Assembly: GCA_965285935.1 (NCBI GenBank)
Contig: OZ260661.1
Location: 53,010,001-53,074,000, forward strand
DNA: 64,000 nucleotides
DNA from: Ophelia neglecta
Lineage: Eukaryota
Reading direction: 5' to 3'
Shown here: positions 1 to 64,000 of the stretch, one piece after another
How the letters are laid out: every line of letters begins with the position of its first letter
Numbering within the stretch: the first letter of the stretch is position 1
Translations under genes and position numbers: made by a program
Notes under the pieces: model-generated
What the model was told of the DNA's origin: nothing
Database searches by the model: none
Seen by the model: the letters and a program-made list of their open reading frames with translations, nothing else

Positions 1-106
1 TGCACCAAGCACTGCAAGTTATGTTTTCAAACACAGTTGAGCATGTCAGTCAACCACTCCAACATACTCTACGAGAATTTACATAATGTCCGTTGCAATG
101 ACGACT

Positions 107-120
107 GTTGCCATGGTAAC
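107..120. promoter_or_regulatory. RFX X-box motif GTTGCCATGGTAAC
   Basis: 13/14 match to the palindromic X-box GTTGCCATGGCAAC. A degenerate copy, GTTGCAATGACGAC, is adjacent at 92-105. Confidence 0.6.
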
Positions 121-272
121 CACACTGCTACTAAGCTCAGCCTGTGGCCATAATTTCTGTAGTTAAACGGCACAAACTACCTCTGCGAACACCCAGATAC
201 AAGAGACAGTTGAAAAGAGACAAATAAAAATGATAAGCGCTTAGTTGCCATCATTGTTGTGCTGTCAGCATA

Positions 273-286
273 GTTGCCATGGTTAC
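273..286. promoter_or_regulatory. RFX X-box motif GTTGCCATGGTTAC
   Basis: The reverse complement GTAACCATGGCAAC fits GTNRCC-N2-GGYAAC. Confidence 0.55.
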
Positions 287-1138
287 AGGGAACACGAGAA
301 ACGCCACTGACCGTTTTTGTTTATACACTCATCCGTGCTGAATACATGTGAGGCAAATCCAGTGGGCGTAGATCTGAGATTTACGCCTCATGTGAATGTG
401 TGCATCAGCATACACATGCTTTACATTGCAAAGAAAGGAAAAAGGGCGTCAGTTTGGCCATCACTGGCCATCATACCTACCCGCTGCCCCTTTCCTATGG
501 CCCATACCACCCTATGGCCCTACTGGTCCACCGTACATTATTGGAAAAGGGTCGACTGCCTCTGTATACCCTAAAAGCTCCAAAAGAAGTAAATTTTCGT
601 GTTCCCTTCTGCTAAACTGGCAAAATTTATAGGAATATTGGCCAAAAATGCCCAAATCAGCCTAATCCTGCTATAGGTTGCAGGGACGTAATTAAAATCC
701 CTATCTCTTACATGTTAAATCGCGTACCTAGCTGGTCGTTTTTCACCTATTCACGATATTGCTCGGGCTTAGCTGATGTGTGTCGCTGAAAGACACCAGT
801 TAAGGCAACAACATATCAAAAAATGAGGATAGCATTAGTTGGCAAATTTTTTTCTACGTGAGCTTGAAGAAATGATCATTTTTTCCCCTCTTTACGTCCA
901 AATGGCTGCCGGCCTCCAAAAATGGCCCGCGCAAAAAGTGTCACACGTCTTTGCCATGGCCACCATTGCGCCAACAATACCAGTATGCGTCTATCAATTA
1001 TTCCTAAATGATAAGACCTTAAGTCTATTTTATAAATAACACATAGTCCAGCATGCTATACAGCTCGTCTAGCTTTTTTGGCCAATCACAGGCCAGATAA
1101 CCAGATATTTTTATCGGTCCTGAAAGCTCTAGAACAGC

Positions 1139-1154
1139 CCAACAGGGGGCGCCA
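1139..1154 (+). promoter_or_regulatory. CTCF-like motif CCAACAGGGGGCGCCA
   Basis: One mismatch to the core CCASYAGRKGGCRS. Confidence 0.5.
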
Positions 1155-4100
1155 CTGCATGGGGAAAGTCCTATTACGTCACTGCAACCTTTAAAACGCT
1201 CACAGAGCGTTGATACGGATTCAGGTTATACTGTATCTACCAATAAATCTTGCACGCTCAGATATATTTAAAACCATTGACATCCGCTTGATTGAAACGT
1301 TTCTTTTCGCTGCCACAGCGTATGTTTTGACAGATTGATGGCTTATAGGTGATGATTGACGTTATAATTCGACATTTAATGAATTTTACGAAGTAACATC
1401 ATGTCAAGGTATGATTTGGAAGTACTTTTTTGCAGGGAAAGGATATACTATACGTATGCAAGAAAAGAAAAAAATATTTGGTCTTTGCCGTACGATGCGA
1501 ACAAATTGCACTCATATAAAGTTTGTTGGTTGGCTTTGAAATATGAATCTGCGGATTTTTCAGTTATTCTCTTTTTTAGCAGGCGGCCATAGGAGCAAAA
1601 CTTCACGTTTTCATTCTTAATTTGGAAGTACTTATTTGCAACGTCAGTAAAAATAAACTCTATAAATTGTTTCAAAAGATGCTAAATCGCAGTGTTATAT
1701 GCGAACAAAATTTTGTATTGAATTATTAGGTTTGGTACTTCTACACATATATCGGCCTACAATGCAAACGTGCAGTAAGAAAATACGTCGCCATTTATGA
1801 AGATTTTCGCGCAAGCGCAGTTGCGTGTCGCTCATGCAAATGTCGTGCGAAGCCACCAAAGGCAATCCATAATTTGTTTGGCGATAAAGCATAAAATTTC
1901 AAAAATTTGGCTTCACCTTCAATTTGAACAAATAATTGTGTTTTAAATATTGGTGGTATTGTTAAAACCAGTAATTCGTGCTTTTAAGCAAGACTCGTAT
2001 AGATTTTTTCATTTATAGTTTTCCCAAGGAAAGAGTTCAGTGAAACTTATTATAATCCTAAAAAAGGACTTCGTATATCCAAACCCATTCTAAGGAAAGA
2101 AATATGGCAATTATCATCCAATTTAGCCATTATTTGAACAGATCTATGTCTTTAGACTGTTTTTTTATGTTCAAAAACCATAGAGAAAACTCCATATTTA
2201 ATTTTCTCTCATAACTTTGGTTTGGGTTATAAGAAAGTCCATTGCGTGATCATGAACTTGCAACAAGTAATACTGACACATATGTTTTTATGAAAAAAAA
2301 CTAGTTGTGAAAAAAATGCTGCACAATACCTCATTTTGAGGTCACATCATGACCACGTGGAATGATCCTAAAGGACGAAAGATTATTTCTAAAAGATATT
2401 TTTATGACCACTTGTTATGCAAGTTGCATTTCATATGAATTTGCACTGTTATAAACGTTTAAACCCAATACTTGATCCTCGAGCCTACTTAACCACTTAT
2501 CTAGTTTGGATTATGTTTCTAACGATTAAGTTTATAAACTTAAACTGTATTAAAGAAGGAAAAGTTGTAGTTGGGTAAACGAGTGTGCCTACGAATCAAA
2601 GTAGTATGATTTGGCCGGGCAGTTCTCGGGCACCTACTTGTCAGGTGGCGCGACCTGGTGAGGCTTGTGCGACTTGCCATGCAGTAGATGCTGACACCTG
2701 GTTATATCAAATGCTACTTTCGTCAAACAGCCACCATTGACCTCGGTTTAATGATCACACAGGTGGTATATACATGTACAAGACAAGATAAAAAACATGT
2801 GATTTAGGCAAGTTTACAACTTATAAATCGATAAAGTTGATTTGCAGTACATTAGTGTTCGGTTTGAAAATAGTCCAAACAGTAAAACAACAATAGTCGA
2901 TCCTAACAGAATTCAACAATGGCCACACTTATATTGAAAGTATTATTATAGTACAATACAATAGTAAAGTAACAATAGACAAAAGGTAAAATCACGCTGA
3001 AGCCCAGATTCAAGGAGTTACTGGAAATAATTTAAAACAGCGTTTATGATTAACCTTTCTAAACATATTGTCCAAAACGTTTGTAAAATATGTTGTTTAT
3101 GATGACTATATAAACATAGATATAATTTTGCTAAATAAATGATATAAATGACATAAGAAAGTACTTATATGGTATTGTGTGCAACAACTATAGCCTATAT
3201 CGAATGCATCCATTGGTTTATTGTCCTTACAGCCCAACTTCCTCTTTCAGCCCTCGACACAGACTTCTTCAGAATTAAATCACTTGATTTTAGAGTACCC
3301 CCATCCAAAAAGGATTTTTTTAGAACAGTTTCGCTTTAAGAGCCTATGAAGTATTTGGTCTAATCTAATGGAAATACTAAATCAATTGTGTGAAAAGCCT
3401 TCATGCGATTACTACTATTGGCCAAAATGTTGAGAGAAAAATCGTATATCTATATATATATAAGGCTTGGGTAAAGGTAAAGTTGGTACCAACATATCTT
3501 TTTTATATGTTAATTCTTGGCTAAACCCCATGGAGAGCGCTTCCCTTTCCTCTGGGTATGGCGTCACTTATTTTTCTCGCGCACTTATTCAATTTTCTTC
3601 TAGATTGCAATGGTTCATATTACATTCTACAAGTAGACCGCTTACATATATAATTAAGACACAGCTTTAAGCTAGCTCTACATGTCCTATAAGCCTATGC
3701 ATCGTCGAATTCACTTTATGTTGTAGTGGTGTATGAATTTGAATTACAAATCTATGCGATACAGAACACTTGGACATAGTAAGACATATCTTGGTGCATG
3801 CGTCGGCATTCCATTTGGTTCGAGATCGGGAAGATTTTTAAATCACAAAGCCAAAGTCGGTTACAGACAACTGTTTTAAACATTCATGAAACTCCATTAT
3901 TTCGGTCTACCGAACTTCATTATACATTTCTCATTGGACCCACCGCTAGACTTGGTGTATTGAATATTTGAATTTTTCAAGGGCACTGCTTAATCTTTAA
4001 TCTGTGAGAGAATCTCACATTGAAGAAAATGGTTTTCATGCCGCTGTGGCATCTTACGTAAAGTTTGCGCTGATTGCCGACTTTCATTTTCACGAATGAC

Positions 4101-4517
4101 TTCCCTCTTTGAGCGGAATGACGTAAGCTTGTGTCTTCCCGGTGATTTGCATGATGCGTTCTATTAAAAATGTCAACTGATTTGATACTTATCTTACACT
4201 ATTTGTTACTGATAACTTGTGGTTTACAAAGACACGTAGATGATGTGTTTCTTACGAGTTTACAATTGAAGCGCACTGTCTCGTGTACCTGTATTCGGCT
4301 ATTACCTCCGGCTTGTTATGGATACCCACACCATTTAATGGCCAAGTGCTACGTTTATTATTGTCCTGATTATTTAAAGATAATAGGATATTTTATCAGA
4401 TAGCCTATAGGCCTATTGCTATTTGATACGAGATGGTCTTTATCGTTAGCCACTAGTAGACACATATATATATACGTATGTATGTATATTACAGATTGTC
4501 GACCCACCTTATATATT

Positions 4518-4790
4518 TAGGCCTATACTGGGAGGTCTATCAAGTTAATTCTCTACTGTGTGACCAAGTTAACTCTCCTTGTATACATGTAGGTGTATAC
4601 TGGGTGGTCTCCTTATACAGTCATGTGGGTCTATACTGTGTGGTCGTGTTAACTCTCCTTACAGGCCCACATGCAGGCCTATATACTGGGGGTCGAGTTA
4701 ACTTTCCTTATACACATAGGCCTAACCTGGGTGGTCGAGTTATCTTCCTTATAAATGTAGGCCTATATTGGGTGGTCGGTAACTCTCACT
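4518..4790. repeat. Degenerate minisatellite, unit of about 40 bp (AGGCCTATACTGGGTGGTCGAGTTAACTCTCCTTATACACATGT), about 7 diverged copies
   Basis: The blocks CTATACTGGG/TGGTCG, GTTAACTCTCCTT and TAGGCCTA recur at roughly 40-bp spacing. This explains the repetitive GLYWVV in ORF 4478..4816. Confidence 0.8.
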
Positions 4791-5820
4791 CTTTGAGTAT
4801 CCGTACTGAGTTCTAGCCTATATAAAAGCCTGCATGGTTTTAATATTCACGGGAGCACGTAAGCGGCCATATTTATTGGAATGATGCTAATGTTTTAGGC
4901 ACAGAGTTAAAGATGATGAGGAGATAGCCTTCGTAATGTATACATGTGTAGCAGACCACCAGACTTGAGCCAACTCTCTAGAGATACACAAACACTTATC
5001 GCAATATCGGGGATGGAAGCGGGAACCAAGTTTCTCCGCTTCATCAGCCAGGCTATTGTGTGTTATGAACCGTGGCACCGCTCGACTTGGGAAACCCGGC
5101 TACTCCTTCCAATATCTCAATTGATTTTTACGAAAGAGCAACCCTATTGATTCAGAAGCAACTATTTTAACTTCATTGCACAGGCGACATTTTGGCCTGA
5201 TGTTGGCGATTGGCAGCACATTGAGTTAAATGATGACCCTTTGACCCTGGACAATACGGTCGTCTGAGTCGCTAATATGAGCAGATGTGGGGGACTTCGA
5301 TCGCTATAGCCCCCCTGGGTAAATGGGGCGAGAAAACTGGTAAAACTGATCAGCCGTCACCACCTAATTATAGCCATTACTCTCAATACACCCCTGAATT
5401 CAATCAAACATTTTACTAGGAATGGCAAAAGCTGAAATTTAGGACATGTCTATCCTGCAAAAGAATGTATTTAATACGAATTTCATCCTCAGCTTGTATT
5501 TAGCATACTAATTAGGCATAAGCCATTTGGATCAAGCTTAAATTTGGAGATCAGAATTCCTCTAGTAAATAAATGAATCATAACTGAGTTAGGCCCATAG
5601 ATATATAGCCAGGACATGAGTGCTCTTATATTTTACCTACAATTGTCTTTCCCACAGTGGGATATTTTGGACTTCACCTTGCCGTGACCAAATATGTCAT
5701 CTAACTTTATGGTTTTATTCAAAGAAGATGAATTGGAAAGAAACATAAACTGGTCAGTTTGAATAAAGTACAAAGGGGCGGGGGGGGGGGGGGGGATCAA
5801 CATTGATATCTCTTTTGAGT

Positions 5821-6053
5821 CAAGTCGTGTAAAATCGCGCATGGCTCAGGCTAATTAGGCGCAAAAAGTAGCCTTATTCCGCGCAGGAAATATCCTTGTT
5901 GCACCTACGCCGTGCAGACAAGTAATTTTAAACACATATAGGCTAGGCCGTATTTATTTCGGAATCCCCAAGTAGCTTTATTCTGCGCTCATTATGCGCG
6001 AAATAAAGCAACCTACTGCGCGGAATTATACGATGTGCGAAATTACCAGACTT
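5821..6053. mobile_element. Decayed MITE-like element with imperfect terminal inverted repeats of about 60 bp
   Basis: Left end: AAGTCGTGTAAAATCGCGCAT...TAATTAGGCGCAAAAAGTAGCCTTATTCCGCGCA (5822-5885). It aligns to the reverse complement of 5995-6053: AAGTCTGGTAATTTCGCACAT...TAATTCCGCGCAGTAGGTTGCTTTATTTCGCGCA. There is no ORF and no clear TSD. Confidence 0.55.
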
Positions 6054-9000
6054 TTCCCTGAAGGCTTATATGAATAACTCCTGTAGGGTTATTTACCCCA
6101 GGGATAGGTCAAGTTAGAAACGCACTTACACTATTATCGTGTTAAACCTATAACTTAGCCGGGCAGGTGCTTCTCAGTAAATCTTTCAGATTAACACATC
6201 AAATACGTTCGCTTTTCTCCAAAGTATAATGTTTCGGTGCCACTCGTGAAACAATAGACTTTAATTTCTTGTGTAAACCGGCGTTCACTAGTGCTGAAAA
6301 TTACTCATTTTTCGCCCTTTTGTTTCGCCAACATACAAACGCACCTTGCATCGCTCCGACAACTGTAATGGATATATTCTGGTTGGGTAGATTCGATTAA
6401 GCCCGACCTCCCACGAGAGATGATCTGAAAGGGCAATTTTAGCTATAGAAAGTGTGTTTCATTAACACCGAGTAACAAAGCTTTACTTATTACGTGGCTC
6501 TTCAAAGCCCGCCCGCTTCTCTCCTCGGCAGGTTTACGTAAATAATAGTTTATATGTCCTAAGACTGTGATTGGTGGTAATAATCAACGCTGTGGTTTGA
6601 TTCCAAACCATTAGTCGAGATTGACTGATAATTCTGTTTAATTGCCAATTCGCTACATTGTGAGTGAAAGCCCATGTTATGTTTTCTTTGGAAAACAAAT
6701 TTGATAACAACTGAAATCAAAGAGACATATTAAATACGGTTTTGTTTCCAGCTATGCTAAGGTAGAATCCCACATGAAAACAAGGGCTGAGACAGAGAAT
6801 TTGTTTTCATCAATTGGGTTCGATATAGGCTACATCCAGACTTTTATGTTCTAAGGAGTAGGTACTGCTGTCTATATTGACGTACGTTGTAAATAATAAG
6901 GTGAAAGTGGAAGATTAGGGGAATAATCATAACACAACTGATAGAATCTATCAATATAGAATGCCATTTTCTATCTTAAATATAAGCCGATAGCCGACAG
7001 ATGTCCGGTCAAAACAAGCCGGTCCTAGGTTTACTATGGTGGGCTAGTGCATGGTTTTGGCCGTCATGCGAATTGATATTTAATGGTGATATAGTTGATT
7101 AGTAGATGAGTTTGTCACGTGATTAAGGATCATAAGAACACGTGTACATGTACATTCCTAAATTCGTGATATCACTTAGCAGAGCGTTCTATGTTGTGTA
7201 CTGATATCGGTCTATGTCCCGACTGATCACCGGACTCATGCAGGTTCTAATCAGTCAACAAAGAGAATCCTCTTAGAATATAGACGCATGTCTATTATGA
7301 AATCTTTATAGCAACTTAATTAGTCTTTCCCGCCGCTCACGGAATTAGAAATTGTTCTTAAGGGAAGAGTACTTATATATTGCCATTATGATAAAATACC
7401 AATATAAATTAAATTGAATTACACTAGTTTAGGCCTATATATATTTCATTCATATACATACACGTCGCAATGCTGTAAGTATACCAATAGCCACACCAAG
7501 CAAAAGTGTGACTGTGATTCTAAAAGCTTGCGGTTTTTTGTTAATTAGTACATAATACATATTGCTGCTCGGAGATGATACTGTCCCAGGTGCCAAGTCT
7601 TACAGCCATGTTGATGACAATACGTGTTCAGCGGGCTATACTGAAAGCTGTTCATCGAAAATGAAATCAAAGCCTTGTACTGGTGGCGATGGGGGAGGCG
7701 GGGACGCGATGCTACACCTGAGGTGTGGCCCAACACCACTACAAAGTCCCGCCTCACGGCCCGTCGGGACCCTCCTCCACTCCCGGACACCAAGTTACGT
7801 CCACACTCATTTCCACGCCGTACCTCTCCCAAAGCCGCTCCCAACTCTCCAAGAGAAACTCTCCACATGTGTTCCGGAAAGGTGTGAACCTGCTTTGTCG
7901 TCTGCCGTCTTTGATCCGATCTGATTCGGAAGCGCTCCCTTCCATTCAATATCATTCTTTTTTGATCAGGTTAACATAATCTGGGCAGTAGTGGTATTGT
8001 TTTTCTGGTAATTTGCTAAATAGCCGCAATTTGCCATAAGTATTACGCAGTACAATAACGACATTGACAGACGGTCGGATGTCTAGGGCGACTAAATAGC
8101 CGTGTGAATATCTTTGATTGTAGGCAGTGAGCGCCCTAAACACTCAGCCACTCGGTGAAAACAAACATATTTGTCTCCTATGTTAATGTGCTTACCAGCT
8201 AATTACTGCTGTAAGGCTCTATTCTCTTTGTCCGTAACAACCACTACACGACCCTTCAAACAGTAATTGTCGCAAATTGCTTCCGCTATTAATGCTCAGA
8301 TTTATCCAACTGCTTATTTGTGATTTTGATTATGAAAGTATAAAATAAATTTGTTTCAATAAAACTCTTTGTGTTTGTGTAGGAGATCGTTCATTTTTCT
8401 TTGTAGATAGTTCACTTATATATATTAAGTTGGCTTAAAGAATATATACGATAAACACTTATATATATATATAAAGATATATATAACCTGTTGATATTTT
8501 TTTACGGATATTCTTTTCAGCTTCAGTGAACTATAATGTATGCCCCCTGTGAGAGTTTTTTATTATTTCCATTATAATATGATTTTTGAGATGGCCTGGT
8601 CGTTCTTATAATATGTTGGTGATATATGATTTTGGGATTTGATGCCTCTGTGCTTCTCTTCATATCATTCCGTGGAGGTCGGGTTATTTCGGCGTTGAGG
8701 GGAGAGGTCATCCCTCGACGGTGGCCCTCGGGAGCCATGTATCGCTCACCCTCCGCCCGGCCTCAGGTGCGCCTAGCAGCCACTCCGGTTTTTATCTTCA
8801 AGCTTGGTCAGAGGGGCAGTGGCTCGCAGGGCTCGGGGGACGGGTCGAGGTTGCCGAGCGACCCCGGAATAAGCTGCCTCTGCCTAGGGAACCGACGCCT
8901 TCGGGGTGTAAAACGTCGGCGCCTGGAGACGGCAACAGCCCGTTACAAATGAAACAGCAATCCTGGGCAAGCCGGATCTCCAGAGACTGCTGCTGTCGAC

Positions 9001-10707
9001 CGGCTAACTGCCAAAGAAAGGCTAGCAAACAGCAAGGTGTGAGCATTGATCACCAAAAACAGCTCTACCTGTCAAACGGCCGGAGGGAAAAACCTCACCC
9101 CTCCCCCTTAACACCACCACCACCAACTTTAGGGGTGGGGGTGGGGTGTGAGGAAATTGTTAAGAAATCTGACCCACTTAAATTTGAATTTTAACCCTTG
9201 TCATCTTATCTAGTTAACCGTCAAGGTTTTCGCAGCCCATGGCCTATGTACTTTTATATCTTTGGACAGAATTTTCATGCGGGGGTTAATTTAATGTCCA
9301 TTGCAGACATACAGGCCTATAAATCTCTGTAGGAAGTAGCTCAATCTTTTTCTGCAAATTCATAATTGTTTTTTTTTCGTGTTATTTAGTATAATATATA
9401 GCTAGGACTATATTTTTAGAATAATTCATATTATATATATGCCTAGATGAATATAATTTATAATATAGACATTCATTCAGGTTTATAGCTATCAAAGGCC
9501 GATTTGCCAAAACACCATCATAATTTAGGAGCTTATAATGTAGGCTTATATCTACGTATTATATAGGAGTTAATTTGCTAGAATCAGTGTCATGTCCATT
9601 ATTCTATAGGCAAAGATTATTAGCAAACTTCCGCGAGTATTTAACTCTTCTTAATTACTGTCTTGTGTCTACCGTACATTCCCACTGGTTCATTACCAAT
9701 ATCGTCTGCTCGAAAGACCATCTTACAAGTTATGTACCAATTTATTGTAAAGAATATAGCCGATTAGATGCCCGATACATTTCTTTTCACAGATGTAGGC
9801 TACCCCTGTCGGGCTGGATTAGCCACCTGTTGTATATATTTAATGTGCATGAATGAAGCAGATTAACGGTAACTCGGCAGACGTATACGTGGTGATTATC
9901 ATCCCTCCCCCCTCTGCCTCATTCCGATTGTTTACCGTCCCCGAGATTCGTATTTAGATCGCTGGGAGTTAAACTTTCCGACTTGTGCATGGGAAGTGGC
10001 CTGACAATGGGGCGGCCACCCATTGCGCGCTGGTTTGTGTAGCCAGGAAGGTAGCTAAAAGGTCGGACCGGCGCACGTGTCCAGGTAGACTCCAGCGGGA
10101 GTACTGACAAAACCTCGGCCTTTCACTTAATAACAATTAACATTAGGCAGAGGATGAGAACAGCCCGTCTTGGGAGGCAAGGGAGAGTAACGAACAGAGA
10201 TTTAGTTATACTCACTATACTCCCCAAACAACCCAAGTAAAAAGCAATCACTAAACAACACGAGGGATCCCATCTATACTCAAAGCATGGGTCCATGCTC
10301 AAAGGAAGCATCCCCATGAAGAGAGAGGTCCACGTAATACATAAATTTCAAACGCCATTTTGTAGGTGGCGGCAATCACAATATGCTTTCACTCTAAGTA
10401 AGGGAGACCATTGTTATAATTGTCATATAGATTCCAATAAATCGCTTTCCATAAATCCATGTCAACCAAAGATATTTTGATGATACAGCACGGAGTAAAA
10501 ACGTAGAGACCCTTGTGCTGCATATCTTGCAAGTTAAAGAATATATATGATCTTTGTTTAACTTTAAAATGGATTGAAACTGGTTAAAAGGGGTGTTTGC
10601 GCCTTAAAATTGAATGCATGCTTTGAAAGGCAGCACCTTGTATCTCCCGATATCTGCGCACCGCTGTCTATACAAACCGCAGCAGACGACAGTTTCATCG
10701 CCACATA

Positions 10708-10723
10708 TCGCCATCTAGTGGCC
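10708..10723 (-). promoter_or_regulatory. CTCF motif (minus strand GGCCACTAGATGGCGA)
   Basis: The + strand reads TCGCCATCTAGTGGCC. Its reverse complement contains an exact CCASYAGRKGGCR core. Confidence 0.6.
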
Positions 10724-12929
10724 TCAATAAGCACCATTAGCCTATAGGCAGGAGCAATTCTTTATCACACGAGGCTATTTAGGAGGAAAATCAAGACAAT
10801 TATTAAGATTTGTTTCAAAAGCGAGAACTGTCCGCTAAGCTGATCAATGCATGCATACATGCAGGTAAAGGGACATACATGCATAAATCTATCGTTGGTT
10901 TGAAATCTTGTATAAACTTGTTCAGTTAAAAACTGGCTTCATCTCCGTTTCGGATCCCCTGTCTAAATTCGCATGGCGTTCCTGAAAATACTGGGACAAT
11001 GCTGTTTACTTTTCCCTTGATCAAATCAAATAAGTTGATTGTTACCTCCATCACATCAGTCGGTTTACTTCTCTCTCGAGTCATTGTTTTAGCTGTGACT
11101 ATATGTGTACACGTAAGCAATACGTGTTTTGTTCGGTAGACGTAATTGGCGGTCATAAGGGAACACAGACAACAGGGTTTAATCAAATCCCGCCGAATCA
11201 AAATGACCCTTGCCATATCTCTCATTTTCTGATGTAGTTCTTTCAAGCATACCGTAATTAAGCCGACTAATTATTTTAATTTCATTAGCGGAAAACGTAG
11301 CGATGTTATTTGGATGGACATTTTCCCGGGTAATTAGCAAACGTCATTTCGAGATTGCTCGCTCCGTCCGACTGTAGCCTAAGTGAATTATGAAGTGGGT
11401 GGATTGCACGTAATTTCTGTGACTCAACAAGTTCTGAAATATCACTTCTCCCTCACTGGTCGAGCGAACAAGTGATTTTACTACGTCTACTCACCTCATA
11501 AAACACTTGAGAGTTAATTATTTCCTTCACATTTTCACAATCTACGGCTGATGCCTCACGAAATTACAGTGCATGTACACTTGCAAAAGGGCACCTTCTG
11601 TCTTGCTGCAAGACCTAGGTTTGATTGAACACTTCTCGAGATTATTTTCTATTTGACACCATAAGGATTTTGGGATTGCTCTCTGCATATAAGCCTAATG
11701 GACAAAGTACCATATCTAAAGACATATAATGTGGCATATTTATAAACATCTAGAGAGATTAAAGTATATAAACTGTAGCCATGTTTTTAATCTACATGCG
11801 CTGATGAATGACTTTCCAATAATATGGACGAAACTGCTGGCTTAGGGAATATAAACACCGGCGACCCTATGTCATATTAGTTTCATTTCTTTGTGTTTCT
11901 ACCCAGGATATTCATTATTTCAATTTTAGCCATCTGAAAATGTGAAATATTGAATTAAATGGGTATTTGACGCTCGTTTTGTGACTCTGGCTATAGCTAA
12001 ACCAGCACGATCCTAGCTTCGATCTACCCTTTGGGAGCAATTAGATATATGTCATGTCTGTTGGTATTTTGTTGTTCTAAAATGACACGCCAAATAATTC
12101 AGACGTGCCCATTAATATTTGCTCTCTCACTGGGATATGTGAGGTCGAAATTGAAAGCGATAAGACAAGAGATAGTGCGACTGGTGGCCAAGTAAAAGGC
12201 ACGGCGAGGGGTCATCGTTTGGTGAAATGAGAGTTGCGGACAAGTGCAATCAGTTTCTGCTGCGTCCGTGCTCATGGCATATGCATGACGAATGCACGGC
12301 CATCTGTCGGGGTAAAAGTCAGCCGAGCTTGCATGCTCGCTGCTTGTAACTATTTGCTTTGGATGGTTTTGTAAAGACATTACACGTTGTATTAAAATTC
12401 AATGTACACATCGACTGAAATTACACAGAGCACGAAGAATGTTTTTTTGCTGCTCTGGACACAGTGATGTAAATTATTAATCTTATCGACTTGCACAGCG
12501 TTTTGGAGAAAAAATGCCATTAGTATTGCTATGCATGGGCCTATAGTTGAATGTAAAGGGCAATAGAAAAGGTAGTAACTTGACTTTAGTCCTGGCTAGG
12601 CATTGTTTGCGTTTTTAGATGTGACTTAGTTTTGATGTTAAATGTGCATCTAAACACATTGTTGTGCCATTTCTCTTTTGATCGAGAAGTTCCATCACAC
12701 TGCAATTAGTTTCTCTCTTTCCGACTCTAGCAAGGCGTTCTGGTATTTAAATGTTCCCTCTTCCTCTACCTGCTTTGAGCCCTCTGCCCCTCTGGGCACA
12801 TGTTCACTTCATCCCGCACTTGTTCCTCAGTGTGTTTGAAGTCTTAGGTTTTGTTTTGATGTTTGACAAATGAAAATAATATGATAATGCAATGCGATCC
12901 TCTTCTGGTTAATGGAGGCAGGTTGCTGC

Positions 12930-13090
12930 TCTGTGATTGGCCGCGGTGCCGTAAGTGACACGGGCCATGTGCCATATTTGGCCAACCAGTAATTATTCAT
13001 GACGGCTGGGCGTTGCGGATTGGCCTGTCGCGTGGAGTCTCGGGAGCGTCCATGGATCCCCCCTGCGGGACTGGTAATCCTCAGGGAGAG
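12930..13090 (+). promoter_or_regulatory. Putative proximal promoter of coe
   Basis: The sequence shifts from AT-rich to GC-richer about 600 bp upstream of the ATG. It contains reverse CCAAT boxes (ATTGG at 12936 and 13019), a CArG box CCATATTTGG at 12972-12981 and a POU4-like TAATTATTCAT at 12990-13000. The TSS is not determinable. Confidence 0.45.
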
Positions 13091-13605
13091 CGCGAGTACG
13101 GAGGTATATGGTACCGACAAAAAGCGCTACTCGAGAGAACTAGCCATCAGATTGATCCCAGTCCTAGTCGGCGCGAGGATACTGCCAAACTCTCCATCTG
13201 GGCCGGGATTTAATGACAGGCGGTCATTTCAAAACGACAACCCATTCAAACATTGCGAGTCGGGATTGGATCAGGCTTAGTCCGCTACCACCGATCCGTG
13301 TTTATGCTCGGAAACTTTAAACAGTCTATCCATGTGCTCGGCTTTCGCGTGCCTAGTGGATCTCAGGGCTCGTCTTCAAACTTCTCGACATAGTGCCTAG
13401 GTTGCCGAGGTTGGTCCCATAAAAGCACAGGCCCATGGAATAGTGATATCATTAGCTGTATAATAGACGCCGAGTGGTAGCCATCCGCCCTGTTTGGGAG
13501 TTGTAGTGTAGGATCTACTGTCTGTACACCAGGAACAGCCCAAAGGAGACATTTACAACCAGCGCTACACCATTCAGCCTTAAATCTTGCACACAAAGCC
13601 TTTAC

Positions 13606-13736
13606 ATGTTTGGGATACAAGACGGTCTCCCGACACGGGGAGCTGTGACCAATCTAAAAGAGGAGCCAATTTCTAGTCAGCTGGGAACCGTGAGGAACTG
13701 GATGCAGCCTTCGGTGGTAGACCAAGGGAGTGGGAG
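13606..13736 (+). CDS. coe: COE/Collier/EBF transcription factor, coding exon 1 (MFGIQDGLPTRGAVTNLKEEPISSQLGTVRNWMQPSVVDQGSG+AG)
   Basis: ATG at 13606, with an in-frame upstream TAG at 13504. The MFGIQ...KEEP...WMQ N-terminus is typical of EBF/COE proteins. The exon ends AG|GTGAGT in phase 2, which joins exon 2 in frame (AG+T = Ser). Confidence 0.93.
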
Positions 13737-13974
13737 GTGAGTACCGCCGGGCCCTCAGCCCCATCCCCAGTGACCCCCGGAACACGACACCCGGCCCCGG
13801 AGTGTCGTCTCCGCAGATTACACCTAACCCTATTTGTCGATTTACGCCTGCCGCCTCCGAAATGGCTTTTATCCTTCCCCTGTCACCGGCCTAAAGGCCA
13901 GCACAGGGCCATGGCTTCGACAGAGGTTTTTAAAAGCTTGTTGCCAGACATTGGGGAAATGTTCGTATTTATAA

Positions 13975-14196
<222 letters not shown>

Positions 14197-15269
14197 TAGT
14201 TTAGTTCTGATTAGTAACATTATATATAGTTCTATTATTGATTGCCATTCAGTTACATTAAATATTCTTCTGGTGGTGTCCAGTTTTACCTGACCATAGG
14301 CCTTTATATATTTGTCTGTATAATTACCATACCCTTGATAGCTTGTTTGTAGAATCCCAAAGAATTTGTACCCATTTTGTGTCCTATAGTTTTGTGCATT
14401 CATGCATCCTGTATATATGATTCAATAATTAATGTACATAATGAACATTGTATCTTATATTCTTCCACGTGGGCCCTTCCGTATGATTTTCTCTCGGCTC
14501 TGGGAGTCGGAACTACATTTATTCATTTTATCAGATTCCAACACAATACACATAGAGTCCCGGATAGGGACATTGTTTTTGTGCTGCATACGACTTGTCT
14601 GTGCATGATGAACTAGACTAGAGTACTTAATAGTTCAACAGCTCGGATACTGGAGAGCTGGGAATTCATAACGTGGTTAGAGAGAGAATCCAAGTTCTTA
14701 TGCCGCATTGCTGCGTTTTCTTTGGGGCCAAGGGAACTTGGGTCTGATCGAAAGCTTAAACCCTCTACTGAGTGGGAAACTATTTTTCCAAATGGCAGCA
14801 GCGCGTCAGAGTTTTATTTCTTGTGCAATGGGGATGAACAGTTATTTGGCCTTTCAAGTTATGAGCTTTCCCCAGCTGAAACGCCAGAGAACTGGCCAAT
14901 TATGGCCACCGTCTCATCGCAGTAATATCACCTGTAGCTGTAAGACTGCCGTTTAAGCCTCTGCTACGGAATTACGGGGATATTTATATCTTTAATGCAG
15001 CTCTCATGTTTTCTGTCCAAGATTGCCTCAGGTGAAATCTACATACTTGCTTGGCTAAAGGACACTTTTACCATTTTTCAAAGAGAAGATTTTGGAGCTT
15101 TCATGTATAAAGGAAAAAATATAAGGGAGCACCAAAGCACGTGACTTTGAGATTGTGTAGTCGGAATGAATACCAAAAAACATCCTCGAGGAAGCCTAAA
15201 ATTGACCAGACGTTCTGTACTTAGTTTCTGTGCCGTTTTTACTGTTCTCTATATATTTCTTGTTTGTAG

Positions 15270-15330
15270 GAAGTAGAACCAAAGACGAACAATGGGATAC
15301 ATTACAGACTCCAGCTTCTATACTCAAATG
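15270..15330 (+). CDS. coe: COE exon 3 (EVEPKTNNGIHYRLQLLYSN+G)
   Basis: Acceptor ttcttgtttgtAG and donor GTAAGT at 15331. KTNNGIHYRLQLLYSNG is a conserved COE motif. Phases 0/1 are consistent with the neighbouring exons. Confidence 0.97.
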
Positions 15331-17791
15331 GTAAGTCAACAGTCACTTCTCTCGGCTATTTGAAGTTAAATATTAGCACACAATATAATATTGTTGAACC
15401 TATCGACAGCCTTAACAATACGGAAGCTATATATTATTAAGAACTGAATAGCAATAGCTGGAATAAATGAATATCCAGTTATAGTATATTCAATCCTCAA
15501 CCTGGTGTTTTTTGGTGTTGGAATATTATTGTTTGCGGCGTTCGCTGTAGTTTCTCTCGGCTCAAAATTCTAGGGACTTTGTTGTCCGTCTCTTGGTCAA
15601 ACGCCATGTTGCGCCGGTGTCTTAATCTTCATATTCCCTTCTAAGTACTTAAACGGGTGACAGGCGAACAAACGAACAATGAGATGGCTGGGTAAGCCGC
15701 CCAGTATTGCAACCTGCTAGGGTTCTTTAACTCCATCAGAGACAATCCGATTTAGACGAATATTGCCTTTAATGCTCTTGACTCTGTTCTGAACACTCGG
15801 TCTTCTCAATGGGTTCTTGTCTCTCGAGTACCTTGTATTTGTTCAGTGTTACAAATCGCAGGCTAGCAGACTCGACGGTTTGCAGCTAGTATTGGTATTT
15901 TTCTGCCACTGCCCTGGCACACAAATAGTGGTGAAGCTAGCTGTCCCAATATGGCAGCTCGGAGATGGAGAGGCTTATGAAAATCTAATCAAACGGCTAG
16001 AGTAATAGATAGTCCTTGTGATAATATGATCCGAAGCACGATTGATTGGGCAAGTGGCTCGTCTTAATTCTGTTGAAATTGGTCGATCAGATATCGTGGT
16101 CTGTCATGGCGTAGCCGATGTAAGGCTTTCGCCATGGCGGCCCTGCAGTGTTTTCATTGACACTCAAGTCGAGATTGAGAACTCCAAATAATTACTGGTG
16201 ACGCAAGGAAATGTAAACTCGCCGTAATAATATAGAGTTGGTGAACAACAGCGAAGTGTCAATGTTCCATTTGTCCACCATTGCTGTTTCCTTGTTGGCC
16301 AATTGCTTTGCTTGCCACTTCCTATTTACATTTCACCATTCATGCCGACATCTTTAACTTAATGGTGGTGGTTTTAGTCGGCTTGGTATGTAAGTTTATT
16401 TAAATGAGAGCCTGCACCTATTTATGGGGCCTATAAAACCAGGCGATAGTGTCAATAATACACATCGCCGGTGACAGAAGCGGGGGACTGTGACCTTTGT
16501 TTTGATGCTCATACAACACGACCTGATGACAAATTCACTGTCATGAAATATTCACCACCTTTACATCCATATAGATGGCTGCAGCGGCTAGCTGCCTTTC
16601 TAAATCCTACCACTTTCCGCTCGTCTTGTTCTGCGAGAAAGGCCGACTGACTAGCCCAGCAGAGAAGGGGCCAGACTGGGATAAGGCGGCTGCCACAAAC
16701 AATATAAACTGCCAATTAATGAATCCCCGGCTAGGGCAAATCCCCAGTATTTTCGTCTGATCCCTTGGCCAGAGAGCGGCTCTGTTATTTCGCCCTTTTG
16801 CCATCTGGCCCTATTGGCCCGTGTCTATTGTAATACTCAATTGATGTATCGCCCAACTCGATCACCCGGCTCTCTCTCCGGCAATTTGCTAAATGTTCCG
16901 CGACCTATTCTGTCCACATCGGTCAGCTGTGCCTGTAATGAGCGATAGTTTCGGGTAATTCGGCCCGGGCTATAGGCTTTCTTCCTCCGATATTGCGGCT
17001 CCATCTCTTTGTAGCTACTAGCGAATCCCATCAACATCACATCCCGCCCGCCATTCATTCATGGCAACATTGCTCTGACATGGCACGATGTTCAGCTGAA
17101 CGAGCCATTGGAATCACAATCAGGCTCTTTAAGCATGTGTTACACAAAACAAAAGCCCAGTGTATATATTGCCTCTCCTGTCAGTGTAAATAGTCTAGCA
17201 CAACCGGAGAAATTCTGGTAATTTATACCACAATGGTTTATTCTCAATGTACCTAGTCTGTGTAAATTGTTTCCCTTAAATAACGCGTAATTGCCAATAT
17301 TTATATTTCGTATCACAGCGTAGGCTATTTTACGTACATTTTTGCGTACTATTTACTATATTTTTAATCGATGAGTCTTAATCTTAGTTTTATTCTGTTT
17401 GATGAAATATTAATCCGGTTAATGTCATTTTCTTGTTAACGCACAACAACAATCCCTGATACATCAGGAAAGATCGATTTCAGTGCGGGGGCAATAGATG
17501 AACTGTACCGGTGTACCGATTACTCATTGAGCTACCCGTGTTGGCTGGTGGCAATCAGCCCTCCCCGTCCTGTACGCTCTACAACACTTCTCCCCTCGCA
17601 TCGCAAAACTGTCTAAACTCGTATCTTCAGAGATTAAATACCACGTCGGCCGTTTTTCTGGGTGGGATTTTGCATGCATGTTGTGGGCTAAGAACAGACA
17701 GTCGCCTTCAATTGACAATGTGATGTGTCCTGTTTTGCGTGCCAGGTTAATAATTGTTGACTGACCATGTAAATGTCTTGTCTTCTTGCAG

Positions 17792-17847
17792 GCGTTCGAC
17801 AGGAGCAGGACCTATATATCAGGCTCATTGACTCGGTCACAAAGCAG
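17792..17847 (+). CDS. coe: COE exon 4 (GVRQEQDLYIRLIDSVTKQ)
   Basis: Acceptor tcttcttgcAG and donor GTGAGT at 17848. 56 nt, phases 1/0, with the conserved RxEQDxYxRLIDSxTKQ motif. Confidence 0.97.
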
Positions 17848-20685
17848 GTGAGTGTCCGTCTTCATGTCCATTGTCCGAGCGCCTTGTGAGAAGCGTGTCG
17901 TCTCGGCCTGTAATAGACGTCTACAAGCCCTGTATTTTAGCCCACTGTAAAGGCTGTGTTTAGCCACACCATCACCCGGCACTTACAAACGCCACCCTAC
18001 AATTTGGTCCCATCGTCAGCGAAAGTCATCCATTTTCTTTCTGCTCTCGTTCGGCTGGTTCGGTGAAATATTCGGGCAGAAAATTAACTCCGATGAAAAT
18101 TAGCGGTAGCAGTGTTGAAAAGAAACTAGCCGCCAGATGGGTGACGGTAAGCACCGCCTAAATTAAGCGATATTGAAGGGAACATTCTAGGTTAATTTGT
18201 GGCTAACAAAAGGCAATGATTTGCTACAAGACTTGGGCCTTGCCATGCGTTACTTTTACCAGTATCCATTCTCCAGTATATGGCGATAATATGCCGGCGA
18301 GAGGCGTACAAACTCGGCAGTCGGCCGGCGTATATTGGCCTGTTAATACTTCGCTACTAAATCATAACGCTTGTCACATTCATTAACTGACTATTGCCGC
18401 GGCAAGCCGAGCCGAAATAATATTTTCCTTCGTTGTGCCCTAATCAAAATGTTCTCAAATGACCTGATAAAATTCGCACCGACTGGTGACCCAGTTCGTG
18501 GCAGCTTCATCAGAGGAGTTGGCCCGGGATGGCGAGGCATTTATCAGGAATTCATTGGGTTTAGGCGGGAGATATAACTTGGCTTTATGACTATGTCTTT
18601 CTCGCTCGCCCAGCCGACACCGACGTGAATTCTTCGTAAGATGAGAGGCACAGTAACGAGAAAACAAAATTGTTTATACATGAAGTAATGGTATCGCTGT
18701 GTCGGGAAGTGGCAGCCGACTCCCTGGAGACCGCGCCGAGATATTTGACTGCTCGGATATGGTAGGGTCCGAATTTATTCCCTGCAGACGCGCACCCCGC
18801 CTGCACCAGACCTGGCCCTGGCCAGTTATTTCATCCTATATGAAGACCAATTTGACAGTGGTCGTATGCAAACTCGATAATAAAACCGGCGAGTCGAGTA
18901 AGATTTATTCGATAGAGATATCATTCTTTCTATTTTCCATTCTGCACTTGGTGATAAAATTCAAGTGGATGTTTTGCTGGCTGGCAGTTTGAGGAGAATA
19001 TTTTTCATTACTTTATGAAATGATGTCTGCAATCTAACTTTCTATTAAGGCTTTCTCCCGTTTTTTAGAAGCACTAAGGCATTGCATACCATAACAAAAA
19101 ATATTTCATAGAGATTTTGGGCATATTTTGATGTGGTAAATATAAAACTGCGTGTATCTGGGTGTTACTTCTCCACCTGTTGTTAATGTCAGTGAACAGG
19201 TGCCATGTACTTCATTACCAGTTTTCTAATCTACTCGAAAAGTGATTTGTAACAATTTGCCTTGCAATTGCACGGGCGTGCAGGCCAAGTGCTTTGCAAT
19301 GAAATCGTGCTTTTTAAACATTTAGTGGATTTTAATGAGTGGAACCCTGACGTCTGTCTACAGTAGAGGCCATATTACTGTTCTCATTTCTTCGACACCA
19401 GTAAAAACAAACTTCGAAATTAAGCCACTTTTGGGCATGATGGCCATTACAAAATTGGAAATATCATTGTGTAGCCCGCGGCTTTATTTCATTATCTATC
19501 TTGCCACACCAGATGCTCGGTTTGAGGGAAACTTGTCTGATATTTTCTCCGCGTGATGCCGTCTGTTTCAATTAAAACTTGGGCCAATTATCACATTTAG
19601 TTCTGCATGATGCCTGGTTAGGCCCGAAATTATAGATTGCGCAAATAACCATACCTATAGTTTAACCAGGTCTCCCCATAAGCCAATTTAGTGGGCAAAT
19701 ATTTGGAGGGTAATCGCCCTGATCACTGACGTAGTTTGTTTATCTTCAAATTATCTTTCTCTGATCAACCTGACTGCGTTCTAAGATGAGGCCCGTCAAA
19801 CACATTCACGGTGTACGGTATTAGTATAGTACGAGTGTAAACTAAAGTCTGATTGAACGGAAGCGGTTAATTGTCAACTTCTATCATAAATCATCTGCCG
19901 GCACTTCGATTCGGCTAATTATTGAATTATCGGTGTGTTTATTTGGTTTTCTTACAGAACAACGTTGCGGCCGATTTTTAAATTGTGGGTGGGCCTGGGA
20001 GTTGTTTCCCGGGGAGATGGTGCTGGTCTCCCGGGGAGAGAGTGGCTTGTCACCGGCGTGTCACTGCTCTCCTCGCCCTTCTCAATGACCGAGACACTCT
20101 CCCCACTGCAATCCTACTCCAGTCTGGCATGTGGCCCTATTGTAGTCCCACGGCTTCCCTGCTGGGTCCCCCTCTAAAGGCATTGTTGCCAATTTATTAA
20201 ACATCTCAACGTGCACTTGATAGGGCACCTGTGCCCGAAAAATTGCATTTAATTTAGTATTGTTTTTGTTTATGTTTGGAAGCCGATTGACTTTGCTTAG
20301 CCAGATTATCCATCACACTTGGCTAACAGTAGCAAAGCTTTGGGATTTATATTAATGTGTTTGTATCCAAATCAATGACTCCGTGGGAAAAATATACAGA
20401 TTATAATTAGGCTCTATGTGCAGATTGAATTGAAATTTACACAATGATTTATAAGTATTTCATGCACGTGTGATATCCTGTGGCGTAAAGAATTGTTAGG
20501 GTGTCATCTAGACTATAGATTATACAAGTGTATATAGTCTTTCTGTTTTGAATAGGTCTGGCTAATCGAATGTTTGCCAGGTAAAATAAAAAAATATGCC
20601 TTAAAAATGATTGGTATTTGAAAATGTTATAAGAATGCTTATGAGAACAGCCATAGTTAGCATTGATTTATTTTTTTTATTGTAG

Positions 20686-20759
20686 GCAATCGTTTACGAG
20701 GGCCAAGACAAAAATCCAGAAATGTGCAGAGTACTGCTCACACACGAGATCATGTGCAG
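20686..20759 (+). CDS. coe: COE exon 5 (AIVYEGQDKNPEMCRVLLTHEIMC+AG)
   Basis: Acceptor ttttttattgtAG and donor GTAAAT at 20760. 74 nt. Encodes YEGQDKNPEMCRVLLTHE and the first half of the zinc knuckle. Confidence 0.98.
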
Positions 20760-20917
20760 GTAAATAATTTCATATCAAAACAATCATCGATGACAAGTGT
20801 ACTCTGTTATCAAATGTACGATCTCATATTTAGTAACTAGAAAGTCACAGACTCAGACTAATTACCATTCTTCTTTTAGAATAAATTCTGATATTAATTC
20901 ACATCGTTGCTTTCCAG

Positions 20918-20986
20918 TCGATGCTGTGATAAAAAGAGTTGCGGCAATCGAAACGAGACCCCCTCAGATCCCGTTATCATCGACAG
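20918..20986 (+). CDS. coe: COE exon 6 ([23 protein letters not shown]+AG), completes the H-x3-C-x2-C-x5-C zinc knuckle
   Basis: Acceptor gttgctttccAG and donor GTAAGC at 20987. 69 nt, phases 2/2. Matches the COE signature [21 protein letters not shown]. Confidence 0.98.
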
Positions 20987-23900
20987 GTAAGCCGGTATTT
21001 CTTACACCCCCCCCCCTCAACCATCCCCTACCCTGCCCCAAACTTCCATTGTCTTATCATATGTTTGCCTTTATTTTCTTGGCATGTTGTTTATGTCGGT
21101 GCGGGAACAGATCGGACTTAAATTTACCACGTTTAAATGTTTCATGTCTTTAATGTTTGCCTCTGTTATGTGTAACTGAGATTCCGGTTCAGATACAAGT
21201 TTAACACTTCGACGATCAGGTACGTTTATATGTAAGTTAATAACGAACTGTAGTGGTTTGGGTTGAGTCATCCCCTGTCGTGACCCCATGCAGCCCAGCC
21301 CCGGGCCGGACAATGTAGTCGGACTCCATACATTCAGACCCAGGTCCTCTAGGAGTCAGCGTGTCATATTCCCATTTCTTGTCCCTGTGGTCCGACTCCG
21401 ATCATTCGGTGACCCACGGGGTCGTAATACCAGCCCTCCGTCCTTGAGTCAACCATTACGTCTAGAATCTGCCCCTTGTTATGGCATCAGACCCTGCTCT
21501 ATGAGTCAGTCTCCGGTCGGACGTTCAGTCCTTAGTCATTTGAGAAGTCCCCCTCCCCCACCCTAAGTCCGGTCCCTGCCCAAAGAGTCTTGGAAGCTTT
21601 TCTGCCTTCGTGAATAGGGTCCTAAGGTATACCTTGCCCATCAAGTAGCCCCTGGCGGAGTCGACGCCTATTGGGAGAGCTGTGTGCCTTGGCATTAGGC
21701 ATATAGAGCAAGATGATGGAGCCATGTCCTCTGCTAATGGTCCTGAAGTCAGTTGAAACAGCCACGTGCTCTGTCCATGCCACTATAGAGTCAGCTGAGA
21801 GAGCTTGGCATATATCCCAGCCCTTGGTTCTCCTGACACACAACTTCTGGACGAGTCCAATCAAGGCAGGATTGCTCCTTATTTTGAGTTCGGCTCTAAT
21901 ATCAGCATGTCACGCGGAGGTTTCGGCCTCCTTGCCTGCACGCCCGTGTTCCACCGTCTTTACATTAGCTGGCAAGTGTATATAGGGTTGTCAAGGTAAT
22001 TGACAGTCAGAGAGGCAGTACCATTTCGCTGGACGATAATTGGTAGTTGAGCCAATCTAAAATTAGTAAGATCAAATAACACACCGCTATATCTCCTAGC
22101 GAAGGAGCTTAGAGATTATTGGAGGGGTCTATATTTCTGCGATTGAACCGGTCGACTGTTTAGTGGTATTTTCTTGATATAAGACCCCCCCCCCCCCTCC
22201 CCCAGCCACCCACCCCACATACACATATCTCCTCATATAACTTCATTCCATTTGAGAAGGTGTGCCCGAATGATATCTAACGCCTCATTCTTCTTGCTCC
22301 CAACAAGTCTTGAACGCTCGTGGCCGATCTAAAATTGCCATGGGCGTCAAGAAATGACAACTGTAACCAAACTGGTTAATTCAGCTGAGAGAGAAAATTA
22401 TCCAATTCGGTCATTGTGCAATATTACAATGATATCGTCTGCTGCAGTCGTCGACTTTTTCCAGCCCTTGCTCCCCCTGACAATGAACGCAAACGACAGG
22501 GCACAGAAGATATCGAGGCATGCATGGGAGGAAACGGCCATGAAAAATGAGTTGCCTTTACAGAGCCTCTGAAGCATTTGATTCAATTGAGTCTAAGTGA
22601 AGTAGCCATGTCGCAGACAAGAAGGCCAAATATATTGTCTGCTAAAGCATTGAGGAGGAAGCATCATTCACGGGAGTGACCACACAGAAAATGGCGATTA
22701 ACCCCTGCCGACCCTGGCGGTGTAGCCGCCCTGTTATTTATTCGGTTTAGCTAATCAGTTCTTGCCCTGTCGAGTTGCCGCCCTGCTCCGAGGGTCTGCT
22801 GTGACGTGTCGGGAGGCCCCTGAGTCGGGTCTCTACTATCTACTCTGATATAGCAAGCCTCTTGTGAGGTATTGGGTGTTAGAGCCAGCTCTCTCATCGA
22901 TGATCTCTGTCCTCCTGACAGCTGGTGTCCCGCCACCCGAGAACTTCCCCCAAATGTGTACTTTATTCATTACCCGATGCGGTTTCTGTTTCATCAGCAT
23001 TTTGCTCGGGACCCTGTTGGGATTCCATTGTTATTCAAAGAGCCCCGCGGGTCGCTGTAATAGAAAAGACCAGCTAGAAATGGGTTTGCGAAAGCCATTG
23101 TAGTGATTGAGAGAGGGGATTTCTGGACCTCTGGCAAAAGCTGCAATTCGTCCCCGTGGACACACGCAACCCAACTTGTGGATTTGTCGCATTATAGCGG
23201 TGTGTAAAATAGCACAAATTGGATCAGCGACAGTGCCAACCTTGTCGCGTGCCCCCCGCCTGATGGTGCCCTGAAGAATTTAGCCTCCAAGGCCTGCTGC
23301 TGTGGGCCATCAAGTCGACAGTGGCTTCTACCTCCATTTATTCCGGCCATTCCATCTTATTTGGCCGAGGCGGACAACAGTTTGAATCCACATCAAGCTT
23401 GTGTCTAATTACCGAGGGCTTTGCGCCAGCAGGAGCAAGTCAATATCATGTAAAATTAAGATCGCCCTGCTCACGCCAATACGATAGACTGAAGTTCCGC
23501 GCCGCTCGGCCAGCTAATATTTTAGAATTATTCGAGTTTGACATCCCCACGCAAGCCACTAACAAGCGGGAGAACGATTCCGTCTGTTTCCGGCATTTCC
23601 TGTTTGGGGAAAAGAGCCGATCATCGTTTTCCAATTCTCACAAGTAATTACGTATTGAGGCAGGGTGGAATTTTCAATTTGTCTTCCTTCCATTCTGTAT
23701 TTTTGGTGTTTTGCTCACGGCACTGCTCAGATCTAGTCTTGTTGTTCATAGCTTTGTTATATTGGCCAGAACCATAGCTATTGGTACATTTACACGTTCC
23801 TTCTGATATTTCAGCCAGACACTCGGTTCGAGATCCGTGCAGATTGTCTTTGTAGCTCAAGTTTTGTTGTGCGTTATCCCAGCGCCGGACCACGTCACGC

Positions 23901-26900
23901 GATGACCCAATTTTCTAATTAAACAATCAGGCGAGACTCAATTATTATCAAATGCGTGCACTGTTTTGTCCTCTTCTCAAATGACAATACTTCGAAACGC
24001 GCTGCCAGAGAAAAGGAAAACATATTAATTCGCTTTTCTTGAATAGCTGAATGGTGGTAGTCGGAGTGTATACATGATGGAGCTGAAGATAAACATGTAG
24101 GCGGCAATAATAACAGAAGTGCCGTGGAAAAGTGGTGGATATTTCACTTTGGGCATGGGAGAGGGAGAGCATGAATTATTAATGAGTTGAGTGAATTATG
24201 ATTAGCTAAACATACCGAACGAAATGCAATCGGCAGATTCAATTCCCGGAGTTCATTTATCCGCCTTTTCCACACCTGTCGCTTTTATAAATGCGGACTA
24301 ATCGTGATGTAATATAATTGTACAATGGTAGCTCATTGACAAGACAATATTTCACTTTTTAATTATTGTCGTTTCTGCTGAATCAGTATAATCTTTCCAA
24401 ATTTGATTGTACGGTAGCGAACCAAAACCTGTAAAAAGATATGTACATATATATAAATATATATATATATTATATATGGCTGGTTTTTTTTGGGTCATGC
24501 GATGCCCCCCTGGGATACATTTAGAACATTTATAGACCTACATGTATACAGGCCTTTAACGAACAAGAATGTGAAGTGGTGCTTCTTATGATCATTTTAG
24601 AATTCCTAGCCTGATTTCTGGAGTTCAAACTGCAGTCTATGTCAGAATTGTTCCAGATAGTTCTGGCGCTATAGTGAATTACTTTCGCAGGACTTCATCT
24701 AAAATTGCTACTTTGCAAAACGCAAGAGCCACAGACGGCAATTTCTCGCAATGGCCCCTAGCCAAATATGTGGTTGATACATCCGGTAGATAAAGCAGAA
24801 ATGAATTTAGATTAGAAACAATCCACCAGAAGTGCACCACGCTACAATTTCCTGTTCCATATTGCTAGTTTGGCTTTAAGCTCGACATTGTAATAAACAC
24901 GTGGCAGGATTGATGCAAATCCGATATTTTCATAGCCGGTTCCCAAACTGTGAATTAAGAAAAATGATTGAAACTAAGACCTTGATGACACGTTGGATCA
25001 GAGTCTGTGCTCGAAGCGATGGGTATCGCGAGAGGCTAGGAGGTCGTCTGGCAATACCTTGGTGTGCAAATGGAGATGGGGAGAACAATGCCAAAAAATG
25101 TGATTGTGAAATGGAATGATGGTATAGATATTCCGAGGGGCCGTGACTGGGTCGGGGCTGGTAAATAAGTGCCTCGACAGCGTCGTTTTTGGGGGACGGG
25201 CGTGCTGTCAGGGCGAGTGTCTCGGGTAGACTCACTCCCAGAGTTGGTAAGGAGGTCACGAGCACTACGAGACTCTCGGGACGCTCGACGGTCACTTACG
25301 TTATAATGTCATAATATCATGGAATCATCAAGATGGCGCGTTACTCTATAAGGCCATGCGCCATGGGAATTTTTTCGTCATTTAATGATGCAATTGCTTT
25401 AAGACAATAAGAACCAAATTACATAAACATTATGATTATCAGCGAATCTTTAATTCTTCAATGGGCCGCTGTGGGCTTCGGGACGTGTCGGGTACAAGAA
25501 CTTGGAGAGCACTTGCCCAGGCTATAATTCGCTATTTGGCCTCAAACAAGAGCCGGGCTGAGACCGGGAATATTCCCGTTGGAAGTGTCGAGAGGTGTCC
25601 AAAAGAGCGCCAAATTTTCCGAGAAGGCGATATAATATGGCGAGGGGGACTGGTAACAGGGGAGATTACTGCGCCGGCAATGAGCACTATCATATTGTAC
25701 ACGTCCGCGCCACAGCTAATGTCTCCCTGCTCTCCTCGATAAAATTGTTATCATCGTCCAGAATCGGCCTCTTTTCTGGCCGATATGGCCCGATCGCCGA
25801 ACCAGGTATGCCTCAATATACCGCCGATAATGCCTAATGGAAAAAGACGACCGAGTAATAGAATTGGAGGCAATTTCCGACACTGGCCTATCTGAAGTTG
25901 CGATCTTAGCAGTGCGCTGTGCCGTCCATTCTGCCCCCCCCCCCCCCCCCCCCGTCAGTACACGTAAACAATCGAAAGAGGCCTCTCTCATGTACAAAAG
26001 AGCGCCTCCCCCCGTGTGACATTTGTCCTTCACTTTTTGCCCTTGTCTCGAGGTTCTTCAGATCGTTTGCCCCGACAAACGTTCAGACATAGCCATGCTC
26101 GCCTTTGTTTTCTACGGATCATCCTCAGTCATTTATCTCTAAGCCGACACCGCGCCATTAAGGCGGGCTGCACGAAGAAGACATTTGTGGCGGGGACTTA
26201 GTATATCTCTGTCTGAGAGCGTGTTTTGGAGGAGAGAGTCCGCTATCAGGGCTGAGAGCGGTCGATACGCCGCCCGAATGGAGCGGCTCGACTCGGGGAA
26301 ACCCATTGCTTTTATCAGGCCCGGCTTCCAGCTTTTATTGACAATTCCCGAAATTACCTTCTCGTATTTAGGTTTAATTGGGAGTAATTCTCAATTATGC
26401 GGGGTTTTCGGGTGGTCTGTCAATAGCCTCAGACGTGCTCCATTGTCTGATGGCTCGAAGGCAGACCTGCACAGATTTCCTGCAGCCAATCGCATAATCT
26501 CCTCTTGTCCATACTACCCTTTGGACGGACTCCAAACCCATGGGTTTGTCTAGCGTACCCAGCAGTTCTAAAAGTGCAGCTCAGGTCTTCTTAATTTACC
26601 TGTTCTGTCTCATCTGGTATACCCGTTCCTTCCCTCAGAGGAAACAGCCATTATAAGCAAAAGAGTGGTGGTCTCAAAACGAATATACCACTTCCGGTTT
26701 CATGCATTAGTCCATTACCTCCTAAAAGAAATCCATACATTTTTCTCTGTTTTTAAGAATTGGTCGCTAAACGACTTTCATTGGAATGAAATCACAATTT
26801 GTCTGAGATAAGTAACATCAAGGATGTGACAATCCTCATGTAAAAGACTCTGGCGTTATTAACTTCCTGCATTAGCTGGCTATTATCCGAGGTCGCTCGC

Positions 26901-29537
26901 GCCTCCTTCGGGACCTATAGAAATGTAGTTGGTCTTTCTGTTAACAGTCAATGTTATAATTTAGATCAAGCTTATTAATATCCTTCTATCCGTTGTCATT
27001 ACGAGTAAGGTATCGAGGGATCGGACGTCTGATTGCCAACTCCGAAGTCGGGGAAACCAATTTCCACTAGGCAGTCACGAGGGACACTAGAGAGAGACAA
27101 GCAAATTATTACACTAAATTAGTTCGTAGCCTCGCTCAATAACCTCAAGGAATGGAGTAGATTTCCCTACTTCACATTACCGGACAACTAGCCTAAGTTT
27201 TGGTGGGATTTGTGGCATTACATTTGTGATAATGTATCTTCAATGACTCCAGTGACAGGCAAGCAGGGATAATTTAGCGCCGAGGTTTATCCCTCGTTTC
27301 ATAATGACGCTCAGGAGGTATCCATCTCCGGGCCTGATGATTGGGTATGAAAAATAGTGTAATAATTACACCTCCCTCTTGGAGAGTTAGCATCCACCCC
27401 ACCCAGCCCTTTAGGGCCTTACTCACGTCATAATTTATTCTTAATCGCCGTCTGATGAAGACATCTCGTAAGCATACTGCATCTTTGAACTCTTTTCCAT
27501 ATAAAGCTGCTACGAATATCAAACTTGCTTCTTTTGGGCGGTGACGTTAGATCATGTTCCTAAATCACTCTTTATTTGAGTCACCAAGGCTTTTACGACA
27601 TGGTTTGTTTTACGACATCAAGGTTAAGGCCTGCTCTACGATAACCGGAAGGATAATTAAGGGCTGTCGTCTGCTCTTGTGTAGCATGATAAGTAGATAA
27701 TAAGGTATCAAAAGACTCTCACAAATAATCTTTGGATGTTTATATCAGCCTTTTGTGCTGGCACGATAAGACGTACGGTCGATTCTATTCTGAGCTGTAA
27801 ACAAATAAATATGCTGCTCACAGTCTCGATCAGTTGCCCAATATTTCTTCACCTACCCCAGTGTACACCAGGGATCCGAGCAATGATTCGGCATCATCTG
27901 ACAAGGCAGCTCACTTGAAAACCCATCTGATAAATCGCCTTCTCCTATTCCTCACAATCGAACCTATTAAAGCGAGGGTCTCCGGCGCTTGTTTAATAAA
28001 CCCGAACAGATGAGGGTATTAGGAGTAAGATTACCACAACCCATCTTCCTGCCGTGCCATCTCATTTTTTCATAACATCCTAATGCCATAATTGCGCACC
28101 GTAACCTTATTAAAGTTTAAGCAGGCTCCTTTTGAGCAGACGTGAGCCGACTAAGAATAATCACAGAGCACAGAATAAAGCCGGAACGGGGAAAAGTCAG
28201 ACTGAAATTGGGTATCATTTTTCATAGAGCACGCTGGTCGGCGAAGATGGGAGGTCGGGGGAAGGATTATTTGCAAGTCATTGTTCGTGGCCGAGCCATC
28301 ATATTTCGCTGAATGGTTCAAGAGGAAATTGGCGGATTAATACTGTCATCATTTGCAAGGGCCTGGGTCTGGCGTGACAGGGTATAGTTTTATGCATGTG
28401 TACCATTATGAATGCGAGCGGGTGCGTTATTCTAAATGACATTAACTTGTTGCGGGTAATACGGTGCTAATGTAACGTGCTCGCCGGGAGCAGGTGAACA
28501 CCGTAATTGTTCTATGCATAGTAAAGCACTTTATTGCTGGCTCAAGATTCAATTTGACGGCCAGCGATATTTGTCAATTCTATGCTGTAAAGCGTGGCCG
28601 ATCGGACGTGTTTGCCTTGAAAATTGCATTCGGAGAGGTTGGTTGGATCGATGTTTTGGAGACAGGAGTATACCATACACGGCGTGTGATGTACCGGATG
28701 CAAGTGGCATACAAAGAGCGCTCTTCACACTCCTCCGAACCCTCTAATGTCCCGTCCCCCGTGTCGTATCACTGTAGCTTGTTCTTTTATTTCAACAATG
28801 CCTCCAACCAAGCCTTTATATTTTTCACCAAGCCTCATTCAATTAAGAAGTGTCGGTAGTGAATAAATGGCGAATGGAGGAAGGGACTGGGGTAGAAAGC
28901 CAATGAGCACATCGTTGAGTAGCTTAGAGTTGTACTCGACAAAATCTGATTATAAAGGCTTTGGGGGCAGGCTGGGTAGAAACTGAGAAGGCCGCGGGCA
29001 AGAAAACTACCGGAGTGGAGAGAGGGGACCCTGAAAGGCGTGCTGTCGCGAGATCATATTACCTCTCGGATTTGGCATTGTTATGCATTGCACAGCTCAA
29101 CTAGGTCATTTCCATGACCTAGTTTGCTCAATCAGTGGTACTTGAGCAACATTGTCTGTGATCATACCTTTAGACCAACTTGTTTTTGTGTTGTCTTTTG
29201 GCAGAGTTTCTGTCGTAACTAAGGAATATTGATTCGCTGTGGCAGACGACAATGTGAAACCGGAAATGGACACATTTACCAGCATTGTCCCGCGTCTAGC
29301 TACATATTTCATTTTTCTGCGGGCCTACCTTGCTACCACGTTGCTACTTGGTGCAAGCACGGAATTCATATTAAGTTGTTTAAATGAGATATATTTATAA
29401 ATTTCCAGCGTTCCTATACGCGAATTGATTCGACTGATATTATGATTAAATATAGTATCTATGCTAAGTGGCGATGAGTTGATTGTTATTTACAGCATAC
29501 ATATTAGCTTGTATATTACACGGGCTTTCGCGCCTCG

Positions 29538-29581
29538 TCTCCCTCGGGCCTGGTTAAAGCCAGTTTGCGGCCCGAGGGAGA
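29538..29581. repeat. Perfect 13-bp inverted repeat TCTCCCTCGGGCC / GGCCCGAGGGAGA with an 18-nt spacer (possible MITE remnant)
   Basis: The arms at 29538-29550 and 29569-29581 are exact reverse complements. Confidence 0.75.
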
Positions 29582-32500
29582 GCCAGTGATCGTCTGAGCA
29601 GGTCCCCTCGGGACGTTGCTCGCCGGCTCATTTCATGAACCGATTACCTGTATACGGAAGCTTGATCAAGTTCATATTGTCACAAATTAGTCACTCCACC
29701 TCGGCTCCGCCACCCTAAAGCTCAGTTCACCCACAACATCAATTGCAGCTCAATAACTTGCCGATTAATATTGCAGGTATGCACTTTCCCGTGGGACACT
29801 GTTGTTGGTGTTATGCATTATTTAAAGTTATTTTACTGCGACAGTGCTCGAATTCATCTGGTTGACATGCTGCAGGGCTACACGAGTAAAGCGTACAACT
29901 ATTAGAAGATATTATTATACAGGTAAAGCTTACCCCCCCCCCCCCCCCATATCCAAACCTCCCCCATCCCACCCCAAGTCTGCCTGGTCACGTCGACCTT
30001 TATGCTTCTCTTTTCTTCTTATCATGTCACATGATTGATCACATGGTGAATCATACTCTGTTTATTACATAGACCCAGTTTGCACGTCTGCTATGTTGGC
30101 TTTAAGACATCGGCCATCTTGATGGCCCATTGTCTCACGTTGGGCCGAATGATCTAGTTAATAGGTCTGGCCATAAAGCCATTATAACCGAATAAAAGGA
30201 ATGTATTGGTCGTGTAAGGCAAGAGTCGGCCACCTTTCTACATTAGTGATGACTAATTGAGGAATAATTTGTCGATGTCAGAGCGGCCTCTGATCTGCCC
30301 TGACCCGGTTTGGTCGGGGTCTCCGTTAACTGCTCTATGACCCCCGGACCCCTTCAGGCACGTATCCAGGCTCATGCCCGCCTTCTCTCGGCCTGTTAGT
30401 ACACAAACCACAAGGATTTGGATGAGATGAGAGTTATGTTTTGACGGAATCCCGTGTCTGCTGACGTGTCGACAAGCTTTCTACGTTAACGAAGCTCAAA
30501 TAGGCCAACTCCCAAGTGTTTCTGATACAGACGTTTGATAGAGGATAGGCCGTTGAAAGCTGCTTGTCTTGGGCCGGGCGCCGACCTCAGCTGAATTTTA
30601 GAATCATGTTTTGCCAAGCCCATGTAAATTAAAACGGCATTCGGTCGGCTGTCGACGTGGTGGTTCCTTGGCGGGCGGCGATGGAAACCGACTTTTTCTT
30701 TCTATGCAGGTCTCCTCTATATACAGTGGCAGGAAATCGCTCTAAATCCCCGGGATTAGATTTGCGTGAAACTTGGTCATTGTGAGCTGCTCTGGTGGTT
30801 ATCTGGCCACTAATGTGGGATACGGTGGGGTAGTCGAGGGCTGGCGGGCCGTCGGTAAGAGGCCATTACTGCAGCAGGATGTCTGCTTGTAGAGAGTACG
30901 TGAGCTGACGATGGCGGCCATCCATTTGGGTTAGCGCGCCGTCGGCTATCGGACGTGCCCCCGAGCAGACGACACGATAAACCGGCTCAACATTCGAGCT
31001 CCACAGGCCGACTCTGTCAGCCCCATAATGTGTGTACACCCACTAATAACATCCAGCAACGGACACAAGAAATAAAGACACTCTTGATCTAATTACGGAA
31101 AGCGCTTGGTGCTCTTTGCCCGGTCTCAGCAGAGCCTTTGAGAAGCTGTTTATCCAGCCCCAGTAAGTGCCCCAGCGCGCAGCTCTCCGAGTCGTCCATA
31201 AACGCTCCCCGGCCGCCCCGGCCAAATGGGGAATAAACTGACTACTGGTAGAAAGCCGCGGCCCGTTTGCCCGAGTAATACTATTAGACTCAGCAATCAG
31301 CCTCGACAACAGATGCAGAATAATGGGTTTATTCCATCATTTGCACCCTGGCCGCCCCCAAAGGCTTGTTTCTACTATTTCACCTACTTTATTTAACCTC
31401 CCCGTTTGGTCGGCTTCCTAGGCCTATAGCCTTTCACACGTGGGACGAGGGGACTTTATTGTGTCTTGGCTCTGCTCGCGCTGGAAAGCTCTGCCTTGAT
31501 CTGCAAAGCTCTGATTGCTACCAATACAGATGGGTTAAGTTGTAGGCTGTAGTGAACAGGGATGAATGGACCGTGGCCGATGTAATCCCCGAGTCGAGTC
31601 CCTCACCCGCTCACCCCTGCTGAACCCGAGGCTAGGTCCGGGAAGCACGGGTGACAAGGAAGCCAGTATATTCTTAACTGTGACAGGAATAGGGGTTGAT
31701 GGCGGGCTGAATAAGGCGCGATAAAGTCTGGAGTAGAGGCATGCCGCCACAGTTCACGTCAGACGACATATAAACGGGGGAGTGAGCCCTCAACAATCAC
31801 CGGCCTGACCTTTCCATAGCTTTTGTTCATCATCGCTTCGGTCTCCAAGGTGCTAACATCATAATTTAAATCTGAAGTCAGGCCAGAGGGGCAAGGGGTA
31901 AACTTATCCGGCGGGTACATCGGTGGCTGCCCGGCTGGTGAAGGTCCCTCGGCCCCTCTCGGGGCGGCCGGCCAGACGACCCTTCACCCTTCCCGGTAAC
32001 TAACTTTGACACTCCGGGCAGCACAGATAAATAATTCTGTGGTTTGGGACCCGGCGTGCCCGTCCGCTTATCCAACGCTTCATTTTTCTGGCACTTGTGA
32101 AACCGGGGATGGCTCAGATCTAATCAGGCAGGTCCCGGGCGCAAGTCCCAGCCTCAACCCCCTTCGCCCTCGACCCTCCCTCTCGTTTATTTCACAAATT
32201 GTATCACTCTACTCGCCCTCACATAGGGTCCAAATCACAAATCTTCATTTAGGTAAAATTATTCGATATTGCACAAGACCCCAAGACAATAAATGCTACA
32301 GATAAATAGATTGCCGAAGAATCATATGACGGGAAACACTGTCCCAGACCGTGGTTGTTATCAGGGCACTTCCCATCACAGTCCCTCCAACTTAAAAAAT
32401 ATAAAAACACAATCAATTTAATCGGCCCTCGCTACTCAAACAATATCTTTGATGAAGCCGAGTTATACCGATCTGACTTTATATGCAGGTTTGATATTCT

Positions 32501-35500
32501 TTGAAAACTTGGTGATGATTTCTATGTTTGCTAATGGCTCCCGACGGGCGCGCGATCCTTGAAGCATACGACATTTTGTTCGGTATCCGGGCAATAATTT
32601 ATTCCGGCGGCCATGTTTCATGTCGAGTTGCCATGAATCAATAACTAAACCAAGCGATGCGACTGAACCCCAATTCTCATTCTACACATATTCGGCCCTT
32701 GGTTACAAATTCAGTTGGTTGGTTTTCAATCGGCTATTTTTCCCCCAAGCTTATTCGGACATTTTCTTCCAATGCAGTAGTTCATGAAAGACCAACTTAC
32801 CCTGAATGGTTTGGCGATTGAGGCAGACAGGCTATGTCTTTATAAAGGAGTCAGGACAAATGTCGGTGTTGATGGGGTGGGGTTGGCCATTATTATATTA
32901 CCCGGGCTGTAATCTGTCCCCACGGAGCCGAGTTATCATCAGAAGACCTAGGAGTATGCCTGTCATGCCTCCCTCTCCCTAATATCATTTTTAAGAGATG
33001 GCCTCCGACCATACACCCTTGTCATCCCTGTTTAATAATTCCAAAGGTTATGAATGCACAAGTATTTATCCCTGGGATCATCACTTTGGTAGGGTCCCTC
33101 GGAGATCGTTCTGGGTTATCATTGGCTCACAAGGCGCAGCCTCAATACGAGGTATTAATGGATGGATATTCACCAGCATCTTAACGGCCCGCGGGTGTTG
33201 GCGAAATTATGGCTCAGATTAATTTGTATTGAAATTCGTTGACTGGATTCCTTCGATCAGCGAAGCTTTAAAGTCACGGGAAATATATAGGTAACGGGTG
33301 AAGGGGCGCGACAATGACTTGAATTGACAAGCAAAACGAGTGAGGCCACCATGTTTTCTGTTGAGTTCATTCAGGGAGAGACTCCGTCAAGACTCTCAAG
33401 TCCCATGCCCTTAGTTCAATTTACCTCGATATGTAGCCACTGCTCGGAGCAATCAGAGTATTGCACCACATTGATTTGAACTCTCCGTGGAGAGCGAGTC
33501 CTACAAACGACTATAATGAGCTACATGGCCAGCCTTTATCAGAAAGAATAACATTAAACCAAAATGGAAAGTCAATAGTTCACTTTGTAGCCTCAACATT
33601 TTCTCAGGGTTGCCATAAGCGGTTGAAGAGCTACACTCTCTTTTCGCTAGTTTGATGACGTAATTCTAATGACAGTCACCGTGACTTTCATTCAATCTGG
33701 AAGAATGGCAAAGGACCTCCGAATGAGAGACACAACACCGAGGTACTGGTGCAATTGTTTCCATTTGCTGACCCTAAGCGATCCAATTGAACAATGTATA
33801 GATTTCAGCAAATTGAGATCGCTATCAAATTACGATATAAGTTAAGCGTTCTGTAATCAATGCCTGTCCTATTTGCAAACTGTCTCTCCTCCGTACCCCC
33901 GGGCACTTTCCCCCGGTCAGAGTTGCCTAACACCCGATGATATTACGGTAGTCATCCCCCTAGCCCCTGGGTGAACCCTCCCCCATTTACCACAGTTATA
34001 TTTTGCTGAACATGTTTTGATAAGATTGACATCTAGTGATTATTGATGACCCCTTCGTGACGTAATGTTTTACATTTTAATAGTCAGCGCGTTTAAAATG
34101 AAATGAGAAATGCGTGTAGCTTTGATTTAGGTAACCGTCCTCCCCAGTGACCGAGCTAAGTATTACCTTGTAATCATTAGGCCACCAATTATTTTGTGAT
34201 TTGACTTACCAAAGGAATTAGGGAATTCTATTATAGTTCATTATTCTAAGTTGCATTCTTAGACCGTCTGCTGGTGCTATGGAGTATTGTATATAGGTCA
34301 TGGACAGTGTTTCCACACACGCACACTGTACAGTCTAGTCCTGCTGGTACATATATTCAGCCCTGAGCACTCTTTCACCACCCTTGTCTGAATAACTCAA
34401 CCTCGTTATCTGATACAAATTGTTTCTCGAGTCTGTCCTGTCGTATTTATTTGCCTAGTGTTTACAATCTTCTCCACCAATTTGCTACAAGTTCTGCGTA
34501 AGAATACCAGACGTTTCTGTTATTCCTAGCCAAGTATACAATTTGCTATCTGCTGACTCCACTGGGCATCTGCTGTGGGATGTTGCGGCTCGTGTATCGT
34601 ATTGGGCAGGACTGAAATTAGAATGAATACGGCGCGAGGAAAGGAGATCACCCAACTTGCAAGCTTGTTTTTAATTTAAACACCTCGCACCCGGACGGCA
34701 TCGTCTAACATATTATAAACAATCAGTGATTGCTCGAATTTCGTTTGTCTGGCAGAGATTTGGAGACGAATTGGCACCGCATGTGTTGGCTAAATTCTCG
34801 GTGTTGACTCTCAGCAAAGGTTCGCATTGAGCCAGATCAAAACTAGGGAAACATGCCGACCAGGCTGCAAGAAAATGATAGCCCTTGTATCTGTTATTAA
34901 ACACGCGCCCCCTAGGAGAGAGGAGATAGCCTGGTGTAAGTGAATATCGGGTGTAGTGGGAAGTTTCTCCGCCTGCCTGTGTGTTTTTGATTAGGGGGTT
35001 GAGGAGGCAGTCCCTAGCCGTGTATAGCTCGTTATTCCCAATGTGACCGGTGTGCGTACACAAACAGGAGAACCGACTTCATTAAGCAAAACATGCTGAG
35101 AAAAGAAACCGACCGATGTATGGAATGTGCCATGAAAACGTCTAGTTGGCAGACCAACAGCTACAACACGCCGAGATAGAGCTAGAAATACTCTTGTCAA
35201 AGCAAGGGCCATCTGTAAAGAAAGCAGACGATCACTTGCATGGTTAATAAACACGCCCACCTCTTCGGACGACATACATAGACTAACCAGGCCGGGGCGA
35301 TCCTCTCACATTAAACCAAGCTTAAGAACACTTAGCCAGCGTTGAAATCCATTGAGATTTGGAATTCGGCGATTTTTAACAAATCAGGAGATAGGTTTTA
35401 TCCCCTCGCCCGTGTAGTCTTCCCTCAAATAGCGGTCAACTGCAGTTTTTATTGTGATGAGTTGGACAAGGGTAAAGCCCGGAGGTAAATGAAAATCTGT

Positions 35501-38500
35501 TCAGGGACTAGCCGCAACTCTCGGGTACTCTTCACCGGGCTTATGAAGGTGCGAGAGGCGAAATAAAAACATCAACGGGAGCTATTTACTGCTTAAAATC
35601 ATGTCTGATCGCACTTAATCAAAAGCCATTTCGGCATTTCACCACTACAGATAGCTGAGATAGGGATAAAAAGAACGAGGCAGAATAATAAAATTATTGA
35701 ACTTTGTTGATTAAAGTAATACCCTTGACTGGCATGAGAAGTTAGAATTAGTTGCCATCTGAAACTGCTTTCAATAATATGGGTAGAGTCTTGCATATCA
35801 TGTTTGTCCTATCTTTGGGGAATTAGACAGGCCGCACTGAAGCCGGGGCTCTGAACTGTCAACGTTGAGATCATATGCCCTCAATGCAAACAAGAATGGA
35901 GATGGCAAATGTTCAGTTTTCCAATTAACAAAATGAAGTATTGATGTATTGCTTTGATGAATTGTTGGAGTGGGAGAGATGACAGGCAGGTCTTGTCATG
36001 CGATTTTGCCAGGAGCTGCAAAAGCATGACTGCCCGGCTAGAGCCGACTGCCGACCCTCTGCTTAGATCTTATACACATCTAACACAAGAGAGTGTATAC
36101 ATATGACAGCGAGGTCCAGTGCCGACTGCCGACCCAATACTTATAGTAGGCCTATACACAACTAGCTGAGGGGGACAATAACTGCCCTGCTCAAAGCATG
36201 ATTGTCGACTCTATATACCTGATACATACTTTTCGGTTCAGGACAGATTGGGGGGCGGTCTACTCCGGCCTGACAAACATCTATATATATAACAACACCA
36301 GAAATACCCACCTCAATTTGCTCACATCGTGTCGGTGTCTGAAAACACCGCCGGCTAGTGTGCATTGCAGTTTGTAGTTTAAATAATGTATGTCCCGTCC
36401 CTAAACCATTTAGTAAAGAACCAATAGACATTGGCCTGTCGACTTCGCTTTTCGGCAAATCTTTCAATGCGAACCACATAGGTCAGTTAACGCCACATGG
36501 CCGGCTCCTCGCCATTGTTTACAGGGTGTATATAGGTCATGGACAGGCTGCAGAAAAGCCATCAACGAAGTCTTCAGGCCTGTTTTACACGGCTTACTTT
36601 GGCTCTATCAAATAAGTCAAAGCCTACGCTGAATGATATATCAAAAAAGTATGTGATTGATTTATCACAGAATTTTCGCGGCGGGTTCACTGACAGCGTG
36701 GGAGTAGTAATTGATAATTGGGCTATTTGGGGTAATTAATTGACTCGACACATATTACTTTCTGGTGGCACATCTGGTTTGTGGAGGGCTGTGGTTATGT
36801 TCGATGTCAACAATGTCGGACACAGCCAGCTCGTCGCTACAAAACTTTACCCCTGGCGGGCGACCACCATTGGGGGACAGGGACTTGAGTCGGATTGTTC
36901 CAGGGACAATGGAACTACATATAAGGACGACTGATGACAGAAGACGCCGCCCGTTTAGTGAAATGTCTCAGGCTATTGTTGGCACTTGCGGCAAACAGAC
37001 GAGAACGTCAACAATGATCTATGACGGCACAGGGAGATGTTTTGGTGCAATGTGATGACGGCCATTATGTCAAAAGCATTTTCTAATCAGCTTCCCTGTC
37101 AAACAATACTTAGCTAATATGGTGATAAATCACCAAGGCCGGGCCTGCTTGAAGAGAGGGCTAAGCTTTGTCATAACGGGCGGGCTGCAAAGGATCAGCC
37201 ACGGCACGACAATAGAAATTATGATCTGGTTATGTCTCCGGGGACAATCGACATTTTCCTTGTTATCCGAGTCAAATATGTTGGGGTTAAGGGATTCTTT
37301 CGGAGGGCTAATGCCTCAGATTCTTGGCCTTGTAATAAAGCATGTCTTTTGTAGACAATGACAGAAGAATGGTGACAGGCAAAGACGTCCAAGCCCTGTC
37401 CTTTACAGGACTGTCATTAGTCCTCAGCCTCTCATTACTCCTCTCATACGCGTCACCAGCCCGTCCTCTGTCTATACCATAACCGGCTCTCAGTCGTCGG
37501 TTTTCCCCCATATATTTAAACTCACCATGTAGGACCTTAACAATTATATCTGGCTGTCTTCTATATAACAGAGAAAAAACCTTGACGTGATCCGATGGCC
37601 TGCTGCGAAATTGATTGGCTGTTTATTCTCAGATGCATATATTTGGTAAAACATTTATCTTCAGGGACAGATAGTCGGTTGTAAACAGTCTTTACAGTTG
37701 GCCAGAGGTGGCAAAAGTTGTGATTTGACTAATTCTTACATGATGAAAGTTTGGTAGAGTGTTGAGTGGAGTAAGATGTTAGTCTGTCGTCCCGGAGTGA
37801 ATGGGCGCGGAGGGATATCCTGTCACGAGATGATGAATGGCCCTCGCTGGGAGAGAATGGGACATACCCGGGGCTCTTCTCCTATACCGGCCGGCCCCGA
37901 CTCCTCCCGGCAAGCCTGGCCCGCTTCAGATACGGCCATTCATGACAGACCCCGTCGCTATCGGCCCCCGATCGCCATCTTCCCCGACCACGCATTTATC
38001 AGCTTCTCCGGCATTGGCAAATGGTAACCCCCCTTCCCGCAATGACGGGCTTGCACGGCACAGTTAAATGACCAACGAAGCACAAAATAACAGGCATGGC
38101 TTTTCGTGTCTTTTCACAAAATACGATCATTTGTCTAAACTTTATTTTCTGCCAGTTGTGACATTGATGGGTGATGCTCAGCTGATTTGCTCTGTTTATA
38201 CGCGTTAGTTGTTGAGGCTGAACTGTAAACAGTAGAGGCACGTTTGTTAGAGTCCCGGGGGTGGCAGAGCTACCCCCGGGCCCTTGGCTGTTCGGTATAT
38301 GATGTCCCCTTCTCCACCCCAGTGACCAGTGACGCGCGCCCGAGGGCTCTCACCACCCACCCGTGGGACTCTCTGGGAATGTTACACGATGCTAACAGTT
38401 ATCTATCTACCCTCTTTGACAAAATAAACATAGCCACATGAATCTGCCATTTAATTAGCAAGTGCATCTCAATTATAAGGGTATGGCGAACAGGTGGGGA

Positions 38501-41500
38501 AGTTAGCGGACGCCCCTGGCCTGTCAAACCAGCCCTATCATGGTCGGAGATAGGCCGTTGGCGTGGCGGATACGACCAGCAGATTAATTACGTGGCTGGT
38601 TTATAGGGGCCAGGTCGTGTTTGCGGTGATTTCACCGCGGGCCCGCTGTTTGGTGATATCAACACCCGGGGAGGGCCTCACCATTGCCGTCATTTTCCCA
38701 CAGACTCTCTGATCTTCTCTCTCATCCTCGACACCGCGTTATTCATGGTTCTCGACGAGATAAACATATTTTGATTTTCATTTTGATGCTCATCCATGAA
38801 AAATTCAACAACAGTGTTGTGATGATTTAAACCTGGCCAGATCTAATTTATATCTGTGTTGGTTTCTGGTTTCAATCAGTATGATAATTGCATAAAAGTT
38901 GATAGATATTTTATATCGCCATTCTCAGGGCATCACTTTGCATAATTTGTCTCCTTGAACAGTGCATCCCGCGTGTTAATTATACATGCAAGAGAGATGC
39001 GTTTTTGCTATAGACCTGTTTTTATCAGTCTAAGAAGGCATCTCGTGCGCCGAGACATAGAGACCGCAGCATCTGGTGTTTGTACTAAAAATAAGTTACT
39101 GTGCAGGATATCAAATCAAAGTGGGTGACGAGTTGGTCCATCCACAGATGTGTCAAAGTACCTCCATTTGACTTTGAACTACACATTTCATGTAAGGTTT
39201 ACCCTATGGTATCTAGTGTCGCATTTTATATAATCATTTTTAATACTTTGGCACATTTCATTTTTGTATGTTCAACGCAATAGTAAACCTCAGTCTCTGA
39301 ATGGGATTGTCGCTGTTGTGGTGGTTTGGCACCACCCAAATCACACATTCCTCCCCCCCCCCTCCTCAAAAGATGGTTACATGCATGCATTTCCCCTTTG
39401 TCAATTCTATGGGTCCTCCTTAAATAGGCCTAGTCTAAGTCATGTGGCCACTACCGCTTGCGTGAGACCCAATCTCCTCACGGGCTGGCGCACAGAGGAT
39501 TTCTCCAGATCAAGATAACTAACATCCAACCCCTCCTCTTTTATCCCAATTTATTAAACCCTATTACGTTCCCTAAATTTGTTGCCATTTAATAGCGGCC
39601 GAGCGATAGAGCTCTACGCTCGACCCTTTCATTTTGGCCCGGTGAAAAATTGGGTAGTGAAATTTCCAATATCTTTGCTGGCATGCCCGAGTTTCGCACT
39701 GACAGTTAAATTGACGATAAGACTTTCTAATTTTCCTACAAAACTGCACCAGGGTGATTGCTTTGTTGGTGAATGCATCACACACGGAGAATTATATTGG
39801 GGGTAAGCGACTCTGGCATGCTTGTCCGATGATAAGACGACAGGCAATTTCACAGCAAACGGTATCATGACTGTAGTTTTGGCTCTTGCTCCTACCGACG
39901 GGCAAATCCATAGTGACGCAACCTGCCATCTTAACTTAAGGCATAATACTCCACAACCACACTAATTGTATATTGATACCAACGAAATTGGCTTTAGATA
40001 TAGCCTTACGTTGGTCTATCGATCCCACAGTTGAATCATACCGTGAGGCTTTTTAATTATCGACACCCAGTATTTTAAATTAAAATCTAAATAAGCGCGG
40101 CTGTTTTTAAAAAAAAGCGCCTAATTGAAAGCAAAGTTACAACAACACTTCGAGGCTGTTGGTTTTGGTTGTTGTGGAAAGACCCAGGACAGAGTTCTCT
40201 CCCGCAAGGAGTGTGCTAGCTGAACTAATGAGACTCGGAAGGTTTCCTTGATTCATTAAAATTCTTCAAAACGATTTTCTTAACACCATCATGTCGTTTT
40301 GTTAAGGGTGAATGATGACAGATTTGCTAAGAAAGAGATGCCAGGCGCCCTCCGCGTGGGGCATCGCTCTCCCGGGGCGCCGGTCACAAAAAGATGACCA
40401 TTAGACGGCCGGTGGACAAAAAGAAGAGGCACGCGCCCAAGAGAGTCCCTCTCAATTCACTTTCTGCTCAGTTGACTCGCCTGAATACCTACAAAGTCGC
40501 TGGCTTGACACCCCAAATTAGCGATGTACATTAATTAGCTGTGTTTTGGCCGGCTCAAAGACGGATCATTAGCTATATTTAATGCCCACACCATTGTATC
40601 TCTCGTTTTTCTGATGCCCCTAAACACAGGGGTGATCATCTGGCTTTTTAGTGCGACCTCTCGGGTAGAAAATTATATGCTATCCATATCACAGGAGTGT
40701 GCGGGTGCTCATCCCTTTGTTATTTTGTCAAGAGCCACCTTGCCTTTATGCAAATAACACTTGACAGTGTTTCAAATTCAAATTCATGTTGCCGTTTGCC
40801 CCCAAGTTTGATGATTAGTAAATTCACAGGGCTGAAATTACTGGTTACAGTGTTCACTTAATTTCTTTCCAATAGAGCCAAGGGCAAGCTGTCTCCGTGT
40901 GTCTGACGTGTACCTGCCCCTTTATATATATAGACACTGTCAAAGTTCTGTACAAAACAGAGGGTTACTATAGGAGACCTACTAGCCGTCTGCTTTTATT
41001 ACGCAGCCCAGTCGTTTTTGCGTTTTGAGCCTGGCAGCTTTTAAAACCATGACAAATCATGACGGAATTTATGAGCTGCTGAGATTTGTCCCGCTTGGCC
41101 TAGAATAAACTCACACCGAAAGGGATTTATGTCGCGTTATGAATAATTTCCAAGTCATATTTCACGGGCCTAATTAGGAACGAAGATACTAAATAGTACA
41201 AATTATTCTCGGCGGGAAGGGTCCCGAGGGGCTTTTCTTGTGGAGGTATGTGTTGAAGTATGAATAAATGATATGTTAAACACACCTGAGGCCCGTGAAG
41301 TATACAACAGGGATTGTCGGTCGGCAGCAGAGACCATAACCGCCAGCCGACACCTCCCCACCCGGCCCCTCCCCTCGGGAACCATCCTCGGGCTCCCAAG
41401 GGTAACCAACTTTAAAATTTAGAGCTTCAGTTAAGGTAGCGGTGTGTGTAGGAAAGTGGATGTGAATTGTGATAAATGTTTGATGCGGCTTCTCCCCAAG

Positions 41501-44500
41501 TGGGTATTGGTAGGAGCACCTGCCAGGGCTTTTTAGTGTTACGGGCGGCGTGAATTGGCCTTGAGGGAGCTATGCTGATCGCCTGGAGAAATGAACAATG
41601 TCATGTACCGCACCCTCCAAATATGCATACTGGCTGTACAATATCTAATATCGCACCCCTAACCCCTCAAACCAGTTGTAGGTTCCGGCTGTTTGTCGGG
41701 CCAGGGACGGGGCGCTACACGACCCTCCAGGGAGCCCTAGCAGGGCAATAGAGAACTCCAATAGCAGCAACTCAGATCTGTACGCCGGCAACTACTTGCC
41801 CATGACAACGACCCATCGGTGTATCCCACGGTCCAAGTGTTGTCTCCTCAATCACCAATCTTCAATTCAGCAAACGTACTATTACTGATTATTTTAGGAA
41901 TAAACTAAACAATTTTTATGTGGACCATAAAAATAGACGTTTTTGATTCAGTGCGCAGACATCAATCCAGAAATATATTATTGTCTTGTAGAATCCTGAT
42001 AACCATGGCCTGCAGAGCAGTCATGGCATTGTGGATCGGCCTTATCAGATGGAGACTCGTTTCTCTCCAGCTTAATCGAAACAGACAGGAGCATATGAAA
42101 CTGTAGCATTGGAGGCCAGAACCCGTGCTCGTTTGGCCATTAAAGGGCGGGCTGGATTTAATTTCATGTGCCGATGAGCAGCGGTATTAGAGTGGGGCCT
42201 ATCACCCGGCTAGGTAAACAGTTACTGCTCGCTCCTTCCCGATCAGACCGCTCCAATATAGTCAACGGTGAGCGATCACCGGCACGTGCCGCCCGTGTGA
42301 GGGAATTGTCAATGCCAATTGTCGGCAGAATATCAATTATTACAGGTTGTAGTCATGAATAATAAAGGTACACATCTCCAGATGAGGGGATGAGCGTGTT
42401 TTCTGTCATGCATCGCCTCATTGCTACAGAGTTGGACAATTTTCCTATTCATAGAGCCCGGCTTTGTTTGCACTTGAACCATTGTCCGGGAAGATAAATA
42501 TTTATTTGAGATGGATATTCACTTTGCATCGTCCGTGAACAATGCCGTGGTATTTGCCAATTGGATGAGTACAATATGATTTGCCATTTGGACAAGCGCC
42601 CCTATTTGTACCAGCGCCTTGTACTTCTATACTCATCACTATTGCATGGGGACGTCTTGTCTTCATGCTGACGTATTTAACTGCCCATGTGATCGGTGGT
42701 CTAGCCAAACTGGACCAAGTCATCATGTGAACGTGTAAGAAATGTCTGGGGCATTTTGGAATGAAATTTGGCACAGTCTCTCAAGTTTTTGATAAATGTA
42801 AGCCTTTAAGTATATATGAAAGTAAAACAGGGTCTGTAAGCCTCTGCAGAAAAAAATGAAGATCGTCAATTGATGAATGGTTGCAAACAATGAATTCGCA
42901 ATTTATTAGTTCATGGGCCTGCAATGCCCGGAAGTAATGGGATATAGTGTGGCACGACACTTTATTTACGACATATCAGCAATCGTCAATCTCATACAAC
43001 CCCTTTTCGGCTCACGCAGATAGTCGGAATTCTGGCACGAAAGACAAGGAAGCGAACAATTTAGCCAGCATGGTATCAGCTATAACTCAGCTTAACATCA
43101 TCGCATTCCCGTTTCCCCGGACAGAAATATTAATAGATTTGTGTTATTGGAGTCGTTCATGAATATTTTATCGCAGGTTTCATAGCACGTCGACCGACAC
43201 GGTCGTCCATGAGATATATTTCTTGTCGACGCTGTGCTTTCACATGCATATTGGCGGCCAGCTCTTTCCAACCGTATGAATGTTTTATGTGGATCTCTGA
43301 GCATTGCATGACAGTCAGAAACCATCTTCTTACATTGTAAGCGTTCGTTTTTACTTCTGCGCACTGCGATAGGCCTATAGTAGGAAGGTCATTTCTCTAC
43401 CCTAAAGGAGAGGTAACTGTTGTACAGGTGAAACTAGGGAGAAAGAAACAAAAACATATTTCAATAAACACTTCCGGTTCACGAGGCACTCCAACATCTC
43501 GTGCCCCGGATGTTGTCCCAGCGAGACTTTGTTAACAATAACCAGGTCATTGCGTCTTAAAGTTGGTTGTGTATAATACGTTGCCATTTTTGCCGCCCTT
43601 CACCGTAAGATTGGTAATAATTTACCTGGGCTACGAGGCAGCTGTTTTGTATATAAATGAGTTTTCTGTATGGCGCTGTCACCCCCGCCTACTGCTCCTC
43701 ACTCATAGAAATGTGACTACGTGTCAGCGGCTATTTGTTAACGTCTCTCAGTATAACCCGCGTGTCTTTTATCATACCTGTGGAGAGCCTTAAACAAATC
43801 TTTGCTGTCTTCCTTCTGCCCCCTCGAAAGCCTCAAAAATTACAGCGCGAAACATAAAGTTTATTGTTGGCGACAAAGGAAAGTCTTTCATCTCGCCAAA
43901 TTAGACAAACGACACCGAAGGATATTTTTCCATTTTAAATCTTTCCGTTTTGACAACGTCAGTGACAAACCGCTCGAAAAGGCCATATATGGGCATGTTA
44001 TTCATGACAAGCCCGCAGTTGCTATTTGACTAACAAATCCTTGGTTGTAAATCAGCACAATTCCTCTAATCCGGGTCTTCTTCCGGCTTCCTGTGGGACC
44101 ATCTTTCTCGGCCGCCATAAAGACTTTGGAAACTTAATCAATTTGACATCTCAGTCAGCCAAGGGTCAAAATAGGACCTGACCTTCCCCAGTCACGCCAC
44201 TCCTTACAAGGACAATGGTGAAAAAAGAAGTTTAGCCAGTTTAAGTCAAAATTAGTTTGAAAGAACCCTCAGTAGCTCACAGTGCCTTGTCAATGATTCT
44301 GACATCGTGGTTTTCACATGGCCCCTGTGGACCATATAATCTAATTCCGTGTCAAACAATAGTAAGAGAGCGGTGTCTCATATATTTGCTCTCGACTATT
44401 AACCCAAATATTAGGCCTTGTGTAGAAGCCATGCCAAATTAGAAGGTTCTTTCTGCAGTCCATAAGCCCACTGGTTAACATTACATCGAGAATACTTTTT

Positions 44501-44717
44501 TAACATAAATTTTGGTTTTATATGACCGGAAGATATTAAATTTGTTTTATAAATCGAGAATATGGCTTGTATCGGAGAAGAGAACCTATACGATTTTGGG
44601 TATCCCGTATTCCAGACTTGTTATCGATGTCATCTAGAAATGTATGTTTTAGAAGTTTTCGATAGTACTGCCCATATTAACTGATGTGATTTAACAGTTA
44701 AAAAGACCTCCTGCAAG

Positions 44718-44824
44718 CATCATGATCTGACTCCGAGCCCGTTGAAGTGGACCCCCTCTCCCCTATTTGGCTAATTTCCATGTTCAGGGGGTCCACTTCA
44801 AGGGGCTCAGAATCAATCATGATG
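44718..44824. repeat. 107-bp fold-back element (40/39-nt arms, 28-nt loop)
   Basis: 44718-44757 versus the reverse complement of 44786-44824 differ by 3 mismatches and one bulged base. The inner 16 bp are perfect. Confidence 0.9.
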
Positions 44825-47800
44825 AGGGACATCTTCTAAAGTGGCAAAAGTGAAAAAATTGAAGTGGCCAGCACTATCCATAAAATAGTCATTGATAAAG
44901 GTGTCTACAATGGAACAGAAATGCAATTCCTGCCCCACGGCACGCCTAGTCTAAAACTAGAACCATTAATATCACGTCTCATGTTTCGGAAAAGTGACTC
45001 ATAAAAATGGTTAGAAACAGAGTTTTTTTTGCGAGTAAGAAGTTTTTCTCCTTTGTTTGTATGTGTGTGTTTGATGTTTGTGGAGGAGTTTGCTGGTTGA
45101 TTTATTCGGTAGATTAGTCGTTTCGCGGCGCCCGGTGTTGCGGCAGTCGGACGGGGTCCTGGAGGGGCCATCAGAGCCGGGCCCGCGGGTCTCGTAATGG
45201 CATGTTTGGGGCCGCCACACCGCGGGATGGCTATCACTCCTTGTACTTTGCACCCTCTCAATTCCTCCTTCACGATACGCCGCCATCGGGCGAGGTTAAT
45301 GATCCCAATGAAACCAGGCTCTTTGTTACGACTTGCCGATTTTTTTGATCCCTAAAGGGTGATGTTTAAAACGGGTTATGCGATACCGAACCATGGTTTC
45401 AGCAAAATGTCGCTTGGGTGGCAGATTACAGCAAACCGCGATCAGACTGATTAAAAAACATGAAACGAGACAAAATGGTGCACCAAGGAATAGCCGGATA
45501 TGATGATAGCAATTATCAACGCTCCCCAAAGTAGGGTCTGTGCGCTTCCCCTTCTTGGCGAGATTGGCCCGGTCTTGGCCGGCGGTCGATTCCAGTGAGC
45601 CAGGGGCCCCCTCTTCTGCCCAAGAGGCTTGCCCGTCTCTGTTGTTTACATCGCGGCAACAAGTACCAAAGTGTTTAAGTCCCATCCTGGGATAGTCTGC
45701 CTTTCAAACAAATGAGTTTCAGATCTCTTGTGGTAGGCCTATAGAGTGGGGTCAACCGATCAACATTTAATGACAGGGTTAAAGCTTTATTTTAAACTGT
45801 AGCAATGTGATGTATGATTCGTTTATAGGCGCATACACACTTGCCTTTTTCAGTTTGACTTATGGGCCTTAAACCCTTTGATTGATGTTTGTTGGAAATG
45901 ATTACCTAATTGTTATTTTTACTGTGAATTTGTCACCAAAGTAAAGGCAAGGACTATGAATAAGTTCAAAAAACAAATTAGATAACGTATTTTTTACTGC
46001 ACTATCTGCAATAAAGCCCCGGAATAAAACAATTGGCGAAGGACAAATTACTGGAATTAAAAGTCGTCTGCCGGGATCATTTAGCACGAGAACCACGCCC
46101 GACGCTTTCCCACATCTCGCTTCCGCCATGACAGCCGGAAATACAGCGACAGATGGTGTAGCGGCAATAATGTTTCCCCAAAACAAAGGCGCGGCAGATT
46201 TCCCTTTCATTATACTAGTCAGATGGCTTGCATTGCAAATGTAAAAATATCCCTTGTCTGGTGCTCCATAATAGTAGCATTTACCATGTGAGGCACGGCG
46301 CAACCAATGATGCGTTTCTCGCAAATGACAGTCGAAGAAATACTAGGACATGTGGCCGTGCATTCATTTGGCGGGCCACTGGAGTGTCGACTTTCCCGTC
46401 TTATGTTTCCGCCGAGCTCTGGCAGATTTTGTTCATTCATTTTCAGGCTATATTGGACAAGATAACATTGCATGTCGTGCTGTTTCGTTCTTTCTCCCGA
46501 CATTGCTGGAATATTTGTTTTCCCAGTGGTTTGGGCCTAATTATCAATCCTTTAACAGCAACAATTATTTTTAGAAATGCACGTGACTTTAAAACGCCAA
46601 TCCTATTTGTCGTCGGCTGTTCCTGCGACAAGCTCTCTTCCGGATATTGTCTTTGAGCCTTCATCCTTTTATCATTGCTCCCCCATCATCCCAAATTCTT
46701 GGCCTTGTCTATCCGGGCAGACGACAAATATTTTCCCTCCTAATTTCTGTTTTGTCCTTGTCTTGGACGGCTTTCCGCGGATTCAGACGCTGTATAAAGC
46801 CCGGGAAAGCAAGGATTAGATAGTTGGACAGAAATTGATGGATGATATCTAAGAACACATACAGGCTGCCATGGCGGACTCGACAGGTAGACGATCGGGT
46901 GATGAATGGCCTGGTCGGAGATTGGCCCATGAATCATCTTAACATTGGGACGAATACACGTTGATTAGGGCTAATTATCTCTCCAGTCAAGTCTACGTTT
47001 CAAGTTCAAGCGATCGGGCACCAATTAGCCATTGGTAGGGGCACATTCGGGCTTAAATTAAGCCTGGTCGAGTTGGTGAGGTGCATGCAATTCTTTTGTT
47101 ACCTCCGGGCAGGTTTCTTGTTATCCGCATTGCAGACGACATCCCGTGTTGGGTGTGGTCGGCCGAGAACCTGTGGATGTCGTGACAGAGCGCTTCGCAG
47201 TGGACCACTGCCGCTAGATATAACCATATTCATTACGGGCATGAAGGGTCAGCCGTCCTTTGACATCAACAACAAACTCCTCCATTGTCAGCTTGGTCTT
47301 AGTTCCTCTTAATGAACGCCTAACATCACAGGGGTCTACAAGGACTTCTGACCTTTTGATTATAATAGTCAAACACATCACAAACAAATATTGATCATCA
47401 AACAACAGTGTCAGCATAATTTGGACAGTTTATCACAATGCTGAAAAGGGAAAATGACTATGGTTCAAACAAGAATTATGTAAATCATTGACCATGATCG
47501 GTAAAGCCAGGAAAGGTCAAATACCATAGCAATGGCTAATCTAATGTAATGGAAGGTGGATATGGGAAACTTGCTCAAACAAGTACTGCAAACATTCTCT
47601 GAAAGGCCAAAACTGTGCTTTGCATTAGTACCAAGGGAGAAGTAGTTTTCTGACTTGCTTCTAAATTCGGCCCTGTCGAGTGCCACTTTTGATTCAGAGC
47701 CAAGAGCAGATCAAAACATAGCCTTACTTGGACGTAACAGCCCATTGACCTGAGCACTTCTCATACAGACGACAAATGGGCGATTAGCTTGACCTATGAT

Positions 47801-49050
47801 AGGAGCAACATCGCCGGTCGCTTTGGAGAAAGGAAAATTATGGAAGCGGCGGATACAGGCGACTGGCAGGAGATATCATTACGGGCTATGGCTGTCGACC
47901 TACACCGACAGATTGGTTTTATCTCTGTGCACTGTGAGCGCAGGAGAAAACAACTTGAAAATGTAAACGATTAATGGAGGAGCGACTCAGACAACAGACC
48001 ATTGCACAATTAGCCATTATCCTCCATACTAGTCAAGCGTGCTCGGTTTATATTGTCCATGCCAACTGTGTGATGGGGCATTATGAACCATTTGAAGGGT
48101 ACTATAAATTTCAGATGGCCCCTTTTGCAAGGCCCTTTCCATGCAGGGTCTCCTCTCCATAACACCCATATGGTTATGTCTCTTCTGAGACGCTCACTGT
48201 CGTTTGGTCCTGATCTGTATAACAGCAAGAGCCATTGAGAAATTATTTCGAGTGTTGTATCGGGTGATGGCATTAAGCTATCCCATGCTTGGATGGACTT
48301 GGCTAATCAGAGGCAGCCAGAGGTCCGCGATCCTTGTGTTGTCACTGAAAAGGGACTGCAATGCTCAAGTACTTGGATCTTTGCGCGTTGGCTTGCCAAC
48401 ACCATATTTATACACGGACAATCAGATTTCTTGTGTCGGCTTCATTTTCTAGTTGTACATGCTTTAGGAATAAAGCTGTCCTAGGTCAAGCTCGGAGGCC
48501 TAGTGGCGACTAAAGAAGGTAGCAGACGATAGATTAGCCATCGTAAGATGCACCCATGTCCTGCTCGGAATAAATCACGACATCTATTCCATAAAATGAA
48601 GGGTGAAACCAGGGCTCTTATATAAATGTCTAGCGAATAGTACAGATTGTGACTAAGGAAAATTTGTAACGAGACCCCTTATGAACAATATATAGTCACT
48701 CTAACAGCCACATATTGGTGGAAAGTCTATAGCTTAAAGTCAAGAGTTTAATGTTGACTCTAAAAGACCTAGTGGCCATTTGGTAATTGATTCACTGTTG
48801 TCCTTTCCTGACCACCATCTGTTGCAGGCATGTAGCCCCATTTTCTCGGAAACCCAGTTTTGTCTCAGATTTTAAGCACGCGTAGCTATGAGACACCTTA
48901 TTTAAGCCAACGTTTAGCGCAGATGTAGACTGCATGCCATGAGCAAATATGTCTAAAGGTGCCTCGTGGGTTATATTATCATGTTTCTTTCCAAATATGA
49001 CCTGAACTAAATGGTAAAGCTACCTGTATGGGGTCAAGATCAAAATGTCT

Positions 49051-49077
49051 ATTGTTTACATTGTTTACATTGTTGAC
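49051..49077. repeat. 9-bp tandem repeat ATTGTTTAC-ATTGTTTAC-ATTGTTGAC
   Basis: Read directly from the sequence. Confidence 0.85.
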
Positions 49078-52000
49078 CTGCGGACTGGCCCTGACTCCCT
49101 TGATCCCTTGGTCGATGAAGCAGCTGTGATACACAGCCGTCTGATATTATTTACACGGGGTTTACAATGTTGGAGCCGGCCTATGACCTGTAAGGAGCTG
49201 GTACCTCTGATAGGAGAGTATCGGCCTCTGCCTGCAATGGGCCCGACTCGGGCGCTCGATGGTGGCCCAGCAGAAGGGGGAGATACGCCAAATCTACTGC
49301 CCCGTTTCAACTAGCTCATTAATCACTCGACTTGATACACTTGCCAATGCAGCTCCGCTCTGCTCCTATCTTCATCTACCATCGCCCACGACTGACGTAT
49401 CGGGCTTTCATTGTTTCCAACCCTCGATGCACGACCAATTAATTCTATCAGTAATTTCGATACCACCATCCACCGGAGATAAGCGTTGAAATTAGGGGAA
49501 CGACACGGGAAACCGGTTTCTAAATGAATAATATTTTGGCCGAGTTAGCTTGAGCGAGGAGTGTATTTCGGTAGATCTGGGTGTGTGTCGGGAAATTCAA
49601 TCCGTCTAATTTAGACGTTTGGAGGCTGGCCCGTCACGCCCCTCATAGGGAGAGATACACCGGCCTTAAGTCGGCTTATCCAGATATCCGTGCACCGGCA
49701 ATAGAAAACGAGATTCCACAGAAATCCATCGCTTTCCATTCCGAATTTAATATCGAACTTTATGATCACATCAAAGTCCTAGAATCAAAGATCTAGATAC
49801 TGTATCAGTTGAATTATGAATTCAATATGAATTTTATATCGACTCGGGGCTGATTAGATAGCGACGGAGGGGTGTTCAGATACATCCTCTAGATTGAATG
49901 TGGAATCTTTGATGGGGAAATGAGGCGCTTTCAGAGAGCATCAGCCGTGTCAGAGCACCAAATGAGTTCTGCCACAGTTCTGTGGGTCTAACGCTGTTTT
50001 TTTCACTCGTCTCTCGGAGACTTAATCTGCGGGCTTGCTGGCGGGTCGATCGGTCGAAGCTAAGGAAACACCGGGCACGATCCGGACTAATGATAACTAT
50101 ACATCTCCAGCTTTATTCCGGAGACATCAAGACCGGATCTCGACTGGAAAATCAAATAAGAAAGCCGCTACACGTAGTAACGGCTATCACAAATAATAGT
50201 TTCGACGGACACACTTGACATGTGACATTGGCGCGGTCACGAGGTATTGACATCCGGAAGAATGTGTATTTGTTTGTCAAGTCGAACACGTGCCTAGCAG
50301 GTGCTTATCCCGAGATGACAATCAGCCGACACTCGTTCCCGCTTCCCATTCTCTGTCCTCTCCACGGCAGACGACAGTAGTCGTGGCCGCTACAATTATC
50401 ATAACCAGGGCACTTATGATCGGCCACGAGCACCTCTCAATATCTCAATGAGTGGAGCGGCAATAAAAAATAATAGAGTCGGCAACATGGCGGAATCGGC
50501 TCCATTTAAGGCGGCGAAATTCAATACTGCTTTTAGCGGTTCTTCATCTGACACTGAAAGATGTCTCGGAGCTGTTAGCTTGACAGGTTATTCTCTGTAA
50601 TAACATCCAATAAAACTCCATTTGTGGGTAGCAGAAAAACAAAATGGAAAGAAATAAATCTGCATTTTCTTATTAAAGGGAAATTATCATGAATGTAAAT
50701 GCCTCTATTCCAGCAGAAACGGCTCCGAAGCACCTTAAATGGCAAATTACCGCCACAAACACAGTTGAAGAGCCAACAAGATAAAGGCAGAGTCAAAGCA
50801 TTTATTTGCTCATTTTCATGGCTTTTGGTGCGTGAAGTGAGAATATATATATTGTGGATTATTATCCCAGCCACGAATCACCCGAGGCCTCATCTTCATT
50901 GCCAGGTTGTTGCCAGCAAGTCGAGTCTCTGGTGGCCTCTTTTGCAAATATGTTATAGCCCAATACCGATGTAGTCAGACCTATTCCAATCCTCTGAAGA
51001 CTTCTGAGTCGAGTGTTTGTGAATTAAATAATAGATTTGATGAAAATAGCTAAGCCAATATGGCGTGGTATGAATAGTTATTGTGGGTGCTTAACTAGGG
51101 CCCCATGGGGCAACTTCCGGTGAGAGGTAGGCTTCCGCCGCGTGCTGTCTCGGGAAAAGTTGGCCGCTCAAATCTCCCGGGTGCCACCATTAGGTCTGTA
51201 TTATAAACATGTAGCAGTGGGAAACGCAACGTGGAAATCCAACCGGGTAATAGAATTTGTCACTCTCTGAGCGGCTCCTGGTCTCAGCAGGCCTCAATAG
51301 GCCAAATGAAGTTATGAGTTTGAAAAATGAAGTCAAATTTACTTAGTTACGAGCCAAATGGTCGACAATGGGGTTGGTTTAATAGCCTTGGCGCGAAAAT
51401 GGAGTCGTCGAGCGGAGAGCAAACCCCAGAAGAGAGTTTAGTCAAATGAAGGGGATTTAACCGTTTACCACGTCATACTGAACCAATGGCTTGACCATAT
51501 CCCGGGAGAGACCCAGCAATGCCCTGATTATTATTAATGTAGGCTAGATGCATAGATCATATGGTGTTGAACTTATACAGATGTACACCTAAAACAATGC
51601 ACAGAAAACATCTTCGCCTTTAAAACAAAAATATACCTATAGGTTCAAAAGAAATGTTAACCCATGGCTTTAAGAAAGTTATATAGGCCTATCGGGCTAG
51701 ATATGCAATGGCCTAGGTTAGATATTAAAAATATAATTCTGCCAGAATCATTTAGATTGTGTGAAGGGAAGACTTGTTTATGTGTAAACTCTTTGGGAGC
51801 TTTCTATCGTTGTAAAGTTGTACTATTTGTAAGGTGGGCGCTATTTGAGTAAAAATGTCCTCCAGAGCCTTTTAGACAATGAGTGTCGGCGACATTGTAA
51901 CAGAGCCATATAACTCATCTTAACACCTTGTAATGCTGCTCGCTAGCTGTTTGGAGTCGTCGGCTTCCCTAACGTCTTAAAAAGAGGCGCTTGGGAATTG

Positions 52001-55000
52001 AAGCAAACTGCATACACCCGTTTACTCCGGCTGAATTTGCTTTACATGCTGCAGCAACGGATAATACAGGCTTGAAAGGACAGAACATTATCAGGGAGAG
52101 CGTCTGCTCGGAGGTAATAATACCGCAAAGAGCCGCGCTTGCTCCATCCGGCTCCCTAACTATATTGTAGACCTCGTTTACTTCTCTTCCAATTGTGTTG
52201 CACATCCCTCTGTATAAGCTGAATGATACCTTCTCTAATGAATTTAGTCAAGTTCATTATTCTACTGCCTCGCTTATTTTCTGTTCGCATGTCGGTGAAA
52301 GATGCCACTCGGTCGGTTCCTCGGCTACACAATGCAGGCTCCTAATCACCCAAACGACATTTCGCCAAATGTCCCCGTATTTGTGGTGTTATCACCGTCT
52401 GCTGACAGCCAATATACAGCAACAAACCGGGATACACCGCTTAATACATTATACATTGTTCGCAAGGACAACAACCGACGTTAAATGTCAAGTTTGTGTC
52501 TACATGGCATATATACAGGGCTTCACCACAGAGCAGGTGTTCACGATTTGTTGGCCTTGAATAAATATTTATCCGCTTCAAGAATCGTGTATCAGATTCC
52601 CCGTCCTTAAATTTCAATCATAATAAAATATCGGCTGAAAGTATTACCCCCCATAACGATATTACTCGTTGTTGATTGAGCAAACGCAGTCGGAAGGCCC
52701 GTGTTTGCCCAATGTTTGTCCTTGCTCCCAGCTCTATTGGCCATCGCACGCTGAGCAATGGCCGATTCCACTCAGCACTCGGAAGACACAATTTGTCGGC
52801 GATATTCCGCAATTGAACGGCAAACTAATCACCGCTTTCCTGTAATATTCCGGAAAAAGAATGGCTCTGTTGCATTCAAGCGGTGATAATGGCATCATGT
52901 CGACGTGGTGCGAGGAGTTGGCTTTTAGAGGAGTAGAGTCAGGCGAGATTGGAAGGGCATGGTGTGTGTCTGCTTCATAGATATATAGTTATTGGTTTAG
53001 TGAAACTCTCTCTTGTATTTTTTTTATAATCATTATTATAGGTCTTTACCTAATCTATGCCCTAGTTCTGTTGTATTGTTGTTGAACTCTTGATAATATA
53101 TTTTAATGTCATGTAAATTGTTAGGCCCTGGGTCCATGGTATGTAATATTATAGCTTTCAAGTTAACATTTAATAAACTGTGATGACACTTATATAGAAG
53201 CTCTATGTTCGGATTGAAAGGAAGTGTTATTATTAGGTGACCGATGTGAGCCGTAAGGCATCTTATTATTCCCATTTTTAGCGTGCACAGTGGTTAATGG
53301 TGATTTAAAACGTGGTCCTTTCTCTAACACAGGCCGACGTGTAGGAGCAGGGGGCATGCTACTTCATTGTAGCCGGGCGGTGACCAATGGTCGCAACTAT
53401 TAGTTGGTTTAAGTCTTTTTTGTTCTTTTAACAACCCAGATTAAAACCAAGTGATCTATATGCGTATTATAGCCTATAAAATACCAACAGGATGCAGAAT
53501 GATAAGATATTTTGAGCGTGCCGTTTTTGGCTGCCTTGCCATTGAGGCTGATGCTTTGTCGCTGCTGATAGAGCGCAGCACTATACAGACAAACAGCAGG
53601 ATGCTGCTGTGTCTTCTGCTGCCGATGGCTGCTCTGTGACCGGCAATACAATCGACGTGAGGAGAATACCCGGGGGCGTTAATAAATACCCACCTCTCCC
53701 TAAACCCTCACCGCATTTACCCAATTTGACGCCTTTGCGCCCTGAGACAATACAATTTGCCACCCAAACGCCCGACTGCTTGTGGCACTATTGCCGCCCC
53801 AAAATTGTATCAAGTGCTTATTATTCTCTGAAGGCTTGGTCTTTTCTTTGCATGTCGATTGCCGAGAAGAGAAAATCACATTTCTTATGCCAGCGGGCGG
53901 CGCTCAGGGGAGTGGTTAGCGATGTGCCACGGATGTCGACTAGCGAGGCTCAGCTCGTCTTTACCTCATCTCCTCACCTCTCGTGATGCCTCTCTTCTGG
54001 AGCACGCTTCCTACTTCTCTGGGACTCCAGTGTCACCAGCAGCACACGTCTAAACATGCTAAATGTGGCTTCCTGCAATTGTAAAATGACACATTGTCCA
54101 AGCCAGATACAAGTTTCGGTTTGTGATCGGTGAGGGATCGGTGGGGTCGAGAGAGCAAGTGCCCTTCCGTCCTAATACGGTCATCTGGTTCCTGTAAACA
54201 AGGCACACTTCCGCCAGCCAGTGACCTTTTTTCTAGACCCCTTTTTACATTGAACAAACGCCGTATCTGTTGCATGCGTTGATATTTTCCGGGCTCGCTG
54301 TTTTGTCATTTCTAATTGGCACACAATGGTGAATGGGCGGCTGGCACCGCATTAGAGACGTGGAGGTCCTGGGGCTGTCGAGCCCCCTCTGTCCCCCGGG
54401 GGCCGCTAACCATCCCGACACGCCTGCCCTCCCGACCCCTATTGGCCATCTGCCTATTATACGATGACAAAAATATGATCGATATCAACGCATCCCGCGC
54501 TATATTTGCTTGATTAAATTTTATATCAGGAATTCGGAGGCAGATGAAAGAAAACAGCCACACCATACATAAAACATATTTATCTTAGGCGCATTTACAG
54601 GGACACATTATTTGGAAATAAGCCGGAATATTGCAATATCCAAATTTAGTTCTGTCCCCTGGGAGGTGGATTATACGTGAAGCCCATATGCAAGAGATCA
54701 TCTCATTATTGGCGAGGACCACTTTACATTGGCCCTCGCATTGGACACGGAAAGTGAATCGGGCGATTAGGTGTCTAATTCAATTCTTAAAATAATTCAG
54801 CATCTTCAATCACAATGTCGGGATCGGTTGAATGATATCACGGGATATCTCAATGGGACGGAGGGTTGGTATATAGTGACCAGCCCGCTGAATCAGCCAT
54901 AACGAGCTCTATAGTATCAAAACCATCAAAGACTCTCTCTTGAATTATCAATAAGCCCTGCCCAAAGACGACGTCTGCCAATGGCCGAACATTCACCAAG

Positions 55001-57280
55001 CATACATGAATTTTAGATCGAACTGATCGATGTATCTCATCATGTAAATCATTCAGTAAACTCTCCAAATAGATGAATAATGTTTTCATCTGAAGTTTGC
55101 CTATATATGTATACCGTCATATAGCAAACAGTTTGAGCGGCACACCCCATTAAACATGCAGATATCAGCTATGCCAGGCCATGCCCTTTTCTCTGTCAAG
55201 TCGCATGGCAGTGATGAATAATGATGAAATGAGGAGGAGAAGAGAATTAACATGAGAGGCTTTGACTGGGCGCCTATCATGTGTCTGGCCGGGGACCTGG
55301 TGGCGTTTGTCCTTCTTGTTGCCTCTTCTCATCTGGGCAACTATCGCTCCATAGAGAGGGGTTTAAAAGGCCCCTTGGTACGAGAAATTTGTTTGGCAAA
55401 ACACTTCTGAATTACAATAATCACAAATGAAATACCTCAAGGAGAGGAGGGCATTCGAGTCTGTGGCCAATTGCCATTCATCCTTTCTGCGGGTGCGGGA
55501 CTCGAGTCAACAGTCCCGCACTCCCTGTGAGCTTGTTCCGGCTTCCCGAATGCTTTGTTTACCGATCAAGATTTCGGCACACGAGGAGCATTCTGGGAGC
55601 CTCGATTGCATTTATTTCCTCTCGCCTTGATACTCGAGGGCTCTCCCTAGAATTGTAACAGACCCTCAGCGAAATAAGATTATACCCTCAATTTCCCCAA
55701 TTATTCCCCTAAACAGAGGGAGCTTAGGTACCGTTGATTGATCCAAACGATGATTCTACCGTAATTAATTGGATTCTTGCGAAATTGCTAATTGCTTTTT
55801 GCCTATTTCTGTCTATAATCAAAATTAAGAAAATGTCACCCCTGGAAGGCAATAATACATGGTAAAATTGAAATCAACATACATGTATATATATATATAT
55901 ATTAGGTTTTTTTTCATATTTGCCTTTTGATTGGTGATCCCATATTTTGATAAGTTTGCCACCTTATTGATGTATACCGATGCAGTGGTCGGGCCTGAGA
56001 ACGACCGAGACTCAGTCGTCGGCGGCGGGTAATAAGGTGGGTTTTCCGTAGCCGGTCTCGAGGGTACCACAATGTTATTAGTCGGCTTGCTTTCCTTACA
56101 TAAGTGGCGTTAAGCAGTGGCGTAAAATAATGTTCTTGCCGTGCCCGAACAACAAGTAATTCACGCTGGTCACTGGGGGTTTCTCTCTTCTTGCTACTTA
56201 TTTAGCGCGCGAAATAAACTAGATGGAAAAGGCGAGTTAGAAAAAAACATCATTAACTGTGGAGGGCTTGTTGGTTATTCTCTGATTCTTCGAAAACCAA
56301 ATTAAGTACAGACTTGGTACCAAAGTCTTTTCGTGACTTGTTCACGACTGTTTTCCTATACCATTGGAAAACTACACAGACAATTAAAAGAAAGAAAAAC
56401 CAGTATAATTGCATGGATATTCCAGCTGTTTTATTATGAAAAGATGTGCTTTACTACTGGCGTAGGAGATACGGTGCGTGTATTAAAATACGTGCCCATT
56501 TGAGAATTGAATAGATTCCCTGATTACAAAACCATTAGCGTGGTTTAGCATAAGTACTAGTGATGAGTTAATTTCTTTTCTGTCTCATAAGCACAAGAGG
56601 GATTAGGCTAGAGCCGAATAGCTTTAATTAACTGAATCCAGAGTTTGTGGAAAGATTTCTCATAATGGCCGACTCCGCAAATGTAGATTTAGAAAAACTA
56701 GACCATTTTGCAAACGAAAGAAAAAGTTTGTTGCCAGTTTATGACTACACTAATATATATAAATATATCGATGTATACTACAAATGCTGACGATACTAGG
56801 CCTATAAATTAAGTGCCAAGTCGCATGACAATCATCAGTTCGGCGTTCTACTCGGGTTTATGTAGTCGCTGTTTGGATAATAAAGACTCGCTCATCAATA
56901 CTTTCCCTGTTTAATTAAATTAATTTCATACTATCGGTGACTGGGTCATTTTCTGAATTTGTTTTGCCGAGATATGGCGAGCGGGACGCCTCACGACATG
57001 CGTGATACATGTAGCGCTGATGATTTTCACACACTTCGTTTCATAGTCATGCAATAAAGACTGTATATTTCAAGACCTTTCAGTCCCACAGGCAGAATTT
57101 ATTTCATGGCATTTGTTTAAAAATTGAACAGGGCGTAATTCGTTCTATCATAGATCGTCTGTTACAGGTAAAGGTTGGGAGATGGGTCCCATTTTTAGAC
57201 AATTCTGCCGCAATGTCTCGCGATCATCGATGTATCGCGTGATTGGAATTATTAAGATTAACAAGCATAATACATTCCAT

Positions 57281-57334
57281 GTTGGATGTTCTGATGATGT
57301 CGGATGTGCGAATGGTGTTGGATGTTCTGATGGG
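57281..57334. repeat. 18-bp tandem repeat x3 (GTTGGATGTTCTGATGAT-like), followed by a G tract
   Basis: Units start at 57281, 57299 and 57317. Units 1 and 3 share 16 identical nt. Confidence 0.75.
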
Positions 57335-60300
57335 GGTGGGGGGGGGGGGAGTTGAGCAATTCCTCCACGAACTGGAAGAGGGAAGCAGACGACTTGGAAG
57401 TTTACTCAACCGAGCGTAGCGGTGTTATGGTATGTTGTCAGTTGGGACTTACAGTCCATCCTCGATGGAACTCTCCGTCTCCCCTGATCCAGCTTCCGTA
57501 TGTATAGTCGGCCACATAACGCCGCGGTCCTTGACTGAGATAAAGATTGGTGTCGTTCTGATCAGAAAGACCAAGATGGGCGCTATCCAGATCACAAAGC
57601 TCTACTGTCTCAGATCACAATCCCGAACCCCTTAATTTCTGGTCGTCTGAAGGACACATTTAGGTGCTTTATTGTCAATTTTCCACAAACTGTAAGCAGC
57701 TGCAACTGATGGTAGGAGGCGATTAATTATTCAGCAAATGCCGGCTCAATTTGGAAGCCTCAGCGTCTCGGGAGCAGCGTCCCTGGCTGGGAGGGATTCC
57801 ATTGCCGTATTATGGGGGTCATACTTCTAATTATGTGTTAATTCGGCCGACATTAGGCTGTAGAGTTGCCATTACGGTGATCAGGCCCATTCCTGACGTT
57901 TTTGTGCGGTGATGACGCGCCGAATTAAGTCAGAAGACAATGCCAAACACATTTTGCCAAATCCCTCTAGCCTCTGAGGGACAATCAGAGGTCGGAGGCG
58001 AGCCCGACAAAGCTTGGCCCCGGCTTTCGCATGGTCATTACACCAATGTCATTAAACTGTTCTTCATTCATTTAATGCAACTTTTCTAACCTTGTAAGAG
58101 GCTTCATTGAGCCGGCTGCTTTATCAAGACTATTTGCTAAAATGTGAGCGGTTGTTTGTTTGAGCGCCTGTTGTGTTATGGGTATTTCTGCTAGCGTCCC
58201 TTGTGAGAGGTCTTATGAAGGCCAGAATGGCCCCGGGCTGACTGACTGGGGTGACCGGACCTAGACCTTCTTCTCCCTGACTACCTCATAACAAGTCCTC
58301 CGGTCACAGATCTTCCAATGCAGCCGGGAGCCATGACCTACTTAGAATATCTGTCATTGCCCTGTCTCTTTAGACGTCAACTGGTCTCCAGGCCATAGAA
58401 CCATTCTCAATGGTGCTTTCTTGTTCGCTGTAATTAGGAGAAGGCCATGGATCATTTTTATTTGACTCTGAGCCGCTTGAAGCTTACCCTCCTCTACCAG
58501 GCCAGTGGTCAAAGAGGGCTACCCATGGAGGGAGGGGAGGGTTTAGGTCAAAGGGTTCAGGGTTAGATTATGATATGTGGGTTCTTTCAAGTGGGCAACA
58601 CTACCGGGAATGGTTCTATCAATGCTAGGAGAAGGTTCCAGTACAGCTAGAAGAAGGCAGTGTATACTAATGGCGCACATGATGTATGGCAATACAAACA
58701 TGTAGTGTATATCAGGCGGCTTGCTCAATGACCGGAGTCAGATATTATTGGCCATCTGAAGGCAAAACAGTCATCTTGGTGGCATCTTCTTGTTCTTGAT
58801 CGGGCTTTTATATTCAGATGGGAGAATGCTTGCTCCCCGGGGCCTTCCTGAAAGCAAAACAGAACAAAGAGCCCCCAGGAAGCAATAAGTAGGTGGTCTT
58901 TGCCTGCAGTGTATTGTCACTTATTCTCCTTTACTTTTTACTTCTTGTGCCTCTATTACGCTTTAGGGTATCATTTGGCAGCCATGATCTATTAGAAAAT
59001 GGATGGGGATGTGTTTTGTTAGATTATCAGTTGCCGGGGTATATGGCTCCCGCTCTATGATTAGGCTATCCTGTGCATGTGAATACTCTCGGGATAAAAG
59101 GGCCCGAGGGCGACGGACTCTTGAGAGCCGAACCCGCCCCAACTCCTCTCTCTTCGCATTCCTTCACACCGACTTTTTGTTAACTTGCTCCAAGGTGATC
59201 ACTGTAGTATTTGCAAATCTCCTGCGAGACTCCGGTTAAGGAGGGTCAAACATGCAATCGTCCTGCTGCAGCTTCTGCTTGGCACCTGTTCAACAAGCAG
59301 GCGGGTAGCTGTGCCAATTTGATCATTTTGATATTGGTGATTCTCCCATGTTGGTCTGATTCCTTTCTCTGCCCTGATGGCTTTGCCTAATGCTCAAATA
59401 CCTGGTGCTCATGCATGTGTCTCCGCGACAAATGATTTCGTTGTATTACCACATAATATTAATATATCAATTCATTTGTGTTCCTAAAATATAAAGCCAC
59501 CAATTTCTTTAAACACAGCAGTGGTATAGATATGGTAAACTGTGACAGCCTTGAAAGCCGGATTGAGTCAGATGCCTCGTATCTAGGTCTCCCTATAATT
59601 ATGATAGTAATGTGACAATTCATCACAAATTGCCCTTCTCCGGTTACATATGACAGTTTAATAAGATTATTTTCAATTAATGCAATCTAACAGTTGCCTG
59701 GAGAGGCACTCCACCTGCTACCCCTGTCGTCTGCCGTTGCAGTCGTTTTGTTTGCTCTCTCAGCGCTTCCGTCGCATTGTTATCTACTTTTAGGAAAACA
59801 AAAGGTACCAACACTGCCCGGAAAATTGTAAGGTGATCTTCGCTCAGAACCTGATCGCATACTTCCGAAAGTTTAAGCCGGTTCAATTTGATAACTGGGT
59901 GGAGGCTGAATTTGAAACTTGGCCATTTTCTTTTCTGGGTCTTTGGTTCCCCTATTGAGCTGTTCTACAATTTAAGAGATGGACAATTTGGGAGGGAAGG
60001 CATATCTGAATTAGGAGTATGTCTAAGGCAACATTGACATGTATTGTTAATTCAATCTTCTGCGCCCTCGCTCTGCCTGGTTGGTTGCAGATTATTGTAA
60101 AATATGTCATAAAAAGGTTGACATTGTTTTGCCTAAAGGGCCCTATCTGATTGTGATGATGATCATCTTGAGGAGGACAATAAACATCCCATTGTCAAGC
60201 CTCCTATCTGTGAAAATTGGTGACATATTTGCGGATTTAAATCGTCCAAAAGCATTGTTTTCGCTTGAAACACTAAATCTCTTAGAGAGTCGGCAAAGTG

Positions 60301-62892
60301 GAAAATTCTATTGTATTGTTTGAGGTGTTTCTATATTATGCCGTGTGTGATTCCACCAGGCACATTGCCAGAGGGCACGGTCCTGGGCATTTATTAGCTG
60401 TATAATGCGGTGTGTGGGACAAAGATGAACGGTTCTGTATTTCCATACCCAGTGAGTGGTGAGCAAAAGAGACAGCGGGTGTGGGGGTTGATAGCACAGA
60501 AACTTCAACACCCTCAGGCTAGTTTTGATGGAACAATTTGCATAGGTAACATCCCATTATCCCGGCCTACCATGGGGTCTACATGTAATAGGCTGACATT
60601 TGGCCTCGCGATTAAAGCTACTCACGCTTGACAATTACAAATGGTCCGCGAGCACAATGTGCAAGGAACGCCATTAATCGGCCACATTCGCTGACGAGTT
60701 TATTTTCCTTTTACCATAATTAATGGACTCTTGAAACGTTTTCTAGATTAAATTCACAAGCCTGGTGACATTGTTTCAACTCTGATGAGAGACCATTTTC
60801 GGAGTGCTATATTGTAGTCAGAAAGAAAGAAAATTCCTCATATAATATATTGGCTTAATAGATGAAACATTTAGTTGACAATTTGGCCTTTATATTTGTA
60901 TCAGTGATACGTCCTGTATTGAATGCCAGTTACTAAGTTGATTTCCTACCATTTTGACCAATTCCATTCGACCTAGAATGGAGGCTTTGTCCTTATACAA
61001 GACCCCCCCCCCCACTCCCCCCAACCCCTTCCTGCATGGTAGGTTGTAGACTAGGGTGACCATGCCGTAACTGGCTCTAAAGAAACATGCACCTTGCCGT
61101 GGAACTGTCAGTCACCGCCATCTGTCTAATGTTAGGCCTGCCATCAGCCGTACATCGCCAGATTTGTTTATAAGTGATCTTATGGTCACTTGCATAATGC
61201 TGGCACTTGGCGTGAAGCGAACTCATTAAAGTTGTAACAGAGCACACGTATTAGGCAGACACGCACGGAGAGCAGACAATGAGATGGCTTCCTTCTAGAT
61301 GTGTAGGATTACATTTAAATATATTTTCTCATAGAGTTACGTCGGTGCCACCCCGGGAGAGTTGGCTAACTGTCGGACATATCCACCGCCCCCACCCCGC
61401 CTCAAAACACAAACATAAAGCTCGCAGCTCGGTCAGACGACATCCCAATATCTGACAGGCCTGCAGGACTCCCGCCATTACGTCAGAAGTCAAAGAAACT
61501 GCCAACTGTTCCTGTGAGAAGGAAGCAATGGTATTCAAACCCAACATCATAACACCAAATGCTTTCTTAATTACATCCAACAAAATTAAAGTTAGGCGGC
61601 ATATGGCTTCTTTCTTTAACCATCTCAGTTTTGCATGACATTGTTATGCTTTCCACAACTCATTTGATCATCTTTTCAGGCGTCTTCTGCAAATATGAAT
61701 TACAAGAAGATGCTCGTAGTCAATTTCGTGCTCAACAAATTTGGATTGCAAATGAAAAATCCATCCAGCATGTCTACAGAGGCGGTAGATGATGCTGGCG
61801 CCTCTGCTTATTGCCCCGGCTAACCCTCACGTTCTGCTATGGATTACCATTAGCCCCTCACAAAGACAGATCAAACAGGATTCACCTTGTTAATGTTTGG
61901 GCAGACGAGACTAAGCCAAGATATCTTCTGCCTGTCAATAACAAAATAATGACTTCCTGTAAGCTTGCGCGGCGGGCTTGACGCCGGCAAAGGAAGATGT
62001 TTTAGAAATTCTATCCATGTTTCAATGGCTGGATTATCTACCGATGAAGCAGTTGAAAAAGGGAAATTATTTTGACACGGTGTGAGGGGCTCCCTTGTGT
62101 AATATCGGGCTTTATTCAACATAATGGTAAGATATAATCCATCAAAGAGCGGACTAATGGCTGAGAACACCGGCCTAATGCAGTCGCTGGCCCTAATGGA
62201 AAGATAGGACGTAATCAACGTGGCCTAATATACACATGCTCTTTCTATACCATTCACAGTATTATCAAATATTGATGCCATCCTCTCTTCTATTCATAAC
62301 GTCCCGCACTCAGAGCGGGTTAGATATTCACCCCCGGTGTTGAGTAGGGTTGACCCGGAGTGGTGACTGCCGCCGACTTTTATGGACAGGACAACGGGCG
62401 TAGTTGGTAGAGACTACGTGACATACGAGCGGGGAGGACACCTTTCCCGGCTGTTTACGACCACCAGTCGACTTGTCCTCATGCGCTAATGCCCCTTAGC
62501 TTCTCTCATTCACATTAAAAGCACACATAAAGACCCAGCATTAGAAGGGCACCCCCTTTCTTCGGCTTGTCATGAAGATATATCAAGGTATATACCATCC
62601 AGGTTGAGCACACGAATCAAGCGAAAGCCCTACCCGAGACACTAATGACATTATAAGACTTCTACGACATGCTTCGCCTGAATAATATATAGCCCTAGCA
62701 ACAGAGTGCTTTGCCATCTTAACTTTTTGCTTTTTGGTTTATTTTCTAGGTAGCTTGTAGATCTGATCATGGAAGTTTTACATCAAGTAAAGTTAGTTTC
62801 GCCGAGGGAACTGTGCCTCTTTAAGCCAGTGCTCAAAGACCGTGATTAGAGGAATCATTGGCCGAGCCCATGCCTCTAACAGCATATTTGAT

Positions 62893-62912
62893 GCAGGTCA
62901 TGCATGACCTGC
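62893..62912. repeat. Perfect 20-bp palindrome GCAGGTCATGCATGACCTGC
   Basis: Self reverse-complementary; contains AGGTCA-N4-TGACCT. Confidence 0.85.
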
Positions 62913-64000
62913 CTTCATCGGGTTTATTATGAACCCGACTCTAAAAATGTGGTTCTTCATTGCAGAAAGTGTGTATTTCAGACCCTGGTCCTTCAACTGT
63001 TATTTTCCTTAACGACTTTATGGTGACTATTGATGGCGGTTTTACTGGCTGGACTCTGGTTTTGTATTGATTCCTCTTGGCTTCAAAGCCATTGGCGCGT
63101 CTCCATTTGGAGGAGCTTTGCTCTCATTATTGACTTTCAATTTGGACGGAATATTCTCCCAAGTCGTGATCTCCATAAGCACTGTAATACATATCAAATA
63201 TTCGGGCTTCACCTATCCCCGCTATCTGCCTGTCTGGACGGGCCAGAGGGACCGGCTCGGCTAAATAGGCCACATAACTCGCCCGATGGCGGATTAAGGG
63301 ACTAGCAACAAACTCCATAAACGCCGTCAGGAGAGCCTCGGCCCTCAGATACCAATACAGATAATTCATTTTATCAACAAAGGGGGCTCGATAAATATAT
63401 TGGGCTAACAAAGGGTGATCTTCGACATTCCCCAGCGGTCGTTGGGTTTCGATAAGCGGTGGCCGAGATTTAAGCTGGCCGAAGCCGTCTGATCCACTTC
63501 TCTTGGTCTCTTGTCCTTCGAAATCTCACTCATGAATATGGCCATTCTTAAAATTTATATATCTGCTTTAACTCAGACGATCTTACTAATACACGACAAA
63601 TTTTCTTCTTCTAAGCTTTGCACGATGGAAAGCTGCCATGAAAGGGATGGTTCCTTGTTTGATAAAAGTGGCAATGATTTTATAGGTGCCCAAACTGCTG
63701 CCATTGCATGCAAGGTTCTCAAAACATGAACAGACTCAGAGGCAAAACAAACTTTCCAAATCACCCAATTAAGATGGATATTCCTTTTATAATCGTCCCA
63801 TAAGTAAGTGAGAAGCAAGCGGGGACTAATGGCTCGTCAAATGCGTCTTCCCTTGCCAATGTTTGTTATTTGTTGAGAATATCAGGAGAACAGGATTGGC
63901 GTAAAATGACCAACAAAGACGTGACTATATGAGGCCACGAGTTTGGAATGATGAATAACCGACCAATGGTTGTTGACAGAACCTCGAGTCTGTAATTGTA

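Follow-up and report, generated by a model that had tools for sequence, protein, structure and literature searches.

The 11-base sequence RGCAGACGACA recurs throughout the genome and is most densely packed in CpG-rich domains around developmental and receptor genes, including the coe (Collier/EBF) locus represented by the window, the 64,000-nucleotide stretch of DNA analysed here. This word is probably the selected site of some non-Smad factor. The explanation we favor, to which we assign a probability of roughly 0.4, is that a putative non-Smad factor acting on RGCAGACGACA and E2F/DP together recruit Polycomb-type repression to developmental domains.

An octamer in excess at the coe locus

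The first six coding exons of coe were placed by PF16422 matches, translations and splice dinucleotides; all six coding exons checked keep an open frame, with AG/GT at their internal junctions. Intron 6 spans 47.7 kb, most of which is held by the window. A search for the octamer CAGACGAC recovered exactly the 18 copies listed in an earlier sequence-only reading of this DNA, with 11 on the forward strand and 7 on the reverse strand. As that reading had also claimed, 11 copies carry a 5′ G and 12 carry a 3′ A, the copies have no flanking sequence in common, and 15 of the 18 reside in intron 6, because this intron begins at 20987 and runs past the end of the window. The features are as follows.

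13606-13736, 14001-14154, 15270-15330, 17792-17847, 20686-20759, 20918-20986, + strand: coe coding exons 1-6
20987-64000, continuing to about window-equivalent 68670, + strand: coe intron 6
4001-64000: GC- and CpG-rich domain holding all copies (GC 0.41-0.46 in 8-kb tiles, CpG o/e about 0.8)
5259-5266, - strand: CAGACGAC copy upstream of coe
7897-7904, - strand: CAGACGAC copy upstream of coe, full GGCAGACGACA
10683-10690, + strand: CAGACGAC copy upstream of coe, full AGCAGACGACA
25043-25050, - strand: CAGACGAC copy, intron 6
27666-27673, - strand: CAGACGAC copy, intron 6
29243-29250, + strand: CAGACGAC copy, intron 6; E2F-like TCCCGCG at 29288-29294
30966-30973, + strand: CAGACGAC copy, intron 6
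31760-31767, + strand: CAGACGAC copy, intron 6; E2F-like words at 31715-31721 and 31742-31748
31973-31980, + strand: CAGACGAC copy, intron 6
46063-46070, - strand: CAGACGAC copy, intron 6
46718-46725, + strand: CAGACGAC copy, intron 6
47133-47140, + strand: CAGACGAC copy, intron 6
47766-47773, + strand: CAGACGAC copy, intron 6
50368-50375, + strand: CAGACGAC copy, intron 6; TTCCCGC 32 bases upstream (50336-50342)
57386-57393, + strand: CAGACGAC copy, intron 6, inside a polymorphic 58-base stretch (57337-57394)
57642-57649, - strand: CAGACGAC copy, intron 6
59726-59733, - strand: CAGACGAC copy, intron 6
61434-61441, + strand: CAGACGAC copy, intron 6; E2F-like TCCCGCC at 61470-61476
9701 (-), 22434 (-), 35225 (+), 48523 (+), 61902 (+): five further GCAGACGA(T/G) variant copies

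The low chance expectation given by the earlier reading is borne out for this window (43.9% GC), where Markov models of orders 0-4 predict 1.44, 0.86, 1.34, 1.75 and 3.06 copies, respectively, versus the 18 seen. Among the 25,688 8-mers present, CAGACGAC ranks best under orders 0-3 barring poly-C and (TA)n, and second under orders 3-4, behind poly-C alone. The genome total of 25,213 copies in 762 Mb (33 per Mb) corresponds to an expectation of 2.1 copies for the window (Poisson p=1.5e-11). Two variants said to recur do so, as evident by 7 occurrences of ATCGTCTG, which fits the motif profile well, and 6 of GCCGTCTG, which does not.

The CpG-rich coe domain extends to about window-equivalent 92-100 kb and carries 8 more copies at 68252-80082. 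Over the 264 kb scanned, the 80-kb domain holds 26 copies (5259 to 80082), whereas the non-satellite flanks, 140 kb in total, contain only 1. CpG o/e falls to 0.2-0.6 in much of the DNA next to the domain, as would be expected for methylated gene bodies. Upstream, 28 kb is satellite DNA.

Distribution of the word over other loci

Densities were compared over 10-kb stretches sampled from the Hox cluster (25, of which 24 were used), other homeobox genes (20), Fox genes (10), bHLH genes (10) and GPCR genes (20), along with 40 systematic random windows, 13 CpG-poor Smad/Fox stretches, 10 TGF-beta ligand loci and 3 more bHLH loci. The random windows were split at a CpG o/e of 0.65, which gave 22 and 18 windows in the profile counts and 23 and 17 in the locus-class densities due to rounding. 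Copies of CAGACGAC per Mb are most frequent at coe (325), followed by homeobox (185), Hox (158), Fox (130), GPCR (100) and bHLH (90) loci, versus a background of 40 in random windows (56 when CpG-rich, 17 when CpG-poor). The CpG-poor Smad/Fox stretches yield 38 per Mb and the coe flanks yield 7. Because GPCR loci are enriched as well, the word is not limited to transcription-factor genes.

Across 640 kb of Hox, homeobox, Fox and bHLH loci with coe left out, the top three 8-mers are GCAGACGA (126), CAGACGAC (97) and AGCAGACG (81). These three most enriched members of a composition-matched set (3,520 8-mers with one CpG and five G+C; median O/E 0.94, 99th percentile 2.2) all belong to RGCAGACGACA. 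The O/E of GCAGACGA is 13-16 at coe, Hox and homeobox loci, 11 at Fox, 10 at GPCR and 6 at bHLH loci, versus 3.8 in CpG-rich random windows (transcription-factor loci versus these windows, p=2e-6); random windows still show a 2-4-fold enrichment of the word. Its density is flat across 5 kb on either side of coding domains.

A signal specific to coe is rejected by these data, since the word also tops the lists at other developmental loci. Rather, coe belongs with many other such loci and ranks near the top of them without standing out clearly, as evident by composition-corrected comparisons with other transcription-factor loci (CAGACGAC, p=0.017; GCAGACGA, p=0.53). At Hox, homeobox and Fox loci, GAGA repeats exceed expectation about 10-fold. 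The residues that follow the Hox5 homeodomain of the source genome resemble those of lophotrochozoan Scr, and the source animal is therefore probably a spiralian.

An 11-base word with uninformative flanks

The full word is 11 bases long and can be written R-G-C-A-G-A-C-G-A-(C>T)-A, in which a near-invariant CAGACG core is preferentially preceded by R-G and followed by A-C-A. Single changes within the core reduce the O/E from 11-14 to 0.6-2.7. Profiles built from 181-291 sites are flat beyond the 11 bases, with no flanking homology between copies; a tandem-repeat locus with 16 GCAGACG (L035) was excluded from the profile counts onward, and three satellite loci (L010-L012) were excluded from the flank set. 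Genome-wide, both the G and the A flank are present on 7,634 of the 25,213 octamers (30%). RGCAGACGACA is not a palindrome, nor is it a low-complexity sequence.

The earlier reading had offered as its alternative a genome-wide word derived from repeats. Its first half holds, given that RGCAGACGACA is the top word elsewhere too, and its second half is unsupported for the copies in the window, given the flat flanks. A visible repeat as the source of the window copies is likewise rejected, because the flanks are flat and no repeat family covers these copies. Some genome copies are contained in tandem repeats.

Copies are spaced in a near-Poisson manner, almost at random inside the domain. Self-clustering is weak, with 11 gaps shorter than 100 bases versus 5.5 (p=0.02) and no excess of gaps below 400 bases.

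E2F-like words near the motif

In an unbiased search through the 7-mers surrounding 231 motif sites, GGCGCCA came first (13 versus 1.4-1.7), followed by TGGCGCG and ATGGCGC, and the top 14 also include GCGCCAA and TTCCCGC beside unrelated words. E2F cores are found near these sites 20 times versus 4.7 expected, a rate that none of 1,742 control CpG 7-mers match. Words of the form TSSCGCS lie 8-47 bases from the motif 47 times versus 10.5 expected, with the caveat that the discovery data had already been seen when this near window and TSSCGCS were selected. Such E2F-like words thus occur at about four times their expected frequency and peak at distances of about 20-35 bases on both sides of the motif, with no fixed motif-partner spacing (chi-square p=0.28). 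No comparable excess is present near TAGGCCTA, TACATGTA, CAGACA, CAGACC/T or non-motif CAGACG.

Because the near window had been chosen post hoc, a genome-wide pair test was run. The pattern GCAGACGA-N8-20-TTSSCGC matches 105 pairs, versus 23 for a backward control that itself contains the motif piece AGCAGACG; under independence, 28-57 and 19-31 pairs, respectively, would be expected (normalised p=3e-8 to 6e-5). Among the 100 pairs listed, which include 5 in discovery loci and about 8 repeat duplicates by eye, a hand tally gives TTCCCGC 45 times and TTGGCGC 26 times. The unqueried base after the E2F core is C or G in 23 of 30 cases (background 51-54%, p=0.004-0.009). Moreover, 27 of these 100 pairs have a homeobox, Fox or bHLH match no more than 50 kb away, versus 2.8 expected, and without the discovery loci this holds for 22 of 95 listed pairs.

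An E2F/DP core beside a second motif is therefore present as a statistical excess at a minority of sites, with about 16% of motif sites having a partner above chance; in the coe domain, a TSSCGCS word is nearby at 5 of 30 sites. The leading scan words fit an E2F/DP site, for which the consensus is TTTSSCGC, while GGCGCC is the BMP GC-rich site as well and TGGCGYY is the Brinker site. Because these latter words also fit, E2F/DP is a putative assignment for the partner. Partner words of PRC1.6 and DREAM are not enriched near the motif (CACGTG, 5 versus 4.2, 1.18-fold; the CHR word TTYGAA, 24 versus 26.5, 0.91-fold). Among Polycomb words near the motif, PHO-type GCCAT is not enriched (1.27-fold) and GAGAG is at 1.45-fold, with no clustered PHO+GAF element.

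Alternative explanations for the word

The sequence-only reading had proposed that the octamer provides a distributed BMP/TGF-beta Smad input on coe. This proposal is mostly unsupported, since generic Smad words are at background and the word is common to other loci. As an account of the whole pattern, with Smad binding CAGAC, a cofactor fixing the flanks, and the partner words due to Smad3-E2F4/5-p107 or to Smad1/5 on GGCGCC, it seems improbable to us. It does account for the CAGAC core in every copy (18 of 18 in the window) and for GGCGCC among the partner words, which is 5-fold enriched near the motif (9 versus 1.8). A repressive composite of Smad3, E2F4 and p107 has been described at c-Myc (PMC11063908), and the best point for Smad is the Smad6/7 locus, where about 40 kb of mostly CpG-poor DNA contains 4 CAGACGACAT copies. 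However, the known composite has its Smad site adjoining the E2F site rather than 8-47 bases away. Among CAGAC+N words in 470 kb, CAGACG alone is enriched (O/E 2.2), whereas CAGACA (1.02), CAGACC (1.01) and CAGACT (0.90) are not, and neither is CCAGACA (0.95), the CAGA box of which a natural example is described in PMC11063908. GGCGCC overall has an O/E of 0.9, and other GRCGNC variants are at about 1. The 5-bp spacing is also missing, with GRCGNC-N5-GTCT found once at coe versus 0.9 at control spacings, and 4 times versus 3.5 overall. As a positive control, Id and an ADMP-like gene do carry canonical GGCGCC-N5-GTCT elements, which coe lacks, and on this basis the source animal appears to use ordinary BMP grammar. 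Finally, BMP-ligand loci do not appear rich in the word: 10 TGF-beta ligand genes, Id and two bHLH genes (13 loci) hold 9 copies in 130 kb, with 1 copy per 10 kb at Id and at the ADMP-like gene and 0 at BMP2/4-like and BMP5-8-like genes (names assigned by eye from translations).

We give an equally small probability to the view that the word is functionless, arising from context-dependent mutation or ancient repeats and surviving in unmethylated old DNA. The enrichment seen even in random windows, the copies in tandem repeats, the near-Poisson spacing and the one polymorphic copy would all be compatible with such an origin. Furthermore, the density gradient of TAGGCCTA across locus classes resembles that of RGCAGACGACA, and old, repeat-poor domain DNA may for this reason accumulate words without selection. 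Against this view stand the lack of information in the flanks beyond 11 bases and the non-palindromic, complex make-up of the word. The CpG-decay products in CpG-poor DNA are not both enriched (GCAGATGA, O/E 1.9-3.0; GCAGACAA, 0.3-1.0). Mutation alone would also not set E2F-like words 8-47 bases away, and TAGGCCTA lacks such a partner. A functional alternative, which we consider unlikely though worth weighing seriously, is that a general enhancer, pioneer or tethering factor specific to the lineage (comparable to Zelda, GAF or CTEP) recognises the word and opens or loops regulatory DNA within complex gene domains. Its role would be permissive or architectural rather than repressive, with E2F as one co-bound partner. 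All count data fit this possibility equally well, including the highest densities where complex regulation is expected (coe and homeobox loci) and the flat density around coding domains, and loop motifs are described for Capitella (10.64898/2026.05.18.725834), where they are lineage-specific, and for ctenophores (PMC12221973). However, loop or insulator motifs are expected at boundaries or anchors, whereas RGCAGACGACA copies are spread almost at random in the domain, and the sole partner found resembles an E2F site, the E2F family being known to form repressive complexes.

Variation, other animals and candidate binders

One of two alleles lacks 57337-57394 and hence the copy at 57386, as evident by contigs of 154 and 96 bases recovered in all three runs from one sample; of the 9 copies in the 42-62 kb interval, this one is absent from the other allele. 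In 20 kb there are 176 heterozygous variants, and among the 40 listed, none falls in the motif versus 0.6 expected. Comparison of five paralog pairs yields alignments mainly at coding exons, and none of these spans a motif on both sides.

Among 80 metagenome Hox loci of other animals (373 kb of short contigs from mixed taxa), GCAGACGA is not clearly enriched (15 versus 10.4-10.6), and GCAGACGACA occurs 3 times versus 0.9 in these same short, mixed contigs. Although the data are thin, this lack of clear enrichment suggests that the word is restricted in lineage.

A zinc-finger pattern search and inspection of loci returned no candidate binding protein. A guess based on the zinc-finger code, with three fingers reading GCA-GAC-GAC, was rejected because the one-finger pattern gave 38 matches versus 36 for the control. 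Finger arrays were real at 3 of 30 loci examined, and none carries the predicted helices in a row.

A possible route to Polycomb-type repression

The fallback offered by the earlier reading, namely that the octamer is the site of an uncharacterised factor, is supported by our data. In the mechanism we favor, with a non-Smad factor and E2F/DP acting together, a CpG-reading factor would bind the word throughout regulated gene domains, and the copies, about one per 3-6 kb, would act redundantly. A minority of them (about 16% above chance) would form two-factor sites with E2F/DP, and this cooperation would bring in Polycomb-type or DREAM-type repression. We infer from sequence patterns that a protein binds the word, that its partner is E2F/DP, and that the motif-rich domains are unmethylated, with CpG o/e serving as a proxy. 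The outcome may be repression or protection from methylation. The most specific form of this model, in which a lineage-specific 11-bp word is read by an undescribed protein and pairs with E2F/DP to nucleate Polycomb repression, is doubtful as a whole.

To our knowledge, the specification of Polycomb-type domains is largely open in invertebrates other than flies. If the most specific form of the model is true, it would add a third way of Polycomb targeting to those of fly PREs and vertebrate CpG islands, and this one could be read from sequence alone. A sharp word with an E2F-like partner also provides a ready pull-down bait and about 100 candidate two-factor sites. Even if its role proves to be activating or architectural, the word helps to predict regulatory domains from sequence without epigenomic data.

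Comparison with known systems

The recruiter motifs of Drosophila Polycomb response elements are PHO and GAF. As with these elements, short motifs are found here at Hox and developmental transcription-factor domains, where GAGA repeats are enriched too. However, the word itself is different, occurs once per 3-6 kb with weak clustering, and is not associated with GCCAT. The E2F-like partner is reminiscent of PRC1.6 (E2F6/DP1 plus MGA/MAX), for which PMC5806899 gives GCGGGAA as the E2F6/DP1 motif, in that a GCGGGAA-type word is paired with a second word in CpG-rich DNA. In contrast to PRC1.6, the second word here is not an E-box or T-box, and the sites are intronic and intergenic and not evidently promoter-centred. 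E2F motifs are also reported at mouse PRC2 nucleation sites (PMC12424729).

RGCAGACGACA can also be set beside the TAD/loop motif of Capitella (10.64898/2026.05.18.725834) and the methylation-sensitive ctenophore CTEP1/2 loop motif (PMC12221973), as motifs that are apparently lineage-restricted and tied to regulatory architecture; like the CTEP motif, it contains CpG. Those motifs mark boundaries or loop anchors defined by chromatin contacts, whereas RGCAGACGACA fills domains. Smad-binding and BMP response elements, including the c-Myc TIE (PMC11063908), share with the word an internal CAGAC and nearby GGCGCC and E2F words. Unlike Smad elements, RGCAGACGACA needs a CG plus A-C-A after its core, shows no CAGA-box enrichment or fixed spacing, and does not appear to be concentrated at BMP-pathway genes. 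A text search of the literature found no report of RGCAGACGACA, which may be contained in figure logos and bioRxiv supplements. We class this word as a domain-marking, PRE-like or architectural cis-element, and not among PREs, BMP elements or PRC1.6 sites proper.

Other over-represented words

The palindrome TAGGCCTA is over-represented in the window, where 12 copies lie between positions 4408 and 56797, and it is over-represented genome-wide too, as random windows yield 49 copies vs 4.3 expected. Homeobox, Fox and bHLH loci carry ~300 copies of it per Mb. No E2F partner, the E2F-like word that occurs 8-47 bp from the RGCAGACGACA motif more often than expected, was found for this palindrome. 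Enrichment of GAGAGAGA is ~10-fold at Hox, homeobox and Fox loci (sampled stretches L023-L062 and L143-L152), against no more than 2-3-fold at coe and at GPCR loci. The Hox cluster also shows an enrichment of CA repeats.

Structural features of the coe region

Three features of the window sequence were observed:
1-1190: end of a ~28-kb satellite (G000:C1:52.982-53.011 Mb; G000 is the O. neglecta genome) with periods of 1,412 and 894 bases and 99% identity, directly bordering the coe domain on its upstream side
44728-44815 and 58392-58627: short element present in multiple copies, which contains an inverted repeat of 30 bases and shows elevated contig depth
57337-57394: heterozygous 58-base indel adjoining a poly-G run

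One motif copy is lost through the indel. The short element is MITE-like, and no motif copies were found inside it at either position.

TGF-beta-family ligands, Smad genes and BMP-response composites

Approximately 29 near-identical TGF-beta-family ligand genes are arranged in tandem with a period of 5.0 kb (L179; G000:C1:128.52-128.68 Mb), and their translation resembles a Nodal-like gene, named by eye, at C8:55.76 Mb. Either a genuine amplification or an error of the assembly could account for this array. At G000:C12:45.19-45.28 Mb and C7:5.2-6.1 Mb, near-identical Fox genes and bHLH genes have likewise expanded in tandem.

Only four Smad loci were found in the species' own genome. A Smad1/5-like gene (L103; G000:C2:81.578 Mb) may be intronless, because its open frame of 459 residues spans the whole MH2 domain. 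Canonical BMP-response composites, of the form GGCGCC-N5-GTCT or GACGCC-N5-GTCTG, are present twice at Id (L180) and twice at an ADMP-like locus (L172).
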